Sequence record: NC_019407.1
Strand: one strand, 5' to 3'
DNA length: 64,000 nt
In this document: positions 1-64,000 of the stretch, one piece after another
Position numbering within the stretch: the stretch's first letter is position 1
Layout: the number at the start of each line of letters is the position of its first letter
Made by a program: the position numbers and the translations under genes
The notes under the pieces: model-generated
Seen by the model: the letters and a program-made list of their open reading frames with translations, nothing else
Told to the model about the DNA's origin: nothing
The model's database searches: none

Positions 1-779
1 GCGCCCTGGGCGAAGTTTTGTGGGACTACTATGACTTGCATTATTTCAAGCGCAAGCGGTCCGAGTGGAAGTACCAAAGATTTGCTTTGGTTTATCAACA
101 ACTTGCCGACGCGGCCTCGGACACCTCCATCGCGTCCAAGTTTCAGACCTATGATCACCTGCCGCACCTGGAGCCGAAGGTGCTCAAGGCCCGGCTTGAC
201 GCGGGTCACGCCGACGAGCGCGGGCGGCCGATTCCGGACCGCAAGGAGCACTTCCGGCGGGTGGTGGTCAGCGTCGACTCGGCCAACAAGCCCGGCGCCC
301 GCAACGACTACAGCGTCGCCCAGGTCTGGGGGGAGACCCACGCCCGCAAGCACTACCTGATCTACCAGGAGCGCAAGAAGGTCGACATCACCGGCCTGAC
401 CGAGATGATCGAGCGGGTGGCCAAGCGCTACGAGGTCGACGCCATCCTGGTCGAAGACAAGGGCAACGGCACCGCCTACATCCAGGCGCGGGGCCAGACC
501 GACAGCCAGCGGCGGCTCGCCCCGGCCCCGATCGAGGCGATCCAGGTCCCGAGCACCTATTCCAAGGAGTTCCGCTTCAACGAGATCGTCCCGATGATCG
601 AGGCCGGCGAGGTCTTCCTGCCGGGCAAGGCCCCGTGGCTCGACCTGCTGATCCGCGAAATCGGTCAGTTCCCCGAAGGCGCCCATGACGACCAAGTCGA
701 CGCCATGACGCAGTACCTCCGCTGGGCCAAGTCCAAGCGCACGCGGTTTGGCGCGCGCAAGGTCGGCTCGATGGGCTGA
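1..779 (+). CDS. terL: Terminase large subunit, C-terminal nuclease domain (5' truncated; frame open from window start)
   Basis: SVDSA...DYSV, ILVEDKGNG, SKEFR and HDDQVDAMTQ motifs typical of TerL RNase H-like nuclease domains. Confidence 0.9.
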   Translation, partial: ALGEVLWDYYDLHYFKRKRSEWKYQRFALVYQQLADAASDTSIASKFQTYDHLPHLEPKVLKARLDAGHADERGRPIPDRKEHFRRVVVSVDSANKPGARNDYSVAQVWGETHARKHYLIYQERKKVDITGLTEMIERVAKRYEVDAILVEDKGNGTAYIQARGQTDSQRRLAPAPIEAIQVPSTYSKEFRFNEIVPMIEAGEVFLPGKAPWLDLLIREIGQFPEGAHDDQVDAMTQYLRWAKSKRTRFGARKVGSMG

Positions 780-850
780 CGAGGCCCGTTAACCACGTTT
801 GTTAACCTCCGCCGGGGCCTTAACCCTAACACGGCGAGGGTTAACAGGCC

Positions 851-1005
851 AGGGACCCTTCGAAATTAACCTTTCGGGGACCCTGGGAAATCGTAAGGCG
901 GGGACCCTGGCCATTTTCCGCCTGGGGACCCTCCAAAATTCACCGTCGGGGACCCTGGGAAATTCATCTTCCGGGGACCCTGGCAAATTCAAAGCCGGGG
1001 ACCCT
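851..1005. repeat. Seven (A/G)GGGACCCT copies at 24-25 bp spacing
   Basis: Copies start at 851, 876, 900, 924, 948, 973 and 997, each followed by an A/T tract. Confidence 0.9.
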
Positions 1006-1013
1006 GGCGAATC

Positions 1014-1217
1014 ATGGAGCCGACGATGGCCGGATTTCTCAACCTGATCCCGAACCTCGCGCCGTTCGCGCTTTGGGGAATCCTCCTCTGGATCGCCGCC
1101 GAGGTGGTCTGGAGCGTCTGCCTCTGGGTCTATGGCCTGCGAACCCTGTTCAAGCTGCACCGTGACGATGTGGCCGAGGCCCTGACCCTGGAGCGGGCTC
1201 TGGCGCCGTTCGACTGA
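1014..1217 (+). CDS. Small membrane protein (67 aa)
   Basis: ATG start and a hydrophobic stretch (FALWGILLWIAAEVVWSVCLWVYGL). Confidence 0.6.
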   Translation: MEPTMAGFLNLIPNLAPFALWGILLWIAAEVVWSVCLWVYGLRTLFKLHRDDVAEALTLERALAPFD

Positions 1218-1286
1218 CCCAAGTCACGGACTGTAGGTTTCGTGACAAGGTGAGATATTCCACAACGATTTCAAAGGCTTACTGCG

Positions 1287-1535
1287 ATGTCGATCCGCAC
1301 GTTCTTCCACGATCTGGCCGTCCGTTTCGTCGTTTTGGGGTGGATTTTTGCCCGAAAACCGCTGAAATGGGCTCCAAAAGGGCATAATTTTCAGCCCAAA
1401 CCGCCGGTCCAGGTCGGCGCCCTGGCGGCCGGCTCGCTCCTCGCCCTCAGTCTGGCGCTCGGCGGGCTCTGGTTCCGCTTCACGTTTCCGGACAAAAGTC
1501 AAGTGGTCTCGCGCCGGCCGCAGGCTATGTCATAG
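1287..1535 (+). CDS. Small membrane protein (82 aa)
   Basis: ORF track; C-terminal hydrophobic segment. Confidence 0.5.
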   Translation: MSIRTFFHDLAVRFVVLGWIFARKPLKWAPKGHNFQPKPPVQVGALAAGSLLALSLALGGLWFRFTFPDKSQVVSRRPQAMS

Positions 1536-1596
1536 ACCGTGGGCTTCGTGACCAGATCACGCTTCCGTTACCGCTCCAGCCCTTGTGAGGCCTCGG

Positions 1597-1701
1597 ATGT
1601 TCGCCTTTCTCCGCCGGCTCAGCCTCGCCGCCGTCCATGGCGTGCTCTGGGCGATCCTCCTGGCGATGTACGCCGTGGGCGGGCCGCGCCGCGCGCCCTA
1701 A
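1597..1701 (+). CDS. 34-aa hydrophobic peptide MFAFLRRLSLAAVHGVLWAILLAMYAVGGPRRAP
   Basis: Read by eye; below the ORF-track cutoff; phage-like codon usage. Confidence 0.45.
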   Translation: MFAFLRRLSLAAVHGVLWAILLAMYAVGGPRRAP

Positions 1702-1782
1702 AGCGCCATATCTGACGCCTAAGGCCCCCTAAGGCCTCATCTGTGAGACATTCAACGCCCTCGTGTTCCTCTGAACGCGGGG

Positions 1783-1896
1783 GCGTTTTGACGTCGGCGC
1801 ATTTTTGACTTGACGCGCGAGCGTTTTGACGCGGGCGCATTTTCGATTCGACGCGCGAGCGTTTTGACGTCCGAGCATTTTTCAACTTGACGTCGT
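1783..1896. repeat. Three imperfect 38-bp tandem repeats beginning GCGTTTTGACG
   Basis: Units start at 1783, 1821 and 1859; most contain two TTGACG-like hexamers. Confidence 0.85.
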
Positions 1897-1921
1897 TCCA
1901 TTTACCGGGAGCGCCTTAGGG

Positions 1922-2088
1922 TTAACGCCGGCCGCCGAGCCCTGGGGCGATTTACCACCGCCACGTTAACCTAACGCCTGTTAACCTATCGGTTGTTAAG
2001 GTTAACGCCCCGTTAGGGTTAACGCCCCTTAACCCTGCCCGCGTTAAGGTTAACGCGCCCGCCGCCCGGCCCTACCCGTTAACCTTAA
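1922..2088. promoter_or_regulatory. Dense cluster of TTAA(C) CtrA-like half sites
   Basis: 11 TTAA in ~170 bp of otherwise very GC-rich non-coding DNA. Confidence 0.6.
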
Positions 2089-2199
2089 CCGCCAGACCCC
2101 CGCGCCCAGGCCCTACCCGGTAGGGCCTGACGGCCCTACCGGGTATGACCCCGCGCCCCGGCGGAGGCCAGGGACCGCCCCGGCGCTTTTTCGCGCCCG

Positions 2200-2231
2200 T
2201 TTACCTTTTGTTAACGTCTGGCCTCTAGGGT
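2200..2231 (+). promoter_or_regulatory. CtrA-box early promoter
   Basis: TTTA-N7-TTAAC-N10-TAGGGT. Confidence 0.75.
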
Positions 2232-2279
2232 CGCCCTTGTCCCCGCCGCACTCCCGCGCCGGGCAAGGAGCTTCCCGCC

Positions 2280-2465
2280 ATGGTCCCCGACTCGATCATG
2301 AACCCCCGCGACCACTTCCACCGCCTGCGCGAGGAAACCGCCCGCGCTCTGGTCGAGGCCTTCGCCGAAACCGACCCCGGCGAGGATTACCGCGCCGAGG
2401 AAAAGGCCGGCGCGTGGGTTGTCGCCTATTACGACGCGGCGGGCGAATTCGTCGCCTATCTCTAA
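2280..2465 (+). CDS. Hypothetical early protein (61 aa)
   Basis: SD AAGGAG, ATG. Confidence 0.75.
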   Translation: MVPDSIMNPRDHFHRLREETARALVEAFAETDPGEDYRAEEKAGAWVVAYYDAAGEFVAYL

Positions 2466-2489
2466 CCGCCTTCGCCCCCTGGCGCCGCG

Positions 2490-2521
2490 TTAACGGTTTG
2501 TTAACATGTCGGCGCCAGGGT
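2490..2521 (+). promoter_or_regulatory. CtrA-box early promoter
   Basis: Perfect TTAA-N7-TTAAC, then N10-CAGGGT. Confidence 0.75.
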
Positions 2522-2564
2522 CGCCCTAGCCCGGCGCGTCGCCGCGCCTTCGGAGAAAACCGCC

Positions 2565-3368
2565 ATGCTCTACACCCCCGCCGCCCGCCGCCTTCGCGGC
2601 TATCGCGAAACCGCCGCGAAGAACGCCGAAATTCACGCCCGCCCGCACATGGCCGGCAACGTCGCCGGCTACAACGAGTCGGTGTGGCCGACGACGGCGC
2701 TAGGCGTCGCCGCCAAGGCCGGCGCCTTCAAGCGCCCCGAAACCGCCGGCAACTGGTCGGAGGATCGCAAAGCCTATTACGCCCCCGCGTGGCCGGCCGG
2801 CTGGCGCGTGCTGGGCACGGCCGAAGAGGTCTGCCGCAAGGAAGGATCGCGCCGGGTGGAACATTCCGGATGGTACACGACGCCCGACGACTACAGCGCC
2901 ACGCTTTCGGGCTATGTGCTGCAAATCCCCGCCCGCGACGGGGTCGCCCAATACGTCGCCGGGACCGCCCATAGTGAATGGGACGGGGTGACCCTCTACC
3001 CCGCCGACCGCTACGACAACCCGCTTGACGCGGCGAGCGCCGCCGACCGTCACGCCGAACGCGACGCCGAAGAGGAACGCGAATATCAAACCGCGTGGCA
3101 AGCGGGCCAGCGCTACGCCGAACTCGGCGCCGAAGCCAAGGAGGCCCGCAAGGAAGCGCTGGCGATCCTCGCCGAACGCCGCAAGGTCAAGGGGCTGGAA
3201 ACCCCCGCCTTGTGCGGCGCGATCCGGGCGCAGGTCGAGGCCCTGCTAGGCCGGATCGAAGAGGCGCGCGAGGCCCGCGCCAAGCTCAAGGAAGGCGAGG
3301 ATTCGCGCCTCATGTTCTACCCCTCCGCCCGCCTCGTCGCGGCCTTCAATGACGGGGCGGCCGGGTGA
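2565..3368 (+). CDS. Hypothetical early protein (267 aa)
   Basis: SD GGAG, GC3-biased ORF. Confidence 0.8.
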   Translation: MLYTPAARRLRGYRETAAKNAEIHARPHMAGNVAGYNESVWPTTALGVAAKAGAFKRPETAGNWSEDRKAYYAPAWPAGWRVLGTAEEVCRKEGSRRVEHSGWYTTPDDYSATLSGYVLQIPARDGVAQYVAGTAHSEWDGVTLYPADRYDNPLDAASAADRHAERDAEEEREYQTAWQAGQRYAELGAEAKEARKEALAILAERRKVKGLETPALCGAIRAQVEALLGRIEEAREARAKLKEGEDSRLMFYPSARLVAAFNDGAAG

Positions 3369-3574
3369 AGGTCGCCCGCGACGCCTTCGCCGTGTTCTGG
3401 ACCCTCCCCGCCGGAGGGGTCCAATTTCATGCGGACATGAAACGGGCGCTCTACCCGACCGCCCGCGACGCCGCCCGCGCTTTTCGCGCCATGTTCCCCC
3501 GTGACCGCGTTCGGAGCGTCCGCGACGCCTCCGGCCGCTTCCTGGCCTTCAAGGAGTCCAACCCGTGCGCCTGA
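3365..3574 (+). CDS. Hypothetical early protein (69 aa)
   Basis: GTGA overlap with the upstream stop. Confidence 0.65.
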   Translation: MKVARDAFAVFWTLPAGGVQFHADMKRALYPTARDAARAFRAMFPRDRVRSVRDASGRFLAFKESNPCA

Positions 3575-3846
3575 CTAGCTACAACGTCAACGGAACCGGC
3601 TTTAAGGGCGGCTCCGCCCCGCCCGTCCCCGCCCAAGGCCTGACCGGGCACGCCGACGGCTTGAACCTTTGGGTTCCCTCGCGCGAGCATATCGCCGCCA
3701 TGCTCCCGCAACGCTGGCGCCACGCCTTCGCCCACGCGGCGTTTTGGTATGACGCGCACGACAACAAAAAGCCGTGCCGCGCCGACCTCTACGACTCGCG
3801 CGGCCGGTACCTGACTCAGGTCTGGGCGCACCCGGTTTTCAGCTAG
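3565..3846 (+). CDS. Hypothetical early protein (93 aa)
   Basis: SD AAGGAG before GTG. Confidence 0.7.
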   Translation: MRLTSYNVNGTGFKGGSAPPVPAQGLTGHADGLNLWVPSREHIAAMLPQRWRHAFAHAAFWYDAHDNKKPCRADLYDSRGRYLTQVWAHPVFS

Positions 3847-3852
3847 GCCAGG

Positions 3853-3880
3853 ACGCCCCGGAAGATTTTCCGGGGCGTTT
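3853..3880 (+). terminator. Intrinsic terminator-like hairpin
   Basis: ACGCCCCGGAA/TTCCGGGGCGT stem followed by T's, abutting the next promoter. Confidence 0.6.
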
Positions 3881-3909
3881 ACCTTTTGTTAACTTCTGGC
3901 CTCTAGGGT
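3878..3909 (+). promoter_or_regulatory. CtrA-box early promoter
   Basis: TTTA-N7-TTAAC-N10-TAGGGT. Confidence 0.75.
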
Positions 3910-3967
3910 GACTTTCGCCGCCGGGCAATCCCGCCCGCCGGACCCTCTTTCAAGGATTGCTCCCGTC

Positions 3968-5020
3968 ATGACCTCTCATTCCATGGTCGCGCACCGTTGG
4001 GCGCAGGACGACGAGAACGGCCGCACCGCGCGCGGCTTCAACATGTATTTCGAGCGCTACGGGCGCGGCGCCGACCGCGTCAACGTGATTTTTTCCTACG
4101 GGACTCACTTCCCGGCCGCCGCCTTCGTGACCGACGCGCACGGCCGCCGCGTGGTCCTCTACACGACGCACCGCCGGAGCGTTTCGACCGCGAAACACCT
4201 TTCCCACATCCGCCACGCGATTCCGTCGGGCGTGCCGGTGTTTTCCGTGCCGAACGTGTCGCGGATGCACAAGCCGGGCGGCGCGGGCGACTTCCACGGG
4301 GACAACCTGCGCGCCTATATCGAGAGCGCCGCCGGCCTCGCCGAAAAGGCCAAGCGCGCCCGCGTCAACGGCCCTTGGCTGCTTAGCCAAGCCCGCGACC
4401 AACTCGCCGAAGCGCAACGCTACGCCGACGCCTTCAAGGTCAAGGGCTTCAAGGTCCCGGCCTTGGAAGACGTCGCCGGCCAATGGGCGAAGATGACGGC
4501 CGCCAAGGCGCGGGCCGAAGCCAAGGCCCGCAAGGAAGCCGAAAAGCGCGCCCGCGAAGCCCGCGAAGCCGAACGGCTCGCCGACGCCGAAGCCTTCGCC
4601 GCTTGGATGCGCGGCGAGCGCCAGAGCGCCCCGTTTAGCTACCGGGTGCGCGATGACGGGACCGTCTATCTTCGCCGCTTCCGGGGCGTGGTCCGCGACC
4701 TGCGCAGCCAAGAGCGCGACGGCTCGCGCGTCGATGAACTGCAAACCTCGCAAGGCGCGGCCGTGCCGTGGGAACACGCGGTCAAGGCCTTCCGGTTCAT
4801 CAAGCTTTGCCGCGAACGCGGCGAGAGCTTCCACCGCAACGGCCGGGTGATTCGCGTCGGACACTTCCAAGTTGACGCGATCAGCCCGAACGGGGACATG
4901 ACGGCCGGTTGCCACCGGTTCGCGTGGGATGAAATCGAACGCATCGCCAGGGCCGAAGGGGTTTTCGACCTCCCCGCCGACGCCGGCGCCGTCGAAACCC
5001 GGCAAGCCGAACCGGCCTAA
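3968..5020 (+). CDS. Hypothetical early protein (350 aa)
   Basis: ATG at 3968 after SD AAGGA; the ORF-track start at 3908 lies in the leader. Confidence 0.8.
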   Translation: MTSHSMVAHRWAQDDENGRTARGFNMYFERYGRGADRVNVIFSYGTHFPAAAFVTDAHGRRVVLYTTHRRSVSTAKHLSHIRHAIPSGVPVFSVPNVSRMHKPGGAGDFHGDNLRAYIESAAGLAEKAKRARVNGPWLLSQARDQLAEAQRYADAFKVKGFKVPALEDVAGQWAKMTAAKARAEAKARKEAEKRAREAREAERLADAEAFAAWMRGERQSAPFSYRVRDDGTVYLRRFRGVVRDLRSQERDGSRVDELQTSQGAAVPWEHAVKAFRFIKLCRERGESFHRNGRVIRVGHFQVDAISPNGDMTAGCHRFAWDEIERIARAEGVFDLPADAGAVETRQAEPA

Positions 5021-5075
5021 GCCTCCCCGCCCCTCTCGCGCCCCGGCTCCCCGCCGGGGCGTTTTCGTGTACGCG

Positions 5076-5107
5076 GTAACCTTTTGTTAACTTCTGGCCT
5101 CTAGGGT
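5076..5107 (+). promoter_or_regulatory. CtrA-box early promoter
   Basis: GTAA-N7-TTAAC-N10-TAGGGT; leader nearly identical to the one at 3878. Confidence 0.75.
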
Positions 5108-5155
5108 GACTTTCGCCGCCGGGCAATCCCGCCCGCCGGCCAAGGATCGCAGACT

Positions 5156-5455
5156 ATGAATCTTTTCGTTGTCGCCATTGACCCCGCCCTCATCCCTTCG
5201 GCCGCCGGCTTTGTGGTCGCCTCCCCCTACGGGTGCGGCAAGTGGCGCGCGTGCGTCGGGAGCGAGGCGGACATGATCGCGCTTCGCGACAAGATGCGCC
5301 GCGCGCACCCGGCCCCGGAAGGCTACAGCGTCCAGCCCCTGGCGTCGTTCCTGGCCTATCTGGAGACGGTCGGGCAAAGCCCTTATGACCAGTTTCGCGC
5401 CCGCGACGCCGCCGCCCGCATCCTTGACACCCTGACAACGCACCTCGCCGCCTAG
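5156..5455 (+). CDS. Hypothetical early protein (99 aa)
   Basis: SD AAGGA, ATG. Confidence 0.75.
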   Translation: MNLFVVAIDPALIPSAAGFVVASPYGCGKWRACVGSEADMIALRDKMRRAHPAPEGYSVQPLASFLAYLETVGQSPYDQFRARDAAARILDTLTTHLAA

Positions 5456-5514
5456 CCCCGCCTAGCCCCCGGCCGCGCGCCGGGGGCGCTTTTCCCTCGA
5501 AAGGATCGCCGACC

Positions 5515-5823
5515 ATGACAACCCGTCTTATCGCCGTTCGCGCGCCGACCGCCGCCGAACTCGCCGACCCGTCCAGCCGCGCGGGCGGCGCCGAAGTCGT
5601 CTTTGTGCGGCGCGACCGCGAAGGCCGCACGCGCCTTGTGTTCGCCGCGACCTGCTACGGCTCATATCAGCAATGGGGCGAAACCCGCGACGTGCTCGCC
5701 GACAACGTCGAGGCGGTCACCGTCTGGGCCGAAGGTATGGCGGCCGTCGCCGACCTCATCGACGAGGACGACGATTTCGAGGGCGACGACGCCCCGGCCG
5801 AAGACGACGACGGGGAGGCGTGA
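5515..5823 (+). CDS. Hypothetical early protein with acidic C-tail (102 aa)
   Basis: SD AAGGA; DEDDDFEGDD tail. Confidence 0.75.
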   Translation: MTTRLIAVRAPTAAELADPSSRAGGAEVVFVRRDREGRTRLVFAATCYGSYQQWGETRDVLADNVEAVTVWAEGMAAVADLIDEDDDFEGDDAPAEDDDGEA

Positions 5824-5826
5824 GCC

Positions 5827-6246
5827 ATGCGCACAACCAAGGCTCAACGCTTCGCCGCCATCGCCTTTGACGCCCTGGCCAAGGCCCTAAGCGAGCCGCG
5901 CCAAGCCGTCGCCCGCGTGACCAAATGGGAGGGCGCGGGTCATAGCTTCGCCAACCTGCAACGCGATTATGAGCGGTACGGCCCCGGCTCGCGCTCATGG
6001 TTCGGCCGGGCTGAAATGCGCTTCTTTGGGACGCGCCTAGAGGCCGCGCCGCTGGATTTCCCGGCGCTGGGCTGCACCCTCTTTCTGACCTCCGAAACCC
6101 CGCCCGGCGCCGGCCGGGTCTGGACCCTTCGCGCCTATGTCTGGGCTTCGGCCGATATCACCACGCTAACCCATGGCGACGAAACCGACGCGGCGACCGC
6201 GCAAGCGGCCTTTGACCTGCTTTGGAGGGTCCTTTCGCAGCGGTAA
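5827..6246 (+). CDS. Hypothetical early protein (139 aa)
   Basis: ATG 3 nt after the previous stop. Confidence 0.7.
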   Translation: MRTTKAQRFAAIAFDALAKALSEPRQAVARVTKWEGAGHSFANLQRDYERYGPGSRSWFGRAEMRFFGTRLEAAPLDFPALGCTLFLTSETPPGAGRVWTLRAYVWASADITTLTHGDETDAATAQAAFDLLWRVLSQR

Positions 6247-6274
6247 CCTTTTGTTAACTTCTGCCCGCTAGGGT
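6243..6274 (+). promoter_or_regulatory. CtrA-box early promoter
   Basis: GTAA-N7-TTAAC-N10-TAGGGT. Confidence 0.75.
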
Positions 6275-6322
6275 CTTCTTGCGGCCGGGCAATCCCGCCC
6301 GGCCGCCCAAGGATTGGACCGC

Positions 6323-6595
6323 ATGACCCGCGCTCAAGCCCTCGCCGAAATGAACGCCCTTCCCGGTATCATCGCCTCCTTTGAGCGCGAGACGGGTGAA
6401 TATCGCGTCACCCTGCGCTTTGGTCCGCTCCCCATGGGGCGCGGCGCCCAAGAGTGGATGCACGCGCGCCGCGAAGCCGTCGCCAGCTACAGCGACGACA
6501 AGGCCGACGCCCTGGCCACCGCCCGCGACATGTCCGCCCGCTGGGAGGCGATGAGCGCCGAAGAGCGTTCGCGCCTCTATCATAACCCCGCCTAA
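6323..6595 (+). CDS. Hypothetical early protein (90 aa)
   Basis: SD AAGGA, ATG at 6323. Confidence 0.7.
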   Translation: MTRAQALAEMNALPGIIASFERETGEYRVTLRFGPLPMGRGAQEWMHARREAVASYSDDKADALATARDMSARWEAMSAEERSRLYHNPA

Positions 6596-6661
6596 AGCCC
6601 CGCGCGCCGCCCTGGCCTTCGCCGGGGCGGCTCCCTCAACCCCTCGCAAGGATCGCACCCC

Positions 6662-6946
6662 ATGACCGCCCGTAAGCCCCTGACCAAGGAACAAAAGGCC
6701 CGCCGCCGCGCGACCCGTCGCGCCGCCCGCCTCAACTGGTCGGATGAGCGCCGCGCTCGCGAATTCGAGCGTCAAGCCCGCTTCTTCCTGATGATCGCCA
6801 CCCACGCCCAAGGCGCCGGCCAAGGCCAGGAAGCCGCCCGCCTCGCCACGGTCGCGCAACGCAAGGTCACAAACTGGCGCATGGCGCAGGCCTGCGCCCG
6901 GATTAACGCCCTGGCCGCGCATCCGTTCGCGGCCGTGGTCGCCTAA
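6662..6946 (+). CDS. Hypothetical basic early protein (94 aa)
   Basis: SD AAGGA; Arg/Lys-rich N-terminus. Confidence 0.7.
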   Translation: MTARKPLTKEQKARRRATRRAARLNWSDERRAREFERQARFFLMIATHAQGAGQGQEAARLATVAQRKVTNWRMAQACARINALAAHPFAAVVA

Positions 6947-6959
6947 GGAGGCCCGCCCG

Positions 6960-7142
6960 ATGACGCACCCTCACGCCCTGGCGCTGATCGCCCTCGCTGA
7001 AAAGGTGTTGCCGCTTACCCGGCTGCACCCGCTCGACCAACGCGCCGCCGCCGTCGATCTAATCGGCGACCTCTACCGCCTCGCCGACGATATCGACGCG
7101 ACCCCGCAAGCCGCCGCCCTGGCGCAACCGAAGGCCGCCTAA
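6960..7142 (+). CDS. Hypothetical early protein (60 aa)
   Basis: SD AAGGAGG. Confidence 0.75.
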   Translation: MTHPHALALIALAEKVLPLTRLHPLDQRAAAVDLIGDLYRLADDIDATPQAAALAQPKAA

Positions 7143-7145
7143 GCC

Positions 7146-7736
7146 ATGAACCCGAACCGCTACCGCCTCGCGCCCCGCGACCGCTTCAGCCGTGAGCTTT
7201 CCGAAACGCTCTATCAGGCGGCCGAAGCCGTCGCCCGCGTGATTCCGCTCATGCCGGAGTCCGCCCCCGATGAGCGCCGCGCGCTGGGCAAGGTCCGCGC
7301 CGACCTTCTAACCCATAGCGCCGGCGCCCTTGTTCCCAAGCCGCCGGCCGCCGTGCTCGCAACCCTCATTTGGGTTGTCGAGATGGCGCAAGATCGCGCC
7401 ACAAACGCCGATTTCAACACCGCCCAAGAGGGACTCGACGAACACGAGTCCCTCGCCTTTGTCGCCGACTGGCTGGAGGCCGAAGGCCTAGACGTGACGC
7501 CGATTCGCAACGCGCAACCGTCCGCCGACGCCCTGGCCGAACTCGCCGCCCGCCGCGACGCCGAACAAGCGGCGCTAGACGCCTTGGAGGCCGAAGCCCT
7601 GGCCGAAGCGCCGGGCGACGTGATCACCGACATCTTGCGCCCTTATCTGGGCTCCATCCTGGCCGAAACCCACGCCGACGACGTGCTAGACGCCCTCACG
7701 CGCGCCGGCTTCCAAATCACCCGCAAGGAGGCCTAA
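7146..7736 (+). CDS. Hypothetical early protein (196 aa)
   Basis: ATG right after the upstream stop. Confidence 0.75.
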   Translation: MNPNRYRLAPRDRFSRELSETLYQAAEAVARVIPLMPESAPDERRALGKVRADLLTHSAGALVPKPPAAVLATLIWVVEMAQDRATNADFNTAQEGLDEHESLAFVADWLEAEGLDVTPIRNAQPSADALAELAARRDAEQAALDALEAEALAEAPGDVITDILRPYLGSILAETHADDVLDALTRAGFQITRKEA

Positions 7737-7741
7737 AGCCC

Positions 7742-8311
7742 ATGACCGACTCCGCCAAGATCACCGGCGCGCTCGCGCTACTCGCCGTCGCGGCCGATAA
7801 TCTCCGCCAAGGCCCGGCCATGTCCAAAGCCGCCGACAACGTCACCAACGTCTGTAACTACGCCCTGACGCGCGCGGCCATGCTCAAGGCCGCCGACCAA
7901 ATCGGCGAGGCGCTGGAGGCGCTGGGCGCCCTGCAAGCGGGCGGCTATGTGATCGCCCGCCGCCGCGACGTTTTCACCGATGCGGGCGAGAAGCTGGGCG
8001 ACCTGTTGGCGGCGCTTTATGACGCCGTCCCGAACTACGCCGTAAGATCGCAGCGCCTCGCCGACGCCCTGGCCCCGGCGCGAAATTACGTCTATCAGCC
8101 CCGGTTCCGGGTCAAGCTGGACGCCGCGCCCGGCGCGCTTTTGACCGACTGCGACACGGGCGCAACGGTCTATTTCCAGCCGGGCGACGACGCCGACGCC
8201 TTCCGGGCCGAATTCGCCCCGTGGGTTCACGCCGCCAACGTGACGGGCGACGGCGCGGCCCTGGCCTCGATGATGAACCCGACCGCCGAAGAGTATTTCA
8301 GCCCCGCCTAA
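7742..8311 (+). CDS. Hypothetical early protein (189 aa)
   Basis: SD AAGGAGG; ATG at 7742 within the ORF-track frame 7370..8311. Confidence 0.75.
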   Translation: MTDSAKITGALALLAVAADNLRQGPAMSKAADNVTNVCNYALTRAAMLKAADQIGEALEALGALQAGGYVIARRRDVFTDAGEKLGDLLAALYDAVPNYAVRSQRLADALAPARNYVYQPRFRVKLDAAPGALLTDCDTGATVYFQPGDDADAFRAEFAPWVHAANVTGDGAALASMMNPTAEEYFSPA

Positions 8312-8492
8312 GTCATCATTCCTACCGTCTATGACTTGTCACCGGCCGAAGTCTTACCCGGTGACAGTCTGGGCAAGTAAAGCTCACTCTGGATTTTATG
8401 ACTTAGCGCAAAGGATTGAAATTGCTCGAAAAATTCCTAGAAGCTCACAAAGTCGTTTTCTGGCTGCTCTTGCTGGCCTGTTTGTGGCGCTT

Positions 8493-8525
8493 TTAACGGT
8501 TTGTTAACCCCTGGCCCTCTAGGGT
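8493..8525 (+). promoter_or_regulatory. CtrA-box early promoter
   Basis: Perfect TTAA-N7-TTAAC, then N11-TAGGGT. Confidence 0.75.
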
Positions 8526-8579
8526 CGAATTCCCGGCGCGGCAATCCCGCCGCCCGGCCTTCCTTCGGAGCTTCTGATC

Positions 8580-9026
8580 ATGTTCGCTTCCGTGACCCTT
8601 CCCGCCCATGACGCCCAAGGCCTGAGCCTCGAAACCGTCCACATGGTTTTCGCCCGTGAACTGGCGCAACACTTCGAGCACGTAATTTCCGCCCCCGTGA
8701 TCGAAAGCTGGACCGACGAGGAAACCGGCGCCGTGCAAGAGCAAGCCGCCGTTTGCTTCACCGTTTCGGCGACCCCGGCCGCGTGGGAAGCCAAGGGCGG
8801 CCGGCTCGCGCGCCGGCTGGAAAACCTCGCCGCGCGCTATGCCGCCGACTGCGACGCCCCGGCCCTGACTGTCACCCATTGCGACGGGCAAACGGTCTAT
8901 GTCGGCGCTCTGGAAGCCCTGGCGCGCCCCGCCCCGGTGCAAGGCCCGACCCGCGCGGCGGACCCGGCTTTCCTCCCCCGCCAGCGTGAAGACAAGGCCG
9001 CCCGCTTCGATCGCCTGACCGCCTAG
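8580..9026 (+). CDS. Hypothetical early protein (148 aa)
   Basis: SD GGAG, ATG. Confidence 0.75.
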   Translation: MFASVTLPAHDAQGLSLETVHMVFARELAQHFEHVISAPVIESWTDEETGAVQEQAAVCFTVSATPAAWEAKGGRLARRLENLAARYAADCDAPALTVTHCDGQTVYVGALEALARPAPVQGPTRAADPAFLPRQREDKAARFDRLTA

Positions 9027-9042
9027 CCCCTGGCCTCCCCCT

Positions 9043-9076
9043 AGCGCACCGCCCCTAGAAAGGCGGTGCGCTTTTC
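9043..9076 (+). terminator. Intrinsic terminator
   Basis: AGCGCACCGCC/GGCGGTGCGCT stem followed by TTTCT. Confidence 0.75.
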
Positions 9077-9084
9077 TGTGTCTG

Positions 9085-9117
9085 TTTACTTGTTGTTAAG
9101 GAATAGCCTGCTAGTGT
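9085..9117 (+). promoter_or_regulatory. CtrA-box early promoter
   Basis: TTTA-N7-TTAAG-N11-TAGTGT. Confidence 0.65.
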
Positions 9118-9168
9118 CTCCTTGTCGGCGGACGCATCCCGCGCCCGCCCCTTTCTGGATCGCTTCCC

Positions 9169-9561
9169 ATGGCTCGCCCCTCTGACCTGCTCAACGTCAA
9201 CGCCGCCCGCGTCCTGGCTTGCCTTGAGCCTATCGCCGCCGCCGCTAAGACGGCCCCGGCCGCCGACCGCGCCGCCCTTTCCTACCTGCTCGACGCTGGC
9301 GAGTATGTCGCCGCGTGGCGCCGCAACCTCACGGAAACCGACCGCCGCAAGGCCTATGGCGCGGCCTGCGCCGCCGAAGCCCTGGCGCTCGCCAACGCCT
9401 ATCAGCCCGCCACCCTGCAAGGCGGCGCCGTCCGCCGCGCTCTGGGCGCCTATGCCGCCGCCCTTAAGGTCCTGCTAGACGGGGAGCCGGTTAAGGCGGT
9501 CCGCGCCGCCGAAGGCGCGGCGCTTTCGGTCCGCGCTCGCTACGCCAACACCCGCCTTTAA
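9169..9561 (+). CDS. Hypothetical Ala-rich early protein (130 aa)
   Basis: ATG after GGAT; GC3 bias. Confidence 0.7.
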   Translation: MARPSDLLNVNAARVLACLEPIAAAAKTAPAADRAALSYLLDAGEYVAAWRRNLTETDRRKAYGAACAAEALALANAYQPATLQGGAVRRALGAYAAALKVLLDGEPVKAVRAAEGAALSVRARYANTRL

Positions 9562-9589
9562 CCTCTTGTTAAGACCTCCCGGCTATGGT
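9558..9589 (+). promoter_or_regulatory. CtrA-box early promoter
   Basis: TTAA-N7-TTAAG-N10-TATGGT. Confidence 0.7.
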
Positions 9590-9615
9590 CGGGAGGTCGC
9601 AAGGAGACACCCGAC

Positions 9616-9810
9616 ATGACCCGCCCCGGCCCCGCCTCGCTCTTGACCCCGCAAGCCCGTTTCTCGTCGCCGCGCGTCCTGATCCTTCCGGGCGCGGCTC
9701 CCATGCCGATTCGCCAGCCGCGCGGCCTTTGCGCCGTCGAGTGCGTCGCCCTTGGCGTGACGCTGGGCGCGGCGCTCTACCTCGCCGCCCGCGTGTTCGG
9801 TCTGGTCTGA
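9616..9810 (+). CDS. Small protein with C-terminal TM helix (64 aa)
   Basis: SD AAGGAG; hydrophobic C-terminus. Confidence 0.65.
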   Translation: MTRPGPASLLTPQARFSSPRVLILPGAAPMPIRQPRGLCAVECVALGVTLGAALYLAARVFGLV

Positions 9811-10196
9811 CCAGACCCCCGCCCCGCCCCCGGTCGGACCGGTCGGGGGTGTGTCCCATAATGACACACCCCCCGCCACCTAGTATCTTTTTTGATTCGG
9901 AGGGACCCAAAGGCCCCCTACGTTAACCATTTTTGGCGGCGCCCCCCGGCGCCTACGGATCATTTTGAAAAATCGCGTTGACAAAACCAGCGATCAACGT
10001 CAAGGATCGTGACGTCGAGCAGCCCCGCCCGACACGGGCGGCCCGCCCCCCATTCGCCGCCCGACGGCCCCATCTCCGACGTCCACCGGGGGTGGGGCCT
10101 TTTCATTTTCCAGCCAGGGGACCCAAGGCCCCCTGGCTTTGTAAATCGGACCGCCAAAAGGTCCCTCCAAAAATTTTCAAAACCAGAAACGCCCGG

Positions 10197-10225
10197 TTGA
10201 CACTTCCAGACTTGGCTTCTAAGTG
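10197..10225 (+). promoter_or_regulatory. Sigma70-type promoter for the middle-gene operon
   Basis: TTGACA-N17-TAAGTG upstream of SD GAGGAG and the ATG at 10258. Confidence 0.65.
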
Positions 10226-10257
10226 TTGCGCGACGACACGCAATCGAGGAGCCCGTC

Positions 10258-11004
10258 ATGACCGACGACATCACCAACGCCACCCCCTACCACAAGTTCA
10301 CGCCCTACGACTGGCGCGGCTATATCGAGTTCCCGGCCACGGTCGATCTGGCCAAGCTGGTCCAGACCATCTACGCCCGCTCGACCCCCAGGGGCCTGGG
10401 CTTCCTCCACTTCACCCCCGGCGATCTGGACGAGGGCCGCGTCACCACCGCCATCTATGACGCCCAGGAACGCTTCACCGAGGCCGAAGCCCAGTCGGCG
10501 CTCGACTTCAACGGCGAGCCCCGCGACAGCCGTCACCGCTTCTTCGACTTCGACTATGTCGACGGCCGGGCGGTGAAGTTCAACCTCTACCGCGACCTCA
10601 ACGATCGCCGCTTCTACTGCGAACTCGACTGGTTCGACCATTCCGAGTATGACGTCTTCGATCTGGTCGCCACCCTGCGCGACCTGTCCGACGACGCCAC
10701 CAAGGCCTATCTCGACGCGGTCGCCGCCGCCAAGGCCCAGAAAAAGGCCGACGAGTTCGCCGCGACCGAAGCGCGCGCCCTCCTCCTGGTCCGCGCCCTG
10801 AAAAACGTCATGGGCGGCTCGGAGACCATCCCCCGCGAGGAGTTCTATCGCCGCTACGGCGGCAAGCCGAGCGTCATGTACGCCGCCGACGCCCAGGATC
10901 GCCCCTATTTCGACTACGCGTTCAACCGCGACCACACCATTGTCACCGTCCGGCCGGACGAGGGCGGCGAGGCCCTCTACGCCCGCGACGCCGTCCCGGC
11001 CTGA
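10258..11004 (+). CDS. Hypothetical protein (248 aa)
   Basis: SD GAGGAG; strong GC3 bias. Confidence 0.85.
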   Translation: MTDDITNATPYHKFTPYDWRGYIEFPATVDLAKLVQTIYARSTPRGLGFLHFTPGDLDEGRVTTAIYDAQERFTEAEAQSALDFNGEPRDSRHRFFDFDYVDGRAVKFNLYRDLNDRRFYCELDWFDHSEYDVFDLVATLRDLSDDATKAYLDAVAAAKAQKKADEFAATEARALLLVRALKNVMGGSETIPREEFYRRYGGKPSVMYAADAQDRPYFDYAFNRDHTIVTVRPDEGGEALYARDAVPA

Positions 11005-11008
11005 TCCC

Positions 11009-11236
11009 ATGAGCGACGAACGCGGCCCCGGCCACACCAAGTTCTACGCCTCCGAGGACGGCAAGCACGTCATGCGCTGCCTGAACAACGACCCGGCCTG
11101 GGTCAGTCCGGTCGTCCATGACGAGGCGCCGCTGCCGGCCTGGAAGATCGCCTCGATGTTGCAGGACGCCTATAATCTCGGCAAGCGCGAACAGCAGGAG
11201 ATCATTCGCCGCGCCCTTGGAGTTCCCGGACGATGA
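11009..11236 (+). CDS. Hypothetical protein (75 aa)
   Basis: ATG at 11009; ATGA overlap with the next gene. Confidence 0.7.
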   Translation: MSDERGPGHTKFYASEDGKHVMRCLNNDPAWVSPVVHDEAPLPAWKIASMLQDAYNLGKREQQEIIRRALGVPGR

Positions 11237-11907
11237 CCGAACTGTCCCTTGGCGAGCGCTATGCGCGGGAGGCCCTGGCGGTCGCCCTGTTTGGCCAGCG
11301 CCGCACGCCTTCGTCGATCGGCGGCGCGCCGGCCTCGCTCTGGCACGAGATCGCGCCCCAGCAGCGCGGAAGCTGGCGCGAGCAGGCCGATCGCCTCGTC
11401 GCCGAGCAGGCGGGGGACGCCACGGCCGTCACCAAGGACCAGACTCGCATCCTGGAACCCTGGGAGGCGGCGCTGAAGGCCCTGGCCGACGGCAAGGACC
11501 CGGACGACTACTACGGCGGCGATGACCACCGCGCCGATCGCCCCATTTCGACCTACTACCGCACCACAGTCACCTACGACTACGCCCTGACCGACGAGAC
11601 CCTGCTGAAGGCCTGGGCCAGCGCCGAGCGCCAGGGTCTTTCCCTGCCGGCCTTCCCGGAAGACGCCTTCTCGGGCGCGGCGATCGACGAGACCAAGTTC
11701 CGCACCCTGACCGCCTGGGAGGCGGCCGTCATGGCGGTCACCCAGTACGACAAGGCCGAGCGCTTTGACGCCTACCGCTTCAAGGTTCCGTTCGAGTTCC
11801 GGTTCACCGCCCAGACCCTGGCGGAGTTCAACGACCTGCTGACCGCCGCTGATGAGCAAGCCCTGCCCAACCGCGCGCCGGCCGACAACAAGAGGTACCC
11901 CGCCTGA
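11233..11907 (+). CDS. Hypothetical protein (224 aa)
   Basis: Translationally coupled ORF. Confidence 0.8.
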   Translation: MTELSLGERYAREALAVALFGQRRTPSSIGGAPASLWHEIAPQQRGSWREQADRLVAEQAGDATAVTKDQTRILEPWEAALKALADGKDPDDYYGGDDHRADRPISTYYRTTVTYDYALTDETLLKAWASAERQGLSLPAFPEDAFSGAAIDETKFRTLTAWEAAVMAVTQYDKAERFDAYRFKVPFEFRFTAQTLAEFNDLLTAADEQALPNRAPADNKRYPA

Positions 11908-12179
11908 TGCGCCGTCTCGCCATCCTGACCCTCGCCGCGATCACCCTGACCGCCTGCGCCGAGCAGACCAAGGTGGACGATCAGGTCTACGCCACGCTGG
12001 AGAACGGCTGCGTCGTCCACAAGATCGTTCGCCAGGAGAAGGGCAGCATGTTCGTCGAGGAGGTCTACACCACCGTCTGCCCCAACGGGGCGACCCGGAC
12101 GGAGTGGGAGACGACCAAGATGGTCGGCAAGACGGTGACCGTCGAACGGCACGCCACCGAAACCCCGGCGACGCGCTGA
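11907..12179 (+). CDS. Putative lipoprotein (90 aa)
   Basis: MRRLAILTLAAITLTA-C signal peptide with lipobox. Confidence 0.75.
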   Translation: MRRLAILTLAAITLTACAEQTKVDDQVYATLENGCVVHKIVRQEKGSMFVEEVYTTVCPNGATRTEWETTKMVGKTVTVERHATETPATR

Positions 12180-12256
12180 TGACCGCCGCCCTGACCCTCT
12201 CGCGCCGCTTCACCCCCGCCGCCCCGGCCGACGCCATCGAAGACTTCAACCCGTAG
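12179..12256 (+). CDS. 25-aa peptide MTAALTLSRRFTPAAPADAIEDFNP
   Basis: TGATG coupling; fills the gap in the operon. Confidence 0.45.
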   Translation: MTAALTLSRRFTPAAPADAIEDFNP

Positions 12257-12263
12257 GCGTAGC

Positions 12264-12638
12264 ATGAGCGTCAACTACTATATCGAGCAAAAAGGTCGCT
12301 ACCCGCAGATCGTCGATTGGGTCAAGGAAGATCACATCGGCCAGTGGGCGGACGGCCGGTTCCTGTTTTGTGGGACCAAGCACCGCACCACCCGCGAATG
12401 GCGTGATCGCCTGCGCAAGCTGTACGCCAACGAGCGCATCGTCAGCGAGAACGGCGTGGTCATGAGCCCGAGCGAGTTCTGGAACATGGTCGGTCAGACC
12501 CTGGCCAACGACACCACGCTCGACTACGCTTTGAACGTCGCCCAGGGCTTCGAGCAATACAGCCTCGCGCGCGGCTTCCTGGAGGGCCGCTTCTGGATGG
12601 ACGGTCCCTTCGCCTTCACCAGCAACGAGTTCCATTGA
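12264..12638 (+). CDS. Hypothetical protein (124 aa)
   Basis: ORF track; coupled to the next gene. Confidence 0.75.
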   Translation: MSVNYYIEQKGRYPQIVDWVKEDHIGQWADGRFLFCGTKHRTTREWRDRLRKLYANERIVSENGVVMSPSEFWNMVGQTLANDTTLDYALNVAQGFEQYSLARGFLEGRFWMDGPFAFTSNEFH

Positions 12639-13063
12639 TGCCCGGATTTTTCGCCCGCCTGCTTTACCGGATCGCCGGCGTCGCCCCGATTAGCACGCCG
12701 AAGACCGCCGCCCTGGTCGCGGCGGTCTGGTGGACGACCCGGATGAATATCGAGGCGGCCGTCGACCCCGGCACGAGCGACGCCGAAAAGCTCCAACTGG
12801 CCGATGCCTTCCAGGACGAGCTTTGCCGGCTGATCGACGGGCGCCTGCGGCGGATCGGCAAGCGTTCCGAGGGGCTGTCGATCGACTTCGACTACACGCC
12901 CGACCCGCTTCTGGCCGAGGCCTTGCGCAAGGCCGGCGTCTCGCGCAGCGTCTGGAGCGACCTGTGGCTCAACAAGACCCGCATGGTCGTCCAGTCCCAC
13001 CAGATCAGCGTCAAGCCCGGACTGGCCGGGCAGCGCTACACCATCCCCATCGGAGAGGTCTGA
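12638..13063 (+). CDS. Hypothetical protein (141 aa)
   Basis: TGATG coupling on both sides. Confidence 0.75.
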   Translation: MPGFFARLLYRIAGVAPISTPKTAALVAAVWWTTRMNIEAAVDPGTSDAEKLQLADAFQDELCRLIDGRLRRIGKRSEGLSIDFDYTPDPLLAEALRKAGVSRSVWSDLWLNKTRMVVQSHQISVKPGLAGQRYTIPIGEV

Positions 13064-13365
13064 TGCCCTACTACCGCAAGAAGCCCGTCGTGATCGAGGC
13101 CATCACCTTCGACGAACTCGTCGCCCACGGGATCGCCGAGTACAAGGCCGGGCGCGGGAACTACGTCAACGGCATGCCCTGGTCGTTCGACTACAAGGGC
13201 CAGCGGGTCACCCACGAGGACGACGACACCTATCTGATCCCGACCCTGGAGGGGACCATGACCTTCAGCCGGGGCGCGATGCTGATCACCGGCGTCCAGG
13301 GCGAGGTCTACCCGTGCGCGATGGACATCTTCGAAGCAACCTACGAGCGCGTGGAGGCTCCGTGA
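13063..13365 (+). CDS. Conserved phage protein of the YRKKPVVIEA type (100 aa)
   Basis: YRKKPVVIEA, IPTLEG and ITGVQGEVYPC..DIFEATYE motifs. Confidence 0.8.
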   Translation: MPYYRKKPVVIEAITFDELVAHGIAEYKAGRGNYVNGMPWSFDYKGQRVTHEDDDTYLIPTLEGTMTFSRGAMLITGVQGEVYPCAMDIFEATYERVEAP

Positions 13366-13631
13366 GCAAGTCCCAGCCGAGCAAGGCCGAACTGATGGCG
13401 GTCGGCGAGCGCAAGCACGAGACTTGCCGCTACGGCCGGCTGACCGAGATGTGGACCACCGACCTCGTCACCAACAAGGAGACGGCGGGCGTGGCGCCGC
13501 TCTGCACCTTCGACCCGCCCGGCGATCTCCCGCCGGCCCTCAAGCGGGTCTGGGGCGGCATCATCGACCTGGATCGCGACTGCGCCGTCTGTCTGGCCCA
13601 TCGCGAGGTGCCGGCGGAGCCGCTCCCGTGA
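13362..13631 (+). CDS. Hypothetical Cys-containing protein (89 aa)
   Basis: GTGA overlap; SD GGAGG. Confidence 0.65.
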   Translation: MSKSQPSKAELMAVGERKHETCRYGRLTEMWTTDLVTNKETAGVAPLCTFDPPGDLPPALKRVWGGIIDLDRDCAVCLAHREVPAEPLP

Positions 13632-13924
13632 GCAAGACCTGGGACCACCGCGTCTTCTGCCCTTGCGGCCACAATGACGAGCACTATGGCGGCGATCCGG
13701 CCCTGGCCGGGTACTGGTACAAGAACGACGTCTGCCCCCGCTGCGCCACGCGCGGCGACCGCTGGCGCGTCTTCACCGTCCGCTGGGTCTCGAAGGCCAA
13801 GCTCTGGGCGCCGTGGACCTGGGGCCGGGGCTATTGGGAGGCCGACACCGGCGAGGCGCGCAAGCCCCTGACCGAGGTCTGGCCGGTGCTCGCGGGCAAG
13901 GAGGCGATCCATGCCGAAATCTGA
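13628..13924 (+). CDS. Putative Zn-ribbon protein (98 aa)
   Basis: CPCG...CPRC; GTGA overlap. Confidence 0.65.
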   Translation: MSKTWDHRVFCPCGHNDEHYGGDPALAGYWYKNDVCPRCATRGDRWRVFTVRWVSKAKLWAPWTWGRGYWEADTGEARKPLTEVWPVLAGKEAIHAEI

Positions 13925-14312
13925 GGTCGACGGCGTCCTTGACGCGGCCTTCCCGCCGCTGGTCAAGGTCTGGACCTACGACAAGGCCCCGCGCTACCGC
14001 GCCAAGCGAGTCCTGCGCATGGAGCACCACGCCGCCCCAAGGACCATCTGGGTCGTCGGCCGGCGCCTGCCGCTTCCGTGGATCAACCTCTACTGGCCGC
14101 TGCGCTACTGGTATGTCGAGCCGGGCGAGAAGCCCATCAAGCTCGCCGCCCAGTTCAGCACCCCCGAGGCCGCCGCCAAGTTCATCGTCTCCAAGCCGGA
14201 CTTCTTCCCTCACCGCCCGGCCGTGCGCCTGGATGATGTCCACTACTTCACCCAGCGGGGCGATCCGGCCATCCTGGGCGAGCCCAAGCCCCGCAAGGAG
14301 CGTGTCTTTTGA
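13911..14312 (+). CDS. Hypothetical protein (133 aa)
   Basis: SD AAGGAGG. Confidence 0.75.
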   Translation: MPKSEVDGVLDAAFPPLVKVWTYDKAPRYRAKRVLRMEHHAAPRTIWVVGRRLPLPWINLYWPLRYWYVEPGEKPIKLAAQFSTPEAAAKFIVSKPDFFPHRPAVRLDDVHYFTQRGDPAILGEPKPRKERVF

Positions 14313-14974
14313 GCATCCGGATCGGCGAGCGCCACCTCGAATACACCACCGACAAGGTCTACTGGCTCCCGCGCGGCTATTCCAAGCGGAGCGGCCGGTA
14401 CGTCTACCCGCACCAAGGCTGGTCGTGGACCGAGTGGCGCTCGGAGGTCACCGACACCTACGAGACCCTGGAGCGCGCCCAGCAGGCGATCTCCGGCGGC
14501 TATCTCAAGGACATGATCAAGTCCCAGGAGATCGTCGACATCGTCATCCTCCAGGTTCGCACGGTCCGGGAGATCGTCGAGGACCGCACCATCGTGGCCC
14601 ATGACCTCGCCGGCAAGCCACTCGACCGAGCCGAGCCGTCGGTGAGCGCCCAGGGTCATGTCCTGGAGCCGGGCGCCTATGTCTTCCTCAACTATGACGG
14701 CGACGCGGACCCGACCACCTATGCGGTCTATGGCAAGGTCCTGGCCATCCACGAGGACCGCGTCAGCCTGTGGGTGGTCAACGGGGCCTGGACCATGGTC
14801 CTGACCGCCGCCGACGGGACCTTGCGGGTCGCGCCCGAGAGCCACGGCCCCGCCGGGCGCGAGGTCTTCATCCTCTATGCCGGCGAGCCGCCCAACCCCT
14901 TGACCGGGTCGGACTTCTACACCGACCAGTTCAACGCCTATCTCAAGTTGCGCGGCCTGGAAGCTGCCGCCTGA
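14309..14974 (+). CDS. Hypothetical protein (221 aa)
   Basis: TTG start with SD AAGGAG and TTGA overlap. Confidence 0.75.
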   Translation: MSIRIGERHLEYTTDKVYWLPRGYSKRSGRYVYPHQGWSWTEWRSEVTDTYETLERAQQAISGGYLKDMIKSQEIVDIVILQVRTVREIVEDRTIVAHDLAGKPLDRAEPSVSAQGHVLEPGAYVFLNYDGDADPTTYAVYGKVLAIHEDRVSLWVVNGAWTMVLTAADGTLRVAPESHGPAGREVFILYAGEPPNPLTGSDFYTDQFNAYLKLRGLEAAA

Positions 14975-14982
14975 AGGACAAC

Positions 14983-15603
14983 ATGACCGACTCGCCCCTT
15001 CACCCGACCGACCGCGCGATCCTCGACCTCCTCCAGGAGGAGGCCGCCGAGACCCTGCTGGAATTCGCCCCGGTGATCGGCCGGCTGATCAAGATCGCCT
15101 CCAAGGTCAAGCGCTTCGGCAACGGGACCAACCCGTTCGAGCCGGACGCCAAGCCCAACTTCGAACTCCTCGAAGACGAGATCGGCGATCTGGAGGCCCT
15201 GGTCGACCTCCTGTCCGAGCGCGGTCTGGTCTCTCGCGAGCGGATCAACGCCCGCAAGGTCTGGAAGCGCGGCATGCTCAAGGTCCACAAGACCCTTCCC
15301 GAGGACGCCTTCTCGGTCGAAAACCTCCCGCCGCCCACCGTGCCGGGCCTTGACCTGGACCCGTCCAACCCCATTGTCGCTTTGGCGGCTGACGTCCGCA
15401 CCGGAGGCTATACCGCCCTCTTCGGCGGCCACGCCCCGTCGGCCGAGCCGCCCGAGCCGCCCGCGCCGGGCAAGCCGCTCTACATCCGCTACATCGACAG
15501 CCAGTCGATCCACTCCAACCGCTTCCTGTCCTGGGAAGAACTGAGCAGCGCCGACCGCCAGCGGTGGAACGACGCGGCCAAGGCCGGCAAGATCGCCCCG
15601 TAA
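14983..15603 (+). CDS. MazG-like (all-alpha) NTP pyrophosphohydrolase
   Basis: LQEEAAE...ASKVKRFG...LEDEIGDLEALVDLL pattern; SD AAGGA. Confidence 0.65.
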   Translation: MTDSPLHPTDRAILDLLQEEAAETLLEFAPVIGRLIKIASKVKRFGNGTNPFEPDAKPNFELLEDEIGDLEALVDLLSERGLVSRERINARKVWKRGMLKVHKTLPEDAFSVENLPPPTVPGLDLDPSNPIVALAADVRTGGYTALFGGHAPSAEPPEPPAPGKPLYIRYIDSQSIHSNRFLSWEELSSADRQRWNDAAKAGKIAP

Positions 15604-15613
15604 CGAGGACCCC

Positions 15614-16174
15614 ATGACCCAGCTTCTCCCCGACACCCTCTATGTGACGTCCCGCGAGGGTCCCGAATACAGCGCCACGACCCAGGAGGGCCTGCCCGAC
15701 GCCGTGCGCTACACCCGCTTCGACCACGACCAGCACATCAAGGCCGCCAAGATGCTCTTGGCCGGCGCGACGATCCACGAGGCCCACGGGCAGTACGGCA
15801 TCGCCGCCGGCCTGAAGGCGGCCGTGACCGAGGCTGGCGTCAACATCGTCGGCGAGGCCACCGACATCCTCAAGGCCCAGGAACTGACGATCGCCCAGTT
15901 GCGCCGCCAGCGCAACGACCTCCTGGTCGCCAACAACCACTATCTGGCCGACGCCCGCGCCGCGCGGGCTGGCGAGCCATCCCCGCCGGTGACCCCGGAG
16001 GTCGCCGACGCCATCCGGGCGATCGGGATCGACGCCCTTCAGCGCAAGGCCAAGGACTACCTGGAGGACTACGAGTACCGGGGCGAGTTCGGGACCTTCC
16101 AGCCCGGCCCGCAGGAACGGATCGTGCTCGACGATCTCCTGCAAGGCTTCCTGGCCCTGATCACCGAGGCCTGA
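15614..16174 (+). CDS. Hypothetical protein (186 aa)
   Basis: SD GAGGA. Confidence 0.8.
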   Translation: MTQLLPDTLYVTSREGPEYSATTQEGLPDAVRYTRFDHDQHIKAAKMLLAGATIHEAHGQYGIAAGLKAAVTEAGVNIVGEATDILKAQELTIAQLRRQRNDLLVANNHYLADARAARAGEPSPPVTPEVADAIRAIGIDALQRKAKDYLEDYEYRGEFGTFQPGPQERIVLDDLLQGFLALITEA

Positions 16175-16175
16175 C

Positions 16176-16406
16176 ATGGACGAAGCGGCCATCCGAGAGG
16201 AGTTCGAGCGCCGGATGTTGACGCTGATGCGCAACGCCCCGCCCGGCTATGTCCAAGCCGCGCTGGAGCGCCGCCCGGATGGGCGCTACGTCCAGATGAC
16301 CATCCAGCGCAACTACCGTCACTTCCGGATCGGCTTCGAGATGGGCTACATCGCCCGCGCCAAGGACGACGCCCTGAAGGGCATGAAGAAGGGCTCCAAG
16401 CGGTGA
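16176..16406 (+). CDS. Hypothetical protein (76 aa)
   Basis: ORF track, operonic. Confidence 0.7.
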   Translation: MDEAAIREEFERRMLTLMRNAPPGYVQAALERRPDGRYVQMTIQRNYRHFRIGFEMGYIARAKDDALKGMKKGSKR

Positions 16407-16621
16407 TCCCCTACGATCTGCGTCAGCAGCATGACGAGTGGGGCAACGCCGAGCACCTCCTGTCCCCGCTCGACGCGGGCAAGCTGCGCGACAACGACTG
16501 GCGCCGCGTCTCGGGCGATTGCGTCTGCGCGGTCTGTGGCAAGCTCTACTACGACCACCCGCCCGTCCTGGGCGCGCTCTGGCTCAACCGCATCTGCGAT
16601 GGGAACTTGGTGAAGCTCTGA
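16403..16621 (+). CDS. Small Cys/His protein (72 aa)
   Basis: CVCAVCGK..HP...C; overlapping start and stop. Confidence 0.7.
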   Translation: MIPYDLRQQHDEWGNAEHLLSPLDAGKLRDNDWRRVSGDCVCAVCGKLYYDHPPVLGALWLNRICDGNLVKL

Positions 16622-16788
16622 TGAAGGACGACAAGGGTCTCCCCATGGCCTTCACCCTGATCGGGGCGATCGCCCTGATCATCATCCTGTCGACGATCTT
16701 CCTCGGGGTCGCGCGGCGCTATGGCTGGACCGAGCCGAAGCTGGACCTGAATCTGGACCCGCCCGAAACTGTGAGGCCCATTCGATGA
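16621..16788 (+). CDS. Small membrane protein (55 aa)
   Basis: TGATG coupling; one TM helix. Confidence 0.65.
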   Translation: MKDDKGLPMAFTLIGAIALIIILSTIFLGVARRYGWTEPKLDLNLDPPETVRPIR

Positions 16789-16991
16789 TCAATCCCGACG
16801 GCGTTCTGATCAAGACCTGGGAGGTCCACTGTCGGGCCTGCCAGGAGCCCTATCTGGGCATCCGGGGCGACATGTCCCAGGCCCAGGCGGAGCTTCGCAA
16901 GATGGGCTGGCGCACGCGCGGCGGTCGCTGGGTCTGCGCGGACTGCGAGCCGGGCGTGCCGATCGGCCACCGGTGGACAGATGAGCCCTGA
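16785..16991 (+). CDS. Zn-ribbon protein (68 aa)
   Basis: CRAC...CADC. Confidence 0.65.
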   Translation: MINPDGVLIKTWEVHCRACQEPYLGIRGDMSQAQAELRKMGWRTRGGRWVCADCEPGVPIGHRWTDEP

Positions 16992-17082
16992 ATGACTTAC
17001 CTGTCGTCCATATAGGGCCATTACGCCTTACCTGTAAGGCGCCCGGAAATGGGCTAGTCGCGGCTCCAAGCCCTCTGGAGGG

Positions 17083-17286
17083 CTACTTTTCCATGAATTT
17101 CCGCACCTGGAGGTAGCGCCCAAGCAAGTCGTGCAGCACCTCCGCCTCCCGGAGCGTGATGATCTGCTCGCCGAGCGAGGTCGGCCCCTCTAGGGCGACC
17201 AGTACCTGATCGTCGACCGCATCCTCGATCGTCACCACGATGGGGTTGCCAAGTTCGTTGATGAACGCCTTCTGAAGCTGTCGCAC
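17083..17286 (-). CDS. Hypothetical protein (67 aa)
   Basis: SD AAGGAG before GTG on the minus strand. Confidence 0.65.
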   Translation of the reverse strand: MRQLQKAFINELGNPIVVTIEDAVDDQVLVALEGPTSLGEQIITLREAEVLHDLLGRYLQVRKFMEK

Positions 17287-17290
17287 GGTG

Positions 17291-18037
17291 CTACTCCTTG
17301 AGGTAGCCGGCGGCGATCGCCTCGGCCCTGGTGTCGGCTTTGCTCAGGACCGAATAGCCCCGCGCCTGGATGAAACGGACGTCCTCGTAAAGCTGGACCT
17401 CCAGCTTGCCGTCGAGCGCGATGCGCCCCAGCCGAACGGGCGAGGCCACGAACGGCGCCGGCTCTCCGCCCTTCCAGACATTGATCTCGACCTCGCCGCG
17501 ATCGGCCGTCGCCACCACCAGCGAGGCGTGGCCGCCGATCCAGTTGGGATTCCAGATTTCCAGCCACATCGTGTCGCCGCCCGCGCCGGCGTCGGCCAAG
17601 CGGCGCGCCAGCGTCAGGGCGTAGTCCTCGCAGTCGCCGCAGAAGGCGTTTTCGGCCCAAAAATCGCCCTTTTGGTACATCGTGCGGTCGGAAGTGTACT
17701 GAAAAGTGCTCCTGAGCGCCTTGTCTTGCTCAAAAACCTCTGAAAATGCCAATTTTTGCCCCTTCCTGACCTCGCAGAGGGGATTTTTGGCCCATTTTTC
17801 GCAGAAAACCCGCAGATCGGGGATCGCCACCGCCACTTCGCCGCCATAGGCGGGCGTCTCGTCGCCCGAGCCGCTGGATTTCGGGTCGGCGGGGCATTGG
17901 TGGTCGACGGCGGCCGGCGCGGTGACGAACGGCAAGTCCTGGCCCGGCGCGGCGAGGGAAAGAGCGCTCCAGGCGAACCAGCCCAGGGCGCCAAACAGGA
18001 TCGTTGCGATCGCGACGACGACAAGCCAGAAACGCAT
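17291..18037 (-). CDS. Exported transglutaminase-like cysteine protease (BTLCP / peptidase C93, LapG-like)
   Basis: N-terminal signal/TM segment; GDCEDYAL catalytic Cys motif; GHASLVV. Confidence 0.8.
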   Translation of the reverse strand: MRFWLVVVAIATILFGALGWFAWSALSLAAPGQDLPFVTAPAAVDHQCPADPKSSGSGDETPAYGGEVAVAIPDLRVFCEKWAKNPLCEVRKGQKLAFSEVFEQDKALRSTFQYTSDRTMYQKGDFWAENAFCGDCEDYALTLARRLADAGAGGDTMWLEIWNPNWIGGHASLVVATADRGEVEINVWKGGEPAPFVASPVRLGRIALDGKLEVQLYEDVRFIQARGYSVLSKADTRAEAIAAGYLKE

Positions 18038-18107
18038 GATCGACACCCCTTAAGTGTCATTAACCATGACACAAGATGTCGTGAATCGCAACATTCGCGC
18101 ATAAGAA

Positions 18108-18140
18108 GAGCCCCGCCTGTCGTGATTCCAGGCGGGGCTC
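18108..18140 (-). terminator. 12-bp hairpin, terminator-like on the minus strand
   Basis: GAGCCCCGCCTG/CAGGCGGGGCTC; loop carries GTCGTGATTC. Confidence 0.5.
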
Positions 18141-18340
18141 GTGCTGCTTAGGAGAAACAGAAGAGAAGAGGTCGATCCCTGGGTGGCGGATCAACCTCTC
18201 GACAGTTTACTTGAGCATACCGGTCTCCTTCCTTGGTCTGGTCTGTCTGGCGGCCTTGCGTGGCCCCTTGTGCAGATTTGAAGCTAAACCGGCAACGAAA
18301 CGGCGTCAAGACCTAAATGTGCTGATTCACGACTTCGAAT

Positions 18341-18356
18341 GTCGTGAATCTTGACA
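18341..18356 (+). promoter_or_regulatory. GANTC/-35 promoter motif upstream of portal
   Basis: GTCGTGAATCTTGACA; one of nine copies. Confidence 0.65.
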
Positions 18357-18464
18357 ACCGGGCGTTAACCATGCCATTTTCCCGCCTACCTGCCCCACCG
18401 GTAGGGCCTCCAACGTCAACTTGGGGAGGATGCGTGCGTCCTCCCCTCCTTCTCCGGGCGCCGC

Positions 18465-20366
18465 ATGGCCGGTCAGACGCCGAACTCCCTGAACATCTCG
18501 CGGGTCGCCCGCGCGACCTCGCAGGCCATCTATCTGGTCACCCATCCCGAGTACCAGCACTGGCGCTCGGAGTGGACCAAGCTGCGCGACGTCCTGGCGG
18601 GTCAGCGCGAGATCAAGCGCAAGGGCGAGGCCTATCTGCCGGCCATGAAGGGCGCCGACAAGGACGACTACAAAATCTACCTGGAGCGGGCGACCTTCTT
18701 CAACATGCTCGCCCAGACGCGCGATGGCATGACCGGCATGGTCTTCCGCCGCGACCCGTCGATCAAGAACCTGCCGCCCAAGTTCAAGGACGCCGTGCGG
18801 CGCTTCGCCAAGGACGGCTCCTCCCACGCCACCTTCGCCAAGGCGGTCCTGTCGGACCAGTCGGGCATTGGCCGCTACGGCGTCCTGGTCGACGTCACCG
18901 ATTCCCCGGTCCGCAACGCCCAGCCGTCGAGCTTCGCGGTCGGCTACGCGGCCGAAAACATCCTCGACTGGGACGAGGTGGTCGACACCGCCGGCTTCTA
19001 TGTCCCCAGCCGCGTCCTGCTGCGCGAATTCGTCCGCGACCTGCGCTGGAAGAGCGACATCGAGCCCCTGACCACCGCCAAGGCCCGCAAGGCGCGCGCC
19101 GAGGCCCTGGCCTCCGGCTCCTCGTCCAGCCCCCTGGTGCGCCAGACCGCCCGCACCCTGGGCGGCTACAGCTACATCACCGTCTATCGGGAACTGAAGC
19201 TCGAAGAGATCGAGTGGCCGTCCGGCGAGGTCAAGCCCGCCTACGTCCAGTACCTCTACGAAGAAGACCCCGAGTCGACGCCGATCGCCCGCCTCGTCCC
19301 CAATGTCCGGGGCGAGCCGCTCGACTTCATCCCCTTCAAGTTCTTCGGCGCCTCGGGCAACACCGCCGACGTCGAAAAGCCGCCGCTGCTCGACATCTGC
19401 GACCTCAACCTGTCGCACTACCGCACCTACGCCGAACTCGAATACGGCCGCCTGTTCACCGCCCTGCCGGTCTATTACGCGCCGGGCACCGACAGCGAGG
19501 GCACCGGCGAATACCACATCGGCCCGAACATGGTCTGGGAAGTCCCGCAGGGCTCCGAGCCGGGCATCCTGGAATATACCGGCCAGGGCCTGAAGGCCCT
19601 CGAAACCGCCCTCAACGACAAGGAGCGGCAAATCGCCGCGATCGGCGGCCGGATGATGCCCGGCGCCTCCAAGTCGGTGTCGGAGAGCAACAACCAGACG
19701 ACTCTTCGCGAGGCCAACGAGCAATCGCTGCTCCTCAACATCATCCAGGCCTGTGAGGCGGGGATGACCGACGTCGTCCGCTGGTGGCTGATGTGGCGCG
19801 ACGTCCCGCTGGCCGAGACCGAGAACCTGCGCTACGAGATCAACACCGACTTCCTGTCGACGCCGATCGGCGCGCGCGAGATGCGGGCGATCCAGCTTAT
19901 GGCCAACGACGGCCTGCTGCCCGATCCGGTCTTCTACGAGTACATGCGCAAGGCCGAGGTCATCTCCTCGGACATGACCTTCGAGGAGTTCCAGGAACTG
20001 CGCGCCGATCCGGATTCGTTCATCAACAACCCGGACGCCCAGGCCCGCCAGCGCGGCTTCACCAACCGCAGCCAGGAACTCGAACAGACCCGCATGGCGC
20101 GCGAGGCCGACTTCACCCAGCAGAAGATCGATATCCAGGAGCGCGCCGTCGCCGTCCAGGAAGGTCATGCCGAAGTCGCCCACGCCGTCGGTTCGACCTC
20201 GGTCTCGGCCTCGCGCAAGCTGGGCGATCCCGAGCAGGCCAAGCCGGCGCAGGCCGAGGCCGCCCAGATCGCCAACCAGCGCCGTCAGATCAACAATGCC
20301 GCCGCCCCGCCGGCGGCCCCTGGCGCGCCGCCCGCTCCCGCCCCGAACCCGAGGACCGCCCGATGA
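18465..20366 (+). CDS. Portal protein (633 aa)
   Basis: HPEY..W...RD...G...IKRKGEAYLP, YLERATFFN, PLLDICDLNLSHYR (DUF4055-type portal signatures); size. Confidence 0.8.
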   Translation: MAGQTPNSLNISRVARATSQAIYLVTHPEYQHWRSEWTKLRDVLAGQREIKRKGEAYLPAMKGADKDDYKIYLERATFFNMLAQTRDGMTGMVFRRDPSIKNLPPKFKDAVRRFAKDGSSHATFAKAVLSDQSGIGRYGVLVDVTDSPVRNAQPSSFAVGYAAENILDWDEVVDTAGFYVPSRVLLREFVRDLRWKSDIEPLTTAKARKARAEALASGSSSSPLVRQTARTLGGYSYITVYRELKLEEIEWPSGEVKPAYVQYLYEEDPESTPIARLVPNVRGEPLDFIPFKFFGASGNTADVEKPPLLDICDLNLSHYRTYAELEYGRLFTALPVYYAPGTDSEGTGEYHIGPNMVWEVPQGSEPGILEYTGQGLKALETALNDKERQIAAIGGRMMPGASKSVSESNNQTTLREANEQSLLLNIIQACEAGMTDVVRWWLMWRDVPLAETENLRYEINTDFLSTPIGAREMRAIQLMANDGLLPDPVFYEYMRKAEVISSDMTFEEFQELRADPDSFINNPDAQARQRGFTNRSQELEQTRMAREADFTQQKIDIQERAVAVQEGHAEVAHAVGSTSVSASRKLGDPEQAKPAQAEAAQIANQRRQINNAAAPPAAPGAPPAPAPNPRTAR

Positions 20367-20689
20367 GCTACCTCCTTTCGTCCTACAAGGCTCCCGCGTC
20401 CGAGGCGGTCGCCGCCCACGCCAAGTCCCTCCTGGCCGAGCAGGGCTACGCCGCTCGTGAGGACCTGATCGGGCGCTGCCAGGAAGCCAGCGTTGATCTG
20501 GCCCGCACCGCCGGGCTGAACGCGGCCGAAGCCGCCGAGGTCGGCGAGGAGATCGCCGGCTTGCAGCGTCTGATCGCCGAACTGGTCGCCACCCAAGCCA
20601 AGCTGGAGGCCGAGGGCCGCAGCGCCTACGAAGCCGCCGCCCTCAACGCCGCGACGGCCGTCTATCTGTCGCGCGGCCTGACGCCGTAA
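20363..20689 (+). CDS. Hypothetical helical protein (108 aa)
   Basis: SD GAGGA; ATGA overlap with the portal stop. Confidence 0.75.
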   Translation: MSYLLSSYKAPASEAVAAHAKSLLAEQGYAAREDLIGRCQEASVDLARTAGLNAAEAAEVGEEIAGLQRLIAELVATQAKLEAEGRSAYEAAALNAATAVYLSRGLTP

Positions 20690-20708
20690 CCCTAGCTTGT
20701 AGAGTAAC

Positions 20709-20888
20709 ATGCCCTCGCGCTACGATTCCCTTGAAGACCTGATGCACGACCTCGATCACGAGGGCATCGTGGACGATGGCTTTGGCGAACTGGACGAGGA
20801 GGACTTGTCCCTTCTCGCCCCGCCGGGCAAGAAGACCGCGCCCGCGCCGGCCGCCAAGAAGCGGGGCCGTCCCAAGAAGGCGACCTGA
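20709..20888 (+). CDS. 59-aa acidic protein with C-terminal KKRGRPKK (AT-hook-like)
   Basis: Read by eye; TGATG coupling to the next gene. Confidence 0.7.
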   Translation: MPSRYDSLEDLMHDLDHEGIVDDGFGELDEEDLSLLAPPGKKTAPAPAAKKRGRPKKAT

Positions 20889-21127
20889 TGCGCCACACCT
20901 CCGCCCGCTGGAACGTCCTGACCGTGCGGCTGGACGACACCGCCCACTGGGTCGACGAGGTCGACGTGACCATCACCGACCTGGAGACGGGCGAGCATCC
21001 GCGCGGCGAGGACGGCGAGTTCCTCCCCATCCTGGCGGCGACGCCCGAGACCATCACCCTCTACAACGGCCACGCCATCGCCGGCCGCTACGAGATCACC
21101 TCCAGCCTTGAGGCGCCTTGTGTCTGA
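20888..21127 (+). CDS. Hypothetical protein (79 aa)
   Basis: ORF track, coupled. Confidence 0.7.
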   Translation: MRHTSARWNVLTVRLDDTAHWVDEVDVTITDLETGEHPRGEDGEFLPILAATPETITLYNGHAIAGRYEITSSLEAPCV

Positions 21128-21293
21128 GACGACCCTGATCGGCGATCCGAACGCCGAGCGGACCATCGAGGTCCTGGCCATGCACCCCGACGAGGCCGCG
21201 AGCTTCGTCCCCACGCCCGAGCAGGCCGCCAAGATCGCGGCGGGCGACATGATCATCGGGATCATCCGCTACGGCCCCCCGCCGACGTCGTGA
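21120..21293 (+). CDS. Hypothetical protein (57 aa)
   Basis: GTG at 21120 with SD GAGG. Confidence 0.6.
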   Translation: MSETTLIGDPNAERTIEVLAMHPDEAASFVPTPEQAAKIAAGDMIIGIIRYGPPPTS

Positions 21294-21302
21294 ATCTTGA
21301 CA
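21287..21302 (+). promoter_or_regulatory. GANTC/-35 promoter motif
   Basis: GTCGTGAATCTTGACA. Confidence 0.65.
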
Positions 21303-21353
21303 CGCCATGTCAGGTGTGATGACGTAGCCCTCGTTAACCACGAGGGCTTTTCC

Positions 21354-21611
21354 ATGACCACCGCCGTCGACATCCAGGCCGCCGGGCACAACCTGATCGT
21401 CTACCTGACGGACACCTTCCTGATCGACGGCGAAGTCCAAGAACGCGATTCCATCGAGTTCGTCCGCAAGGGCGCCAAGCGCACCTTCCACGTCCATCAG
21501 ACCCGTGATCTCTACGTCACCGAGGTCCGGGACGCCGAAACCGATCTCAACGCGCTGATCGATGCTGGCGACGAGGCTGCGGCCCGCCAGTACATCCTCG
21601 ACGCGTCCTAG
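21354..21611 (+). CDS. Hypothetical protein (85 aa)
   Basis: ATG at 21354 after GAGGG. Confidence 0.7.
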   Translation: MTTAVDIQAAGHNLIVYLTDTFLIDGEVQERDSIEFVRKGAKRTFHVHQTRDLYVTEVRDAETDLNALIDAGDEAAARQYILDAS

Positions 21612-21798
21612 TTTGTAGCGGCGCCGATTGCCCAGCGGGCGCATGCCGGACACGCGCTGGGAACCAAATCGGCCGCGATGCGCGCGAGGGCTTTTTGATG
21701 CAGGCCTAGCGCGTCAACAGGTGGCGCCGGCCTCTGGCTTCCAGGGGTTCCTTTCAACCTGAATCGCGGCAAGTCCGGGCTCCTTTCCCGAGGGCTCC

Positions 21799-22383
21799 AT
21801 GAGCGACGATTTCGACAAGCGTTTCGACGAGAAGAAGGCGGCCCTCGACGGCGCCGCGCGGGGCCAGCTTTCGCTCCCCTTCCCTGGATCGTCCTCGGCC
21901 TCGGCCGAGGAGTTGATCCGCCGCTTTTCGTCGCTCAACCCCACCCCGCTGCCGCCGTTCGTGCTCGGCGCGGCCGTCAAGCTGTCGGACACGCCCATCC
22001 AGCCCGCGCCGCGCGAGGGTCATGCCGACGAGGTGTTCATCGACCTGCCGTTCGATCACAAGACGGTGTCCGACTGCAAGGCCAAGTTCGTCGACGACAA
22101 GAAGGCCTTCCAGGGCTTTCCAGGCGAGCCGGTCGAGGAAGCGGCGCCCAAGATCACGATCCAGGTCTATCTCAAGAACGGGCAGGTGCGCGAGTACGAC
22201 GTCGACACCCAGGCCGCCGCCCGCGAGCACGCCTTCGAGATCATCCAGACCGGCTATCGCGCCGTCGACGAGGCCGATCCCTGCACCCTGACCCACTGGC
22301 CGCCGCACGAGATCAAGAAGGTCAAGCTCAAGGCCGCCAAGCCGTGGACGACCCAGTATTTCGACCGCGTGCGGGGCACCTGA
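21799..22383 (+). CDS. Hypothetical protein (194 aa)
   Basis: ORF track; GC3 bias. Confidence 0.75.
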   Translation: MSDDFDKRFDEKKAALDGAARGQLSLPFPGSSSASAEELIRRFSSLNPTPLPPFVLGAAVKLSDTPIQPAPREGHADEVFIDLPFDHKTVSDCKAKFVDDKKAFQGFPGEPVEEAAPKITIQVYLKNGQVREYDVDTQAAAREHAFEIIQTGYRAVDEADPCTLTHWPPHEIKKVKLKAAKPWTTQYFDRVRGT

Positions 22384-22619
22384 TGACCCCGACCGAAGCC
22401 GTCATCGCCCGGATCGAGTCCGGCGAGCCCTTCACCTATCACACCCTGAGCGTGATCAACGACGCGGCGGGTGGGAACGAGGCGCGCGACCGGCTGGCCG
22501 ACCGCACGATCCAGAAGTACCGCCGCAAGGGCTGGATCACCTTCACTCGCGAGGGCCGCTACGTGGTCTGGCGTCCGACGCCGGCCGGCGCAGCGCAGTT
22601 TCACAAAGACAATGGGTAG
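22383..22619 (+). CDS. Hypothetical protein (78 aa)
   Basis: TGATG coupling. Confidence 0.7.
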   Translation: MTPTEAVIARIESGEPFTYHTLSVINDAAGGNEARDRLADRTIQKYRRKGWITFTREGRYVVWRPTPAGAAQFHKDNG

Positions 22620-23067
22620 GCCGGCTCTAAATCGTTGCACCAAATGCGAAGTGCCGTTGGTGACTGGAGAGACGCGCACGGCGGCTCAAGAAGTTCATCA
22701 GAGTCCTTATTGCACGTCTTGCGCGAACACCGCGCAGAAACAGTATAGAGATCGACAGCCTTTGGAATGGCACATGGTGCGTAACGCTATGCGCCGCGCG
22801 AGGGAACAGGGACTGGATTTTAACCTAGTCACGACTGACTTGAGCATCCCTGAAACTTGTCCAGTTTTGGGGATCACTTTGGTCAAAGGAGCGGGTTTTT
22901 CGCATGATGCCTCGCCTTCCCTAGATCGAATTATCCCGGAAAAGGGCTACGTCAAAGGAAATGTGATCATCATTTCCCACAAGGCTAACCGAATGAAGAA
23001 CAACGCAACGTTGCCCGAACTTAAGCTTCTCGTTTCGTGGTTGGAGGGCGTACAATGTGTACGGTGA
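22612..23067 (+). mobile_element. Free-standing HNH endonuclease gene (151 aa), homing-endonuclease-like
   Basis: CTKC/CTSC, CPVLG, SLDRIIPEKGYVKGNVIIISHKANRMKN; visibly lower GC than its neighbours. Confidence 0.8.
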
Positions 23068-23438
23068 GCGCGATTATGGATTATGGCCGCCATCAATGGC
23101 CCGACCTCCTGGGTCCGGGCAGTCCGAACATCGTTCCGGCCACGGATCAGCCGTGGTTCGAGATCGTCTCGCCCGGTCTGCCGCCGGCCCCGGTCCACCC
23201 TAAACCCAAGGTCCCGACCCGCGCCGAGATCGAGGCCTTCCGTCGGCTGGTCAAGGCCGCCCAGGAGTTCGACGAGCAGACAGGCCAGCCGCACTGCGAG
23301 GACCCCGAGAAGATCAAGCTGCTCGACGCGATCAACAAGCTGGCCGATCGCCTCGACGCCATCGAAAAGCGTCTCGCCGCCCAGGACAGCGCCGACGCCG
23401 AGGACGCGGCGGCGATCACCGCTTCGGTCAAGACGTGA
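23055..23438 (+). CDS. Hypothetical protein (127 aa)
   Basis: ATG at 23055, SD GGAGG. Confidence 0.75.
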   Translation: MCTVSAIMDYGRHQWPDLLGPGSPNIVPATDQPWFEIVSPGLPPAPVHPKPKVPTRAEIEAFRRLVKAAQEFDEQTGQPHCEDPEKIKLLDAINKLADRLDAIEKRLAAQDSADAEDAAAITASVKT

Positions 23439-23677
23439 GCGTCTTTGATCTCCCGGCCGACGGCTTTGATCGCCGCAAGCCGCTCTACCGGGTCTTCAAC
23501 ATCGACGGCGAGAAGCAGTGGTGGACGGTGATCGCCGCGCTCAACGCGCCGGGTCGCCGCTGCACCAAGCAGGAGGCCCAGGCCTGCGAGGACTATGTCG
23601 CGGCCCACGCCTGGGCCGAGCACTTCTGGAATTGCTACGCCGGTAGCGGCAAGGCCACCATCTACGAGAGCACGTGA
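23435..23677 (+). CDS. Hypothetical protein (80 aa)
   Basis: GTGA overlap. Confidence 0.7.
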   Translation: MSVFDLPADGFDRRKPLYRVFNIDGEKQWWTVIAALNAPGRRCTKQEAQACEDYVAAHAWAEHFWNCYAGSGKATIYEST

Positions 23678-23961
23678 TGAAACTCACCGTCAGCGGCCAG
23701 GACATGAGCGGAACCGAGACCGTTTACCTGATGCTGGTCCCGCGCGTGGGCGTTCGCCTGGAGAGCGACAAGCCCGTCACCCTGACCTTCGACCCGCTGC
23801 CGGGCGCGGCCGGCGCCGTCAGGGTCGATCCAAAGACCCCCCTGACCCTGGCCGAGAACCCCAAGCCGAGCGAACTGCGGCTGCTGCCGGCCGGCGCCGA
23901 ACAGGTCTTCTACCTCAACGCCAATGGCCGCTGGATGGTGACCTTCCGGGAGGAGTCGTGA
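23674..23961 (+). CDS. Hypothetical protein (~95 aa)
   Basis: Coupled ORF. Confidence 0.7.
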   Translation: MMKLTVSGQDMSGTETVYLMLVPRVGVRLESDKPVTLTFDPLPGAAGAVRVDPKTPLTLAENPKPSELRLLPAGAEQVFYLNANGRWMVTFREES

Positions 23962-24197
23962 AACCGGCCCAGCCCATGCCCAACGGCATGCCGTTCGGGC
24001 GCGACGGCTTTCCTCGCGTCGAGAAGATCGACGCGGTGCGCAACATCGTCACCTTCCATACCGGCGAGACGTCCCCGATCACCAGTTACCTCGCCGGCGG
24101 CGAGGAGGTCGGCAACCCGCTGCGCGCCCAGGTCATCGTCTGTGGCCCCTATCGCGGCAAGTGGCTGGTCATTCCGGTCGAGGAGGGCGACATTTGA
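23958..24197 (+). CDS. Hypothetical protein (79 aa)
   Basis: SD GGAGGAG, GTGA overlap. Confidence 0.7.
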   Translation: MKPAQPMPNGMPFGRDGFPRVEKIDAVRNIVTFHTGETSPITSYLAGGEEVGNPLRAQVIVCGPYRGKWLVIPVEEGDI

Positions 24198-24433
24198 GCC
24201 GGCCCCGCAGCGTCACCGAAGTCCTCTGCGACGACTTCCGCGCCCTCCTGACCACGGGCTTCTACGTCACCGACGAGCATGGCGAGGTCCATGGGCCGGG
24301 CACCCCGCTAGGTGATGCGGCCCTGGCGGCGACCAAGGCGTGGCGCGGCGATCTCTGGAAGGCCTTCCGCCCGATCGACGACAGCATGTGCCCGGTCCGC
24401 GTACACGAGCGCGAAGCCGCCAAGCGTCCGTGA
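24194..24433 (+). CDS. Hypothetical protein (79 aa)
   Basis: TTG with SD GAGGAGG. Confidence 0.65.
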   Translation: MSRPRSVTEVLCDDFRALLTTGFYVTDEHGEVHGPGTPLGDAALAATKAWRGDLWKAFRPIDDSMCPVRVHEREAAKRP

Positions 24434-24801
24434 CCCACCGTCCCTCGGCTTATCTCCGGACCCCGCCGATGCGCTATCCCGGCCCTTCCGGCTTCGATGA
24501 ACGGCTGCACCGGGCCGACGGCCGCCCGACGCGGCTTTTGGTCGCGCCGCATCTGGCCTGGGCGCTCCACCAGCTACGGCGCTATGGTTCGCCGATCGAC
24601 TGGCTCCTGCCGGTGACGCGCGAGGGCCTCGCCGCGCCGGGCGATCGTCCGTTCGGCCAGAAGACGGTGCGTCTCAAGCTCGGGCGCCGGAGGCTGACCC
24701 GCCTGGGCGGCTATCTCGAATACATGCAGTTCGCGAGCGATGCGGACCTTGCAACCTACAGGCAATGGCTGAAGGAGACGCCGATTTTTCCGGTGTCATG
24801 A
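24430..24801 (+). CDS. Hypothetical protein (123 aa)
   Basis: GTGA overlap. Confidence 0.6.
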   Translation: MTHRPSAYLRTPPMRYPGPSGFDERLHRADGRPTRLLVAPHLAWALHQLRRYGSPIDWLLPVTREGLAAPGDRPFGQKTVRLKLGRRRLTRLGGYLEYMQFASDADLATYRQWLKETPIFPVS

Positions 24802-24810
24802 TTCTTGACA
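24795..24810 (+). promoter_or_regulatory. GANTC/-35 promoter motif
   Basis: GTCATGATTCTTGACA. Confidence 0.65.
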
Positions 24811-24846
24811 CCCTATGTCGTCTGTGGTGACATCCGCTCGTTAACC

Positions 24847-25209
24847 ATGACGGGCTCCCCGATGATCCGCCTGACCAAGTCCCAGCACTACACCAACACG
24901 GCCAAGAACGACCGTAGCTGGTACCTGGACCCGACCCTGAAGTTCGAGGTCCATGCCCTTCCGATCGTGGCCGAGGGGCAAAAGTGCGGCTATCCGTCGG
25001 CGGGCGCCCTGGTCTGTATGAATGGCGAGGCCCACTATGTCGACGAGGACGTCGACACCATCCTGACCCTGATCAAGATCGCCCGCGCCCCGCACCTCTA
25101 CCCCCTGCAAGACTCGAACGGTCGCCTGATCAATCGTGACGCCTTGATCTATCTGGGCTTCTCGAACGGCGCGTTCGACTACGGCCTGATGAGCGGGGTG
25201 GACGCGTGA
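24847..25209 (+). CDS. Hypothetical protein (120 aa)
   Basis: ATG at 24847 (or 24862) downstream of the promoter motif. Confidence 0.7.
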   Translation: MTGSPMIRLTKSQHYTNTAKNDRSWYLDPTLKFEVHALPIVAEGQKCGYPSAGALVCMNGEAHYVDEDVDTILTLIKIARAPHLYPLQDSNGRLINRDALIYLGFSNGAFDYGLMSGVDA

Positions 25210-25886
25210 TCGGCAACCTCATCGCGCTTCGTCAGAACGAAGCCCTGGCCCTGGCGCGCGGCGTGCTGTCGAGCCCCGATCCGGTCGGTCACATCACCCG
25301 CAAGCTGGCCCAGGCCCTGGTCGACGAAGCCGCGCTCTACGAGGACCGGCGCCTCGCCTTCATGCACCCGTCGATCCTCTGCGCCAACGGCGAGTATTAC
25401 GACTTCACCGATCCCGACGCCTTTTCCTGGGACATCGAGGTGATCGCCGCCGGCCTGCGCGCCCCGCGCTTCACCGCCCAGACCCGGAGTCTCGGGACCT
25501 ATTCGATCCTCCAGCACTCGGTCCTGGCCAGCTACATCGTCCCCAAGGGCTTCGAACTTGAGGCCCTGCTGCACGACGCCCAGGAGAGCGTGCTCGGCGA
25601 CAAGGCCACGCCGTTCAAAATCCTCCTGCCCGACTACAAGCACTACGAGGACGCGGCCGAGCGCGCCGTGCGGCGCAAGTACGGCCTGCCCGAGACGATG
25701 TCGCGCGAGGTCAAGCACGCCGACGTCGTCATGCTCGCCACCGAGAAGCGCGACATCATGCCCAACCCCGAGGACGAGTGGGAAATGCTCAGGGATATCA
25801 AGCCCTTGGACTTCCCGATCGAGGTCTGGGACGTCGAGCACGCCCGCAAGGTCTTCCTCGAACGCTTCGCCGATCTGACGGCCTGA
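25206..25886 (+). CDS. HD-domain phosphohydrolase (YfdR-like deoxynucleotidase)
   Basis: RFT, YSILQHSVL, ALLHDAQE..LGD, VKHADVVMLATEKRD. Confidence 0.85.
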   Translation: MIGNLIALRQNEALALARGVLSSPDPVGHITRKLAQALVDEAALYEDRRLAFMHPSILCANGEYYDFTDPDAFSWDIEVIAAGLRAPRFTAQTRSLGTYSILQHSVLASYIVPKGFELEALLHDAQESVLGDKATPFKILLPDYKHYEDAAERAVRRKYGLPETMSREVKHADVVMLATEKRDIMPNPEDEWEMLRDIKPLDFPIEVWDVEHARKVFLERFADLTA

Positions 25887-25925
25887 CGTCCGCTCCTGAC
25901 GTAGAACGATACGAGAACATCCGCT

Positions 25926-26450
25926 ATGCGCAATGTCACCCTCACCCTGGATGGTCCGATCGCCGTCGGCAAGTCGCGCCTGCTGCGCACCATCGCCTTC
26001 GCCCTGGAGAAGACCTATCCGGGCAAGTTCGCCTTCACGGGCGACGTGGTCGACTGCGCGCCCCTGGCGGTCAACACCATCGAGCCGATGACCATCACCG
26101 TGGTCGAGAAGACCGACGGCCGCGCCTATCCCGCGACCCAGGCCGCGCTCCTGAGCGCCGAGACGGCGCGCGAACTGACCGCCGGCCTGACCAGCGACGA
26201 ACTCGTGGCCGAAATCTCCAAGGCCGTCGGAGCCGCCGCTCGCGCCGGCCTGAGCCGCGCGGTGATCGGCAAGGACATCGTGCGCGGGGTCTCCGACTGG
26301 AACGGCGACGCCAACGACACCGTGATCGGCCGGGCCGCCAAGCAGGCGCGCGCCGCCGGCTACGCGGTCAAGAAGGGCATGGATGGCGACCTCGTCATCG
26401 AGTGGAAGACCAAGGTCGCCCCGCCTTTCGCCGGCTATCTGGATCGCTGA
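25926..26450 (+). CDS. Hypothetical protein (174 aa) with N-terminal P-loop-like GPIAVGKS
   Basis: LDGPIAVGKSRLL; rest unassigned. Confidence 0.65.
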   Translation: MRNVTLTLDGPIAVGKSRLLRTIAFALEKTYPGKFAFTGDVVDCAPLAVNTIEPMTITVVEKTDGRAYPATQAALLSAETARELTAGLTSDELVAEISKAVGAAARAGLSRAVIGKDIVRGVSDWNGDANDTVIGRAAKQARAAGYAVKKGMDGDLVIEWKTKVAPPFAGYLDR

Positions 26451-26454
26451 GCCG

Positions 26455-26658
26455 ATGTCGACCCGCATCCAGCCGCATGACCTTCGCCTCCAGTCGGCGA
26501 TCGCCGACTTTCACGAGCGCAACCTGATGTGCCCGGAGCCGGACTGCGACTGGGGCGTGATCGAGACCGGGGAAGAGGACCCCGACACCTGCATCCCCAT
26601 CACCAAGACCTGTCCGGTGTGCGCCGGCCGGGGCTTCCTGCCGAAGAAGGCCGCCTGA
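26455..26658 (+). CDS. Zn-finger protein (67 aa)
   Basis: CPEPDC...CPVCAGRG. Confidence 0.65.
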   Translation: MSTRIQPHDLRLQSAIADFHERNLMCPEPDCDWGVIETGEEDPDTCIPITKTCPVCAGRGFLPKKAA

Positions 26659-27716
26659 TGACCGACATCTACGCCCCCGATCTCTGCATCTACCACGGCA
26701 ACTGCGCCGACGGGTTCACCGCCGCCTGGGCGGTCTACCGCCGCTTCGAGGGCGCGGTGCAGTTCCTGCCCGGCGTCTACGGCCGCCAGATCAGCGACGA
26801 CGTCGTGCTGGGCCGCCACGTCCTGCTGGTCGACTTCTCCTTCAAGAAGGAGGAGTTGAAGCGCATCGCCCAGATCGCCGCCTCGGTGACCATCATCGAC
26901 CACCACAAGTCGGCGGCCGAGGACCTCAAGGACTTCATCGTCTCCGAGGCGCTGATGGACCTGACCCCGGCCGAATACGCCGAACTCTGCCATTTCGCCG
27001 GGCGCCTGCCGATCCGCGCCCTGTTCGACATGGACCGCTCGGGCGCGGGCATGACCTGGGACTTCTTCCACCGCGCCACCCCGCGCATGAAGATCATCGA
27101 CTATGTCGAGGACCGCGACCTGTGGCGCTTCAACCAGGAAGGCTCGCGCGAGGTCTCGGCCTACATCTTCGCCCACGACTACCGCTTCGACAACTGGGAC
27201 GCCCTGGCCGGCGAGATCGAGATCGACCTCCCGACGGTGATCGCCGCCGGGGCGGCGATCGAGAAGAAGCACCACAAGGACATCGGCGAGCTTCTGCGCC
27301 AGACCCAGCGCGAGATGATCATCGGCGGCTACCGCGTGCCGGTCGCCAATATGCCCTACACCCTGGCCAGCGACGCGGCCAACAAGATGGCCTCCACCCC
27401 GCGCGCCGACGGGACCATGCCGGCCTTCGCCGCCTGCTACTTCGACAACAACGCCGGCAAGCGGGCCTTCTCGCTGCGGGCGATCGACGGCGGCGCCGAC
27501 GTCTCGCAGATCGCCAGCCAGTACGGCGGCGGCGGCCACGCCAAGGCCGCCGGCTTCTCGGCCGACCAGGGCTGGGAGGGCGAGGGCGACGAGGCCTATG
27601 ACGCGTGGCTGAAGACCAGGATCGCCGCCAGCATCGCCGAACTGGAAGCCGGCAAGGGCATCCCCGGCGAACTGGTCGAGGTCGAATTCGCCAAGCGCCG
27701 GGCGGGGACGGCGTGA
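26658..27716 (+). CDS. DHH/DHHA1-family phosphoesterase (352 aa)
   Basis: YHGNCADG, VDFS, IIDHHK, YVEDRDLW, GGGGHAKAAGF. Confidence 0.9.
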   Translation: MTDIYAPDLCIYHGNCADGFTAAWAVYRRFEGAVQFLPGVYGRQISDDVVLGRHVLLVDFSFKKEELKRIAQIAASVTIIDHHKSAAEDLKDFIVSEALMDLTPAEYAELCHFAGRLPIRALFDMDRSGAGMTWDFFHRATPRMKIIDYVEDRDLWRFNQEGSREVSAYIFAHDYRFDNWDALAGEIEIDLPTVIAAGAAIEKKHHKDIGELLRQTQREMIIGGYRVPVANMPYTLASDAANKMASTPRADGTMPAFAACYFDNNAGKRAFSLRAIDGGADVSQIASQYGGGGHAKAAGFSADQGWEGEGDEAYDAWLKTRIAASIAELEAGKGIPGELVEVEFAKRRAGTA

Positions 27717-27889
27717 CCGAGACCCGCACCCGGATCGCCAAGGCCGTCCACACCCTCGTCAAGGTGCTGACCGCGCCGGACGTTCCGGACGAACTGACCA
27801 AGAAGCTCGTCCTCGCCGATATCCAACGCGCCCGCTGGGAACTCCAGGAGATCGAGCGCATCTGCCAACAGGAGATCGCCGGTGGCTGA
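27713..27889 (+). CDS. Hypothetical protein (58 aa)
   Basis: GTGA overlap. Confidence 0.6.
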   Translation: MTETRTRIAKAVHTLVKVLTAPDVPDELTKKLVLADIQRARWELQEIERICQQEIAGG

Positions 27890-28358
27890 TCTGACGATCA
27901 ATCTCGACGCCCTGCCGGCTCCGCCCGAGCCGCCGCCCTACGATTTCCGGGACGATCGCAACCTCGTCCCCCGCGCCCGGATGATCGCCGACGGCCTCCT
28001 GGCCGGCCGCCACATCCTCCACGGCGACGAGCACACCCTGGCGCGCGCCGTGATCGTGCTGCTGGAGGAGCGGGAGAAGAAGGCCAATTCGCCCTGCACC
28101 CTGATCGTCGTCGAGGGCGTGGTCGAGCGCGATCGGCTGCAAAAGCTGCTCGATCCGACCACCAAGGCCTTCCACGTCATCACCCCGATGCAGCGCGGCG
28201 ACGCCACGCGGGGCCGGCGCTATGCGGCGATCTTCGTCCGCTATCCCTCGGCCGCGTGGTTCGACGCCAAGAACGTCGAGACCCACCAGTTCCAGGCTTG
28301 GGAACGCGAGCACCTCTTTCCCCGCCTCCTCAAGGGCGGCCACTTCCAGCACATCTAG
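27882..28358 (+). CDS. Hypothetical protein (158 aa)
   Basis: SD AGGAG. Confidence 0.7.
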   Translation: MADLTINLDALPAPPEPPPYDFRDDRNLVPRARMIADGLLAGRHILHGDEHTLARAVIVLLEEREKKANSPCTLIVVEGVVERDRLQKLLDPTTKAFHVITPMQRGDATRGRRYAAIFVRYPSAAWFDAKNVETHQFQAWEREHLFPRLLKGGHFQHI

Positions 28359-28364
28359 GACCCC

Positions 28365-28529
28365 ATGCAACAGCCCGAAACCATCACCGTCGACGTCCAG
28401 CCGGCCGAAGTCCCCGCGCCCAAGCCGCGCCCGCGCGCCAAGGTCCACGAGCCCCAGCGGTTCAACACCTTCAAGGCCGCCCTGTTCGGCACCACGTCCC
28501 TGATCCAGATCACCCGCTACGCCGGATGA
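28365..28529 (+). CDS. Hypothetical protein (54 aa)
   Basis: Read by eye; SD AGGA; ATGA overlap. Confidence 0.6.
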   Translation: MQQPETITVDVQPAEVPAPKPRPRAKVHEPQRFNTFKAALFGTTSLIQITRYAG

Positions 28530-28795
28530 ACCCCTCCCGCCGCCGCGCGATGCTGGCCCAGATCGAGACCTGCAAGCAGTCGAGCTTGGTCGTCGAGGAG
28601 GCGACCAAGCACTGGCGGCGCGATTACGAGGCCTATCACCACGTGATGGTCTCCGGGCAGGTGGGGCGCTATTCCGAGGAGGCCCTGAAGGCGCTTACCC
28701 TTCAGGCCTCCGCCACCTACGAGGCGCTCTTGGACGCGCTCCGTGTACACGCCAATAACCTCGAACGCCTGCGTTCGCTGCGAGGCCATTTCTGA
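28526..28795 (+). CDS. Hypothetical protein (89 aa)
   Basis: Coupled on both sides. Confidence 0.7.
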   Translation: MNPSRRRAMLAQIETCKQSSLVVEEATKHWRRDYEAYHHVMVSGQVGRYSEEALKALTLQASATYEALLDALRVHANNLERLRSLRGHF

Positions 28796-29235
28796 TGCGT
28801 TACTACCTCGACACCGAGTTCAACGGCTTTGGCGGGGAACTGATCTCCCTGGCCCTGGTCCGCGAGGACGGCAACTGGCTCTATCTGATCTACGAGCCGA
28901 CCCAGCCGATCGATCCCTGGGTCGCCGAGAACGTCATGCCGATCCTGCACCTGCCGGGCCTGCTGCCGATCCACGTCAACCAGGAGGCCGGGGCCGAGTT
29001 CATCGCCCACTTCCTGGCCGGCGACGACGCCGTCGAGATCATCACCGACTGGCCCGACGACATCCGCTATTTCTGCCAGTCGATCATCTCCGGACCGGGC
29101 ATGATGTCGCGCCTCGTCCCGAGCCTGAAGTTCTCGATGATCCGCGCCGACGCCTACCCGACTACCCTGCCGGGCGCGGTGCAGCACAACGCCGTCTGGG
29201 ATGCGCGCGCCCTGCGCCACCTCATGCTCTCGTGA
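28795..29235 (+). CDS. DEDDh-family 3'-5' exonuclease (146 aa)
   Basis: YLDTEF, TDWPDD, HNAVWDARAL. Confidence 0.8.
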   Translation: MRYYLDTEFNGFGGELISLALVREDGNWLYLIYEPTQPIDPWVAENVMPILHLPGLLPIHVNQEAGAEFIAHFLAGDDAVEIITDWPDDIRYFCQSIISGPGMMSRLVPSLKFSMIRADAYPTTLPGAVQHNAVWDARALRHLMLS

Positions 29236-29762
29236 GGCCCACGGCTCGGCGCCGGCGCAAGAAGCCGGCGCGCAACTTCCGGATGATGGCGGCGACCTCG
29301 ACCACGAGCGTCGCCACCCACCGCACCTATCCCGGCAAGCTGATCTCGCCCGCCCCCGGCCACTGCCGCTGGTGCCAGGGCGCCATCCTCAAGCCGGACG
29401 GCTCGATCAATCGCCGCAAGACCTTCTGCTCGCAGGTCTGCGTCTCCCACTACCTGCTGCGCGCCGATCCCGCCGAGATGCGCCGCCACGTCTTCTTCCG
29501 CGACCAGGGCGTCTGCGCCATGTGCAAGAAGCGTTGGCTCTACCTCGACGACGCGTGGCAGGCCGACCACATCGAGCCCCTCTTCCTGGCCTTCGGGGAC
29601 CTCGCCTACTGGGAGCCGGAGAACGTCCAGGTCCTCTGCACCGACCCCTGCCACAAGCAGAAATCGGCCGACGACATGCGCAAATACGGCTTCGTCCTGA
29701 AGCTGACGCGCGAGCAGAAAAAGCCCCAGGAGCGGCGCCGGTTAGCCGAAAGGTTGGGTTAA
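29232..29762 (+). CDS. HNH endonuclease with N-terminal Zn ribbon (176 aa)
   Basis: CRWC..CSQVC; CAMC..WQADHIEPL..NVQVLC..CHKQKS. Confidence 0.8.
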   Translation: MRPTARRRRKKPARNFRMMAATSTTSVATHRTYPGKLISPAPGHCRWCQGAILKPDGSINRRKTFCSQVCVSHYLLRADPAEMRRHVFFRDQGVCAMCKKRWLYLDDAWQADHIEPLFLAFGDLAYWEPENVQVLCTDPCHKQKSADDMRKYGFVLKLTREQKKPQERRRLAERLG

Positions 29763-29776
29763 GTCAAGCGCGTAGT

Positions 29777-29815
29777 GTCATGAATCTTGACATTCGGCGT
29801 ATTTTTTGCTAGGTT
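29777..29815 (+). promoter_or_regulatory. GANTC/-35 promoter upstream of the head genes
   Basis: GTCATGAATC-TTGACA-N17-TAGGTT. Confidence 0.75.
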
Positions 29816-29920
29816 CCCCAGCATCCCGATAGAGGTTGGCATATCCCGACGCCGCCAGCCGTCTCGCAACGCGACGGGTCGTCGCCCATACCACGGGGTC
29901 CGTGGGAAGAGAGAAACTGT

Positions 29921-30712
29921 ATGCCTGTTCTGTCCTACGATACGCTCGACATGGTCCCCGAGGGCCTGCGCGAGTTCGCAAAGCAAGTCGACGGCAGCGA
30001 GAAGTTCCAAGTGAACGTCGTCAGCGCCGCGAAGATCGACGAGTTTCGCGACAACAACATCAAGATTTCGAAGGAGCGCGACGCGCTCCTGGAGAAGGTG
30101 GCCCGGCTGGAGCCGATCGTCGGCGAGGACCCGGACGCCTTCAGCGCCAAGCTGACGGAACTGCAAGCGATCGCCCAGCGCGTCGCCGACGGTGACCTGA
30201 AGGAAGGCCGCGCCCTCGAAGAAGCGCTCCAGAAGCGCACCGAGGAGATGCGGAAGCAGTACGACGACCGTCTTCAGCAGACGGGCAAGGAACGGGCCGC
30301 GTGGCAGGCCAAGCACGATGAACTGGAGCGCCGGTTCAAGCAGTCGCTGGTCAGCAACGCGATCACCGCCGCCGCGATGGCGCAGGGCTCGGGCATCGAC
30401 CCGACCGCGATCACCGAGGTGGTTCGCTCGGGCCTGGACGTGTTCAAGGCCGACGATCAGGGCCGTCTGACCCCCTATGTGGGCGACGCTCCGCTCTACG
30501 GCGCCGACGGTGTCACGCCGATGACGCCGAAGGAATGGCTGCAAAAGCTGAAGGAGGAGAAGCCGTTCTTCTTCCTCAACAGCAGCGGCGGCGGGGCCGG
30601 CGGCGACAAGACCAAGACGGTTCACGGCGTCACGCCGGAGCGTCTGAAGGGCATGTCGGCGGCCGAGCGTCTGGCCATCGCCAATGGCGAGAAGTCGGCG
30701 CGGCTGCGCTAA
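29921..30712 (+). CDS. Capsid scaffolding / head assembly protein (263 aa)
   Basis: Coiled-coil, charged, immediately before the MCP; C-terminal PFFF..S.GGG and MSAAERL motifs. Confidence 0.7.
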   Translation: MPVLSYDTLDMVPEGLREFAKQVDGSEKFQVNVVSAAKIDEFRDNNIKISKERDALLEKVARLEPIVGEDPDAFSAKLTELQAIAQRVADGDLKEGRALEEALQKRTEEMRKQYDDRLQQTGKERAAWQAKHDELERRFKQSLVSNAITAAAMAQGSGIDPTAITEVVRSGLDVFKADDQGRLTPYVGDAPLYGADGVTPMTPKEWLQKLKEEKPFFFLNSSGGGAGGDKTKTVHGVTPERLKGMSAAERLAIANGEKSARLR

Positions 30713-30876
30713 GTCACGAAACCCTGGTTTCGTGATCTGATCTAGGCCCTTCGGGGCGGAGTTGCCGGGCTCTCCTGCAAAAGCCCGGACCGATTTCGCC
30801 CGCACGGGCCAGAGCTTGAGCGCCGATCCTGGCGATCGCTCGAACAAGTCAAGTCATGAAACCCTGGTTTCGTGAC
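30713..30876. repeat. Two copies of the palindrome GTCAYGAAACC-CT-GGTTTCGTGA(C)
   Basis: 30713-30736 and 30853-30876. Confidence 0.9.
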
Positions 30877-30975
30877 AAGAGAATTCCCTCGGTGACGGCC
30901 GGTCGACCGAGGGGCAGACCGAGACGGGGTCCGTCTCTCAACCAGACCGGTGCGAACACCAAGAGGAGCAAGCCA

Positions 30976-31911
30976 ATGGCTGCTGTGACCCTGCTGCAAG
31001 CGTCCGAAATGGCGCTCGGCAACGACGAAGTCAAGCGCGCCGCGATCATCGAACTTTTCGCGACGCCCGACATCCTGCGCGTGATCCCGTTCCTGGACAT
31101 CCAGGGCGGCGCGTACACCTACCTGCAAGAAGGCCAGCTCTCGGGCGTCGCCTTCCGGGGTATCAACGAGTCCTACGACACGTCGACCGGCGTGATCAAC
31201 CCGCAAGTCGAGCGCCTGCGCATCGTCGGCGGTGACCTGGACGTCGACAAGTCCCTGCTGAAGACCCACGGCGCCAACGTGCGTTCGCAGCAGGAGCGCA
31301 TGAAGGTCAAGGCCCTGAGCCTGTACCTCGCCGGCAAGATCATCAACGGCGACTCGGAAGCCGACCCCCGCGAGTTCGACGGTCTGCGCAAGCGCATCAC
31401 CGGTTCGCAACTGTTCCCGGCCGGCGCGACCGCTGGCGGTGACGCCCTGTCGCTGGCCGTCCTGGACGAAGCCATCGACGCGGTCGACGGCGCCACGCAC
31501 CTGATCATGTCGAAGCGCATGCGCAACCTGCTCGCGCAGTCGGCCAACAACCCCAACGTCACCGGCTACGTGTCGTGGGAAAAGGACGAGTTCGGCATGC
31601 GCGTGATGCGCTACGCTGACCTGCCGATCCTGGTCACCGACTACGACGACAAGAACCAGCAGGTCATCGACTTCAACGAAGCCTGCCCTGGCGGCGGCTC
31701 GGCGGTCGGCACCTCGATCTACGTCGTCAACATCGGCGACGAAGGCGTGGTCGGCCTCCAGAACGGCGTCATGGAGATCGAAGACCTCGGTGAGATCGAC
31801 GCCAAGCCGGTTCTGCGCACCCGCGTCGAATGGCTGGTCTCGCTGGCCGTCCTGAGCGGTCGCTCCGCCGCTCGCGTCTGGGGCATCAAGAAGGCCGCCG
31901 TCACCCGCTAA
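30976..31911 (+). CDS. Major capsid protein (311 aa, HK97-like fold presumed)
   Basis: SD GAGGAG; strongly optimised codons; AFRGINESY, GGDLDVDK, FDGLRKRI; position after the scaffold gene. Confidence 0.85.
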   Translation: MAAVTLLQASEMALGNDEVKRAAIIELFATPDILRVIPFLDIQGGAYTYLQEGQLSGVAFRGINESYDTSTGVINPQVERLRIVGGDLDVDKSLLKTHGANVRSQQERMKVKALSLYLAGKIINGDSEADPREFDGLRKRITGSQLFPAGATAGGDALSLAVLDEAIDAVDGATHLIMSKRMRNLLAQSANNPNVTGYVSWEKDEFGMRVMRYADLPILVTDYDDKNQQVIDFNEACPGGGSAVGTSIYVVNIGDEGVVGLQNGVMEIEDLGEIDAKPVLRTRVEWLVSLAVLSGRSAARVWGIKKAAVTR

Positions 31912-31987
31912 GGGTGATGGCTCAGGGGGCTCCGGCCCCCTGACCTTCCTGGTCCTCTCCACCCCCATCTAAGCAGGAAATCCCCAG

Positions 31988-32434
31988 ATGGAATCCAAGA
32001 TTCGTCACCAGTACGACGCGCTCCTGGCGCTTCAGCCGGTCGGCACCGCTGCGGTGACCGCCGACGGCTCGTCCGTCAACGCGGTGGACATCTACCGCAT
32101 CGCCAACGGTCGCGGCGACGTCGCCGGCCGCTACGGCATCGGTTCGTTCGACATCGTGTTCTACTTCAAGTCGGCCGTCACCGGCGGCGCGACCCCGGAG
32201 ACCTACACGATCAACGTCGTGACCACCGACGCCGACGGCGCCAACCCCGTGGTGCAGGAGACCTTCACGGTCGAAAGCACTATGATCGGCGATCCCTACG
32301 TCCTGGCCTTCCACCCGGCCACGCTGAAGCTGAAGGACGCCGACGCCGCCAAGGTGAAGCTGACCATCGACGTGGCCGGCACCGCGCCGTCGCTCGACTT
32401 CTACGCCTTCGTGGCCCCGCACTCGCACCAGTAA
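31988..32434 (+). CDS. Minor capsid / decoration protein (148 aa)
   Basis: Follows the MCP; beta-rich; highly expressed codon style. Confidence 0.65.
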   Translation: MESKIRHQYDALLALQPVGTAAVTADGSSVNAVDIYRIANGRGDVAGRYGIGSFDIVFYFKSAVTGGATPETYTINVVTTDADGANPVVQETFTVESTMIGDPYVLAFHPATLKLKDADAAKVKLTIDVAGTAPSLDFYAFVAPHSHQ

Positions 32435-32469
32435 TGGGCGAGCCGGGTTCCCGGCGTTTGGTCAAAGTC

Positions 32470-32502
32470 AACCCCCGGACCTCGGTCCGGGGGTTTTCTT
32501 TT
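32470..32502 (+). terminator. Intrinsic terminator after the capsid operon
   Basis: AACCCCCGGACC/GGTCCGGGGGTT followed by TTCTTTT. Confidence 0.85.
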
Positions 32503-32522
32503 GGGTGCTGCGGCCCAGAAAT

Positions 32523-32538
32523 GTCGTGAATCTTGACA
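32523..32538 (+). promoter_or_regulatory. GANTC/-35 promoter motif
   Basis: GTCGTGAATCTTGACA. Confidence 0.65.
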
Positions 32539-32626
32539 CAAGGGCCGTTTCATGCCAGAAGTCAAGTCTCTTTTGAGCGCGGCGTTGAAGGGCCGTGCCG
32601 GTCTCCCCCGAAACGGAAAATCCCCC

Positions 32627-33010
32627 ATGAGCAACAAGAACCTCGTGCCCGTCTACTCGCCGGAAGGCAAGAAGGAACTGCACACCCGCCTGAACGCCTA
32701 CGACCTCGTCAATGGCGCGGGCTGGACCTGGAAGCCGGGTGTCGAGACCACGCCGGCCGCGATCCCGCCCTACCGCGCTCCGCCCGTCGGCGCTGAGCCG
32801 GCCCAAGCCGTGCTGGACCGCGCCGGTCACCGCAACGACCGCACCCTGACCGAGGTGGTTGGCGCCGATGACGCCGACGCTGATCTGGACGCCGCCGAGG
32901 ACGAAGTCGTCGAGGACGCCGCCGACGAGGCTCCGGTCGCCGAAGAAGCCCCCGCCGCTCCTGCCGCCCCGGCGGCGCGCGGTCGCGGCCGCAAGCCCAC
33001 GGCGGCCTAA
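32627..33010 (+). CDS. Small acidic protein with C-terminal RGRGRK (127 aa)
   Basis: ATG at 32627; D/E/A/P-rich linker. Confidence 0.75.
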   Translation: MSNKNLVPVYSPEGKKELHTRLNAYDLVNGAGWTWKPGVETTPAAIPPYRAPPVGAEPAQAVLDRAGHRNDRTLTEVVGADDADADLDAAEDEVVEDAADEAPVAEEAPAAPAAPAARGRGRKPTAA

Positions 33011-33013
33011 GCC

Positions 33014-33295
33014 ATGGTGGAACTCGGCTACTTCAGCAAGACCTGGGTGGTGGACGTCACTGCTGCCTCCGACGTCTTCGCCAATCCCGGCAACGGGCAG
33101 ACCTTCATGCTGCGCGCCGACCGCAAGATTCACATCGCGCGGTCGGTGGACAACAACGCCGAGGCCACCACGGGCGACTGCCTCCTCCTGGCCGACGAGC
33201 CCGCCAGCTTCGCTATGGAAGTCGGCGGCTCGATTGCCTTCATCCTGGCCGACGGCGAGACCGACGGCAAAATCTTCATCACCCAGGTGAACTAA
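33014..33295 (+). CDS. Putative virion structural protein (93 aa)
   Basis: Operonic, beta-rich. Confidence 0.7.
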   Translation: MVELGYFSKTWVVDVTAASDVFANPGNGQTFMLRADRKIHIARSVDNNAEATTGDCLLLADEPASFAMEVGGSIAFILADGETDGKIFITQVN

Positions 33296-33298
33296 GCC

Positions 33299-33691
33299 GT
33301 GGCGAACCAGTCCTACAAGCTGCACGACGTGATCATCGCCTACGTCAAGGCCAGCAACCCGGAACTCGGGCTGCTGACCGCCGCTCCGAACCCGGACGGC
33401 ACCGGCGTGGTCGAGCCCAACAGCGTCTACGGCTACGGACGTCAGCCCATCACGTTCGGCACGACCGTGCGCATGACCGGCGTCGACGCCGGCAAGTCCT
33501 CGATCTCCAACACCGTGCCGATCGTCTTCGGCCCGACCGTCACCGACGGCTGGCCGACGGTCACCCACTGGGGCGTGTTCGACGAGAACGGCGACCTGCT
33601 CGACTATGGCCCGCTGCCGGCGACCCGCACCCTGCCGGTCGGCGACTCGATCTCGTTCGGCGTGGGGGCGGTGCAACTCCGCTACGCCTAA
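33299..33691 (+). CDS. Putative virion structural protein (130 aa)
   Basis: WPTVTHWGVFD..G.LL.YG.L..RTL..GD.ISF pattern seen in phage minor structural proteins. Confidence 0.7.
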   Translation: MANQSYKLHDVIIAYVKASNPELGLLTAAPNPDGTGVVEPNSVYGYGRQPITFGTTVRMTGVDAGKSSISNTVPIVFGPTVTDGWPTVTHWGVFDENGDLLDYGPLPATRTLPVGDSISFGVGAVQLRYA

Positions 33692-33694
33692 GCC

Positions 33695-35638
33695 ATGGCC
33701 CGCGTCTGGACCGCACGCGCTGGCGCCCTGGTCCGCTCCGAAGCGGTCCTGGTCTCCAATCTCCAGCAGGCGACCGAGTTCGTCGGCGAGATCGCGTTCG
33801 ACGCCACCCTCAAGCCCTATTCGGGGCAGTCCTCCACCATCGTCGCCGAGTTCGGCCTCGATGGCGACTCGGTCTGGTGGCCGGGCTATCCGGTCGCGTT
33901 CGATCCGCCGTTCCTGATCATCGGCGAGTTCGGGCTGAGCCTGTCGAAGGGCGCCTCGTCGATCTTCCCGTTCGAGTTCGACCGGGGCATCGACGACAAG
34001 ACCTCCCTGGTCCAGGCCCTGAACGACGCCGGCTACACGGGCGGCGGGGGCGGCACGCCCTTCGATGACAGCTTCGACATCGTCCTGAGCGACGGCGACG
34101 AGGATGTCTCGCAAGGCGCACTGGACCTCACCGGCCTGTCGGTCGGCGAGTCGATCGTCAATCTCGACGTCCTGCTCGGCAAGCTGATCCCGCCGATGCC
34201 GCCGGCCTTCCCGAACGGCACCCTGTCGATCAGCAACACCGCCGGCAACGACCCGCGACTGGCGAGCGGCTTCACCGACAACATCGGCTCGGGCCTGACG
34301 GCGGGGACCTCGGTCACCCGCATCACCGCCACCGGCGTCTCGACCTTCGCCTTCAACGACGTCGGTCCGGGCAATGACGGCGTCCTCCAGGCCCTGCTCA
34401 ATGGCGCGGTCGCCGCCACCCGTACCCTGACCGGCGCCGACGAGGGCAACTATTCGGGTCTGGTGATCGCCGACCAGAAGGACTACCCGACCGACCGGCC
34501 GGGCTTCTGGAAGTCGATGGACGTCAGCCTCAACCTCCTGGCGGTTCCGGTCGGGGTCGACAAGATCAGGCTCAATCATACGGCGGCGGGCCAGACCAAC
34601 GAGGTCGTGTTCATCCGTGACACCCTGACGGCGACCCCGACGGTGACGGCCGGCAGCGTGGTGCAGGAGACCGCCGGAACCCTGGCCTATTCGTCGAGCG
34701 TGCCTCACTACGGGACGGGCGCGACCCTGACGGTGGGCATGTCCTACAACAACATCGCAGGGGAGACCTATTACGGCGGCGCGGACCCGGTGTCCATCTC
34801 CGGCTCCAACTCGATCATGACGACCAAGACGCTGAGCTACGGCGCCATTGGCTTCACCACGCCGTTCGCGCGCAACACCACCGCCGCCCAGGCCATCACG
34901 CCCCAATCGGTCGCCATCGACGGCACCAACGTCCACACCTCGGGCGTGATCCAGGGCACGGCGCGCAACGTCAACGGGGCCTCGGCCACGGCGACCCTGT
35001 CGTCGACGGTGATCCTGGTCAAGCGAGGCACGGCGACCGGCAAGCTCGACGAGCTTTCGATCCCGGTCACGGGCATGGGCTCCACCCCCAACGGCCTCAA
35101 CGCCATCCGGGTGGGCCTGGGCGCGGGCGACACCCCGGCCGGCACGCCTCAGTCCTGGGATCAGACGGCGGCGCTCGCCTCGCATGAAGCGGCGGTCGTC
35201 GCCGGCATCATGGGGCACAACCAGAACAACTACGCCACCGGCTACCTCCCGGTGGGTCCCAACCTCTCGGTGGGCCGCACCGGGGCGCAGTACGTCACCC
35301 TGTCGTTCAAGCGCGCCTCGCGTTCGACGTTCCGGATCGCCATCACCGGGTCCTACGCGGGCTGCTGGATCAAGCTGCCGGGCGTCTCGGACGTCCAGCC
35401 CAACGCCCCGAACGGCTGGTGGAATGGCTTCCAGGCCTATGATGGCGCCGGCATCCCCGGCGAGGCCGGCGACCCGAACGCCGGCTGCGCGCTCGGCGCG
35501 GTCATGACCGGAGCCTCCGGGACGTTCCAGATGACCTTCGGTACGGAGTCCTCGACCAACGCGACCAACAACGAAATCCTGGTCCGCTTGAAGTTCAACG
35601 CGGGCCAGAGCCTCACGGCTCTGTCGTTCACGAGCTAA
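33695..35638 (+). CDS. Virion structural protein (647 aa)
   Basis: Thr/Gly/Ser-rich beta protein in the structural operon. Confidence 0.75.
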   Translation: MARVWTARAGALVRSEAVLVSNLQQATEFVGEIAFDATLKPYSGQSSTIVAEFGLDGDSVWWPGYPVAFDPPFLIIGEFGLSLSKGASSIFPFEFDRGIDDKTSLVQALNDAGYTGGGGGTPFDDSFDIVLSDGDEDVSQGALDLTGLSVGESIVNLDVLLGKLIPPMPPAFPNGTLSISNTAGNDPRLASGFTDNIGSGLTAGTSVTRITATGVSTFAFNDVGPGNDGVLQALLNGAVAATRTLTGADEGNYSGLVIADQKDYPTDRPGFWKSMDVSLNLLAVPVGVDKIRLNHTAAGQTNEVVFIRDTLTATPTVTAGSVVQETAGTLAYSSSVPHYGTGATLTVGMSYNNIAGETYYGGADPVSISGSNSIMTTKTLSYGAIGFTTPFARNTTAAQAITPQSVAIDGTNVHTSGVIQGTARNVNGASATATLSSTVILVKRGTATGKLDELSIPVTGMGSTPNGLNAIRVGLGAGDTPAGTPQSWDQTAALASHEAAVVAGIMGHNQNNYATGYLPVGPNLSVGRTGAQYVTLSFKRASRSTFRIAITGSYAGCWIKLPGVSDVQPNAPNGWWNGFQAYDGAGIPGEAGDPNAGCALGAVMTGASGTFQMTFGTESSTNATNNEILVRLKFNAGQSLTALSFTS

Positions 35639-35647
35639 GGGGCGGCC

Positions 35648-36346
35648 ATGGCGATCAACAGCACTGAACTCGTCGACCGGCTGATCAAGCTGGTCGCCTT
35701 CGGGGTCACCAAGACCGGCAAGGCCTCCGACAAGACCGGCTCCAACGAGTCGATCCCCTCGCCGACCGTGGTGTTCCCCGAGAACATCTGGAACGAGAAG
35801 GCGCTGCTGCCGGCGACGCCGCCGACGGCCGACACCGCCCAGGTCAAGGTCTATTCAGGCGCCACCCGCATCCGGGCGACCGCCGATCCGACCGCCCAGC
35901 CCAACGAGACGTGGCTGGCGACCTCGACCTACGGCACGCCGTCCACCCGGCTGACGAACTTCATCGCCCCCTCGGTGGCGGGCTCGGGCTACGCGGCCCG
36001 CGTCTTCATCGGGGACCCCAACACCGGCCCGGCGGCCCGTATCTTCCCCGACACCACGGGCGAGGAATGGACCTTCGACTACATCGCCGGCGTCCTCAAC
36101 TTCCCGACCGCCGTGCCGGGCTCCAAGACCGCCACCATCGGTTCGGGGAGCGTGAGCATCGCGGCCAACGGCATCTATCTCGAACTCTACCGCTACATCG
36201 GGGCTACCGGCGGCGGCGGAGGCGGGGTCGACCCCGACACCCTCGGCACCATGGCGTACCAGGATGCCGACGCGGTCGCCATCACCGGAGGCGACATCAG
36301 CAATGTCGTCTTCACCAACGTCACCATCGACGGTGGAACCTTCTAA
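35648..36346 (+). CDS. Virion structural protein (232 aa)
   Basis: Operonic; ends in IDGGTF. Confidence 0.75.
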   Translation: MAINSTELVDRLIKLVAFGVTKTGKASDKTGSNESIPSPTVVFPENIWNEKALLPATPPTADTAQVKVYSGATRIRATADPTAQPNETWLATSTYGTPSTRLTNFIAPSVAGSGYAARVFIGDPNTGPAARIFPDTTGEEWTFDYIAGVLNFPTAVPGSKTATIGSGSVSIAANGIYLELYRYIGATGGGGGGVDPDTLGTMAYQDADAVAITGGDISNVVFTNVTIDGGTF

Positions 36347-36365
36347 CCCCCAGGAGCCCTGAACC

Positions 36366-36782
36366 ATGGCCTCTCTCGTCTATAACTCCATGCTGCACGA
36401 TCTGGTCAACGGCGACATCGCCTTTGACACCGACACCTTCAAGGTGATGCTGGTGACCTCGGCCTACACGCCGAACAAGGACACCCACACCCGCAAGAAC
36501 CAAGTCACCAACGAGGTGACGGGCGCGGGCTACACCGCTGGCGGACAGAACTCGGCCGTGACCATCACGCCCGACACCGCCAACGACCGCGAGGACCTGT
36601 CCTTCGCCACGGTCACCTGGACCAGCGCCACCATCACCGCCCGCGCGGCCGTGATCTACAAGGACACCGGCACGGCCGCGACCTCGCCGCTGATCGCCTA
36701 TGTCGACTTCGGCACGGACGTGTCGTCGACCAACGCGAACTTCGCCGTGTCGTTCTCGTCGCCGCTGCGCTTCCAGAACTAA
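36366..36782 (+). CDS. Virion structural protein (138 aa)
   Basis: FDTDTFKVML...EV.G.GYTAGG motif common in phage minor structural proteins; SD AGGAG. Confidence 0.75.
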   Translation: MASLVYNSMLHDLVNGDIAFDTDTFKVMLVTSAYTPNKDTHTRKNQVTNEVTGAGYTAGGQNSAVTITPDTANDREDLSFATVTWTSATITARAAVIYKDTGTAATSPLIAYVDFGTDVSSTNANFAVSFSSPLRFQN

Positions 36783-36787
36783 GCCCT

Positions 36788-36816
36788 AAGTCACGATTCC
36801 AGAGGATCGTGACTTA
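36788..36816. repeat. Palindrome TAAGTCACGAT...ATCGTGACTTA
   Basis: GTCACG-N12-CGTGAC family member. Confidence 0.8.
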
Positions 36817-36855
36817 GTCCGCCTCTTCGTCTCCGCCGCCTCAAGGGTCTTCGCG

Positions 36856-39800
36856 TTGGTCGATATCGTCGCCGGCACGCCTGTGTCCGTCTCCTATTCG
36901 GGGGCGTCGACGACCTATGTCGCGGCGGAAACGGGCCTGATGACCGTCCACCTGTGGGGCGGTGCGGGCGCGGGCGGCTATTACGCCAACGGCTCGGGCA
37001 ACGCCAACAAGTACGGCGGCGCCGGCGGCTACGCCACGCTCAACTTCCTGGTCCAGGAAGGCGACGTCCTGACGATCGAGGTTGGCCAGGGCGGGCAGGT
37101 CGCCACGGGCTCGGGCACCACGGCGACGGCGGGCGGCGCCGGCGGCTGGCCCGACGGCGGCTATGGCGGCAAGTCTTCGACCAACACTTCGATCGGTTTT
37201 GGCGGCGGCGGCGGCTCGACCCGCCTCTACCGCAATGGCGAACTGATCGGCGTCGCCGGCGGCGGCGGCGGCGCGACCGGCTTCTACCACGGCGGCAACG
37301 GCGGCGGCATGGTCGGTTTGGCCTCGGCCGACGCCTCCTCGGGCGCGGGCGGCACCCAGAGCGCGGGCGGCGCCGCCGGCTCGGGCACCCTGGCGATCCA
37401 GACCGGTCTAGGATTCCAAGGCGGGCGCGGTGGCGCGACCGCCTCGACCGCGCACGCCTATGCCGGCGGTGGCGGCGGCGGCGGGCTCTATGGCGGCGCC
37501 TCCAACGGCGGCGGCTCCGGCGCGCACGGATCGGGCGGCGGCGGCTCGGGCTATATCAACCAGAACCTCCTCTACTCTGGCCGTCTCCAGGCGGGCCGCA
37601 TCGACGCGCTCGGCGTGCCGTTCGATGTCGCCGGCATCCGCCCGGCCGGCGTCGCCGAGGGTGGCACGGGTCCGACGGTCGCGAGCACCGGCTGGGGCTC
37701 GATCACGCCGGGCGGCGACGGTTTCGCCTATCTGTCCCTCACCTCCGTGGCCTCGGCGACGGCCTTCCCGACCTCGGGTACGACCACGCTGGCCTATAGC
37801 GGCTCCCGGCAGGTCTATACGGTCACCCAGCTTTCCACCGTCGACATCGAGATGTGGGGCGGCGGCGGCGGCGGCGGCTTCTACACCTCTGGCGGGGCCT
37901 CGCCGCGCTATGGCGGCGCGGGCGGCTACACCAAGTTCACCAAGGTCCTGTTCCCCGGCGATATCGTCGAAATCGAGGTCGGTCAAGGCGGTCAGGCCCC
38001 GACCGGGGTCGGCGGCAATATCGGCGGCTTTGGCGGCTGGCCCAACGGCGGCGACGGCGGACGCTCGTCGGTTAACTCCGCCACCAACATGGGCGGCGGC
38101 GGCGGCTCGACCAACATCTATGTCAACGGACGTCTGCTCGGCGTCGCCTCGGGCGGCGGTGGCTCGACCGGTTTCTACAACGGCGGCAATGGCGGGGGCA
38201 AGTGGGGTCTTGCCGACGCCGCCGCCGCATCCGGCACGGCGGGCACCTGGGCGCGGGACAACAGCACTGGCACGGGCCTGGGGCGCGGCTTCTTCCTGCG
38301 CGGCGGCCATGGCTCGCCCAACGAATCGCGTGACGTCGCCCATCCCAACGCGGGCGCGGGCGGCGGCGGCGGCTACTGGGGCGGCGGCGGCGCGCGCGGC
38401 GGCTCGGGCACCCACGGCGCGGGTGGCGGCGGCTGCGGCTTCATCAACGGCGACCTGACCTGGAACCGCGACTATCAATGGGGCACGCAAGGCACCGGCC
38501 AGCCCTATACGGGCGGGGCCTACACTAGCGGCGTGGCCGTCGGCGGCACCAGCGGCAATACCGCCGGCTCGACGACCAATGGCGGCGACGGCCAGATCGT
38601 CTTCACCGTCACGGCCGCCAGCACCACGACCCTGCCGTCCGACAAGAACGCGCTGACCTATAGCGGCGCGGTCCAACACTATGTCGTCCCCACCGCCGGC
38701 GTCATTGACCTGAAGATGTGGGGCTCGGGCGGCGGCTCGGCCGTGCGTTCCACCGGCACGCCGGGACGTGGCGGCGGCGGCGGCTGCACGCAGGTTCCCT
38801 TCATCCCGATCAAGCCGGGCGATATCGTCACGTTCGCCGTGGGGCAAGGCGGCCGAGGCGCGGTCGACGCCAACTCCATCTCGCCCGGCGGCTGGCCCAA
38901 CGGGGGCTATTCGGGTCCGTCGGCCTCGGCCGGCGGCGGCGGCGCCAGCCTGTGCTACCTCAATGGCGAGCTAGTCGCGGTCGCCGGCTCCGGCGCGGGC
39001 GCGGGCATCTCCAACGGGGGTTTCGCCGGCGGCGCGGCCTCGTGCGATCCGGGCTACGTCAACTTCACCTCCCACGGGGGCACCCAGACCACGGCGGGCT
39101 GGTGCCCCACGCGTGTCCTCGAAGGCACCACCTACGGCACCTACATGCTGGGCGGCGATGGCCAGATCGACGGCGTCGCCCCCAACAACGTCAACGTCAA
39201 TACCGGCGGCGGCGGCGGCGGTGGCTACTATGGCGGCGGTGGCAACGCCACCAACTCCAGTCGCTATTGGGGCGGCGGCGGCGGCTCGGGCTACATCAAC
39301 CCGAAGTTCGCTGGCACCATCATTGGCGCGACCAGCGTCAACGCCGCCAACAACACCGATCCCGACTATGTCGCAGGCGTCGGCGTCGCGGGCGTCGGCT
39401 CGACGACCTACGCCAATCCCGTCACCAACGGCGGCGATGGCCGGATCGTCTTTACCTATGACACGCCGCCCAATCTGGTAGAAAGCCTGACCACGGCGGT
39501 GCCCGTCGACGGGGCGGTCAAGACCTACATCGTCGGCGCCGACGGTGATCTCGTCCTCGACCTGTGGGGCGGCGGCGGCGGCGCGGCGACCATTCTGGGC
39601 GGCGGTGGCAGCGAGCGCGGCGGCGGCGGCGGCTATGTCGGCGGCACCTATCCGGTCACCGCCGGGCAGGTCATCCGGTTCTATAATGGGCGCGGCGGCG
39701 GCGGCGGGGTCTATACGAGTGGCACGGCCACGGCGCTGGTGGGGACCGGCGGTCCAAGCGGCTGGCCCGATGGCGGTGCAGGCGGCTATTATGCCGGCGC

Positions 39801-42800
39801 GGGATCGAATGGCATCCTGGCGGGCGCTGGCGGCGGCTCCTCGCGTGTCTATGTCGACGACCAACTGATCCTCGTGGCCGGTGGCGGCGGCGGCGGCGGC
39901 GCGGGCACCACCACGACCACGCCGGGCGGCGGCGGCGGCTCGACGGGCGGCGACTCCGATGCGCCTGCGGGCCGCAACTTCGGGGCCACTCAGGCACGTG
40001 GCGGCTATAACTCCAACCGTCCGACCGATACGGTTTCGTCGGGTGGTCTCTTCCGAGGCGGCGCGGGCTATCTCTCGGGTGGTTCAAGCAGCATCAGCGC
40101 TCAATCGGCGGGCGGCGGCGGCGGCGGCGGCCTATTTGGCGGCGGCGGCTCGGGTAGCTCGGTCACCTATATTGGGGGCTCGGGCGGTTCCGGGTTCATC
40201 TTCGACGGGCTGGTGGTCTCGAAGAAGGACCCCTATCGCGCCGATGTCATCGCCCAGATGTCCTTCGAGTCCGGCGCGGTCGTCGCCGACGGGCGAGTGT
40301 GTGAAATCCAGCCGATCGACACTCCGCCGACGGCGGTCACCACCTCGCCCAAATATGGAGCCTATTGCGGTAACTATCCTGGCAGCGGTCATAGCACCAT
40401 GCCCGTGCCGGCCTTTGGCCTGCAAAACTTCACGATCGAGGCGTGGTTCAATCCGTCCTCGCTCGGCAACGGGGTTCTCTTTGCCTATGGCAACAGCGGT
40501 GTCGGCGGTTTTTCGCTGCACTACGCTTCCACCACGCTTTACCTGCGCCACAATGGCGACGCCGCCACCGATGTAACTTGGGCTGACACGGGCCGCACCG
40601 CCAATGTCTGGGCGCACTATGCCGTCGTCCGCGACATGGCCGGCACGCGCGTCTACAAGGACGGCCGGCTGGTTATGTCCTATGCCAACTCGATTGGCAC
40701 GACCTTCACCGCCACCCAACTGACCCTGGCTAACTATACCGGAGCCTCGGGGGCCAGCACGCGCTTTTCGGGCCGGATCGACGAGTTCCGCGCCACCCTG
40801 GGCGCGTGCCGGTATGTCAAGCCGTTCGTTCCCTCGTCGTTCGCGGCGCCCCTGTCGACCCCGCTCCCGACCCTAACGACCATCACCCAGGCCCCGCAGG
40901 GCTCGTCGGGCAACGCCGCCAATAATACCGATACGAACTATATCGCTGGACGCGGCGTCGGCGCTCAGACGCGCCAAACCGCCGGCACCGCCCCGTCGGG
41001 CGGCGATGGTCAGATCAGTTATTTCATCGCCACCTCGACCATCTCGGCGTCCGGGCCGATCGGCACGGTCACGGTCTCGGGCCTGACCGACGCCGCCGCC
41101 GGCGCCTTCTATCCCCTGCCCGGCGTGGGCTCGGTCGTCGTCGAGCCCTACACGGGCGCACGCGTCAACTACGAGGTCACCGAGGCCGTCGGCGCGCGAA
41201 TCAAGGTCGAGATGTGGGGCGGCGGGGGCGGCGGCAGTTCGGCCAACACCGCCCTGACCACCAATGGCGGCGGCGGCGGCGGCTATACGGTCATCGAACT
41301 TGATCTCGTCCAGGGCGATCGGATCACCGTCCAGACGCCGTCGGGTGGCGCGGGCGGCGTCAACGCCGGTAGTGGCTCGGCGATCAACCTCGGCGGCTAT
41401 CCCGACGGCGGCGATGGTTATCGTCCGGCCTTCACGGCGCTCAACTGCGGCGGCGGCGGCTCGGCGCGCCTGTGGGCGCAAGGCAATCTAGCGGCGGTCG
41501 CTGGCGGCGGCGGCGGCGCGGCCTATGGCGGCGGCGGCTATGACTTCCCTGGCGGCGCGGGCGGCGGCAACCTCGGCGGTCCGGGCGCCTATGATGGCGT
41601 CAACGCTCCCTTCCCCAATGGCGGCGGTACCCAGATCGCCGGCGGCGCGGGCACGGCGAACGGTTTCAATGGAGCCTCGCTGCAAGGCGGGCACGGCGGC
41701 GTCACTCCCAGCGTCGCCAACAACGGCTGCGGCGGCGGCGGCGGTTATTACGGTGGCGGCGGCGGCGGCGCCTATAAGGCGGGCGGCGGCGGCTCGGGCT
41801 ACGTCAACACCGGTCTGCCGGGCTACCGCACGGGCTCGACTACGGGCGGCTCTGGCAACCTGCCGGCCGGCATGTCTTCGCCTAACTACGTCTCGGGCAT
41901 CGGCGTCGGCTCGAACGGCAAGGGTGGGGCGTTCACCAACGGCGGCAATGGCCGGATCGTCATTTCGGTCATCACCCCGACGCCGGGCAATGCGTCGGGG
42001 TCGATCGGCACCGTCAACGTCTCGGGTCTGGACGAGTTCGGCCTGCTGATCGGCGTTCCGACGGGTGATCTCGACACCATCGATGTCGTGGTTCCGGTCG
42101 GGCAATCGGGCCAGCCCGGTTTCGCCGAAGGCCCGCTGACCACCATCGGCGTGGGTCCGGCTGAGACGATCCCCCAGGCCCAGGCCGTCGTCATCGTTCC
42201 GATCAACGATCAGACCTCGATCCTGATCGAGCCGCCGATCAACGCGCCGCTGGAGGTCCCTGGCGAAGGGATCGGCGAACTTGACACGATCCTCGTCTCG
42301 CCGTTCGATTCGACCCAGACGGCCGGCGTCGCCTTCGATGCGGCGGACGTGCCGACCATCACCCTGGTCGCCCCCGAGGCCGAAGCGGTCGAGATTCCGC
42401 CGGTCCTGACGTCGGGCGACATCGGCACGGTCATCGTCACCGCGCCCGAGGCGACCACCCAGGTCATCCCGCCGGTCGAGACCAGCGGCGACATCGGCAC
42501 CATCACCGTCGTGACGGTGACGGGCGAGGCGTCGTGGAACAACAACGTCTCGGCCTCGGGCGACATCGGCACGATCATCGTTACCGTGCCCGACGTCGTG
42601 GCCGTGGGCGACGATCTGGCCGAAGGGCTGATCGGCACGATCACGGTGATCGCGCCCGAGGGCGTGGCGCTCCAGGACGCCAATGTCGCGGCCGACATCG
42701 GCACCATCTCGGTCTATCCGATCGAAGGCGGTCAGCCGGGCGACGCGGTCGGCGACATCCCCTATATCCAGGTGGTCACGCCGGGCGCGACGGTTAACGC

Positions 42801-45252
42801 CTCGTCGGGCGACGACATCTCGCTCTACGCCGACATCGGCACGATCTACGTCCTCCAGGTTTACGGCCAGGGCTTCTGGATTTCCGAGGACAACTACGTC
42901 CACGCCCTGCCCGATCCGCTGATCGTCACCACCACCGCGCCGGAAGGTTCGGCGCGAGGCGACGTCCATATCGTCCAGGTCCTGCCGACCATCGTCGTCA
43001 CCCCGCCGGCCCCGGCCGCGACGGGCGAGGGTTTTGTTGACGGTTACACGGGCGACTTCATCATCCTGGTCGACCCGCCGGTTCCGCTGACGGAACTGAA
43101 CGCGAACGTCAACGTGGCGATGCCGCCGCCGATCGTCATCAATGGCAATGACGCGGAAACCTCGCTCGACGTCACGATCCCGTTCAGCGATACGGCGGTG
43201 TTCGTCTCCGGTCCCGAGGCCCTGGGCCTGGGCTTCCATGGCGGCGAGATGGGGCCGCCGATCCTGGTCACGCCGCCGGAAGGCGGGCCTGAGATTTCGG
43301 TCGAAATCTTTGTTGACCCCGGCACGATCCTGGTGGAGGCCCCGCGCTTCCACTATATCCCGCCGATCACGGTGCTCCCGCCTGAAGGGGTGGCGCTGGA
43401 CGCGCACTCGGCCGAGGCCTCCGGCGATCTGGGCACCATCACCATCGGGGTCCCGACTGGCGGCTATCAAGCCAACGTCGCCATCAACCTGCCGCTGCCG
43501 ACGATCTTCGTCAATGTCCCGCAGGTCGTGGTCTTCGCCTCGGTCGCCGTCTCGGGTGACGTCGGGACCATCACGCTCACGCCGCCTGACGCCACGCTGA
43601 CGGCGGGCGTCGATGCGTCGTTCGCCCTGCCCGGCCCGATTGTCGTCTCGACGCCCGAAGCCACGGCGACGGCGGGCTCCTCGGCGGCGACGTCCGGCGC
43701 CCTGGGCACGATCACGATCACGCCGCCCGAGGGTTTGGTCTCGACCGGCACGGCGGCGGCGACCTCGGGCGCGATTGGCACGATCGTCGTGTCGCCGTTC
43801 GACGGCAGCGTCTTCATCTCCTATCCGGGCAATGCGTCTGGCGCGATCGGTACGATCATCGTCACCCCGCCGGCGGCGAGCCTCACCCACGGGCACGACC
43901 TGTCGATCGCCCTGCCCGGCCCGATTATCATCACCGCGCCTGAGGCTCAACCTCAGGCGGGCGCGACGGTCTCGGGTGATATCGGCACGATCATCGTCAC
44001 CCCGCTCGACGGGCATGCCACCGGCGATACCGTCCTGGCTTCGGGGGATATTGGCACGATCGTCGTCTCCACCCCGGACGGCGAAGCGACGGGACGTGGT
44101 CTGGGCTCGGGTGCGATCGGCACGATCGTCATCACCCCGCCGGCCGCGACCCTGACGGCGGAGGCCAACAAGGCGGTCGCCCTGCCCGGCCCGATCATCG
44201 TCACCCCGCTGACCGGCGTGGGTCAGGTCCCCGCTGCGGCGGCGGGTGATCTGGCGACGATCACGATCACCAGCGTCCCCGAGGCGACGCTGTCGATCGG
44301 CCAGGACATTTCGGCCCAGATCGGAACCATCACGGTCACCCCGCCCGAGGCGTTCCCGCAAGGCTCGGTGTTCGTCGATCCGACCGACGAGATGGTCGTG
44401 CAGCTTCTGCCGCCGCAGGCCATCCTCTTCCAGGAAGCCACGGTCATCGTCGGCTTCCCGACGGTCTACCTGATCGCGCCCGAGGCCATCACCTATTCGC
44501 TGGCCGAGTTCGCCTCGATCACCTTGCTGCCGCCGGACGCCTATGTCGACGTCCCGCTGCCGCTGGGCAAGAACCGCATCCGCTATCGCCGCAACAACAC
44601 CGCCGGGCTCGCTCCGACCAGCCTGCGGCCCAACGAAATCGCGCTGAACGAGACCGACGGCCTGCTGTTCACGCGTGACGGGTCCGGCGCGGTCAAGGCC
44701 ACGCCGCTGGGCTTCCTGACCGGCGCGGGCGTACCCCCGCCGGTCACCGACAACGGCAAGGTCCTGTCGGGCGGCCTGTCTTGGGAAACGCCCAACACCC
44801 GCTATCTCCTGCCGGTGCGCAACGCGCCGCCGGCTGGCACGCGCATCGCCCTGGGCGAGGGCGTGGTTGGCGTTACGACCTTCACCCCGACGGTCGACGT
44901 CACCTACACGCGTCCGTTCTTCGTGGCCAAGACCATCGACATCCAGGCGCTGTCGGTGGATGTGGTGGGCGCCGCCGCCGCCACGGCCGAACTGGGCCTG
45001 ATCGGCTGGTCCCTGTCGGGCGTGCCCGGCGCGACCCTGGCGCTCGGTACGGTTAGCACCGCGACCACCGGCATCAAGACCGCGACCGGCACGGCCGTGA
45101 CCTTGACGCCGGGCTGGTATGCCTCCACCTTCAAGGTCACCGGCGCGGCGGGGGCGGCGTTCCGGGCTCCGACCGCACCGACGGCGATCGCGCCGGACTT
45201 CACCGTGACGCCGGGCGCCCCGGCGCCGGTCATGGCTGACCTGGAGGCCTAA
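36856..45252 (+). CDS. Giant virion appendage / adhesin-like protein (2798 aa): five Gly-rich units, LamG domain, ~24-aa SGDIGTI repeats, C-terminal fibre-like domain
   Basis: (L/M)WGG repeats; FTIEAW/WAHYAVVR/GRIDEFR LamG motifs; repeated GxIGTIxVxxPEA; TTG start uncertain. Confidence 0.75.
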   Translation: MVDIVAGTPVSVSYSGASTTYVAAETGLMTVHLWGGAGAGGYYANGSGNANKYGGAGGYATLNFLVQEGDVLTIEVGQGGQVATGSGTTATAGGAGGWPDGGYGGKSSTNTSIGFGGGGGSTRLYRNGELIGVAGGGGGATGFYHGGNGGGMVGLASADASSGAGGTQSAGGAAGSGTLAIQTGLGFQGGRGGATASTAHAYAGGGGGGGLYGGASNGGGSGAHGSGGGGSGYINQNLLYSGRLQAGRIDALGVPFDVAGIRPAGVAEGGTGPTVASTGWGSITPGGDGFAYLSLTSVASATAFPTSGTTTLAYSGSRQVYTVTQLSTVDIEMWGGGGGGGFYTSGGASPRYGGAGGYTKFTKVLFPGDIVEIEVGQGGQAPTGVGGNIGGFGGWPNGGDGGRSSVNSATNMGGGGGSTNIYVNGRLLGVASGGGGSTGFYNGGNGGGKWGLADAAAASGTAGTWARDNSTGTGLGRGFFLRGGHGSPNESRDVAHPNAGAGGGGGYWGGGGARGGSGTHGAGGGGCGFINGDLTWNRDYQWGTQGTGQPYTGGAYTSGVAVGGTSGNTAGSTTNGGDGQIVFTVTAASTTTLPSDKNALTYSGAVQHYVVPTAGVIDLKMWGSGGGSAVRSTGTPGRGGGGGCTQVPFIPIKPGDIVTFAVGQGGRGAVDANSISPGGWPNGGYSGPSASAGGGGASLCYLNGELVAVAGSGAGAGISNGGFAGGAASCDPGYVNFTSHGGTQTTAGWCPTRVLEGTTYGTYMLGGDGQIDGVAPNNVNVNTGGGGGGGYYGGGGNATNSSRYWGGGGGSGYINPKFAGTIIGATSVNAANNTDPDYVAGVGVAGVGSTTYANPVTNGGDGRIVFTYDTPPNLVESLTTAVPVDGAVKTYIVGADGDLVLDLWGGGGGAATILGGGGSERGGGGGYVGGTYPVTAGQVIRFYNGRGGGGGVYTSGTATALVGTGGPSGWPDGGAGGYYAGAGSNGILAGAGGGSSRVYVDDQLILVAGGGGGGGAGTTTTTPGGGGGSTGGDSDAPAGRNFGATQARGGYNSNRPTDTVSSGGLFRGGAGYLSGGSSSISAQSAGGGGGGGLFGGGGSGSSVTYIGGSGGSGFIFDGLVVSKKDPYRADVIAQMSFESGAVVADGRVCEIQPIDTPPTAVTTSPKYGAYCGNYPGSGHSTMPVPAFGLQNFTIEAWFNPSSLGNGVLFAYGNSGVGGFSLHYASTTLYLRHNGDAATDVTWADTGRTANVWAHYAVVRDMAGTRVYKDGRLVMSYANSIGTTFTATQLTLANYTGASGASTRFSGRIDEFRATLGACRYVKPFVPSSFAAPLSTPLPTLTTITQAPQGSSGNAANNTDTNYIAGRGVGAQTRQTAGTAPSGGDGQISYFIATSTISASGPIGTVTVSGLTDAAAGAFYPLPGVGSVVVEPYTGARVNYEVTEAVGARIKVEMWGGGGGGSSANTALTTNGGGGGGYTVIELDLVQGDRITVQTPSGGAGGVNAGSGSAINLGGYPDGGDGYRPAFTALNCGGGGSARLWAQGNLAAVAGGGGGAAYGGGGYDFPGGAGGGNLGGPGAYDGVNAPFPNGGGTQIAGGAGTANGFNGASLQGGHGGVTPSVANNGCGGGGGYYGGGGGGAYKAGGGGSGYVNTGLPGYRTGSTTGGSGNLPAGMSSPNYVSGIGVGSNGKGGAFTNGGNGRIVISVITPTPGNASGSIGTVNVSGLDEFGLLIGVPTGDLDTIDVVVPVGQSGQPGFAEGPLTTIGVGPAETIPQAQAVVIVPINDQTSILIEPPINAPLEVPGEGIGELDTILVSPFDSTQTAGVAFDAADVPTITLVAPEAEAVEIPPVLTSGDIGTVIVTAPEATTQVIPPVETSGDIGTITVVTVTGEASWNNNVSASGDIGTIIVTVPDVVAVGDDLAEGLIGTITVIAPEGVALQDANVAADIGTISVYPIEGGQPGDAVGDIPYIQVVTPGATVNASSGDDISLYADIGTIYVLQVYGQGFWISEDNYVHALPDPLIVTTTAPEGSARGDVHIVQVLPTIVVTPPAPAATGEGFVDGYTGDFIILVDPPVPLTELNANVNVAMPPPIVINGNDAETSLDVTIPFSDTAVFVSGPEALGLGFHGGEMGPPILVTPPEGGPEISVEIFVDPGTILVEAPRFHYIPPITVLPPEGVALDAHSAEASGDLGTITIGVPTGGYQANVAINLPLPTIFVNVPQVVVFASVAVSGDVGTITLTPPDATLTAGVDASFALPGPIVVSTPEATATAGSSAATSGALGTITITPPEGLVSTGTAAATSGAIGTIVVSPFDGSVFISYPGNASGAIGTIIVTPPAASLTHGHDLSIALPGPIIITAPEAQPQAGATVSGDIGTIIVTPLDGHATGDTVLASGDIGTIVVSTPDGEATGRGLGSGAIGTIVITPPAATLTAEANKAVALPGPIIVTPLTGVGQVPAAAAGDLATITITSVPEATLSIGQDISAQIGTITVTPPEAFPQGSVFVDPTDEMVVQLLPPQAILFQEATVIVGFPTVYLIAPEAITYSLAEFASITLLPPDAYVDVPLPLGKNRIRYRRNNTAGLAPTSLRPNEIALNETDGLLFTRDGSGAVKATPLGFLTGAGVPPPVTDNGKVLSGGLSWETPNTRYLLPVRNAPPAGTRIALGEGVVGVTTFTPTVDVTYTRPFFVAKTIDIQALSVDVVGAAAATAELGLIGWSLSGVPGATLALGTVSTATTGIKTATGTAVTLTPGWYASTFKVTGAAGAAFRAPTAPTAIAPDFTVTPGAPAPVMADLEA

Positions 45253-45255
45253 GAC

Positions 45256-45924
45256 ATGCCGACCAACATCAACATGCCGCCGGACTCCACCCTGCTGGCG
45301 GACATCCTGCTCAATGGCGGGGCGGGCGCGCCGGCGGACCTGGAGGACGGCGAACTCTACATCGACGAGGCGGGCCGCACGCTCTATGTCGAGACCGTGG
45401 TCGGCGTCCAGCCTATCCCACTCGACGTCGGCTATGTCCCGCGCCGCCCCAGCGGCACGCCGCTCGACTACGTGGTCAACAAGACCGAGACTGGCGCCGA
45501 GTGGGGGCCGCTGGACGGCGGTGCGGGCGGCTCGCCGTTCGATGCGGCCGAGTTCCGCGTCCCCGGTTTGGCCCCCACGGGCCTGGACACGGTCGTCATG
45601 CCCGGCGCCTCCGGAGGCCTGGGCCTGTTCGAGATGCCGATCCAGGACGTGCTCCTGAGCATCCGCGTACACGCCTCGGCGGGCGCGGGGTCCGTGACCG
45701 TGGCGCTCTATCCGTACAACGGCTCGCTCGGCTCGCTGATCTTCACCCAGACCCTGACCTTCGCCGCCCCCGAGGCCCAGGTCGTGCCCGTGTCCCAGCC
45801 CCTGACGCCGGGCGTCTACGCCTGGGTCTGGACCGGGACCGACGGCCTGACTCTCGACGCGATCAAGGGCTCGCTCCCGTGGGCGACGCGCGAGCAAACC
45901 CATCCCGTGGCGATGAAGTTCTAA
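45256..45924 (+). CDS. Fibre-associated protein (222 aa)
   Basis: PADLEDGELYIDE..RTLYV motif resembling the C-terminus of the upstream giant protein. Confidence 0.7.
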   Translation: MPTNINMPPDSTLLADILLNGGAGAPADLEDGELYIDEAGRTLYVETVVGVQPIPLDVGYVPRRPSGTPLDYVVNKTETGAEWGPLDGGAGGSPFDAAEFRVPGLAPTGLDTVVMPGASGGLGLFEMPIQDVLLSIRVHASAGAGSVTVALYPYNGSLGSLIFTQTLTFAAPEAQVVPVSQPLTPGVYAWVWTGTDGLTLDAIKGSLPWATREQTHPVAMKF

Positions 45925-45926
45925 CG

Positions 45927-46703
45927 ATGGCGATCCAGAACCCCCATTCCACCACGCCCGGCACCATGCCGCACCTGACGCCCGGCGAGGTCGGCGTCAA
46001 CAAGGCCGACGACATTCTCTGGTTCCGCTCCCAGGGTCGGCGGGTGCCGATCACCCTGAGCGACCTTACCCGCGCCCCACCTGCGGACGGCTATGTGGGC
46101 GCGCCCCTGGCCCTGGAGGGTGGCGCTCCGGTCTGGAACGTCAAGCTCTTGCCGTCCTCGATCGTCGCCGGCGCGGTCAAGGTCGATCTCCCGCCCGCCG
46201 CCGGCCTGCACGCCGTGCCGAGCGTCCTGCTCCAGGGCCTGGGGGCCGATCGCGCCCTGGCGACTAATGATCTGGACCTCACCCCCTTCTACGTGCGTTC
46301 CGATTCCATCACCCTGACCCATTTGGCGTTCAGCGTCCGCTCGGCTGGCGCGCCGGCCATGCGCGTAGGTATCGTCGACAGTTTCGGCGTCGTCCAGGCC
46401 GATGTCCTGGTCGCCGCGCCGGTCGTGGGCGCCAATGTCGTGGCGCTCTCGCCAGTCCTGACCCTCCAGCGCGGGGTTTATCGCACCATCCTGGCGACGA
46501 CGGGCGCGGTGACGGTGGGGATCGCCACGGGCGCGCGCATGGAGCAGGGCTGGGACATCATCGCCGACGCCCCGTCGTTCATCCACGGCTACAGCGGCAG
46601 CAAGAACACCGCCGGCGGCATCGGGAGCCTGCCGGCCTTGACCCCGCGCCGCGCCGCCGTTCCGGGGCAGGATCACGCCGTCCTCCTGCGCTGGACGGCG
46701 TGA
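45927..46703 (+). CDS. Fibre-associated protein (258 aa)
   Basis: ATG at 45927; PHLTPGEVGVNKADDILWF motif; C-domain resembles the preceding two ORFs. Confidence 0.7.
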   Translation: MAIQNPHSTTPGTMPHLTPGEVGVNKADDILWFRSQGRRVPITLSDLTRAPPADGYVGAPLALEGGAPVWNVKLLPSSIVAGAVKVDLPPAAGLHAVPSVLLQGLGADRALATNDLDLTPFYVRSDSITLTHLAFSVRSAGAPAMRVGIVDSFGVVQADVLVAAPVVGANVVALSPVLTLQRGVYRTILATTGAVTVGIATGARMEQGWDIIADAPSFIHGYSGSKNTAGGIGSLPALTPRRAAVPGQDHAVLLRWTA

Positions 46704-46735
46704 ATCTTGACACTCGGTCCAAATGCGGTTAACCT
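46697..46735 (+). promoter_or_regulatory. GANTC/-35 promoter
   Basis: GGCGTGAATC-TTGACA-N17-TAACCT. Confidence 0.7.
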
Positions 46736-46765
46736 GCGCGCTCATCTGGAGTTTCGAGCGCCATC

Positions 46766-47032
46766 ATGGCCGAGCTTGTCCGCATCTATCACCCCGAGAC
46801 GAACGAGCCGTTCGACGTGATCCCGTCGACCGCCGAACGTCTGCGCCTGGGTCAAGGTCTGGACGGTCTGGTGTGGCTCTCGCAGCCCTTCTCCCGCGCC
46901 GCTGCCGAAGAGCCGGCGCCGGAAGCCCCCAAGGGGCGAGGTCGTAAGCGCGTCGCCGCGCCCGTCTCGGACGAAGCCGAAGACGATGGCTGGCGTGACG
47001 CGCCGACCGAGGACGCTTCCGAAGCCGCGTAA
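46766..47032 (+). CDS. Small acidic protein with GRGRKR (88 aa)
   Basis: SD GGAG; composition like 32627..33010. Confidence 0.7.
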   Translation: MAELVRIYHPETNEPFDVIPSTAERLRLGQGLDGLVWLSQPFSRAAAEEPAPEAPKGRGRKRVAAPVSDEAEDDGWRDAPTEDASEAA

Positions 47033-47076
47033 GGCGCTTCCCCGTCCACTCTGCTGAAATTCGGTCTCAGTCCCAT

Positions 47077-47152
47077 GTCGGTCTAGCTCATGGGGTAGAG
47101 CGGCGGTCTCCAAAACCGCGCGTGGCAGGTTCGAGTCCTGCGACCGGCGCCA
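47077..47152 (+). tRNA. tRNA-Trp(CCA)
   Basis: Cloverleaf, loop CT-CCA-AA, TTCGAGT, encoded CCA. Confidence 0.9.
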
Positions 47153-47157
47153 TTTCC

Positions 47158-47232
47158 GCGTCCATCGTATATGGGTTATTGCTTCGCGTTGCCAACGCGA
47201 CGAACCGGGTTCGAGTCCCGGTGGACGCTCCA
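47158..47232 (+). tRNA. tRNA-Gly(GCC)
   Basis: Loop TT-GCC-AA, U73, CCA. Confidence 0.9.
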
Positions 47233-47238
47233 ATCCAG

Positions 47239-47312
47239 GCGGATATAGCTCAAAGGGAGAGCTACTGCCTTCCAAGCAGAAGATGCGGGTTCGAGCCCCG
47301 CTATCCGCTCCA
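47239..47312 (+). tRNA. tRNA-Gly(TCC)
   Basis: Loop CT-TCC-AA, CCA. Confidence 0.9.
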
Positions 47313-47333
47313 AAATTTTCTTCCACGACAAGC

Positions 47334-47362
47334 TTGACAGCCGTCGAGATTTGTGAGAGCCT
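47334..47362 (+). promoter_or_regulatory. Promoter of the Glu/Asp tRNA unit
   Basis: TTGACA-N17-GAGCCT with TGTG extension, same as at 48129. Confidence 0.7.
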
Positions 47363-47370
47363 CAACCATT

Positions 47371-47433
47371 ATGACGCACCTCCTGACCCGTTACGAACGC
47401 GAGGCCACCGGCCTCGATACCACCACCGCCTAA
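47371..47433 (+). CDS. Leaderless 20-aa leader peptide MTHLLTRYEREATGLDTTTA
   Basis: ATG 8 nt after the -10; contains GAA, GAG and GAT codons; followed by hairpin(s) and TTTT. Confidence 0.5.
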   Translation: MTHLLTRYEREATGLDTTTA

Positions 47434-47467
47434 AAGCGGTTCTGGTAACCGAGGCCTTTTGTCATGT

Positions 47468-47545
47468 GGCCCGGTCGTCTAGCGGTTTGCAGGATTCGTG
47501 ACTTTCAATCACGAGAGCGGAGTTCGAGTCTCCGTCGGGCCTCCA
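47468..47545 (+). tRNA. tRNA-Glu(TTC)
   Basis: Loop CT-TTC-AA, CCA. Confidence 0.9.
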
Positions 47546-47568
47546 CCCCCAAAGCCTCCTCTGAGCTT

Positions 47569-47643
47569 GGTGCGTTCGTATATCGGTCAATACTCCGGAT
47601 TGTCGATCCGGCAAGAGGGGTTCGATTCCCCTACGCACCGCCA
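47569..47643 (+). tRNA. tRNA-Asp(GTC)
   Basis: Loop TT-GTC-GA, G73, CCA. Confidence 0.9.
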
Positions 47644-47654
47644 GGGCTTTCCCA

Positions 47655-47813
47655 ATGCCGCTTCAGTCGGGTTCGAGCGACGCCGTCGTCTCGCACAACA
47701 TCGCCAAGCTGATCGACGAGGGCTACTCCAAGGAGCAGGCCGTGGCGATCGCCCTCTCCCAGGCGCGCAAGCCGCGCCGTCCGAAGGTCTCGCGCGGCTC
47801 GCGCCGGCGCTGA
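47655..47813 (+). CDS. 52-aa basic protein [42 protein letters not shown]...
   Basis: Read by eye; PLxxGxS..NI..QAVAIAL pattern of small phage proteins. Confidence 0.7.
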
Positions 47814-47883
47814 TCTCGCCTCGCTAAAGCACCCCAGGTCCCCGGCCTCGTCGTGAGGCCGGCTGCGGTTGCGCGAGGCTTCC

Positions 47884-48108
47884 ATGACCTTTCTTGATCT
47901 TCGTTCGCAGTCGAGCGCCGCGCTCCTGCGCCATGTGTCTTCCCGATCCCCGATGGCGGAAGCGGCTCGCACCGAGTTGCTGACCCGAGGCCTCGTCCCG
48001 CTCCTCACGCGGCACAACGGCTGGCGCCTCGCCCCGAGCGAGCCCTTTCCGCAGCATCTCATCCCGCGCCCCGATCCGCTCGCGAGGTTCACGTGGCGGG
48101 CGGGATGA
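47884..48108 (+). CDS. Hypothetical protein (74 aa)
   Basis: ATG at 47884 after GAGG. Confidence 0.55.
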   Translation: MTFLDLRSQSSAALLRHVSSRSPMAEAARTELLTRGLVPLLTRHNGWRLAPSEPFPQHLIPRPDPLARFTWRAG

Positions 48109-48128
48109 AGATTTTTCTCACGCCGTGC

Positions 48129-48157
48129 TTGACATCCGTCTGAAGTTGTGAGAGCCT
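48129..48157 (+). promoter_or_regulatory. Promoter of the 14-tRNA sub-operon
   Basis: TTGACA-N17-GAGCCT. Confidence 0.75.
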
Positions 48158-48251
48158 GTCCAACGTCACGGATCACGACACTCCTCGGAGTGCAAAAGCG
48201 CGATCCTTCGTTATTCCCTGGACGCCAGCGGGCGTCCGTTCGAGAGCCATC

Positions 48252-48389
48252 ATGTTCGCCTTGTCGCATAACAGCCTGAGCACGAAAGCCGCCTCCCCGG
48301 CGTCGCTTTCGCTTGCCCTGCTGGCGACGGCCACGAAGCCCTCGACCAAGCCGACCACCTCGGCCTCGCACTCGACGGATCACCTCTAA
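48252..48389 (+). CDS. 45-aa attenuator leader peptide MFALSHNSLSTKAASPASLSLALLATATKPSTKPTTSASHSTDHL
   Basis: 41/45 residues are P, T, K, L, H, A or S, the amino acids of the downstream tRNAs. Confidence 0.85.
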   Translation: MFALSHNSLSTKAASPASLSLALLATATKPSTKPTTSASHSTDHL

Positions 48390-48454
48390 GGTATCCCGTC
48401 TCGGGTGCAGGCCTTGGAGCCGCACCCGCTACCAACATCCTGTTGACCTAGCGC

Positions 48455-48491
48455 AAGGCGGCTCCCAGCAAGGAGACCGCCTTTTCTTTTT
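48455..48491 (+). terminator. Attenuator terminator before tRNA-Pro
   Basis: AAGGCGG-CTCC/GGAG-A-CCGCCTT followed by TTCTTTTT. Confidence 0.85.
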
Positions 48492-48503
48492 CGCGTTGAT
48501 CAT

Positions 48504-48579
48504 CGGGGTGTAGCTCAGTCGGTAGAGCGCTCGGTTCGGGACCGAGAGGCCGTGGGTTCGAGTCCCGCCACCCAGACCA
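48504..48579 (+). tRNA. tRNA-Pro(CGG)
   Basis: C1-G72, A73, loop TT-CGG-GA; G2.A71 mismatch. Confidence 0.9.
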
Positions 48580-48586
48580 ACGCCAT

Positions 48587-48661
48587 CGGGATGTAGCTCA
48601 GCGGTAGAGCGCGCGGCTGGGGGCCGCGAGGCCGCAGGTTCGAGACCTGCCACCCCGACCA
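48587..48661 (+). tRNA. tRNA-Pro(GGG)
   Basis: Loop CT-GGG-GG, CCA. Confidence 0.85.
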
Positions 48662-48666
48662 ACAAT

Positions 48667-48739
48667 GCTGCTGCGCCTGGATCGGCGCCGGCCCCTTGGT
48701 ATGGGGAAGTAGAAGGTTCAATTCCTTCCGGCAGCACCA
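48667..48739 (+). tRNA. tRNA-Thr(GGT), atypical D-arm
   Basis: G1-C72/C2-G71, loop TT-GGT-AT, T-loop TTCAATT; C at position 8. Confidence 0.65.
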
Positions 48740-48744
48740 ACAAC

Positions 48745-48814
48745 GCCGATGCCTCTAGGAGGACACGTCTTTCGTAATGACGTCAGGTGGGTGCGATCCC
48801 CACTTTCGGCTCCA
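48745..48814 (+). tRNA. tRNA-Thr(CGT)-like, reduced D-arm, T-loop TGCGATC
   Basis: G1-C72/C2-G71, U73, loop TT-CGT-AA, CCA; 70 nt. Confidence 0.55.
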
Positions 48815-48849
48815 TCAAGATGATCGAGGAGAGATCAGACGAAACAAAT

Positions 48850-48936
48850 GGATGTGTCACCTCAGTGGCGAGAGGACCGGGCTCTTAATCCGGCAGCGAA
48901 AGCTCATCGTGGGTTCGAGTCCCACCACATCCTCCA
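48850..48936 (+). tRNA. tRNA-Lys(CTT) with long variable arm
   Basis: Loop CT-CTT-AA; V-arm AGC-GAAA-GCT; 87 nt. Confidence 0.85.
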
Positions 48937-48941
48937 ATAAT

Positions 48942-49031
48942 GCACGAGTGACCCGAGCGGCGAAGGGCGTCGACTTTTAATCGACTGGGCGTCCAGCCTC
49001 ACCGAGGGTTCGAGTCCCTCCTCGTGCTCCA
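48942..49031 (+). tRNA. tRNA-Lys(TTT) with long variable arm
   Basis: Loop CT-TTT-AA; 18-nt V region; class II-like D-arm; 90 nt. Confidence 0.85.
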
Positions 49032-49037
49032 AAATGT

Positions 49038-49123
49038 GCGAAAGTGGCGGAACAAGGTAGACGCACCGGTCTCAGGTACCGGCGGCTTCGGTCATGAGGG
49101 TTCGAGTCCCTCCTTTCGTACCA
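49038..49123 (+). tRNA. tRNA-Leu(CAG)
   Basis: Class II cloverleaf, loop CT-CAG-GT. Confidence 0.9.
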
Positions 49124-49130
49124 ACGACAT

Positions 49131-49215
49131 GCCGGTCTGGCGGAAATGGCAGACGCAGTGGCTTCAAGTCCCACCGCCTTCGGGCGTCCCGGTTCGATGC
49201 CGGGGACCGGCACCA
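49131..49215 (+). tRNA. tRNA-Leu(CAA)
   Basis: Loop TT-CAA-GT. Confidence 0.9.
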
Positions 49216-49221
49216 CCATGA

Positions 49222-49309
49222 TGCGAAGTGGCGGAATTTGGTAGACGCACCGGCATGAGAGGCCGGCGCCCTTCGGGGCGTGAGGGTTCGAGTCCCTTCT
49301 TCGCGACCA
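49222..49309 (+). tRNA. tRNA-Leu(GAG)
   Basis: Loop AT-GAG-AG. Confidence 0.85.
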
Positions 49310-49322
49310 AAGACGAGATCAT

Positions 49323-49394
49323 GCCGGCCGGCGCAGGCGCGCGGGGGAGGTTGTGTCCCTCCTTGGCTCAGTTCGATACTGAGGGTCGGTTCCA
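49323..49394 (+). tRNA. tRNA-His(GTG), minimal D-loop, no G-1
   Basis: Loop TT-GTG-TC; 7/5 stems; D-arm GCGC-AGGC-GCGC. Confidence 0.7.
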
Positions 49395-49399
49395 GTTAC

Positions 49400-49470
49400 G
49401 GGGTATGCGCAGGGCGCAGGCATCCTTTGCAAGGAAGTCGGGGTGGGTTCGAGTCCCACATACTCCACCA
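49400..49470 (+). tRNA. tRNA-Ala(TGC), minimal D-arm
   Basis: G3.U70 identity pair, A73, loop TT-TGC-AA. Confidence 0.8.
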
Positions 49471-49474
49471 ATAC

Positions 49475-49562
49475 GGTAGGTTGGCTGAGAGGCCTAAGGC
49501 GCCCGTTTCGAAAACGGGAGAACCGCAAGGTTCCGTGGGTTCGAATCCCACACCTACCTCCA
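49475..49562 (+). tRNA. tRNA-Ser(CGA)
   Basis: Long V-arm, loop TT-CGA-AA; U73. Confidence 0.9.
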
Positions 49563-49566
49563 ACAT

Positions 49567-49654
49567 GGATGTATGGCTGAGAGGCCGAAGGCGCCCGCTT
49601 GGAAAGCGGGTGAACCGCAAGGTTCCGTAGGTTCGAATCCTACTGCATCCGCCA
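49567..49654 (+). tRNA. tRNA-Ser(GGA)
   Basis: Long V-arm, G73. Confidence 0.9.
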
Positions 49655-49658
49655 ACAT

Positions 49659-49745
49659 GGTAGGTGGTTCCGGCCTGGGGCCGGACCCGGTTGCTAACCG
49701 GCCGGAGCCGCAAGGCTTGGGGTTCGATTCCTCCTCCTACCGCCA
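49659..49745 (+). tRNA. tRNA-Ser(GCT) with 8/4 fold and 6-7 bp D-stem
   Basis: 8-bp acceptor (one U.U), 4-bp T-stem, TCCGGC/GCCGGA D-stem, G73. Confidence 0.8.
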
Positions 49746-49753
49746 CTTCGATG

Positions 49754-50008
49754 TTGACACCCGCGACGCGGCCTGTCATACGTCACGACAGAGCGAACAC
49801 CCCCCGGCCGGGTTTGTTGTCATACCGGGTCGTCACGCCCCGTCGGGGCTCTAGTAGCTCTTCGTGTGGAGTTTTCCGCCTCCCTCCCAGACAAGGAGGC
49901 GGACCCAACCAACATCGCGATCTCCCGTGATCGTCGGCGACGGGCGCCGTCAGAGACCTTTGCCTGCGCGGCTCCGCTGCGGCCCTGGTCTCGTCCCGAC
50001 CAAATTTT
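49754..50008 (+). ncRNA. Promoter plus candidate structured non-coding transcript(s) ending in CCA-AATTTTTT
   Basis: TTGACA-N17-CATACG; multiple stems; no convincing ORF. Confidence 0.45.
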
Positions 50009-50021
50009 TTCGTCGTGGTGC

Positions 50022-50050
50022 TTGACACTGCGAAACTGTTCTGCTAGGGT
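50022..50050 (+). promoter_or_regulatory. Promoter of the 12-tRNA sub-operon
   Basis: TTGACA-N17-TAGGGT. Confidence 0.85.
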
Positions 50051-50057
50051 TCACGTC

Positions 50058-50156
50058 ATGAGCAAGACCTATCGTCAATTTGTGCGCCAGATTCAGGTCG
50101 TCCGGAATATCCGGGCGGGCCGCTCGCGCATGGCTGACGAAGGGTTCAGGGACTAG
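50058..50156 (+). CDS. Leaderless 32-aa attenuator peptide MSKTYRQFVRQIQVVRNIRAGRSRMADEGFRD
   Basis: ATG 7 nt after the -10; codons 5-19 are all Y/R/Q/F/V/I/N, matching the downstream tRNAs. Confidence 0.85.
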   Translation: MSKTYRQFVRQIQVVRNIRAGRSRMADEGFRD

Positions 50157-50186
50157 GTCCCACACCACGCTCAACCAGCTTTCGAG

Positions 50187-50223
50187 AGGCCCGCCTGGAA
50201 ACCCCAGGCGGGCCTTTTCTTTT
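50187..50223 (+). terminator. Attenuator terminator before tRNA-Tyr
   Basis: 12-bp AGGCCCGCCTGG/CCAGGCGGGCCT followed by TTTCTTTT. Confidence 0.9.
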
Positions 50224-50258
50224 CCCCCTTTCGATCACGGAGATCGCCAAACAGACAC

Positions 50259-50343
50259 GGATGCTTAAAGCTGGAGGGCTCCAGCCGGGGACTGTAAATC
50301 CCCTCTCTTCGGAGGAGTGGTTCGATCCCACAAGCATCCACCA
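50259..50343 (+). tRNA. tRNA-Tyr(GTA) with 8/4 fold and 6-bp D-stem/4-nt D-loop
   Basis: GGATGCTT/AAGCATCC, GCTGGA-GGGC-TCCAGC, GGGGA-CTGTAAA-TCCCC, GTGG/CCAC, A73. Confidence 0.85.
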
Positions 50344-50348
50344 ACCAC

Positions 50349-50424
50349 GGACTCGTAGCTCAGCAGGTAGAGCGCCGGCTTGAAACCCCGGAGGTCGGAG
50401 GTTCGACTCCTCCCGTTTCCACCA
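50349..50424 (+). tRNA. tRNA-Phe(GAA)
   Basis: Loop TT-GAA-AC; two acceptor mismatches. Confidence 0.85.
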
Positions 50425-50429
50425 ACAAC

Positions 50430-50505
50430 GCCCGATGAGCCAGATGGGAAGGCGCCGCCGTGACATGGCGGGATTGAGAAGGTTCGATTCCTTCATCAGG
50501 CACCA
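50430..50505 (+). tRNA. tRNA-Val(GAC)
   Basis: Loop GT-GAC-AT. Confidence 0.85.
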
Positions 50506-50507
50506 AT

Positions 50508-50583
50508 GCAAGTGTAGCTCAGTTGGTAGAGCAGCGGACCGATAATCCGCCCGTCCCTGGTTCGAGTCCAGGCATTTGCACCA
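50508..50583 (+). tRNA. tRNA-Ile(GAT), C33
   Basis: Loop CC-GAT-AA. Confidence 0.85.
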
Positions 50584-50590
50584 ATTCTGA

Positions 50591-50665
50591 TGTGGCATAG
50601 CTCAGGGGTAGAGCGCGCGCTTGATAAGCGTGAGGTCGGGGGTTCGAAGCCCTCTGCCACTACCA
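50591..50665 (+). tRNA. tRNA-Ile(GAT), second copy
   Basis: Loop TT-GAT-AA; U1.U72 mismatch. Confidence 0.85.
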
Positions 50666-50698
50666 GTTTCCAGGCCGGCGGAGATGCGCCGGACCTGA

Positions 50699-50774
50699 TG
50701 GCGTTTAGCATAGTGGGAGTGCAGGGGTGTCACATACCTCGATCGAACTGGTTCGATTCCAGTAACGCCAACCA
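50699..50774 (+). tRNA. tRNA-Val(CAC)
   Basis: Loop GT-CAC-AT. Confidence 0.85.
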
Positions 50775-50779
50775 AATGT

Positions 50780-50853
50780 TGAGGGTTCGTCTAATGGTAG
50801 GACGGCTGGGTCTGGTCCAGCTAATCTAGGTTCGAGTCCTAGCCCCTCATCCA
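50780..50853 (+). tRNA. tRNA-Gln(CTG)
   Basis: U1-A72, loop GT-CTG-GT. Confidence 0.85.
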
Positions 50854-50860
50854 AGCTTGT

Positions 50861-50934
50861 TCTCGGGTGGTCTAATGGTAAGACATCTGGTTTTGGTCCA
50901 GAGGATTGGGGTTCGATTCCTTGGCCGAGAACCA
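50861..50934 (+). tRNA. tRNA-Gln(TTG)
   Basis: U1-A72, loop TT-TTG-GT. Confidence 0.85.
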
Positions 50935-50949
50935 ACTATTTGAATTTAT

Positions 50950-51024
50950 TCCAGTCAATGCACAAGGTGTGCAGCGGCACTGTTAATGCCTGTGAGCCCG
51001 GTTCGATTCCGGGGTCTGGAGCCA
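50950..51024 (+). tRNA. tRNA-Asn(GTT)
   Basis: U1-A72, G73, loop CT-GTT-AA. Confidence 0.85.
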
Positions 51025-51050
51025 ACATGCCGGCCTCGGCCGGCACATGC

Positions 51051-51133
51051 GCCCTGGTAACCGAGGGGGATTACGAATCCCTTAGTCGTAGCAGGAGTTG
51101 AAAAGGGTGGTTCGAATCCACTCCAGGGTGCCA
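51051..51133 (+). tRNA. tRNA-Arg(ACG)-like lacking a D-arm, with 22-nt extra region
   Basis: 7-bp acceptor, only TAACCGA before the anticodon stem, loop TT-ACG-AA, normal T-arm, CCA. Confidence 0.65.
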
Positions 51134-51140
51134 AATTCAT

Positions 51141-51223
51141 AGCGCGCAGGCCGAGCAGGATCATCGTCAGGCGTCGCCCTCCGAAGGCGAAGAGGCCCGG
51201 TTCGAGTCCGGGGCGCGCTGCCA
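51141..51223 (+). tRNA. tRNA-Arg(CCG) with enlarged D-loop
   Basis: Loop CT-CCG-AA; 17-nt D-loop. Confidence 0.8.
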
Positions 51224-51226
51224 TCC

Positions 51227-51304
51227 GCGCGGGTAGCTCAATGGACCCAGAGCAGCCGTCTTCTACACGGTGGGTTGGGGGTTCGAGTCCCTCCCCGCGC
51301 GCCA
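51227..51304 (+). tRNA. tRNA-Arg(TCT)
   Basis: Loop CT-TCT-AC. Confidence 0.9.
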
Positions 51305-51307
51305 AAC

Positions 51308-51650
51308 TTGACGGGCGATGTCGAATCGCCGAGGATCAAACCGTAGGCCTCTTCCCGTGGGCCTGACATATACGTCCGCCAGCACTGCCATTCCGCGTCA
51401 GCGGGCGCGGCGCGAGGAGGGTTAACCCCTCGTTGTCGTGCAGCCGGGTGGTGTGGACGTCCCAACGTGATCTTCGAACGCGGCATGCCGTGGAGGGGTG
51501 ATCGGATGGCGAACCAAGGGACACCTCCTTATCCTAGCCTGGGCCGCATGGGGCTCCGCTGGGAGAAACGGCCTGACCCGACCGGAGGTGCGTCCAGGAT
51601 GCCGGCTCTCCATGCCAGAGTCTCGTGGACTAGGGTCTGAAATTTTTTCT
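51308..51650 (+). ncRNA. Promoter plus candidate ~310-nt structured RNA
   Basis: TTGACG-N17-GAGGAT; many nested stems; ORFs have atypical codon usage; ends at TTTTTT. Confidence 0.4.
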
Positions 51651-51662
51651 GGCGCTGATGTG

Positions 51663-51794
51663 TTGACACTCCTCGGAGGCTCGGCTAAAACCAGCAGCGT
51701 CAGAGCGGCGTTGGACCACGAGGTCCGCCGCGAGCTTCTGCGTTGTCGTCAGGAACGGCCCGTCAGCAATCCCGCTGGCGGGTCGTTTCGTTTT
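51663..51794 (+). ncRNA. Promoter plus candidate ~100-nt sRNA with its own terminator
   Basis: TTGACA-N17-TAAAAC; rod hairpin; 13-bp terminator with AATCCC loop followed by TTCGTTTT; no ORF. Confidence 0.55.
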
Positions 51795-51830
51795 GGGCGC
51801 AATGCGACGTTCAGTCCAACCATGGGTAGT

Positions 51831-51869
51831 GTCATGAATCTTGACTTTCGGCGCTTATTCCGGTAGCTT
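51831..51869 (+). promoter_or_regulatory. GANTC/-35 promoter
   Basis: GTCATGAATC-TTGACT-N17-TAGCTT. Confidence 0.7.
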
Positions 51870-51914
51870 GCCCGACATCAGCAAACGCTCACAAGTCGGG
51901 GACCGAGAGCCGTC

Positions 51915-52331
51915 ATGTCGCAAGACCACCACGGCTCGTCCTCGGGCCAAGAACGCATCTACCAGAAACTGGATGAGCTTGGCTCCATGCACGCGCGCAC
52001 CCGTGAAGATATTGCCCGCATCCAGGAGATGATGCGAGCGGTCGGTTCGTCGCAGGAGCGAATCGAAAAGCGCCAGGACCATTTCGAACGCGAAATCTGG
52101 CGCGAGATGGAAGATCGCGCCGCGCGCACGAGCGCCCAACTCGACGAAATCAAGAGCCACACCAACCTGCGGATCGAGGAGATCGAGGCCAAGGTCGACA
52201 CGATCCGCGAAGAGCGGATCGCCGAAAAGGCCCAGTGGCGCGGCCCCGAGAAGGCCATCGCCGCCCTGGTCGCCGTCGCCGGGGCCATCGCCGCCTTCGC
52301 CACGATCCTCACTTTCCTGAAGGGACACTAG
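51915..52331 (+). CDS. Coiled-coil protein with C-terminal TM helix (138 aa)
   Basis: Heptad-rich body; AIAALVAVAGAIAAFATILTFL. Confidence 0.75.
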   Translation: MSQDHHGSSSGQERIYQKLDELGSMHARTREDIARIQEMMRAVGSSQERIEKRQDHFEREIWREMEDRAARTSAQLDEIKSHTNLRIEEIEAKVDTIREERIAEKAQWRGPEKAIAALVAVAGAIAAFATILTFLKGH

Positions 52332-52438
52332 GACTTACAGTCAAGCTTGCGCGCCTGCGGCCAGAAGTCGCGCTTCTTGACACCCGATCTGGGCCGGCAT
52401 AACCATAGGACCATCGTTCCTGGGTGGAGTTTTCCCTA

Positions 52439-52645
52439 ATGGCTGTCGCGCTTACTGTCGTCTCGGTTGAGACCGAATCTACCATCCAAGGTGTTGACCC
52501 CGACGCGGCGCATGTCCGCCTGATCGAGGTTCTGCATACCGCCGCAGAAGCGGGTCTTGGGGAAATGACGTTGGAAGTCAAAGCGGAGATCGCGGCGCTG
52601 CTCCAGCAGGCGTCCGTGGAACTCTCCCACTGCCGGCCGGTGTAG
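52439..52645 (+). CDS. Hypothetical protein (68 aa)
   Basis: Own TTGACA-N17-TAACCA promoter near 52377; SD GGAG. Confidence 0.6.
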   Translation: MAVALTVVSVETESTIQGVDPDAAHVRLIEVLHTAAEAGLGEMTLEVKAEIAALLQQASVELSHCRPV

Positions 52646-52679
52646 GGGTCCCGTAAATCGCCATCCCAGAGGGAGCGAC

Positions 52680-53546
52680 GTGTCCGAGTCTGCTGAGTTC
52701 AACCCGCTCGACCAAAATCAGTTCCCTCCTCGCCTCACCAAGGCTGCTGCGCGACAGGCGCGGCGCCAGGAGCGCAGCCAGAAAAAGGACCCCACGGCCA
52801 ACAAGCCGAACTACAAGGCGCTCGAAGCCAAGACCGAACGCCAACGGCGCTATATCCAGGCCCTCAAGGCTGGCGAAAGCGTCATCGCCATTGGGGGAGC
52901 CGGCACGGGGAAGACCTACATCCCGTCCCGGCTCTTCGCCAAGAAGCTGATCGAGGCGAAGATCGAACGCCTGATCATCGCCCGCGTCACCGCCTCGCGT
53001 CCCAAGCACGCCCTGGGCTTCCTGCCCGGCAAGCTGGAAGCCAAGCTCGCCCCGTGGCTCGTCCCGGTGATCGAGGGCGTCAAGGCCGAGATGAACGCCC
53101 AGACCTACACGCAGTTGCAGGAGGCCGGCAAGATCGAGTTCGCCTCGTTCGAGCACATGCGGGGCCGGACCTTCGCCGAGTGCTGCGTCCTCCTCGACGA
53201 GGCGCAGAACGCCGACTACAAGGACCTAAAGATGGTCCTGACCCGTTGGGGCGAGAACGCCCAATACGCGGTCACCGGCGACGTCGACCAGATCGACGTC
53301 GACGATTCTGGCCTGGAGACGGTCGTCGACATCGTCGAGACCCACGACATCCCGATCCACGTGATCGAGTTCACCGACGAGGACGTGGTCCGCTCGCCCA
53401 TGGCCAAGGCCTGGGTCAAGGCGTTCTCCGCCCACGAGGGTAAGGACGGGCGGACGCGGCGCTTCCATCGTCCCACTGTCAGGAATCTTGACGTCCTGCC
53501 GGCTTTTATCGATAATGGCCGAGTCACGAAACCCGTGGCGTCGTGA
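52680..53546 (+). CDS. phoH: PhoH-like ATPase
   Basis: GGAGTGKTY, LGFLPGKL, FEHMRGRTF, LLDEAQN, VTGDVDQID, DVVRS. Confidence 0.95.
   Translation: MSESAEFNPLDQNQFPPRLTKAAARQARRQERSQKKDPTANKPNYKALEAKTERQRRYIQALKAGESVIAIGGAGTGKTYIPSRLFAKKLIEAKIERLIIARVTASRPKHALGFLPGKLEAKLAPWLVPVIEGVKAEMNAQTYTQLQEAGKIEFASFEHMRGRTFAECCVLLDEAQNADYKDLKMVLTRWGENAQYAVTGDVDQIDVDDSGLETVVDIVETHDIPIHVIEFTDEDVVRSPMAKAWVKAFSAHEGKDGRTRRFHRPTVRNLDVLPAFIDNGRVTKPVAS
53478..53516 (+). promoter_or_regulatory. GANTC/-35 promoter inside the phoH 3' end, driving the neck genes
   Basis: GTCAGGAATC-TTGACG-N17-GATAAT. Confidence 0.65.
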
Positions 53547-53563
53547 CAAAGACGTAGCGCACC

Positions 53564-54085
53564 ATGGCCTTCACCTTCGTTGTTGAGACTGGCGCCGGGG
53601 ACCCGGCCGCGAACTCGTACTGCGACGTGCAGTTCGCGGACGACTATATCTACGCCAACGTCTATGCCAACACCGCCTGGGACGCGTTGGACCAGGATGA
53701 GAAGGAACGCTTCCTCGTCCGGGCGTCGAAATATCTCGACCGCACGATCGCCTGGGCCGGGGAGAAGGTCGACGAGGATTCCGGCCTGCGCTGGCCGCGC
53801 GCCGGGGTCTATGACATCGACGGCTTCCTGATCCCCAGCGACGCGATCCCCCAGCAACTCATGGAGGCCACCGCCGAGATGGCGGCGGCCCTTATGAACA
53901 ACGACTGGACCTCGCCGCAGACCACGCGCGGCATGAAGGAAATCCAGGTCGACGTCATCGAACTGAAGTTCGACAGCGAAATCCAGCGCGGCTCCATGCC
54001 CGACATCGTCATGTCGATCCTCGAAGGTCTGGGGGTCGTCAAGACCGGCACTCGTCCGGCCTTCAAGAAGATCATTCGCCACTAA
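53564..54085 (+). CDS. Head-tail adaptor (173 aa)
   Basis: ANSYC....ADDY...W...A..YLD...W.G...GLRWPR...IP..L.EAT.E pattern; position. Confidence 0.8.
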   Translation: MAFTFVVETGAGDPAANSYCDVQFADDYIYANVYANTAWDALDQDEKERFLVRASKYLDRTIAWAGEKVDEDSGLRWPRAGVYDIDGFLIPSDAIPQQLMEATAEMAAALMNNDWTSPQTTRGMKEIQVDVIELKFDSEIQRGSMPDIVMSILEGLGVVKTGTRPAFKKIIRH

Positions 54086-54477
54086 TGGCCCTCGAAGCCT
54101 TCATCCGTTCCCAGGTCGTCATCGCCTTCAACCAGCTTGACGACATCGCCAAGCGCTGGACCTACGTCCAACGCTCGGGCGATCCGGTGCGCGATGTCGA
54201 GAGCGGCGTGACCACCTATCCCTCGACCGAGATCGTCATTCCCAAGGCGGTCAAGGTGCGGTTCAAGAAGGACGAGAAGGACGCCCACGGCCAAACCCTG
54301 GTGGGCGAGAAGGTCCTGTTCCCCCGCGTCTATCTGCCGGGCGACTTCGAGACCGCGACCTCCGACTACCTCGTCGACCAGAACGACATCATCTGGGAGA
54401 TCATCAGCGACCTGGGCGACCCGGCCTCGGCGCTGGCGATGTTCCAGGTCCGCAGCACGCGGAAGAAGGCCCCGTGA
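54085..54477 (+). CDS. Head closure protein (130 aa)
   Basis: Gene order after the adaptor; beta-rich. Confidence 0.65.
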   Translation: MALEAFIRSQVVIAFNQLDDIAKRWTYVQRSGDPVRDVESGVTTYPSTEIVIPKAVKVRFKKDEKDAHGQTLVGEKVLFPRVYLPGDFETATSDYLVDQNDIIWEIISDLGDPASALAMFQVRSTRKKAP

Positions 54478-54947
54478 AGTCGGGCGGAGCCAAGCTCAGC
54501 TTCTACACCGACGGGAACCTGGAGGCGGCGTTCAAGCGCTTCTTCGCCACCGCCGAGAAGCGCTATGACGAGCGGGCCGATCGCCTGCTGATCAAGCTGA
54601 ACGAACTGATCCTCGCCCGCACCCCGGTGTGGGAAGGCGACACCATCCACAACTGGCGCTGGTCGACGCGCGCCCCGGACATGCGCCACGAGGCCCCGCT
54701 CGACAACGGCGATCCGGGCCGCACGAGCGAGATGGACCTGGGCCAGGAGCCGCGCCGCCGCGTCAACGAGACGCGCCCCCGACAGTCGCTGGCCGGCGCC
54801 CTGCGCGCCAAGGAGCCGATCGACATCTATCTGACCAACACCGCCGAGAGCGCGGTCGATCTCGAATACGGCCTGCTCCCGACCAGGGCGCAGAGCCGAA
54901 ACAAGATGGGGATGGTCCGAATCTCGATTAAAGAGGTGTTCGGATGA
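54474..54947 (+). CDS. Neck / tail-completion protein (HK97 gp10-like, 157 aa)
   Basis: RTPVWEG...NW, YLTN.AE....LEYG. Confidence 0.7.
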   Translation: MKSGGAKLSFYTDGNLEAAFKRFFATAEKRYDERADRLLIKLNELILARTPVWEGDTIHNWRWSTRAPDMRHEAPLDNGDPGRTSEMDLGQEPRRRVNETRPRQSLAGALRAKEPIDIYLTNTAESAVDLEYGLLPTRAQSRNKMGMVRISIKEVFG

Positions 54948-55018
54948 TCCCCGCCTTCATCATCCTGCCGCGCGTCTATCTCGCCGCGTGGCTGTCGTTT
55001 TGGCTGGGAGAGGACTGA
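54944..55018 (+). CDS. 24-aa hydrophobic peptide MIPAFIILPRVYLAAWLSFWLGED
   Basis: ATGA overlap upstream, TGATG overlap downstream. Confidence 0.55.
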   Translation: MIPAFIILPRVYLAAWLSFWLGED

Positions 55019-55473
55019 TGCTCGAACACGACATGCTCCGGCAAGTCCTGGAGCAGCAGGCCGTCGCCGCCGCCCCGACGATCGGGCTGAAGCTGAACTT
55101 CGACAACTCCGAATTCGTCCAGCCCAAGGACGGAGCCCACTGGGCTGAGTTCTGGGTCCAGACCGGCAACACCGTGCCCTGCGAGGTCGCCGGCCCGCGC
55201 GGCTACGAAAAGACCTCGGGTCTGATCCAGTTCACGCTCAAGGCTCCCGAGGAAGAGGGCAACGGCGCGATCCTCAAGAAGGCCGGCGCGCTCAAGAAGG
55301 TCTTCAACCGTCGCCAATGGGTCGTGCCGCCGGACGGCTATGTGACCCTCGACCCGATCTCGATTCAGTCGCACGGCAAGCCGATCGACGGCTTCTATAA
55401 TGTCGTGGTCTGGGCGACCCTCTGGTTCCACCACCGCGATCCCGACGCCGACGATCGCTGGATTCGCGGTTGA
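55018..55473 (+). CDS. Tail terminator protein (151 aa)
   Basis: ATG at 55018, SD GAGAGGA; FDN..F.QP...W....Q.G...G..Q..L..P...G pattern. Confidence 0.7.
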   Translation: MLEHDMLRQVLEQQAVAAAPTIGLKLNFDNSEFVQPKDGAHWAEFWVQTGNTVPCEVAGPRGYEKTSGLIQFTLKAPEEEGNGAILKKAGALKKVFNRRQWVVPPDGYVTLDPISIQSHGKPIDGFYNVVVWATLWFHHRDPDADDRWIRG

Positions 55474-55496
55474 CGAGGTCTTTCACGCCGGCTAAG

Positions 55497-55535
55497 GTCG
55501 TGAATCTTGACATTTCCCAAAGTCTAGGGTAGGGT
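55497..55535 (+). promoter_or_regulatory. GANTC/-35 promoter of the tail operon
   Basis: GTCGTGAATC-TTGACA-N17-TAGGGT. Confidence 0.75.
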
Positions 55536-55616
55536 CACCACACTTGCGATGCAGGGCCGGGTCGGCACGCTCGCTGACCCCCTTTTGTCACAAAACCGTG
55601 GATTGGTGACCTGCCC

Positions 55617-57449
55617 ATGGCTGCATCGTTCTTCGCCGACTCCAACCGCGCGCGGATGCGCTACATCAAGGAGAACAACGTTGTCTGGGGCGTGACCCCG
55701 GCCAGCGGCGTCTCCCGTGAACTGCGGTACACCGGCTCCACCGTCAACGCCCAGAAGGACACGACCCTCTCGGAAGAAATCCGTGCTGACCGCATGGTGT
55801 CCGAGATCGTCGAGGTCGCCGCGCGCACGACGGGCGAAATCAACATCGAATTCTCGGCCGGCTCGCACGACGACCTGCTGGAAGCCTTCATGTACGGCGC
55901 CTGGACGCGCCCGATGACCTTCGACTCGGTCCAAGGCGTCTCGCTCGAATGGGCCGACACCGACACCCTGTACGTCAAGGGCAAGAACGTCACGCCCTAC
56001 TTCTTCGCCGGCCGTCGCGTCCGCACCCAGGGCTTCATCAACGTCGCCAACAACGGCTACTGGCAGATCGACACGATCACCTTCAACGCCGGCGCCAACC
56101 GCACCGAAATCAACATGTCGACGTCGACCGCTGTCGCTGAGCGCGGCACGGCCTACTCGGCGCTGTACGACGCCAACGACGTCATCGTGCTGAACAACAC
56201 CGCCATCCGCGCCGGCACCGCCGGCGAGGCGGCGTTCGACTCCAACGGCACCAACGCCTTCGCTGCGGCGATCGCGGCGGGCCAACTGTCGGTCGGCCAG
56301 AAGATTTTCGTCGAAGGCCTGGGCTTCGAGACCGGCACGGTCGTCCTGGCTGGTCTGCCGACCGCCGGAGCCCGCGTCCAGATCAGCGACGGCGTCAAGA
56401 CGGTTCCGTTCCAGTTCGGCGGCTCGGCGGCTCAGCCGACCGTGGTCGTCGCCCTTGGCGCCGACGAGGAAGAGACCGCCCAGAACCTCGCCGACGCGAT
56501 CAACAAGCTGCGCGTGCGCAAGCAACTGGAAGTCGGGGCCTCGGCCGCGACCGGCACCGTGACCCTGCGCAACCTGCTGGTCACCGGCGGCTCGATCATC
56601 GAGACCGTGGCCGACGCCAACGTCACCGTGACCAACTTCTCGGGCGGCGACGCCTCGCTGCGCGGCGTGTTCACGATCGAAGCGCTGACCGACGACAAGA
56701 TCACCGTCAACCCCGCGCCCGCGACCCTGGCCAACACGACGGCCAAGGTCAACATCAAGGGCTCGATGCTCCGCAACCCGTTCGACCCGGACGTGATCAC
56801 GGCGCAGTCGTTCACCTTCGAGACCGGCTTCGAGGACGTCGACCAATACTACCTCGCCGACGGCATGCGGATCGGCACGGTCGCGCTGAACATCGCCGCC
56901 AACTCGATCCTGACGGGCTCGTTCGGTCTGCAAGGCCGCGCCTCGACCCGCCAGAACACCTCCAAGCTCGGCGAAGCGCCCTACACCGCGCTCCAGACGA
57001 CCGCGACGCCCGTGGCCAACGCCACCGTCAACGTCGGCAAGATCGCCATGAACGGCGAAGAACTGTCGACCGCCGTGCAGTCGATCGCCATCAACGGCAC
57101 GAACAACCTGCGTGACCAGATGGCCGTGGGCTACAAGTTCCCCGCCGGCATCGGCGCGGGCCGCATGGAAATCTCCGGCTCGCTGGTCGCCTACTTCGCC
57201 GACGGCAACCTGTGGGACAAGTTCATCAACCACGAGACCGTCTCGGTGAGCTTCCCGCTGACCGACGTGCTGGGCAACCACTACGAGTTCACGATCCCGG
57301 CGGCGAACTTCTCGACTGACACCGTGAACCCGGCCGGCGGCAACCAGGACATCATGGAGAACCTGGAATACACCGCCAAGCGCGACCCGGTCACCGACTG
57401 CCAGTTCCAGATCGACCGCTACTCCTCGATCTTCGCGAACACGAACTAA
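55617..57449 (+). CDS. Major tail tube protein (610 aa) with inserted extra domain(s)
   Basis: LRYTGSTV..SEEIRADRM, SFTFETGF, GRMEISGSLVAYF..L..KF; position; optimised codons. Confidence 0.85.
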   Translation: MAASFFADSNRARMRYIKENNVVWGVTPASGVSRELRYTGSTVNAQKDTTLSEEIRADRMVSEIVEVAARTTGEINIEFSAGSHDDLLEAFMYGAWTRPMTFDSVQGVSLEWADTDTLYVKGKNVTPYFFAGRRVRTQGFINVANNGYWQIDTITFNAGANRTEINMSTSTAVAERGTAYSALYDANDVIVLNNTAIRAGTAGEAAFDSNGTNAFAAAIAAGQLSVGQKIFVEGLGFETGTVVLAGLPTAGARVQISDGVKTVPFQFGGSAAQPTVVVALGADEEETAQNLADAINKLRVRKQLEVGASAATGTVTLRNLLVTGGSIIETVADANVTVTNFSGGDASLRGVFTIEALTDDKITVNPAPATLANTTAKVNIKGSMLRNPFDPDVITAQSFTFETGFEDVDQYYLADGMRIGTVALNIAANSILTGSFGLQGRASTRQNTSKLGEAPYTALQTTATPVANATVNVGKIAMNGEELSTAVQSIAINGTNNLRDQMAVGYKFPAGIGAGRMEISGSLVAYFADGNLWDKFINHETVSVSFPLTDVLGNHYEFTIPAANFSTDTVNPAGGNQDIMENLEYTAKRDPVTDCQFQIDRYSSIFANTN

Positions 57450-57456
57450 GGGCTTA

Positions 57457-57480
57457 GTCACGATTCCCCCGAATCGTGAC
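57457..57480. repeat. Perfect palindrome GTCACGATTC-CCCC-GAATCGTGAC
   Basis: Directly after the tail-tube stop; two GANTC sites. Confidence 0.85.
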
Positions 57481-57599
57481 GGCCCCACCCGCTTCCCCCG
57501 ATAGACCAAAGTCCCCAGGACAGAAGTCTCAGCGCTGAGCAGGGCCGCCCGGAAATCGGGGCCGGGCGGCCCACCCTCCCCGATACGGAATCCCCGAAC

Positions 57600-58028
57600 A
57601 TGACCGACAAGATCAAGATCGACATGCTGGACCTCTTCTCGACCGATCGCGAGTCGGAAGAAGCGGGCGTCTGGATTTACCTGGACGAGGCCGAGCAGAC
57701 CGGTTTCAAGATTCGCGCCCTGGGCGCCAAGGCGGTCCTCGACCTGCGCGAGGAACTGACCAAGAAGTACCAGTCTCTGATCCGCGCGGGCGGCAAGCTC
57801 CCGGACGAGAAGGTCGAGGAAATCAACCTGAAGGTCATCGCCGGCGGCGTGCTGGCGGACTGGAAGGGCATCATCGTCGGCGGCGAGGAAATCCCCTACA
57901 GCGCCGAGGCGGCCTATACGGTCCTGAGCAACCCGAAGCTGGGCAAGATGTCCGCCTTCATCGCCCAGCACTCGATGGACGCCCAGAACTATCGTGACGA
58001 CGCCCGTGAGGACGCCGCAAAAAACTAA
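57600..58028 (+). CDS. Tail assembly chaperone (gpG-like, 142 aa)
   Basis: Between tube and TMP; ends on slippery A AAA AAC TAA. Confidence 0.8.
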   Translation: MTDKIKIDMLDLFSTDRESEEAGVWIYLDEAEQTGFKIRALGAKAVLDLREELTKKYQSLIRAGGKLPDEKVEEINLKVIAGGVLADWKGIIVGGEEIPYSAEAAYTVLSNPKLGKMSAFIAQHSMDAQNYRDDAREDAAKN

Positions 58029-58495
58029 CGGCGGCTCTGGAGTTCACGCTCAGCCAGAAGCACGGGGGTAGCGGGCGCGTCAAGTCGGCGGCCCGCGCTC
58101 CCAATGCCGAATCGCCTGACGACTGGCTGGCGCGGATCAAGGCTCAGAACTCCGGCCCTCCGCCGAGCGCGGACGACGAGTTCGACCTGAACGCAGAGCC
58201 GAAGGGGATTGAGCCCTATCCGGACCTTCTGTGGGTCTGGGACGGTTTCTGGCGCCTCTCGAACAAACGCCCCAACGGCATGTCCGGCCCGATGCGGATT
58301 CCGACCTCGGAGATCGAGGCCTTCACCCGCATCCGGCGCTGGGACTACGCCAAGAGCAACGAATTCCTGTTCTACGTCGACATGATGGACGAGGTCTACA
58401 TGGCCCACGTCGCCAAGGTCCTCGAAGAGCAGGAGCGCCAGCGAGAAACCGCCGCCAACAAGCCCCCGATCCACAATAAGCGGGGCCGCCGATAG
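58019..58495 (+). CDS. -1 frameshift extension (gpGT-like)
   Basis: The -1 frame is open from the slippery site to the TAG at 58493-58495 (W.GFWRLS.KR...PMRIP.SEI.A). Confidence 0.75.
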   Translation, partial: KKLTAALEFTLSQKHGGSGRVKSAARAPNAESPDDWLARIKAQNSGPPPSADDEFDLNAEPKGIEPYPDLLWVWDGFWRLSNKRPNGMSGPMRIPTSEIEAFTRIRRWDYAKSNEFLFYVDMMDEVYMAHVAKVLEEQERQRETAANKPPIHNKRGRR

Positions 58496-58500
58496 GATCA

Positions 58501-61500
58501 ATGGACAGCGAAGCCCTCAAGCTTAAGATCGATTCCTCGCAAGCGCGTACCGACCTGGACGCGCTTGCGAAGTCCCTCGACCGCGCGTCCAAGGCCGCCG
58601 GCTCCATGCAGTCGAACCTCGCCAAGGGGGTCGACAAGTCCAACGAGGCCCTGTCGCGCGGGGCCAAGAACATCGAGAAGTTCGCCCGCGTCACGGCGGA
58701 ACTCTCGAAGGTCAAGCTGTCCGGCGACCCGGCCAAGCAACTCACCGAATTCGCTAACGCCGTCTCGGCCGTGGCGCGCGCGCGCGAGATCAGCGCCGCC
58801 AAGCTCAATGGCCTGTCGAAGTTCGTCCAGGTCGGCGCGGCTATCTCCAAGCTGCGGTTCACCGGCGAGTCCTTCTCGGGCCTGCACGCCCTGACCCAGG
58901 CGATGGACGAGGCCGGCCGCGCCCGCGCCGTCAGCGCCGCCAAGCTCAAGTCGTTCGTCGACTACATGGAAGTCGCCGCGCGCGCCTCGCGCCTGCGCTT
59001 CTCCTCCCAGACCTCCGAAGCCCTGAAGTCCCTGGCCAGCGCCATGGACGCGGTCGCGCGCTCGCGCGTGGTCAGCCCTCAGAAGCTGGCGGCCTTCAAG
59101 GAACTCTTCGCCACCCTGGCCACCGCCAAGGGCGTGCCGAACGCCGGCGCGATCGCCCGCGACCTCGACACCATCGCCGGGGCCGCCTCGCGCGCCGCCA
59201 AGGCCATGGCGGAACTCAAGGGCGCGCGCTCGGGCATGGGCTCGATGCGCGCCTCGGGCGGCTCCGGAGGCGGCGGAGGCATCGCTTCGGGCGCGTCCTC
59301 CAACGTCAAGCGCTTCAACGAGGAAGTCGCCAAGGTCAAGGGCCATACCGACAACGCCGCCAAGGGCGTCGACGGCCTGGGCAAGGGCCTGGGTTTCCTG
59401 ACCGGCCGCTTCAACCTGTCTTATCAGGCGGGTACGCTGTTCTCGGCGCTGTTCTCGTCCTTCACCTTCGGCCAACTGGTCAAGGGCATCTACGACACCA
59501 CGGTCTCGTTCCAGAAGCTGAACAAGGCCATGCTGTTCGTCACCGGCACCTATGCCGGCGCGCACAAGGCGACCCAGGACTTCATCGACATCTCGGTGCA
59601 ACTGGGCGCGTCCGTCGAAGACAACGCCGACGCCTATTCGCGCTTCGCCATCTCGTCGGCCGCCGCCGGCCTGAAGCTGAACGACGTCAACAAAATCTAC
59701 CGGTCCACCCAACTTGCCCTGACCGCCGTCGGCGCCAACAGCGAGCAGGTCGGCTATGCCTTCTACGGCCTGTCGCAGGCCATGGCGAAGGGCAAGATTT
59801 CGTCCGAAGAATTCAACCGTCAGATCGGCGAGCAAATCCCCGGCAACGCCCAGGCGGGCGCGCGCGCCCTGTCCAAGCTGACCGGGCAGCAGAAGTCGGT
59901 CGCCGACCTCTTTGACGAGATGCGCAAGGGCACGCTCCAGTCCGCGCCGTTCCTGAAGGCCTGGGCCGACGAGATCAACCGCATGTTCGCCCCGCTGCTG
60001 CCGGAGGCCGAAAAGCGTCCTGACTTCCAACTGGGTAAGCTGAAGACCGCCTTCTCCCTCTGGAAGGCGGAAGTGGGCCGGTCGCAGTTCATCGGCGCCC
60101 TGACCACCCAGTTCAAGAAGCTCTCGGACATGTTGATCGTGGTCGACGGGGATCACCAAGTCCTGACCGAGCGCGGGCGCAAGCTTGCCGAGTCGTTCGG
60201 CAAGGGACTGGCCCAGGCCGTCAACATCCTCGGCAACGCCCTGGCGTGGCTGGCGGACAACCTCGACAAGGTCGTCGCCGTGATCAAGGTGGTTGGCGCC
60301 CTGGCGATCGGCAACGAGTTCGCCAAGTGGGGCCGGCAGGTCGCGGCCTTCGCCGACAACATGCTGGGCGTCAAGCGGGCGATCGAGGAAGTCTCGGCCG
60401 CCGAGACCGCCGCCTCGGGCAAGCGCGCGGTGACCTCCAAGGCCGGGGCGGTCAACGCCGTCTCGACCGTGGCGTCCGATCGCATGGCGATGGCGACCAA
60501 CCGCACCCGTAACGCGGTGATGGGCGGCACCTTCGTCGCCAATGCGGTGGCTCCGGCCGTGCGTCAGTCGCCGCAGTTCTCGCAACTCTCCTACCTGACC
60601 GGCAACCCGACCTCGCCCACGCGGGGCGCGCCGACGTTCGGCCGTCGCCAGCCCTATACCGGCACCATGACCTTCGACGCGCGCCCGACGGGCCGGGCCG
60701 GCGGCATGGGCGGCCTGTTCGCCGCCATGGGCTCGGGCGCGGCGACCGCCGCCACCGGAGCCTTCACGGGCCTGCGCAAGGCGCTCAACGTCCTGCCCGG
60801 CGTCGCCCTGGCTGGGGCCGTGGCCCTGGCGATCTTCGGCAACAGCATCACCAAGCTGAACGACAAGGCCGTCTCGTACAACAACATCGCCGCCGGCGCC
60901 CTGGGCACGGTGGGCGACGAGATCGGCAACGGCATGACCGGGCTGATCAACGGCATCCGGGGCCTGTTCGGCGCCGAGCAGAAGGCCCAGGGCACCGGCG
61001 ACTGGCTGGTGGACCTCTCGGCGACGTTGATCGTCTTCGGTAAGGCCATCTTCACCCTGGCGACCACGCTCGGTAAAATCCTCGGCACGCTGATGGCCAA
61101 TGTCATCATCCCGTGGATCGAACTGGGCCAAAAGGTCGCTTCGGGCGACCTGAAGGGCGCGGCGGGCAAGGCCGGCGAGGTCCTGATGGGGCAGATCGGC
61201 AAGGGCAATCGCGAGCGCTGGGCCGAACTGGGTAAGGAACTGGGCAAGGACTGGGGCAAGGCCCTGGACTACGCGGGCACGCGCCAGTCGATCGTCAACG
61301 GCGCCCTGAAGTCGGCGGCCGGCGACAGCGCCACCCCGCAGGGAGCCTCCGACAAATTGACCGAGGCGGCCCTGGCGCAGATGAAGGCCGCCGACCAGCA
61401 GGCCCTCGCCGCCGCCGACCTGAAGGACGCCACGGCGAACTTCAAGAAGGACCTGGAGCCGCTCAACTTCAACGACCTCTTCAAGCGCGCCTCGGCCCTG

Positions 61501-64000
61501 GCTGATGGTAGCTTCGCACGCACCGCCGCCGCGTCCAAGCCGGGCGGCGTGATGGCGTCGCCGGCCGTGGCGACCCAACAGACCGCCGCCACCATCAAGA
61601 CCGTCATGGCCTCGATGGGCGATCGCGTGTACGCGACGGCTGGTCAGCACCTCGGACAGACCGAGGCCAAGGATGCGGCGTCGCTGCAAGCCTACTTCAA
61701 GGCCAACGGCGTCACCATCGACCCCAAGAAGCTCTCCTGGTGCGCGGCCTTCGTCAACGCGGTCCTGGCCCAGAACGGGCTCTCGGGCTCGGGCTCGCTG
61801 GCGGCTTCGTCCTTCAAGGACTATGGCGACGAGGTCTCGCGCACTGACGCCCGCAAGGGCGACATCGTCGTCCTCAAGCCCCAGGCGGCGGGCGCCACCG
61901 GTCACGTCGGCTTCCTCGACGGCTTTGACCGTCACGGCAACGTGCGCGTCCTGGGCGGCAACCAAGGCGCGGCCGGCGGCGGCGGCGTCAACGTCTCGAC
62001 CTTCGCCTCCAATCAGGTCGTCTCCTTCCGTCGCACGGGCAGCGGCGGGGCCTCCAACTTCCAGGGCGGCGGCATCACCGAGGCCCAGGGCGAAGAAGGC
62101 GGTTCGCTGTACGAACGTCGGATGAATATGGTCAAGGCGCTTGGCACGATCACGGGCCAAGCCTCGCCTGCTGCCGACGCCATTTCTGAGTATCAATCGT
62201 CTCTCGAAAAGCTCCGTGACGTCCTGGTGTTCGAAGAAGGACTGGCTAAGAAGGTGGGTCCGGAGTTCCAGTCCATCTTCAACGCCAAGGTCCTGGAAGA
62301 GACGGTCGCCGCCCAGAAGAAGTGGAACCGCTCGATCGTCGAGGCGCTCAACCCGATCGCCAAGGAATCCCGGACCCTGGCCGAGGCCAACGACGTTCTG
62401 CAACTGCGCGCCAAGGGCCTGTCGCAGGAAGCCGACTGGCAAGAGCGCCTGACCGAACTGCGCAACTCCGGCATCAATGTCGACCTGATGCAGGACGAGG
62501 CCAAGTGGACCCAGTACCTGAACGAGTTGAAGAAGCAGGGCCTGGAGATCGACGTCAAGGCCCTGCAACTGAAGCCGGACGAACTGCGCTACCAGCAGGG
62601 CCGCGCCGAGGCGCTCCAGGCTGAACTCGACCTGACCAAGGCGCTGAACGACGCCAAGCTGGCGGGCATCGCCCGCACCGGTTCCAGCTATGACCGCACC
62701 CTGTCGGGCCTCGTCGCCGGCAAGGGCCGCGACGGCGAGACGCTCGACCAGACCCGTCAGCGTCTGGCGGGCTCGGTCGGCAGCGACGGCCGCAGCGCGC
62801 TGGAAGCCCTGCAAGAGCAGGCCGGCGTGATGGAAGGCTCGCGCATGGCCGACGTCAAGGCCAGCATGCAGTCGCAGCTTGAGATCATGCGCGAGAGCGC
62901 GCGCCTCAACAACACCCAGCGCGGCATCTACGACGACTACCGCAATATCCTGGGCGAACTGCTGAACAAGCAGGGCGCCTCGCTGAAGGAATTGCTGGAC
63001 TCGGCCGACGAGGAGACCAAGCGTCTCGCCCAGTCGTTCGTCCGCGCCAAGGCGGACTTCGAAAACCCGCCCGGCTTCCAGAAGTGGGCCGACTCCCTGG
63101 AGCCGCTGGACAAGCGCCTCCAGGACATCAAGGCCAACTTCCTCGACAACTTCTCCGGCGGCATCACCGATGCGCTGCTGGGTGAGAAGGTCGACTGGAA
63201 GGCGATGCTGCACGATACCTTCAAGCAGATGCTGCGCGCCCAGGTCGATGAGGGTCTGAAGAGCCTCACCTACAAGCTGCTCGGCCAAGGTGGCGACCAG
63301 GGCGCGGCCCAAACCCCCGAAGCCCAGGCGCTAGTCTCGGCGGCCGATGTCCAATTGCAGGCTGGCAACAGCCTGCAACAAGCCGCCGCGAGCCTGATGC
63401 AGGCGGCTCAGGCCACCGCGACCGCCGGCGTGGGCGGCGGCCTGGGCGTGATGACGGGCGGACCCGCGATGGGCGGCCTCGGCGGTCTCCTGGGCGGCGG
63501 CGGCCCCCTGGGCGGTCTCGGCGCGATCTCCAGCGTCCTGGGCGGCGGCGATGGCACGGCGACCAACCCGTTCTCGATCGCCGACACCATCCTCAAGCCC
63601 CTGGTCGTCGACCAAACCGGCGGACCGGGCTTCCAAGCGGCGGGCGCGGCGCTCCAGGGCCTGAACATCACCCCGCCGGGCGGCGGCGGCTTCCTGTCGG
63701 GCCTGGGCTCGATGTTCCAAGGCGGCCTGGGCTCGATGCTGCAAGGCGCCCTGAGCTTCGCCGGCCCGCTGCTGGGCGGCCTGCTGACGGGCGGCAAGAA
63801 GAGCCCCAAGGCGCCGGTGAGCTATCGCATGCCGGGCGGCGTCATCGGCCAGCCGAGCACCAACAGCGTCTCGGCTCGCATGGTCGGTCCCAAGCAAAAC
63901 CTGATCGGCACCCTGGCGAACCTGGGCTTCCAGTTGTTCGCGGGCGGCATGGGCGGTGGCGGCCTGATGAGCATGTTCGGCATGGGCGGCGCTGGCGGCG
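58501..64000 (+). CDS. Tape measure protein (3' truncated; absent from the ORF track because it runs off the window)
   Basis: ATG at 58501 (MDSEALKLKIDSSQ...), helical Ala/Lys-rich, GKISSEEFNRQIGEQIPG, internal WCAAFVN..GHVGF hydrolase domain. Confidence 0.9.
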   Translation, partial: MDSEALKLKIDSSQARTDLDALAKSLDRASKAAGSMQSNLAKGVDKSNEALSRGAKNIEKFARVTAELSKVKLSGDPAKQLTEFANAVSAVARAREISAAKLNGLSKFVQVGAAISKLRFTGESFSGLHALTQAMDEAGRARAVSAAKLKSFVDYMEVAARASRLRFSSQTSEALKSLASAMDAVARSRVVSPQKLAAFKELFATLATAKGVPNAGAIARDLDTIAGAASRAAKAMAELKGARSGMGSMRASGGSGGGGGIASGASSNVKRFNEEVAKVKGHTDNAAKGVDGLGKGLGFLTGRFNLSYQAGTLFSALFSSFTFGQLVKGIYDTTVSFQKLNKAMLFVTGTYAGAHKATQDFIDISVQLGASVEDNADAYSRFAISSAAAGLKLNDVNKIYRSTQLALTAVGANSEQVGYAFYGLSQAMAKGKISSEEFNRQIGEQIPGNAQAGARALSKLTGQQKSVADLFDEMRKGTLQSAPFLKAWADEINRMFAPLLPEAEKRPDFQLGKLKTAFSLWKAEVGRSQFIGALTTQFKKLSDMLIVVDGDHQVLTERGRKLAESFGKGLAQAVNILGNALAWLADNLDKVVAVIKVVGALAIGNEFAKWGRQVAAFADNMLGVKRAIEEVSAAETAASGKRAVTSKAGAVNAVSTVASDRMAMATNRTRNAVMGGTFVANAVAPAVRQSPQFSQLSYLTGNPTSPTRGAPTFGRRQPYTGTMTFDARPTGRAGGMGGLFAAMGSGAATAATGAFTGLRKALNVLPGVALAGAVALAIFGNSITKLNDKAVSYNNIAAGALGTVGDEIGNGMTGLINGIRGLFGAEQKAQGTGDWLVDLSATLIVFGKAIFTLATTLGKILGTLMANVIIPWIELGQKVASGDLKGAAGKAGEVLMGQIGKGNRERWAELGKELGKDWGKALDYAGTRQSIVNGALKSAAGDSATPQGASDKLTEAALAQMKAADQQALAAADLKDATANFKKDLEPLNFNDLFKRASALADGSFARTAAASKPGGVMASPAVATQQTAATIKTVMASMGDRVYATAGQHLGQTEAKDAASLQAYFKANGVTIDPKKLSWCAAFVNAVLAQNGLSGSGSLAASSFKDYGDEVSRTDARKGDIVVLKPQAAGATGHVGFLDGFDRHGNVRVLGGNQGAAGGGGVNVSTFASNQVVSFRRTGSGGASNFQGGGITEAQGEEGGSLYERRMNMVKALGTITGQASPAADAISEYQSSLEKLRDVLVFEEGLAKKVGPEFQSIFNAKVLEETVAAQKKWNRSIVEALNPIAKESRTLAEANDVLQLRAKGLSQEADWQERLTELRNSGINVDLMQDEAKWTQYLNELKKQGLEIDVKALQLKPDELRYQQGRAEALQAELDLTKALNDAKLAGIARTGSSYDRTLSGLVAGKGRDGETLDQTRQRLAGSVGSDGRSALEALQEQAGVMEGSRMADVKASMQSQLEIMRESARLNNTQRGIYDDYRNILGELLNKQGASLKELLDSADEETKRLAQSFVRAKADFENPPGFQKWADSLEPLDKRLQDIKANFLDNFSGGITDALLGEKVDWKAMLHDTFKQMLRAQVDEGLKSLTYKLLGQGGDQGAAQTPEAQALVSAADVQLQAGNSLQQAAASLMQAAQATATAGVGGGLGVMTGGPAMGGLGGLLGGGGPLGGLGAISSVLGGGDGTATNPFSIADTILKPLVVDQTGGPGFQAAGAALQGLNITPPGGGGFLSGLGSMFQGGLGSMLQGALSFAGPLLGGLLTGGKKSPKAPVSYRMPGGVIGQPSTNSVSARMVGPKQNLIGTLANLGFQLFAGGMGGGGLMSMFGMGGAGG

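Follow-up and report, generated by a model that had tools for sequence, protein, structure and literature searches.

The T4-type PeSL, which Arbiol and colleagues reportedly described in 2010, are said to be units of an early promoter plus a stem-loop that mediate modular shuffling. Hairpins of the ompA 5' UTR type are 5'-terminal stem-loops that protect mRNA from 5'-end-dependent RNase E decay, and their loop sequence is classically irrelevant. The nut sites of phages lambda and P22, present twice per genome, each contain the N-bound boxB, made up of a 5-bp stem and a GNRA-like purine pentaloop, and a boxA (CGCUCUUA-like) that is transcribed beside it. In staphylococcal regulatory RNAs, a UCCC motif serves as a C-rich seed loop. 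In CcnA, an RNA of the bacterial host of the phage considered here, the CCCC of loop A pairs with GGGG near start codons (PMC8959179).

How do the early leaders of a phiCbK-like phage compare with these systems? The window, a stretch of 64,000 nucleotides, is 100% identical to bases 1-64000 of Caulobacter virus Magneto (JX100812; NC_019407.1), a phiCbK relative. The 10-kb terminal repeat of this phage contains eight CtrA-box promoters (Table 1; the box of the eighth begins at 9558), which are the same promoters whose CtrA boxes have already been published (PMC9437464). The phiCbK gp005 and gp018 promoters were demonstrated to be bound and activated by CtrA (Mascolo et al., 2022, PMC9437464), and promoter 6 of Magneto is the ortholog of this CtrA-dependent gp018 promoter. 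Six of the eight promoters are followed by a hairpin with an (A)AUCCC-type loop. This agrees with the first-pass annotation, which had described six GC hairpins with a near-invariant loop after eight early promoters; all six were recovered, with boundaries at most 1 nt from those proposed. The hairpin behind promoter 2 shares the cassette plan and falls outside the AUCCC class, and the leader of the 9558 promoter has no hairpin. The cassette reads, in order, an upstream terminator (where present), the CtrA box, a CTAGKGT -10 element, the hairpin, a spacer of 2-12 nt, the Shine-Dalgarno (SD) sequence and the ATG. Its transcription start is predicted at the G of a conserved CTTG, and its hairpin has a GC stem of 5-11 bp and the loop (A)AUCCC. 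Terminators lie directly 5' of cassettes 3, 4 and 7, giving transcription units with a hairpin at both ends.

Table 1. Early-leader elements of the Magneto terminal repeat and the candidate small RNA, in window coordinates; each promoter interval opens at the first base of its CtrA box, and bit scores are from the covariance model.
Feature	Position	Strand	Predicted start	Sequence and structure	ATG	Bits
CtrA-box promoter 1	2200-2231	+	G2239	box TTTACCTTTTGTTAAC 2200-2215; -10 CTAGGGT 2225-2231		
Leader hairpin 1	2242-2263	+		loop ACUCCC; 7 bp, one C.C mismatch; SD AAGGAG	2280	27.3
CtrA-box promoter 2 and GC hairpin of another class	2490-2548	+		perfect TTAA-N7-TTAA box 2490-2505; hairpin GGCGCG-UCGC-CGCGCC 2533-2548	2565	
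CtrA-box promoter 3	3878-3909	+	G3917	overlaps U-tail of terminator 3851-3880		
Leader hairpin 2	3918-3941	+		loop AAUCCC; C.C mismatch; SD AAGGAUU 12 nt downstream	3968	37.1
CtrA-box promoter 4	5076-5107	+	G5115	terminator 5038-5062 upstream		
Leader hairpin 3	5115-5140	+		loop AAUCCC; SD AAGGAUC 3 nt past stem	5156	36.7
CtrA-box promoter 5	6243-6274	+	G6281/C6282			
Leader hairpin 4	6281-6306	+		perfect 10-bp stem; loop AAUCCC; SD AAGGAUU 4 nt past stem	6323	39.7
CtrA-box promoter 6	8493-8525	+	about 8532	perfect box		
Leader hairpin 5	8533-8557	+		loop AAUCCC; bulged C; pyrimidine tract, then SD GGAG	8580	32.3
CtrA-box promoter 7	9085-9117	+	G9124	terminator 9043-9072 upstream; -10 CTAGTGT		
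Leader hairpin 6	9127-9149	+		pentaloop AUCCC; A.C mismatch; SD GGAUC	9169	28.5
Candidate phage small RNA	51698-51797	+		sigma-73-type promoter TTGACA..GCTAAAAC, about 51664-51692		

Like the T4-type PeSL, the eight repeated promoter/stem-loop units of Magneto are short regulatory cassettes set in a plastic region amid small early genes of no known function, and evidence of exchange and duplication is likewise seen. The cassette appears to have been duplicated and exchanged among early genes, as reshuffling by recombination would predict: whole cassettes are replaced before orthologous genes, Ccr29 has duplicated units, and the Magneto cassettes at 3878 and 5076, which bear leader hairpins 2 and 3, are identical in sequence, assembled RNA-seq contigs breaking there. 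However, the stem-loop of PeSL is a terminator, whereas here the terminator is separate and upstream and the conserved hairpin lies inside the transcript, downstream of the promoter and with no U-run. The Magneto cassette promoter, unlike that of PeSL, also depends on the host cell-cycle regulator CtrA. No prior description of the early-leader hairpin was found in the literature; the phiCbK genome paper (PMC3556154) mentions no hairpin, stem-loop or conserved motif, and the report on CtrA sites in phiCbK-like terminal repeats (PMC9437464) no hairpin, stem-loop, leader or inverted repeat.

The leader hairpin is a genuine element that is conserved in several phage genera. With both strands of the 64 kb searched, a covariance model gave seven matches of 27-40 bits, the next match scoring 18 bits, and in relatives all matches were on the + strand. 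The 10-mer GCAATCCCGC occurs five times against 0.39 expected, a count reached in none of 100 shuffles. The folding energies of the hairpin leaders are ordinary for their GC content (z from +1.4 to -3.2, the latter for leader hairpin 4), and no Rfam family matched the leaders within positions 1-12000 at E up to 1. The stem structure is strongly supported by covariation. Among 26 distinct hairpin copies from 11 phages, 84.6% of stem cells were found to be paired, compared with 64.2% in shuffles (0 of 500 reaching the observed value); both sides change in eight of the nine stem pairs, and slid registers are only 36-53% paired. It is base pairing rather than stem sequence that is conserved in these hairpins. 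The bulged C of leader hairpin 5 is a C.C mismatch in phiCbK, and a relative has a C inserted after 8552.

The survey covered 90 scored units across the 11 phages, with 43 distinct promoter-plus-hairpin sequences in the AUCCC class. The hairpin was found in Shapirovirus, Poindextervirus and Colossusvirus (TerL about 53% identical) and in one unit of Brevundimonas phage Bajun. In Brevundimonas phage Bambus, about 25 CtrA-box promoters precede short leaders that lack it, indicating that promoters of this type can do without the hairpin. Conservation within the cassette peaks at UCCC and the two GC pairs that close it: the information content is 1.85 bits per column for UCCC and 1.8-2.0 for the closing pairs, whereas the CtrA box reaches 1.58, the -10 element 1.59 and the flanks about 0.8. 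The apparent conservation of the loop is inflated by cassette copying, since copies of a loop class within one genome often have their stem in common too. In Colossus, for example, six AUCGG, three CGG and three AUCCC copies have identical stems inside each class. Other loop classes at the same cassette position are AUCGG, CGG, CUGGAAA and UCGC.

The same apex is found on a candidate small RNA outside the early leaders. This RNA would consist of a covarying first hairpin followed by a 16-bp terminator hairpin (51752-51789), the apex of which, GC-AAUCCC-GC, is the motif of the leaders (28 bits; z -4.6). It is conserved in BL57, BL10 and Rogue, the terminator loop reading AAUCCC, UUCCC or AUCCC while the stem covaries, and no Rfam family was matched between 51300 and 52000 at E up to 10. 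Its only tie to the leaders is the loop that they have in common. The likeness to C-rich seed loops such as those of CcnA and the staphylococcal RNAs, namely an exposed UCCC-type loop complementary to G-rich ribosome sites, is relevant chiefly to this candidate; unlike a seed loop, the leader loop is part of the mRNA and shows no covariation with the SD that follows it.

Where does the hairpin lie on the early message? At the host ctrA P2 promoter, the full CtrA motif is at -39 (PMC4287350). When the 5' end of each box was set to -39 by this rule, 30 of 43 units had a G at the start, and in 36 of 43 the stem began 0-3 nt past the start, which would make the hairpin 5'-terminal. In predicted minimum-energy folds the SD is partly or wholly unpaired, with short weak helices touching it in three of the six leaders. 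A stem-loop placed 0-3 nt from the predicted 5' end and followed by an accessible ribosome site resembles the ompA-type stabilisers, as does its occurrence on short transcripts ending in a terminator hairpin. It differs from them in that conservation in the cassette is highest at the loop and closing pairs and in that the element recurs on many genes.

The leader hairpin most likely protects or tags early messages. On balance, we favour the view that each is a 5'-terminal stabilising stem-loop with a C-rich loop that doubles as the recognition site of a trans-acting factor. An early mRNA transcribed from a CtrA-activated promoter would start with the hairpin after 0-3 unpaired bases. The stem would block 5'-end-dependent attack, that is, pyrophosphate removal followed by RNase E entry, and would keep the neighbouring ribosome site unpaired, so that short mRNAs with a 5' hairpin and a 3' terminator could be stable and well translated right after DNA entry. 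Stabilisation alone calls for no fixed loop, which speaks against this combination; the loop is probably also a sequence-specific handle, because UCCC and its closing pairs outrank the promoter elements in conservation and recur on the candidate small RNA. Such a handle might allow one trans factor, protein or RNA and of phage or host origin, to act on all the early messages together, for instance in early shut-off. Of the functions proposed in the first-pass annotation, the 5' stabiliser and the protein-binding site are thus retained as the best candidates, and the translational pseudoknot is not supported.

Recognition might also be the only function, although this is a less probable reading. 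The hairpin would then be a sequence-specific site of the coat-protein, RegA or boxB kind, or an endoribonuclease target, with stabilisation incidental; one phage or host factor would switch all early messages on or off, and the small RNA would be a decoy or second target. The persistence of the loop and closing pairs across genera on differing stems and the reappearance of the apex on the small-RNA candidate both fit this, as do a recurrent C.C mismatch or bulged C, which 11 of the 26 copies have 5-6 bp beneath the loop, and the fall of phiCbK early transcripts after a peak at 15 min (PMC10688885). However, no candidate binding protein was identified among the terminal-repeat proteins: a Pfam search of 18 of these returned only DUF7447 and a sub-threshold LytR_C match, with no RNA-binding or N-like protein. 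Other loop classes, moreover, stand before orthologous genes without obvious loss, and cassette copying explains part of the loop conservation. The suggested likeness to boxB is functional at most. The nut sites likewise place a short GC hairpin, conserved in its loop and variable in its context, on early phage transcripts, and terminators follow early units in both, but the loop here, A(A/C)UCCC or AUCCC, is pyrimidine-rich, 5-6 nt long and not GNRA-like, stems reach 5-11 bp, there is one hairpin per promoter, and the boxA-like CYCUUG lies upstream of the predicted start. The first-pass annotation had also noted complementarity between the loop and the downstream ribosome-binding site, and a C-rich loop pairing with its own SD would gate translation. 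The complementarity is literally true in Magneto (AAUCC/GGAUU before the 3968 and 6323 genes, AUCC/GGAU before 5156 and 9169, CUCC/GGAG before 2280), with the 8580 gene, as had been remarked, a misfit that matches no further than UCC/GGA, but it is not maintained in homologs. The AAUCCC loop of the gp012 family is constant over SDs of GGAUU, GGAUC, GGAG, GGAAAG or CGGAAC, and the gp004 family keeps GGAG under ACUCCC, GAUCCC, AAUCCC and ACUUCC, so that the supposed compensatory change of ACUCC with GGAG does not hold and the loop-RBS covariation on which the proposal had been hung was not found. In every loop there is a UCC or UUCC to complement the GGA of any SD; among 42 distinct leaders, 18 could pair over 4-5 nt and 24 over 3 or fewer, and the mean match to the own leader (3.48) equals that after permutation (3.42). 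GGAU-type SDs do follow hairpins in 18 of 42 leaders versus 2 of 31 other promoter units, counts that are not independent, and one cassette swap (ACUUCC/GGAG in Swift, AAUCCC/GGAUC in BL57) runs as predicted. Nevertheless, five copies with a 4-5-nt match (e.g., those at 2200, 5076 and 6243) have connectors of 3-4 nt after stems of 7-10 bp, which by general pseudoknot geometry would be too short to span the stem, and in the three Colossus AUCCC copies the SD lies 2-3 nt past a 5-bp stem and matches the loop only as UCC:GGA. An SD-sequestering pseudoknot or translational operator is not supported by complementarity, compensatory change or connector length, and loop-SD gating is judged very unlikely.

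It is similarly improbable that the 10-mer, at about +11 to +20, acts as DNA, as a double-stranded site or cruciform at which a repressor or roadblock would shut early promoters, with the inverted repeat around it secondary. The -10 element and the loop are a fairly constant 14-18 bp apart, and G.U pairs give little evidence of strand (two G.U versus three A.C inside stems). However, the asymmetric core sits exactly at the apex of a covarying inverted repeat, as RNA recognition predicts; the arms vary more than a single dimeric DNA binder would allow, a terminator hairpin remote from every such promoter has the same apex, and every copy is on the transcribed sense strand. The lowest probability is assigned to a loop without function, carried by a mobile promoter cassette and spread by recombination or gene conversion as the T4 PeSL are. 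The identical Magneto copies, the Ccr29 duplications and whole-cassette exchanges, and the uniform stems within Colossus classes are all compatible with a passenger, but the loop stays constant as the stems change in a compensated way, it is kept in genera with little DNA identity between their terminal repeats, and it recurs in the unrelated context of the small RNA.

The first-pass annotation had placed a hairpin with a near-invariant loop behind six early promoters, and six such hairpins were found at those sites, both by reading the sequence and by an automated search 3' of every CtrA-type box. They form an AUCCC class, in which a GC stem carries an (A)AUCCC-type loop. The 10-mer GCAATCCCGC occurs in 5 copies in the window versus 0.39 expected. 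A covariance model trained on 26 distinct copies matched 7 sites at 27-40 bits on both strands of the 64 kb, namely the six leaders and 51757-51784, and the next match scored 18 bits. All 7 belong to the 26 training sequences and therefore match by construction; the informative result is that no other site exceeds 18 bits.

Features of the Magneto early region and the candidate small RNA (inferred starts follow the -39 rule described in the text)
Feature	Coordinates	Strand	Details
Leader hairpin	2242-2263		loop ACUCCC; CtrA box from 2200; inferred start G2239
Leader hairpin	3918-3941		loop AAUCCC; CtrA box from 3878; inferred start G3917
Leader hairpin	5115-5140		loop AAUCCC; CtrA box from 5076; inferred start G5115
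Leader hairpin	6281-6306		loop AAUCCC; CtrA box from 6243; inferred start C6282 (G6281)
Leader hairpin	8533-8557		loop AAUCCC; CtrA box from 8493; inferred start C8532
Leader hairpin	9127-9149		loop AUCCC; CtrA box from 9085; inferred start G9124
Terminator and CtrA box	3851-3893		intrinsic terminator 3851-3880; U-tail continues directly into the box
Terminator and CtrA box	5038-5091		intrinsic terminator 5038-5062; 12-13 nt to the box
Terminator and CtrA box	9043-9100		intrinsic terminator 9043-9072; 12-13 nt to the box
Terminator and CtrA box	2182-2215		weaker terminator-like hairpin 2182-2197; U-tail continues directly into the box
Candidate phage small RNA	51698-51797	+	promoter ~51664-51692, TTGACA..GCTAAAAC

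The terminal repeats of Karma, phiCbK, Ccr5, Ccr29, Swift, Rogue, BL10, BL57, Colossus and Brevundimonas phage Bajun were compared, and alignment of the 26 distinct AUCCC-class hairpins needed a gap only at the pentaloop. Across their nine-pair helix, 84.6% of cells are paired versus 64.2% in shuffles, with 0 of 500 shuffles reaching the observed value; 8 of the pairs show both-sided changes, and slid registers give only 36-53% pairing. The folding z-scores of the leaders (+1.4 to -3.2) do not stand out, since shuffles of any such GC-rich sequence also fold well. Judged by sequence comparison, the leader stem is thus a real, selected structure, the case for which rests on covariation. A C.C mismatch or C bulge lies 5-6 bp below the loop in 11 of the 26 copies. 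Counts of G.U versus A.C, considered as evidence for strand, were uninformative. In phage BL57 the stem at 6484-6519 is lengthened to 14 bp (CUUGG...CCAAG) and takes in the AAGG of the Shine-Dalgarno (SD) site, making this the sole copy whose own stem clearly occludes the ribosome site.

Over bases 1700-9700 the window is 100% identical to Caulobacter virus Magneto (JX100812), with unchanged coordinates, and it is accordingly treated as Magneto bases 1-64000. Magneto, a phiCbK-like siphophage, has 25 further similar Caulobacter phage records (78-97% identity), and its hairpins lie within the ~10-kb direct terminal repeat, which starts inside the large terminase gene. Each leader hairpin is preceded by a CtrA box (TTWAC-N6-GTTAAS), ~10 nt and CTAGKGT. 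CtrA was shown to bind and activate the phiCbK gp005 and gp018 promoters, and CtrA sites are dense in the terminal repeats (Mascolo et al. 2022, PMC9437464). That paper does not mention a hairpin, stem-loop, leader or inverted repeat, the phiCbK genome paper (PMC3556154) mentions no hairpin, stem-loop or conserved motif, and another text search found no earlier account of the leader hairpin. The CtrA promoters are therefore already published, and the hairpin on them apparently had not been described. Eight CtrA-box promoters are present in Magneto, six of them with an AUCCC-class hairpin. The unit whose box starts at 2490 carries a GC hairpin with a different loop, UCGC, and the unit at 9558 has no leader hairpin and a palindrome across the -10. 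This palindrome is a perfect 10-bp inverted repeat (9573-9598, + strand; GACCTCCCGG..TCGGGAGGTC), its arms covary among phages (CCTCCC/GGGAGG versus CCCCCC/GGGGGG), and four Bajun promoters (3640, 4084, 5129 and 7472) have a similar one; a role as operator or as promoter hairpin is possible.

Intrinsic terminators lie immediately 5' of three cassettes, and a weaker terminator-like hairpin precedes a fourth. Since they lie immediately 5' of the next CtrA box, terminator and promoter make up a compact unit, and the early region reads as a chain of short units, each opening with a hairpin at its 5' end and closing with a terminator. At the left end of the terminal repeat there are three repeat arrays (875-1012, 1775-1892 and 1965-2095), including a 24-nt GGGGACCCTGG-type repeat in 5.7 copies and a 38-nt repeat in 3.1 copies; the GTTAAGGTTAACGCCCC-type arrays contain many CtrA-like TTAAC half-sites and have no downstream gene.

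At the CtrA-activated ctrA P2 promoter, the full CtrA motif begins at -39 (Zhou et al. 2015, PMC4287350), and this rule was used to place start sites in 43 distinct promoter-hairpin units. The predicted start falls on a G, that of the conserved CTTG, in 30 units, and the first paired base follows it by 0-3 nt in 36 of the 43. From this spacing we infer that the hairpin is 5'-terminal. The conserved CYCUUG was also considered as boxA, and was set aside because it lies upstream of the inferred start. As an anti-SD pairing with CAAGG 3' of the stem, it fits unit 2200 and BL57 unit 6450 and is not general; such a role would require a start farther upstream than inferred.

The best-supported reading is a 5'-terminal, stabilising leader stem-loop whose apex is recognised by a factor. 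The stem-loop would stabilise and insulate the short early mRNAs, and the C-rich apex would additionally be bound by a trans-acting factor. The information content of the loop UCCC is 1.85 bits per column and that of the closing pairs 1.8-2.0, compared with 1.58 for the CtrA box, 1.59 for the -10 and ~0.8 for the discriminator and outer flanks. With an apex consensus of GC-A-(A/C/none)-U-(C/U)-C-C-GC, the loop appears to be the most constrained part of the cassette, and this bears on the rival reading that the hairpin is a passenger, without function of its own, on a mobile cassette. Copying of cassettes speaks for a passenger. Units 3878 and 5076 are identical throughout promoter and hairpin, and assembled RNA-seq contigs of a phiCbK-like infection break there; Ccr29 has duplicated units, and different phages put different cassettes before orthologous genes. 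In Colossus, copies share a stem within each loop class (AUCGG in six, CGG in three, AUCCC in three). Because same-genome copies of a class often share stems, copying adds to the apparent conservation. T4 PeSL cassettes show a like duplication and exchange, whereas the conserved hairpin of the phiCbK-like cassette sits inside the transcript.

Pairing of the loop with the SD in a pseudoknot, with ACUCC before GGAG as a compensatory change, had been proposed for the Magneto leaders, and it did not survive comparison of homologs. Units were sorted by downstream protein. In the gp012 family the loop is AAUCCC throughout, and the SD is GGAUU in Magneto and Ccr29, GGAG in Karma, GGAUC in Ccr5, GGAAAG in Swift and CGGAAC in Rogue. 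In the gp004 family, GGAG follows ACUCCC, GAUCCC, ACUUCC and, in BL57, AAUCCC; since all four loops share this SD, the match of ACUCC to GGAG does not reflect compensation. The longest Watson-Crick match of a loop to its own leader averages 3.48 nt versus 3.42 nt in permuted pairs, and it does not exceed 3 nt, the pairing of UCC with the GGA present in every SD, in 24 of 42 leaders. Among copies whose match reaches 4-5 nt, there are five with the SD just 3-4 nt past a 7-10-bp stem, and in the Colossus copies it lies 2-3 nt past a 5-bp stem; by general pseudoknot geometry, connectors of 2-4 nt are too short for this pairing. In favour of a link, GGAU-type SDs are commoner after AUCCC-class hairpins than in other promoter units (18 of 42 versus 2 of 31, units that are not independent). 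GGAUCGC also serves hairpin-less genes as a ribosome site. An extended ribosome-site motif, (A)AGGAUCGC, recurs at 5500-5515, at 6648-6662 and in many relatives, before early genes with and without the hairpin, and pairing with the 16S 3' end would not fully account for it.

Another rival reading makes the conserved element a site in DNA, and a candidate small RNA away from the early region bears on this. The ~100-nt candidate lies between the tRNA cluster and the ORF at 51915-52331, forms two strong hairpins (folding z -4.6) and ends in a 16-bp terminator hairpin (51752-51789) with the leader-identical apex GC-AAUCCC-GC, followed by a U-rich tail. It is conserved: its counterparts in BL57, BL10 and Rogue have covarying stems and the terminator loops AAUCCC, UUCCC and AUCCC, respectively. 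The persistence of this loop type on covarying stems speaks for the apex being a motif at the RNA level. Rfam gave no match for the leaders (1-12000) or for the candidate (51300-52000). The candidate's C-rich apex is reminiscent of the host CtrA-dependent RNA CcnA, a C-rich loop of which base-pairs with GGGG close to start codons (PMC8959179). A search for complementary GGGAUU or CGGGAU around the start codons of the window gave nothing convincing. A second small-RNA-like unit lies at the right edge of the terminal repeat (9975-10112, + strand). It has a TTGACA-type promoter, its RNA is structured (z -3.65) and its terminator (10066-10099) is strong; Rfam gave a single, weak match (sX13, E 0.37).

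In a further rival reading the hairpin is a pure operator, serving mainly as a binding site, with any stabilising effect a by-product. None of the 18 terminal-repeat proteins is a recognisable RNA-binding protein, Pfam giving only DUF7447 and a sub-threshold LytR_C. The product of gp006 (3365-3574, + strand, 69 aa) is much better conserved than its neighbours, with 71-84% identity in Swift, Rogue, BL10, BL57 and Colossus (71% in Colossus, where its homologue comes first behind an AUCCC-hairpin promoter). It was not found in the compared regions of CcrSC, Bambus and Lacusarx, which lack the AUCCC-class cassette set, nor in that of Bajun, though Bajun has one such hairpin. It has no known domain in Pfam and no function in Atlas.

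The leader hairpin is a real, conserved RNA element on published promoters, with no prior description found. In phiCbK, the classic Caulobacter model phage, the terminal-repeat genes are expressed first and are tied to the cell cycle via CtrA; an RNA element on nearly all of their messages would give the proposed "lytic deferment" circuit a post-transcriptional layer. A joint scheme, which we consider rather unlikely, is that the apex tags the CtrA-dependent pre-early regulon of phiCbK-like Caulobacter phages for one trans-acting factor, for which the small RNA competes or with which it cooperates, as an early-to-middle timer; if true, this timer would be post-transcriptional and layered on host cell-cycle control of transcription. 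The ~25-nt element offers a compact handle for finding a factor for early-gene stability or shut-off, and the leader a portable 5' module for Caulobacter expression; a conserved candidate small RNA with the shared loop is also brought to notice.

The AUCCC class was found in Shapirovirus, Poindextervirus and Colossusvirus (TerL 53% identical to that of Magneto), and once in Bajun. It is absent from the compared terminal-repeat region of CcrSC, where promoters are of another type, from the 11 kb 3' of the terminase gene in Lacusarx, and from Brevundimonas phage Bambus despite ~25 CtrA-box promoters with short CAUCAAC leaders. The hairpin is therefore a lineage-specific addition and not a requirement of CtrA promoters. 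Many CtrA-box promoters of both Bambus and Bajun have a short conserved leader, (U)CAUCAAC, replacing the hairpin, and in one unit of Swift, Rogue and BL10 the same UCAUCAAC forms the loop of a hairpin (record L003, 6292-6311). In an IMG/VR scan for TTGTTAA-N20-40-GCAATCCCGC, the only real members were the known isolates Karma, Rogue and BL10, and the other 68 loci were mostly chance matches. Three IMG/VR contigs of ~52-54% GC (L047, at 879; L076; L077) show no detected protein similarity to Magneto (L077 ORFs compared). In their leaders an identical GCGGC-AAUCCC-GCCGC hairpin follows a TTGTTAAC..TATAAA-like promoter and precedes a GGAGG ribosome site, which may reflect chance or a wider motif.

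Follow-up and report, generated by a model that had tools for sequence, protein, structure and literature searches.

A GAATC-TTGACA repeat that seems to mark the delayed promoters of Caulobacter phage CcrMagneto, with its GANTC site as an apparent by-product of two adjoining control elements

In CcrMagneto, a Caulobacter phage related to phiCbK, the repeat GAATC-TTGACA appears to mark the promoters that serve replication, virion, lysis and packaging genes, and the GANTC site within it seems to be an incidental product of two control elements lying side by side, not a GcrA/CcrM switch. In the window, a stretch of 64,000 nucleotides (bases 1-64000 of NC_019407.1), the motif GANTCTTGAC occurs nine times, on the plus strand only (starts at 18346, 21292, 24800, 29782, 32528, 46702, 51836, 53483 and 55502), whereas dinucleotide shuffles of the window give 0.37 on average and never more than 2. 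These are the nine sites where the first-pass annotation had placed GANTC directly against the -35 box; its coordinates are 5 bases lower because it counted from the upstream GTCRT. The pentamer is GAATC at eight of the nine sites and GATTC at one, and the five bases preceding it are GTCGT (four sites), GTCAT (three), GTCAG (one) or GGCGT (one). The predicted promoters, together with two that lack GANTC, are as follows:

18328 to 18356, plus strand: promoter of the portal gene gp040; distal CACGAC (18328-18333), 7-bp gap, proximal GTCGT (18341-18345), GAATC (18346-18350), TTGACA (18351-18356).
18365 to 18372, plus strand: TTAACCAT, in the spacer of the gp040 promoter.
21287 to 21302, plus strand: gp045 promoter, GTCGT-GAATC-TTGACA; GAATC overlaps the gp044 stop codon, and the leader is about 24 nt.
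24795 to 24810, plus strand: gp054 promoter, GTCAT-GATTC-TTGACA, the sole GATTC site of the window; a paralogue of the promoter at 21287.
29777 to 29815, plus strand: promoter of the head scaffold gene gp065, GTCAT-GAATC-TTGACA, 17-bp spacer, -10 TAGGTT (29810-29815).
32523 to 32561, plus strand: gp068 promoter, GTCGT-GAATC-TTGACA, with CAGAAG at 17 bp.
46697 to 46735, plus strand: promoter of gp077 and the first tRNA block, GGCGT-GAATC-TTGACA, -10 TAACCT (46730-46735).
50012 to 50050, plus strand: class member without GANTC, before the tRNA-Phe block, GTCGT-GGTGC-TTGACA, -10 TAGGGT (50045-50050).
51831 to 51869, plus strand: gp081 promoter, GTCAT-GAATC-TTGACT, -10 TAGCTT (51864-51869).
52367 to 52382, plus strand: probable class member without GANTC, before gp082, GTCGC-GCTTC-TTGACA.
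53478 to 53516, plus strand: promoter of the head-tail adaptor gene gp084, within the 3' end of phoH, GTCAG-GAATC-TTGACG, -10 GATAAT (53511-53516).
55484 to 55535, plus strand: promoter of the tail tube gene gp089; distal CACGCC (55484-55489), 7-bp gap, GTCGT-GAATC-TTGACA, -10 TAGGGT (55530-55535).

Downstream in the gp068 promoter lies GTCAAG, an inverted copy of the -35 box, which is kept in Colossus and Bajun.

The sites combine a TTGACA-like -35 box, a spacer of 16-18 bp, a TAnnnT-like -10 box and a co-oriented gene downstream, and by these features they are sigma-70-type (Caulobacter sigma-73) promoters of a distinct class predicted to serve delayed genes, so that the first-pass annotation was right to see real promoters here. 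Its statement that most of them fit N17-nAnnnT is fair, since a TAnnnT-like hexamer lies 17 bp past the -35 box at 29810, 46730, 51864, 53511 and 55530, the -10 box being weaker at the remaining four sites of the window. The class extends beyond the window and beyond structural genes: the whole genome has 19 motif sites, the minus-strand replication module included. In infection RNA-seq, contigs extend over 51570-57400, with no ends that could place the transcript starts. Each is co-oriented with the next gene at 57-183 nt from the start codon, and none lies in the early arms of the genome. The early promoters have other sequences upstream of the -35 box (CTGGC-N5-ATGTG-TTGACA-N17-TAGAAG in Magneto, GAGAG-TTGACA in Colossus and AAAAG-AGGTG-TTGACA in Kikimora), and therefore it is the upstream extension that separates the two classes.

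GANTC itself is evidently dispensable, to judge from the orthologous promoters of related phages. The motif occurs 20 times in phiCbK, 20 in Rogue, 16 in Bajun, 8 in Colossus and 10 in CcrPW (reversed-pattern controls, 0 in each), and GANTC stands at 19 of about 23 class promoters in Magneto, 20 of 22 in Rogue and 8 of 22 in Colossus. Colossus has 14 more GCCAG-N5-TTGACA sites, with AATTC, TATTC, TAATC, AAATC and similar pentamers; its ortholog of the gp065 promoter, for instance, reads GCCAG-AATTC-TTGACA. About ten Bajun sites have CGATC or CAATC in the place of GANTC, and the orthologous promoters of Kikimora have AATTC, AATCC or AAAAC. In the four Magneto members without GANTC, the pentamer still begins with G and ends with C. 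Its presence at 19 of about 23 sites in the Magneto lineage leaves room for a lineage-specific effect of methylation there.

The first-pass annotation had ascribed the expression of these genes to the methylation of GANTC or to a GcrA-like activator, and had suggested a search for gcrA homologs, which did bring up a phage protein with both domains, gp229. This protein matches PF07750 (E 5e-25) and over residues 8-169 aligns to 7ye1_G, retaining the Cys/His pattern along with the contact residues W, F and Y; it comprises an N-terminal DNA-binding domain and a C-terminal CCCH zinc-finger, sigma-interacting domain. According to such a mechanism, CcrM would methylate GANTC at the edge of the -35 box, and host GcrA or gp229 would read it to activate the delayed promoters, or else the methylation state would act as a replication-coupled switch, as at ctrA P1. 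That promoter is reportedly sensitive to the methylation state of GANTC, a finding said to be that of Reisenauer and Shapiro in 2002; the phage promoters likewise have GANTC near the -35 box, which could couple their firing to the passage of the replication fork, but GANTC is not conserved among the orthologous phage promoters. Similarly to the GcrA/CcrM promoters of Caulobacter crescentus (Haakonsen 2015, PMC4647560; Wu 2018, PMC5887438; Wu 2023, PMC9976885), the phage ones hold GANTC inside a sigma-70-type promoter, and a GcrA-family protein is phage-encoded. GANTC is under-represented elsewhere in the Magneto genome (0.44 of the zero-order expectation, as compared with 0.43 in Rogue and 0.74 in GcrA-less Colossus), and is nonetheless kept at most class promoters of Magneto and Rogue; at the tail tube promoter it is retained in all five lineages, in the orthologs of Rogue, Bajun, Colossus and Kikimora as in Magneto. 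Furthermore, GAATC is able to work as a GcrA box at the csM promoter, the host ccrM mRNA persists during phiCbK infection, and gp125 has PFAGNG and NPPY, motifs typical of N6-adenine methylases.

From the following lines of evidence we nevertheless consider a GcrA/CcrM mechanism unlikely. First, the context of 17 of the 19 genome sites is TGAATCT (reverse complement AGATTCA), which ranks 32nd of 32 for host GcrA, the high-ranked context being YGAKTCK, and which has served experimentally as a non-binding site for that protein; when TGAATCT and a second low-ranked context, GGAGTCT, were put into the PmipZ probe, binding fell to the unmethylated level. Second, GANTC is centred at about -38, whereas the known GcrA boxes lie at -20, at -30 or from +5 to +30, boxes farther upstream being thought beyond the reach of the linker, and neither phage promoter class has GANTC at any of these known positions. 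Third, gene and motif are uncoupled both ways: Colossus and CcrPW carry the motif without a GcrA gene, and four Brevundimonas jumbo phages carry GcrA-family genes with only 2-5 sites, the chance level. Fourth, the base-contact and methyl-pocket residues of gp229 are changed in Magneto (R33K, N34S, I37C, H41D), its recognition helix being TKSAVCGKADRL as against TRNAVIGKVHRL in host GcrA; the positions R33, N34, I37, G38 and R42 are occupied by K, S, C, G and R, and the two tandem domains of Bajun differ again, while the GAATC core is identical. Fifth, the middle base is A in 18 of the 19 sites, tighter than GANTC demands, and no PF01555 (CcrM-type) methylase was found in the five phages. In a variant of the mechanism, gp229 would be an orthogonal sigma-70 cofactor reading TGAATCT at -38, a context that host GcrA ignores. 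We hold this to be highly improbable; if true, the phage would possess, through gp229, a promoter class of its own, possibly one that senses methylation, in cells that lack host GcrA.

The conservation of the promoters directs attention to the bases upstream of GANTC. In 16 orthologous Magneto/Rogue pairs, identity is about 0.5 farther upstream, rises to 0.81-1.0 across GTCRT, reaches 1.0 at the last base of the -35 box, falls to 0.5-0.8 in the spacer and returns to 0.94-1.0 in the -10 region, so that the conserved blocks are GTCRT-GAATC-TTGACA and the -10 region. The half-site is specific to the lineage, being GTCRTG in Magneto, Rogue and Bajun and TGCCAG in Colossus, although Magneto and Colossus have one common host. 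The inverted repeat that the first-pass annotation had noticed, GTCRTGA/TCTTGAC, does match at 5-6 of 7 positions, but Colossus, with GCCAG as its 5-mer, does not retain it; the true partner of the half-site in the dyad is found upstream of it (CACGAC-N7-GTCGTG). At the exact 7-bp gap this partner occurs in Magneto at 18341, 55497, 99995 and 203732, at most Bajun sites and at four Colossus sites. The earlier description of the tRNA-array promoters as devoid of the upstream element holds only in part: the one at 50012-50027 has the half-site GTCGT, though no GANTC.

A half-site with an inverted partner 7 bp upstream points to a phage-encoded dimeric regulator. We propose that host RNA polymerase with its main sigma factor would read the near-consensus TTGACA and the variable -10 box, 17 bp apart, and that two other elements would define the class: the A/T-rich pentamer rAWTC adjoining the -35 box, which is kept across the subfamily, and the lineage-specific half-site of 5-6 bp directly upstream of it. 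The half-site, often paired with an inverted copy exactly 7 bp farther upstream, would form with it a dyad of 17-19 bp centred near -49, to which a phage-encoded dimeric DNA-binding protein would bind, most likely to activate these promoters with their weak -10 boxes. GANTC would then take its G from the end of the half-site and the rest from the adjoining AAT and the C before TTGACA, and might be methylated by host CcrM, yet would not define the class. We regard this as the best explanation and give it an about even chance of being correct, the parts that we infer being the existence of the factor, which protein it is and whether it activates or represses. Against it, the distal half-site is good at only about 6 of 22 Magneto sites and degenerate in many copies, no clear half-site is seen in Kikimora, and a dyad centre at about -49 is not a classical activator position.

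Some of this could also be explained with no dedicated factor, if host RNA polymerase directly recognized the whole 16-mer as an extended consensus, in which the A/T-rich pentamer served as a small UP-like element, and if the likeness of the sites came from cassette duplication and common descent. The -35 box is indeed consensus at a 17-bp spacing, no upstream feature other than the pentamer is shared by every lineage, Kikimora included, and the early promoters also have lineage-specific upstream sequence, though they must act before any phage protein is present. We find this explanation quite improbable. The motif is not enriched in five Caulobacter genomes (5-12 sites per 4.0-4.8 Mb, versus 3-7 for the reversed control), and the orthologous promoters of Magneto and Colossus have different half-sites in the same host. 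In addition, the half-site is conserved as well as the -35 box while the neighbouring bases drift, and descent alone would not be expected to keep the 7-bp gap to an inverted partner constant in three lineages whose half-sites each have a sequence of their own.

As for the protein that would bind the dyad, the best candidate readers are gp146, a MarR-like winged-helix protein, and its neighbour gp147, an HTH protein. Both, like gp144, are conserved and stand behind a class promoter in all four lineages, and the AF2 model of gp146 (pLDDT 83.5) has a fold like that of the MarR, PadR and ArsR dimers. The recognition helices of gp146 and gp147 are common to Magneto, Rogue and Bajun and different in Colossus. 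This co-variation with the half-site fits gp146, gp147 and gp124 alike and tracks the phage phylogeny, and therefore singles out no one protein; furthermore, the position of gp146 and gp147 behind a promoter of their own class leaves the first source of protein unaccounted for, which counts against them. In Brevundimonas phages, homologs of gp146 are annotated in their records as 'middle transcription regulatory protein motA'. Neither gp146 nor its Kikimora homolog has a MotA match in Pfam or PDB, and gp146 was rejected as a MotA-type activator, its model being a MarR-like winged helix.

The proposed arrangement resembles the T4 middle promoters (MotA/AsiA) in that a class element near the -35 box marks delayed genes that host polymerase still reads; it differs from them in that the phage keeps a consensus TTGACA where T4 has the -30 box, and no AsiA-like partner was identified in the phage. 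The lambda PRM promoter with CI at OR2 and the Mu Pm promoter with Mor are activator-dependent, with a dyad upstream of or overlapping the -35 box. Similarly, the delayed promoters of CcrMagneto have a dyad of about 17 bp, for a putative dimeric phage protein, directly upstream of the -35 box, but its centre is at about -49 instead of about -42 or -43.5, the -35 box is perfect, and many copies have a degenerate distal half.

The upstream element might also be a repressor operator, by which an early phage protein, or host CtrA with it, would keep strong TTGACA promoters off until later. CtrA-like TTAACC half-sites overlap the core of 10 of 22 delayed-class promoters and occur in none of 25 early-class ones, the opposite of the earlier claim that CtrA controls the early genes, and in agreement with the 'lytic deferment' idea (PMC9437464). 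Activation is perhaps unneeded with a -35 box that is already consensus, and gp106, a CI-like HTH protein kept in all lineages, has its own early-class-like promoter. Repression through this element is, however, very unlikely in our opinion, for a dyad at about -57 to -41 would leave the -35 and -10 boxes uncovered, GTCGTG does not fit CAACC, the motif that published ChIP work gives for the early XRE repressor TgrL, and the recognition helix of gp106 differs between Magneto and Bajun despite their common half-site.

Our literature search found no published account of phiCbK promoter classes. Research on the Caulobacter cell cycle has phiCbK as its standard phage. The delayed class, the early class and the shortlist of gp146, gp147, gp124, gp106 and gp229 make the temporal programme of the phage directly testable, and the CtrA-like half-sites confined to the delayed class supply concrete target promoters for 'lytic deferment'. 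More generally, a striking CcrM site can come from the juxtaposition of two other elements, which calls for caution in motif-based claims of epigenetic control.

CcrMagneto (Magneto) is a phiCbK relative of the genus Shapirovirus (NC_019407/JX100812; 218,929 bp). The window is 100% identical to the first 64,000 bases of the annotated whole record, on which the genome-wide counts were made, and the coordinates are equal. The window contains nine copies of GANTCTTGAC, on the plus strand only (0.37 expected), and the whole Magneto genome contains 19. The repeated GANTC-TTGAC motif of the first-pass annotation is thus real, and more widespread than the nine copies noted there. All 19 genomic copies face the next gene, 57-183 nt from its start codon; the early arms (1-17 kb and 120-200 kb) are free of them. 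In the Magneto annotation, the genes downstream of the motif comprise more than structural genes:

Copies in the window, plus strand: ahead of the portal, scaffold, head-tail and tail-tube genes
64395, 70532 and 77092: ahead of tail genes and the endolysin gene
85668 (nrdA), 92738, 99990 and 106014, minus strand: promoters of the replication module
112040 and 114460: further copies
203737: ahead of the terminase block

The text of PMC10688885 describes the replication genes as early, and the structural and lysis genes as middle or late. Our literature search found no published account of Magneto- or phiCbK-type promoter classes.

Most copies carry a -10-like hexamer at 17 bp, as first described. 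In an alignment of 16 orthologous promoter pairs from Magneto and phage Rogue, identity was about 0.5 further upstream, 0.81-1.0 in the five bases preceding GANTC, 1.0 at the final base of the -35 hexamer, 0.5-0.8 in the spacer and 0.94-1.0 in the -10 region. Judged from this footprint and spacing, the motif copies are promoters, hereafter the delayed class. The contigs of four phiCbK infection RNA-seq runs span all of 51500-57400 unbroken, so that transcript starts cannot be read from them. The gp068 and endolysin promoters also bear GTCAAG, an inverted copy of the -35 core, 23 nt 3' of the TTGACA hexamer (the CTTGAC and GTCAAG cores being about 26 nt apart), which is retained downstream of the -35 box at the orthologous promoters of phages Colossus and Bajun:

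32562-32567 (window) and 77126-77131 (genome): GTCAAG, Magneto
42957: GTCAAG, Colossus
118649: GTCAAG, Bajun

The two early arms use another sequence, cTGGC-N5-(A/G)TGTG-TTGACA-N17-TAGAAG followed by ..cctcGACG, in about 25 copies:

51653-51668: early-class example in the window
120-200 kb: early-class copies in the Magneto genome

Its counterparts are GAGAG-TTGACA in Colossus and AAAAG-AGGTG-TTGACA in phage Kikimora. As the -35 box is common to the early and delayed classes, the approximately 10 bp upstream of it are the distinguishing part.

In the delayed class, the five or six bases preceding the GANTC-like pentamer depend on the lineage: tGTCgT in Magneto and Rogue, aCGTCGy in Bajun and TGCCAG in Colossus. 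Since Magneto and Colossus share their host, a host protein cannot explain this difference. Furthermore, in Magneto, Bajun and Colossus this half-site has an inverted copy upstream of it, at a gap of exactly 7 bp:

CACGAC-N7-GTCGTG: Magneto 18341, 55497, 99995 and 203732
(G/C)rCGAC-N7-GTCGy: most Bajun sites
CTGGC-N7-GCCAG: four Colossus sites

On sequence grounds, such inverted half-sites point to a DNA-binding protein that acts as a dimer and would have changed its specificity together with its sites. The inverted repeat initially perceived within the motif, taken as TGTCAT-GAATC-TTGACA, is rejected as the functional dyad, its left arm being TGCCAG in Colossus. The pentamer has AAT at its centre in 18 of the 23 Magneto sites, and the four class members lacking GANTC (GGTGC, GATCC, GACGC and GCTTC) all keep the initial G and the final C, which assigns the G to the GTCRTG half-site and the C to CTTGACA. 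GANTC would then be completed by juxtaposition of the half-site G, an A/T-rich centre and the C of CTTGACA.

Less probably, the GANTC of delayed promoters may be a functional CcrM/GcrA site, with a lineage-specific role of methylation or of gp229 in Magneto itself. Two findings favour this reading. A genome search for gcrA homologs, the check suggested in the first-pass annotation, found gp229, a phage GcrA homolog (noted by Gill et al. 2012) in which the DNA-binding and the zinc-finger sigma-binding domains are both present, and GANTC is under-represented in Magneto (0.44 of the zero-order expectation; 0.56-0.79 under a third-order model). The proposed GcrA mechanism is opposed by the following lines of evidence. 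First, 17 of the 19 sites have the context TGAATCT, whose reverse complement, AGATTCA, is the lowest of the 32 contexts ranked for host GcrA and was used, with a second low-ranked context, to abolish methylation-specific GcrA binding. Second, the positions of functional host GcrA boxes are -20, -30 or +5 to +30, and the linker is probably too short for more upstream sites, whereas the phage box has its centre near -38; GANTC is absent from the canonical GcrA positions in both phage promoter classes. Third, GANTC is not conserved: Colossus has eight GANTC sites and 14 of equal architecture with AATTC, TATTC, TAATC, AAATC or GATTA (the scaffold-gene promoter has GAATC in Magneto but AATTC in Colossus), Bajun has about ten class sites with CGATC or CAATC, and the orthologous Kikimora promoters have AATTC, AATCC and AAAAC. 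Fourth, Colossus and CcrPW possess the motif without any GcrA gene, while Domovoi, Kikimora, Gurke and Bambus possess GcrA-family genes, yet no more than 2-5 sites per 310-350 kb, which is chance level. Fifth, base-contact and methyl-pocket residues are altered in gp229 (R33K, N34S, I37C and H41D) and differently altered in Bajun GcrA, though GAATC-TTGAC is identical in both phages. Sixth, no CcrM-type methylase (PF01555) was matched in Magneto, Rogue, Bajun, Colossus or CcrPW. Finally, five Caulobacter genomes contain 5-12 motif copies per 4.0-4.8 Mb versus 3-7 for the reversed control, the density in the phage being about fifty-fold higher. The CcrM site in delayed-class promoters is thus probably incidental.

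In Brevundimonas phage Bajun (ON529858; 207 kb), the GcrA-like gene (30556-31188, minus strand) encodes a tandem pair of GcrA DNA-binding domains with a single sigma-interacting domain behind them. This genome contains no copy of the tetranucleotides AATT and GTAC, which looks like restriction-site avoidance.

Of the 22 delayed-class promoters, 10 carry TTAACC/GGTTAA, which resemble CtrA half-sites, in the 70 nt that follow the -35 box, versus none of the 25 early-class promoters; the whole Magneto genome has just 42 TTAACC.

18365-18372: TTAACC/GGTTAA in the window
Downstream of the -35 boxes at 21297, 24805 and 46707: further occurrences

It may thus be the delayed class that host CtrA gates, and not the early genes as previously suggested. 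Kikimora (ON529857) has a row of about 35 early promoters at 273-304 kb (minus strand), many with GTTAACC some 20 nt 5' of an A-tract and the -35 box, i.e., CtrA-like sites at early promoters in that phage.

Directly behind a delayed-class promoter lies gp125 (L002:49265-49912, minus strand, 215 aa; L002 being a piece of the Magneto genome), which bears PFAGNG and NPPY, motifs that are typical of N6-adenine DNA methylases, matches nothing in Pfam, NCBIfam or the PDB, and has conserved counterparts in Rogue (87%), Bajun (50%) and Colossus (47%). About 330 nt without annotated gene follow a variant class promoter, GTCAT-GATCC-TTGACA (L002:29223-29580, genome 79223-79580), and end in a strong terminator that gp106 shares. 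They may encode a non-coding RNA; Rfam gave no match for the unannotated 79.2-79.6 kb transcript region. Upstream of the CI-like HTH gene gp106 (L002:30380-30560, minus strand) stands an early-class-like element, CTGGC-N4-ATGTG-TTGCCA, so that gp106 may be made early despite its place at the end of a delayed operon.

Candidate readers of the half-site are the proteins of DNA-binding fold that Magneto, Rogue, Bajun and Colossus all conserve: gp106 (CI-like), gp124 (T5 A1-like), gp146, gp147 and gp223 (TgrL). TgrL was rejected, its published ChIP-derived matrix being centred on CAACC, not GTCGTG. In every lineage, the genes of gp144, gp146 and gp147 lie together downstream of a class promoter, as a conserved cluster. 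Homologs of gp146 are labelled 'middle transcription regulatory protein motA' in Brevundimonas phage records, a label that neither sequence nor fold supports (no MotA family or PDB match); the AlphaFold model of gp146 (pLDDT 83.5) resembles MarR, PadR and ArsR winged-helix dimers. The recognition helices of gp146 (VRP versus VAA), gp147 (SKSQITRYLNG versus SKSQMSRYLKG) and gp124 are each shared among the GTCG lineages and distinct in Colossus. This pattern tracks phylogeny and is thus a lead, not a proof. The delayed-class element is a class-specific promoter, which most likely includes an operator bound by a dimeric regulator that the phage itself encodes.

Follow-up and report, generated by a model that had tools for sequence, protein, structure and literature searches.

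Leader-peptide transcription attenuators control biosynthetic operons such as his, trp, leu and pheA, and some of them are multivalent, e.g., those of ilvGMEDA (Leu/Val/Ile) and thr (Thr/Ile). The pheST attenuator, whose leader peptide is pheM, controls phenylalanyl-tRNA synthetase. Phage-encoded tRNAs have been described as a counter-defense against tRNA-cleaving systems (PARIS AriB, PrrC and others), in which they replace depleted host tRNAs (PMC10264068, PMC11464382); the subject of these studies is the tRNAs themselves, whereas the leaders analyzed here concern the regulation of tRNA transcription. No earlier description of a sensor or attenuator for phage tRNA transcription was found in the literature. 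Based on our analysis, the two large tRNA blocks of Caulobacter phage CcrMagneto, and possibly its Glu/Asp block, are each probably under the control of a ribosome-mediated leader-peptide transcription attenuator, whose regulatory codons are those read by the downstream tRNAs. This would apparently be the first case of a classical ribosome-stalling attenuator controlling tRNA genes.

The window analyzed is a 64-kb stretch of DNA identical in sequence to CcrMagneto (NC_019407). Its tRNA array spans positions 47077-51304 on the + strand, on which all the features described below are located. ARAGORN at default settings identified 24 tRNAs; Thr(GGU), His, Ser(GCU) and two Arg tRNAs were added by relaxed settings or homology with relatives, while visual inspection revealed a second Thr gene and a Tyr(GUA)-like one. 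Because of these additions, the amino-acid sets that a preliminary description had assigned to the two large units are correct. Unit 0 (Trp, Gly, Gly) is without a leader, and unit 1 (47468-47643) consists of Glu(UUC) and Asp(GUC), both detected at default settings. Unit 2 (48504-49745; ARAGORN, homology and eye) contains two Pro, two Thr, two Lys, three Leu, His, Ala and three Ser tRNAs; it starts with Pro at 48504, and its second Thr(CGU), at approximately 48745-48815, was recognized visually and from its homology to Rogue. Unit 3 (50259-51304; ARAGORN, homology and eye) starts with the Tyr-like gene at 50259, followed by Phe, Val, two Ile, Val, two Gln, Asn(GUU), which ARAGORN labeled Ile-AAU, and three Arg.

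Promoter-like sites, each with an A/T tract and a TTGACA -35 hexamer, precede units 1, 2 and 3: P1 (47312-47358; -35 at 47334-47339, -10-like GTGAGA), P2 (48107-48153; -35 at 48129-48134, -10-like GTGAGA at 48148-48153), which is kept in five phages, and P4 (50003-50050; -35 at 50022-50027, -10-like GCTAGGGT at 50043-50050), which was assigned as a member of the A/T tract plus TTGACA class. The combination TTGACA-N12-16-GTGAGA occurs only at P1 and at 48129 (0.01 expected), and CTTGACA is enriched (14 occurrences, 13 of them on the + strand, vs 3.8 expected). The preliminary description had proposed a sigma70-type promoter for each unit; the -35 element agrees with this proposal, but the -10 element, GTGAGA or GCTAGGGT, is not TATAAT-like, and for this reason a simple sigma-70 scan missed these promoters. 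From 48129 and from 50022, both large units follow the claimed order of promoter, short ORF, strong intrinsic terminator and tRNA genes. Also as claimed, neither has a promoter-like site between its terminator and its first tRNA, a gap of 12-35 nt that leaves no room for one.

The leader of unit 2 is a 45-aa ORF, gp080 (48252-48389), annotated as a hypothetical protein, and that of unit 3 is an unannotated 32-aa ORF, MSKTYRQFVRQIQVVRNIRAGRSRMADEGFRD (50058-50156); both were assigned by composition and codon match. In leader 2, 41 of 44 residues belong to the set of its own unit, P/T/K/L/H/A/S (P=2.7e-12), and two to the other set (depletion P=1.7e-5); in leader 3, 19 of 31 residues belong to Y/F/V/I/Q/N/R (P=5e-4) and six to the other set (P=0.005), with codons 5-19 forming 15 consecutive in-set positions. 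The use of their own set and avoidance of the other set, previously noted by inspection, is thus borne out statistically. In the six-frame translation of the 64 kb, leaders 2 and 3 are the longest in-set runs and the only listed runs that contain all seven amino acids. Additionally, a cognate leader codon is present for 14/14 tRNA species of unit 2 and 11/11 of unit 3 (P ~6e-4 vs random codons), and coverage is nearly complete in other phages also; with the peptide sequence fixed, isoacceptor coverage is not significant (P = 0.14-0.17). Six GCC (Ala) codons of leader 2 would be unreadable by the tRNA-Ala(UGC) of unit 2 under simple wobble rules.

Both leaders are kept in all the Dolichocephalovirinae examined, and their composition, not their sequence, is conserved across genera; in the phages tabulated, the best set match of each is its own unit. 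Replacements remained within the set in 10 of 11 cases for leader 2 (expected fraction 0.43, P=0.0016) and 13 of 16 for leader 3 (expected 0.26, P=7e-6), compared with 8 of 27 in the control part of leader 3 (P=0.2). The promoter, leader, terminator and tRNA arrangement recurs in relatives, even in the distant phages of Sphingobium and Erythrobacter. Lacusarx and vB_EliS-L02 group their tRNAs differently, in clusters P/M/V/I/A/N, K/G/D/E/R/F and S/Y/L/T/H/Q/C/W, and their leaders, MFNVIAMNNPAPAIMVPVAMA..., ..RFGKRDRREGERGF.. and MFTQTTLLTQCHYWQLLSSSSL, match these clusters. A leader AAA codon is found only where tRNA-Lys(UUU) is present (5/5 vs 0/3), and in CcrSC and CcrBL9, in which Trp has relocated to unit 2, leader 2 contains TGG; leader 3 of CcrPW has a Trp codon, although unit 3 of CcrPW contains no Trp tRNA. 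Leader codons therefore co-vary with tRNA content among relatives, which was the comparison suggested at the outset. Many of these comparisons are non-independent because the phages are related, and the independent tRNA partitions are essentially two, with a small number of single moves in addition. Two tRNA-rich phages unrelated to these, run through the same pipeline, yielded no leader with a comparable match; one K/E/R-rich 53-aa ORF seen there was read as a chance occurrence.

The short ORFs might instead encode small phage proteins or peptides of the ordinary kind, and the hairpins might be leaky terminators or RNA-stabilizing ends, with the tRNA match a by-product of low-complexity composition and shared ancestry. 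The hypothetical-protein annotation of gp080, the common ancestry of the Dolichocephalovirinae, and the frequency of A/S/T/P/L-rich low-complexity ORFs in GC-rich DNA, several of which appear in the six-frame listing, agree with this explanation. Nevertheless, we consider it very improbable, given that composition remains constant despite radical replacements (S to K, L to P, F to N, V to R), that leader 2 shows 11 replacements and zero synonymous variants across relatives, that the match recurs in a second phage group with different sets, even for the rare C, W, M and H, and that the antiterminator described below is part of the ORF and changes in concert with the terminator.

In unit 3, the leader folds into a long hairpin, regions 1:2 (50066-50146; folding z = -4.7 and a 14-phage alignment), whose 5′ arm comprises the regulatory codons and whose 3′ arm comprises codons ~18-30; over the 14 phages, pairing in its helices 2 and 3 is 81-90%, and compensatory changes occur. 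Terminator T3 (50188-50224), GGCCCGCCUGG-AAACC-CCAGGCGGGCC followed by UUUUCUUUUC, forms a perfect 11-bp stem at 50188-50214 (dG -25.7) with tail TTTTCTTTTC, and its homologous sites are annotated as terminators in phiCbK, Swift, Karma and Colossus; like the leader hairpin, it has the support of compensatory changes in 14 phages. Region 2, the putative antiterminator strand CCGGGCGGGCC (50111-50121), is an 11-nt complement of the T3 5′ arm; the two strands are 91% paired in 14 phages, with four pairs showing compensatory changes, and the complementarity was equaled by 0 of 500 shuffles in five lineages. In CcrSC, region 2 and both T3 arms are altered together, i.e., a three-way co-variation. 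A pairing that competes with the terminator 5′ arm, as the preliminary description had claimed, is present in units 2 and 3, with compensatory support from 14 phages in unit 3. Folding of the nascent RNA allowed the antiterminator to form when a ribosome masked the regulatory codons, but not when it masked region 2. An equilibrium model favors T3 at almost every ribosome position, and the attenuator model therefore relies on co-transcriptional kinetics.

The leaders of units 3 and 2 fold far better than shuffled sequences (z = -4.7 and -5.0, respectively), and an sRNA gene would likewise consist of a promoter, 100-350 nt of sequence and a terminator. Moreover, an adjacent promoter-like site at 49754, with no tRNA behind it, precedes ~230 nt without a start codon at the expected transcript start. 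These properties would suit structured RNAs that are not translated (sRNAs or RNA elements, e.g., processive antiterminators) and whose reading frames are incidental, a reading to which we give little credence in view of the signs of translation. Indels among the leaders of relatives preserve the reading frame, the stop codon stays in place, GC3 is of coding type (0.75-0.89), leader 3 varies by synonymous or in-set changes in its 5′ arm but freely, at the protein level, in its 3′ arm, and the leaders match no Rfam family. All phages have an ATG where the transcript is predicted to start: the -35 hexamer lies exactly 30 nt from this ATG in 10/10 unit-3 leaders measured and in the cluster-C leaders, and the ATG of the unit-1 leader is 31 nt past its hexamer. 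For unit 3, this fixed spacing suggests leaderless, immediately translated mRNAs, and overall the sequence points to leaderless mRNAs for most leaders of units 1, 3 and cluster C.

Unit 2 appears to be a five-segment switch. Segments 1 and 2 (48361-48413) pair the last ~9 codons and the stop with the 24 nt past the stop in a predicted hairpin that encloses the stop codon, which is also found, with another sequence, in Gurke and Bajun. Hairpin H (GGGUGC...GCACCC; 48403-48427) contains the putative antiterminator GGAGCCGC (48416-48423). Terminator T2 (48457-48491), GGCGGCUCC / GGAGACCGCC followed by UUUUCUUUUU, forms a hairpin at 48457-48481 (dG -15.4) with tail TTTTCTTTTT that is invariant in five phages; homologous sites are annotated as terminators in phiCbK, Swift and Karma, while unit 2 of Colossus and CcrSC has no clear U-tract terminator. 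A simple terminator scan listed neither T2 nor T3, and both were recovered by folding. In Magneto and Rogue, masking a ribosome on the regulatory codons allows the antiterminator to form, and masking it at the ORF end does not.

Unit 1 has a leader ORF, MTHLLTRYEREATGLDTTTA (47371-47433), with homologues in all Dolichocephalovirinae examined and GC by codon position of.60/.55/.85. An E-x-E motif is present in 5/6 lineages (CcrSC has one E) and D in 6/6; the match to Glu/Asp amounts to 3/19 residues, an enrichment that is not significant. A hairpin with a U-tract, T1 (GGCCUCG...CGAGGCC UUUUGU; 47410-47462), supported by a terminator annotation in phiCbK, has its 5′ arm within the leader and a U-tract that is poorly conserved in Gurke and Rogue. 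A second CGAGGCC (47400-47406), a copy of the T1 3′ arm, could compete with T1.

The geometry of unit 1 bears on the possibility that leader translation controls the tRNAs in another way, either with the opposite sign, such that efficient translation opens the terminator (a feed-forward link to translational capacity), or via Rho, RNase processing or transcript stability instead of the intrinsic terminator. Since the unit-1 ORF spans the terminator 5′ arm, a ribosome near its end would block termination. In the same direction, untranslated unit-2 RNA is predicted in the read-through fold, cluster C of the Lacusarx type has a strong terminator downstream of the first tRNA, and thermodynamic modeling did not reproduce the unit-2 switch in Gurke and Bajun, where the modeled terminator rarely wins at any ribosome position. 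However, the arrangement of region 1 codons, antiterminator and terminator in unit 3, together with the three-strand co-variation, fits the classical sign, which for unit 2 is supported by folding models in the Magneto/Rogue lineage, where P(terminator) is 0.90-0.99 with the ribosome at the stop and mostly <=0.3 at upstream positions. We therefore regard these other routes as unlikely, though less so than the two explanations considered above.

In the stalling attenuator that we favor, a host-type promoter would start transcription and a ribosome would load immediately; the loading site would be a Shine-Dalgarno-like sequence in unit 2 and, in units 1 and 3, a leaderless AUG. If all codon classes of leader 3 are decoded fast, the ribosome would clear region 1, and the 1:2 hairpin would re-form or the ribosome would cover region 2, such that the 11-bp terminator forms and RNA polymerase halts 35 nt upstream of the first tRNA. 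Slow decoding at any of ~13 Tyr/Arg/Gln/Phe/Val/Ile codons would leave a stalled ribosome on region 1, region 2 would pair with the terminator 5′ arm, and polymerase would enter the tRNA genes. In unit 2, the stop-enclosing hairpin would be opened by a ribosome that has advanced to the final ~10 codons or the stop, hairpin H would then sequester the antiterminator, and the terminator would form; stalling in the first ~34 codons would keep the antiterminator paired. The net effect would be a negative feedback in which limitation of the pool that decodes a tRNA group's own codons leads to transcription of that group.

Sequence and its comparison among relatives establish the candidate parts, the codon match, the co-variation with tRNA content and the predicted alternative pairings. 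The preliminary proposal of a ribosome-stalling attenuator gains in silico support from composition conservation, in-set replacements, the second tRNA partition with its own matched leaders, terminator/antiterminator co-variation, start-codon spacing and masked-ribosome folds, all of which turned out as the proposal predicts. We infer from these that stalling alters read-through, and likewise the direction of the response and what triggers it physiologically. The trigger may be a shortage of tRNAs and not amino-acid starvation, and anticodon nucleases may, as proposed, be connected with it; replacement of depleted host tRNAs could explain the usefulness of on-demand tRNA expression.

Like T-box riboswitches (RF00230), the phage leaders would read tRNA status in a transcription-attenuation leader and select between terminator and antiterminator. 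Nevertheless, a T-box operates without translation, with its specifier codon and T-box sequence directly contacting a single uncharged tRNA, and its targets are synthetase and amino-acid genes, mostly in Firmicutes. An Rfam search of the phage leaders gave no T-box match, and 14 tRNA species are too many for one RNA; a T-box reading was rejected on both grounds. The pheST attenuator likewise applies leader-peptide attenuation to a component of the translation apparatus that belongs to the sensed codon, but it is cellular, senses one amino acid and controls a synthetase protein gene. With the biosynthetic-operon attenuators, the phage leaders share a short ORF near the promoter in which regulatory codons abound, several amino acids sensed per leader, mutually exclusive 1:2, 2:3 and 3:4 hairpins among which ribosome position would select, and an intrinsic terminator just before the regulated genes. 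In contrast to them, the phage leaders belong to a virulent phage, many are probably leaderless mRNAs, and each represents seven or eight amino acids, with as many as 14 isoacceptors, instead of one to three amino acids. They would regulate tRNA genes rather than biosynthetic enzymes, and their output would act on decoding itself rather than on amino-acid supply.

The stretch is identical to Caulobacter phage CcrMagneto NC_019407, with the same coordinates, and carries the tRNA array on its plus strand (47077-51304). ARAGORN at default settings identified 24 tRNAs; relaxed settings yielded additional tRNAs for Thr(GGU), His and Ser(GCU) and two for Arg, and a second Thr(CGU) gene and a Tyr(GUA)-like gene were read by eye. 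At the matching position of unit 3, a Tyr(GUA) gene is detectable in relatives. About 7 of the approximately 31 tRNA genes are missed by the ARAGORN default and the Rfam tRNA model (48667-48815, 49319-49398, 49659-49745, 50259-50343, 51027-51225). Thr and Tyr tRNAs are stated to be absent in the phiCbK genome paper (PMC3556154); this absence appears to be a detection artefact. The two tRNA-Lys genes (48850-48936 and 48942-49031; 87 and 90 nt) have a long variable arm, an unusual feature in tRNAs for this amino acid. In array order, all on the plus strand, the genes form a first unit (Trp-Gly-Gly), unit 1 (Glu-Asp), unit 2 (Pro2-Thr2-Lys2-Leu3-His-Ala-Ser3) and unit 3 (Tyr-Phe-Val-Ile2-Val-Gln2-Asn-Arg3).

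Units 1, 2 and 3 are each preceded by an A/T tract with TTGACA, a short ORF (the leader) and a GC-rich hairpin with a U-tract, followed by the first tRNA. On the plus strand, the TTGACA hexamers of the leader promoters start at 47334, 48129 and 50022, the leader ORFs are located at 47371-47433, 48252-48389 and 50058-50156, and folding placed the hairpins with U-tracts, T1, T2 and T3, at 47410-47462, 48457-48491 and 50188-50224, from 6 to 35 nt before the first tRNA. T2 and T3 consist of GC-rich stems followed by U-tracts, as intrinsic terminators do, and rho-independent terminators have been independently annotated at the homologous sites of phiCbK, Swift and Karma and, for unit 3, also of Colossus. 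The unit-2 terminator is weak or unclear in Colossus and CcrSC, where no clear U-tract is present. A simple consensus scan listed none of the leader promoters, nor T2 or T3; it missed the promoters because their -10 regions are GTGAGA or GCTAGGGT, not TATAAT. Promoters and terminators were assigned instead from motif enrichment, folding and the annotations of relatives. The CTTGACA motif was found 14 times (3.8 expected), 13 of the 14 on the plus strand, and TTGACA-N12-16-GTGAGA occurs only at two leader promoters (0.01 expected). The class defined by an A/T tract and TTGACA has five clear members in 64 kb, three of them the leader promoters, plus a weaker match at 18351. The preliminary description had assigned a sigma70-type promoter to each unit; the TTGACA hexamers and the enriched motif before units 1-3 agree with this, but a TATAAT-like -10 is absent. 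Its order of promoter, short ORF, strong intrinsic terminator and tRNAs in both large units is upheld by folding and by the terminator annotations of relatives.

Several other elements were noted around the units. A candidate promoter within or beyond the terminators (TTGACC at 48443) was rejected; it is not conserved, reading TAGACC in BL10 and Rogue. In phiCbK, gp336 (498 nt, reverse strand; L005:2130-2627) is inserted just upstream of the unit-2 promoter and is absent from Magneto, the promoter and leader being unchanged. A short 'histidyl tRNA synthetase' (~190 aa) is annotated just upstream of unit 1 in CcrSC (L011:621-1199) and CcrBL9 (L012:871-1449). After the last Ser tRNA, a TTGACA promoter-like site at 49754 precedes ~230 nt that contain no tRNA and, where the transcript should begin, no start codon. 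The interval 49754-50012, which may be a small RNA (fold z-score only -2.0), ends in a hairpin and T-tract (49986-50012), and this T-tract doubles as the A/T tract of the unit-3 promoter. Downstream of the array (51305-51800), TTGACG at 51309, after the last tRNA, is followed by ~330 nt unannotated. The best host-type promoter of the region, TTGACA at 51663 with GCTAAAAC, precedes a small U-tract hairpin (~51770-51795) ahead of gp081.

The amino acid composition of the leaders was compared with that of 20 coding-type ORFs of the window, where P/T/K/L/H/A/S account for 43% of residues and Y/F/V/I/Q/N/R for 31%. In leader 2, 41 of the 44 residues belong to the set of amino acids of its downstream tRNAs (P=2.7e-12) and only 2 to the other set (P=1.7e-5). 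In leader 3, its own set accounts for 19 of 31 residues (P=5e-4), 15 of them in a row, and the other set for 6 (P=0.005). Both enrichments and depletions are thus significant, in agreement with the proposal that each large-unit leader uses the amino acids of its own tRNAs and avoids those of the other unit. Among the longest in-set runs in the six-frame translation of the 64 kb, leader 2 reaches 35 residues versus 17 for the next best and leader 3 reaches 15 versus 13; among the runs listed, only these two use all seven amino acids of the set. A cognate codon is present in the leader for 14 of 14 tRNA species of unit 2 and 11 of 11 of unit 3. This isoacceptor coverage is significant against random codons at phage usage (P ~6e-4 per leader) and not significant when the peptide is fixed and synonymous codons are redrawn (P = 0.17 for leader 2, 0.14 for leader 3); therefore, the firm signal lies at the amino acid level, and we claim no selection beyond it, except for the Lys AAA/AAG pattern among relatives. 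A/T-ending codons make up 8 of 31 in leader 3 versus 11% in the genome (P=0.02). In leader 1, with two Glu and one Asp in 19 residues, the E/D enrichment (3/19) is not significant.

The -35 hexamer lies 30-33 nt from the ATG in all ten unit-3 leaders measured, in the leaders of cluster C, a tRNA block of Lacusarx-type phages, and in most unit-1 leaders, with differing spacer sequences. This spacing places the ATG at the predicted transcript start and points to a leaderless mRNA. Caulobacter has many leaderless mRNAs and translates them well. The unit-2 leaders have a 5' UTR of 71-117 nt with AAGGA- or GAGAG-type sites 8-10 nt before the start. Credible start signals are thus present on a promoter-proximal short ORF, as in attenuators. 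Indels within the leader ORFs are multiples of three, the frame and the position of the stop codon are conserved, and GC at the third codon position is 0.75-0.89. Beside these signals, the reading of the leaders as untranslated RNAs, which accounts for part of the data only, is very improbable. In many relatives, an SD-like GGAG and a mini-ORF of 4-5 codons lie between terminator 3 and the Tyr tRNA (L004:4720-4760; L003/L002, alignment A2 columns 283-313; L006:6770-6800; L009:14452-14475); the mini-ORF is ATGAACAACGGxGGxTAG (MNNGG*) in most, MTGGD* in Gurke and MTGN* in RB23, and is lost in Magneto and phiCbK.

The three leaders are kept in all Dolichocephalovirinae examined, including Shapirovirus, Poindextervirus, Colossusvirus, Bertelyvirus and Brevundimonas phages, and diverge as protein sequences across this subfamily. 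The leader 2 peptide, for instance, is MFALSHNSLSTKAAS... in Magneto, MTFSTHKPSTLKPAT... in Colossus, TKLSHKLSLHSTAAS... in Gurke and MTRIHTTLPTAKPAS... in CcrSC, and the tabulated relatives have 33-42 in-set residues of 38-44. In a comparison of five close phages, 11 distinct amino acid replacements and 0 synonymous variants were counted in leader 2. Several of the replacements are radical, such as S to K, L to P and K to S, and 10 of the 11 remain in the set, against a single-base-neighbour expectation of 0.43 (P=0.0016). The leader 3 core behaves similarly: of its 16 replacement states, 13 are in set (expectation 0.26; P=7e-6), F to N, V to R, N to F and N to V among them. In the rest of this leader, the 3' arm of its hairpin, only 8 of 27 are in set (P=0.2). 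The possibility that the ORFs encode small proteins explains part of these data only, and we give it hardly any credence.

The strongest evidence comes from a distant group, Sphingobium phage Lacusarx and Erythrobacter phages vB_EliS-L02 and XM05, because these phages partition their tRNAs differently. Group figures are based on Lacusarx and vB_EliS-L02; the XM05 cluster-C leader was read by eye only, unconfirmed by script. In vB_EliS-L02, the leader before cluster A (Pro, Met-like, Val, Ile, Ala, Asn) is MFNVIAMNNPAPAIMVPVAMACVEGTRD, with 19 consecutive in-set residues; the one before cluster B (Lys, Gly, Asp, Glu, Arg, Phe) reads MTFGRTKRDRREGDERGFTS in that phage and ...FTRFGKRDRREGERGFSL in Lacusarx. 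For cluster C (Ser, Tyr, Leu, Thr, His, Gln, Cys, Trp), the leader is MFTQTTLLTQCHYWQLLSSSSL in Lacusarx, with 20 of 21 residues in set (P=5e-10), and MFTQTALHLLTQTTLCWQCQYSSLSPF in vB_EliS-L02. The partners of K, Q, R, F, V, I, N, E and D differ between the two architectures, and the leaders switch accordingly; for each large-unit leader scored, its own set was the best of six. A failure of leader codons to track tRNA content in relatives had been named beforehand as a possible refutation; the in-set substitutions, and the different partitions matched by different leaders, show that they do track it.

Three smaller observations point the same way. The AAA codon occurs only in the leaders of the five phages with tRNA-Lys(UUU), and AAG is the sole Lys codon in the three whose only Lys tRNA is tRNA-Lys(CUU) (Fisher P=0.018, the lineages not all being independent). 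In CcrSC and CcrBL9, unit 2 ends with the Trp tRNA and leader 2 includes TGG; as co-variation this is suggestive only, because a single W among 38 residues is nothing unusual and CcrPW carries a W without a match. Apart from a contig that represents Lacusarx itself, IMG/VR contains seven more with similar cluster-C leaders. To control for specificity, the automatic search was also run on the unrelated, tRNA-rich phages Moby (Stenotrophomonas) and TS3 (Aeromonas, T5-like) and found no comparably matched leader in either; a K/E/R-rich 53-aa ORF in TS3 was read as an ordinary charged protein. Among environmental IMG/VR relatives (L039, L046, L055, L060, L065), those with a cluster-C tRNA called Gly(ACC) by ARAGORN have a Gly codon in the leader (..LTGS.. 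or ..LTGT..), both absent in Lacusarx and vB_EliS-L02; in two contigs with the Gly codon, no such tRNA was detected.

The ORF of leader 3 folds into a long hairpin (z = -4.7), with the regulatory codons in its 5' arm (region 1) and codons ~18-30 in its 3' arm, followed by a perfect 11-bp terminator. The sequence CCGGGCGGGCC, at codons about 17-22 (region 2, 50111-50121), complements all 11 bases of the terminator 5' arm GGCCCGCCUGG (region 3), and 0 of 500 shuffles were as good in each of five lineages. In an alignment of 14 phages, 83% of cells are paired in the termination fold, with 13 pairs changed on both sides (slid controls, 36-46%), and 91% in the antiterminator helix, with 4 compensatory pairs (slid controls, at most 57%). 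In CcrSC, the three strands have changed jointly (CGGACGGGCC, GGCCCGUCCGA, UCGGACGGGCC). The switch was judged by nascent-RNA folding: region 2 pairs with region 3 when codons 2-14 are masked by a ribosome, and is covered when the ribosome sits at codons 16-27. The full-length equilibrium model, in which the terminator wins at almost every ribosome position, was uninformative; the decision in unit 3 would therefore have to be kinetic, as in classical attenuators.

In Magneto unit 2, the last ~9 codons and the stop codon pair with the next 24 nt and, while this stop-codon hairpin is formed, GGAGCCGC (48416-48423) pairs with the T2 5' arm. According to folding, GGGUGC (48403-48408) is released when a ribosome sits at codons 36-46 and pairs with GCACCC as hairpin H; part of the antiterminator is thereby taken up, and the terminator then forms. 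The modelled terminator probability is mostly <0.25 at codons 2-32 and 0.97-0.99 from codon 36 to the stop, and the modelled switch in Rogue is as in Magneto. In four lineages, the complement of the terminator arm measures 8-9 bp, a quality equalled by 7-35 of 500 shuffles. All the parts recur in Gurke and Bajun with different sequences (stop-codon hairpin, hairpin H, an arm complement 22-39 nt after the stop and terminator), and the thermodynamic model gave no switch in either. Since these two do not switch and Colossus and CcrSC have no clear U-tract, the unit-2 logic is well supported in one lineage only. The pairing said to compete with the terminator 5' arm in each large unit is supported for unit 3 by the 11-bp complement and compensatory changes in 14 phages; for unit 2, the complement recurs in four lineages, but the modelled switch is confined to Magneto and Rogue. 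In unit 1, the ORF overlaps the terminator 5' arm. In cluster C of the Lacusarx/Erythrobacter phages, a strong terminator lies beyond the first tRNA, Ser-CGA (L016:6068-6240, L015:6121-6300, L010:222-400), and a hairpin directly after the leader stop carries a loop, CUGACGC, complementary to the 5' arm of that distant terminator; from these sequences, a tRNA gene seems to lie inside the putative attenuator.

Based on sequence and modelling, the leaders of the two large units, and possibly that of unit 1, are probably leader-peptide transcription attenuators that gate the tRNA operons, with negative feedback from decoding of the codons of the same tRNAs. The main rival, which retains a coupling to translation but with opposite sign or a different output, is unlikely. 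More tentatively, the leaders might constitute a multiplexed ribosome-based gauge of decoding capacity: a tRNA block would be switched on only while its own codons are decoded slowly, and the phage would thereby replace exactly the depleted tRNA groups under host shut-off, high late demand or attack by tRNA-cleaving defence nucleases. Such a unit-specific, on-demand counter-defence circuit, conserved across CbK-like phages of Alphaproteobacteria, we regard as possible rather than probable. In the light of recent work on phage tRNAs, the proposed link to anticodon nucleases is plausible as a hypothesis (PMC10264068, PMC11464382).

To our knowledge, the regulation of phage tRNA genes is largely unknown. 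The purpose of these genes has been debated for some fifty years (PMC10264068). If our reading is true, these would be the first attenuators known to control tRNA genes and would far exceed all others in multivalency, each leader covering 7-8 amino acids and as many as 14 isoacceptors; they would also be direct genomic evidence of these phages fitting tRNA supply to decoding demand. The purpose of phage tRNAs would become testable by asking which stress opens which unit, and the leaders would offer a natural set of codon-specific stalling reporters. Small unannotated ORFs beside the tRNA arrays of other large phages would merit inspection.

Rfam cmscan of 46500-52500 (E<=1) returned only tRNA-type and chance matches, with no T-box or other leader family; readings as a riboswitch or a T-box, which would have a specifier loop and T-box sequence, were therefore dropped. 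The Rfam analysis in the phiCbK genome paper lists tRNAs alone, and that paper is silent on how the array is regulated (PMC3556154); the Lacusarx paper mentions predicted promoters and terminators and no leaders (PMC5648845). Full-text literature searches combining phage or viral tRNA operons with leader peptides or attenuation returned nothing relevant, in line with the preliminary description, which knew of no attenuator controlling phage tRNA genes in this way; we therefore judge this a novel form of leader-peptide attenuation. The nearest known systems are the classical multivalent attenuators of ilvGMEDA and thr, together with the pheST attenuator. Classical members regulate genes that make or handle the sensed amino acid, whereas only tRNA genes lie downstream of the phage leaders; because of this difference we say that the attenuator works like the classical class, from which it departs in having tRNA genes as the regulated genes.
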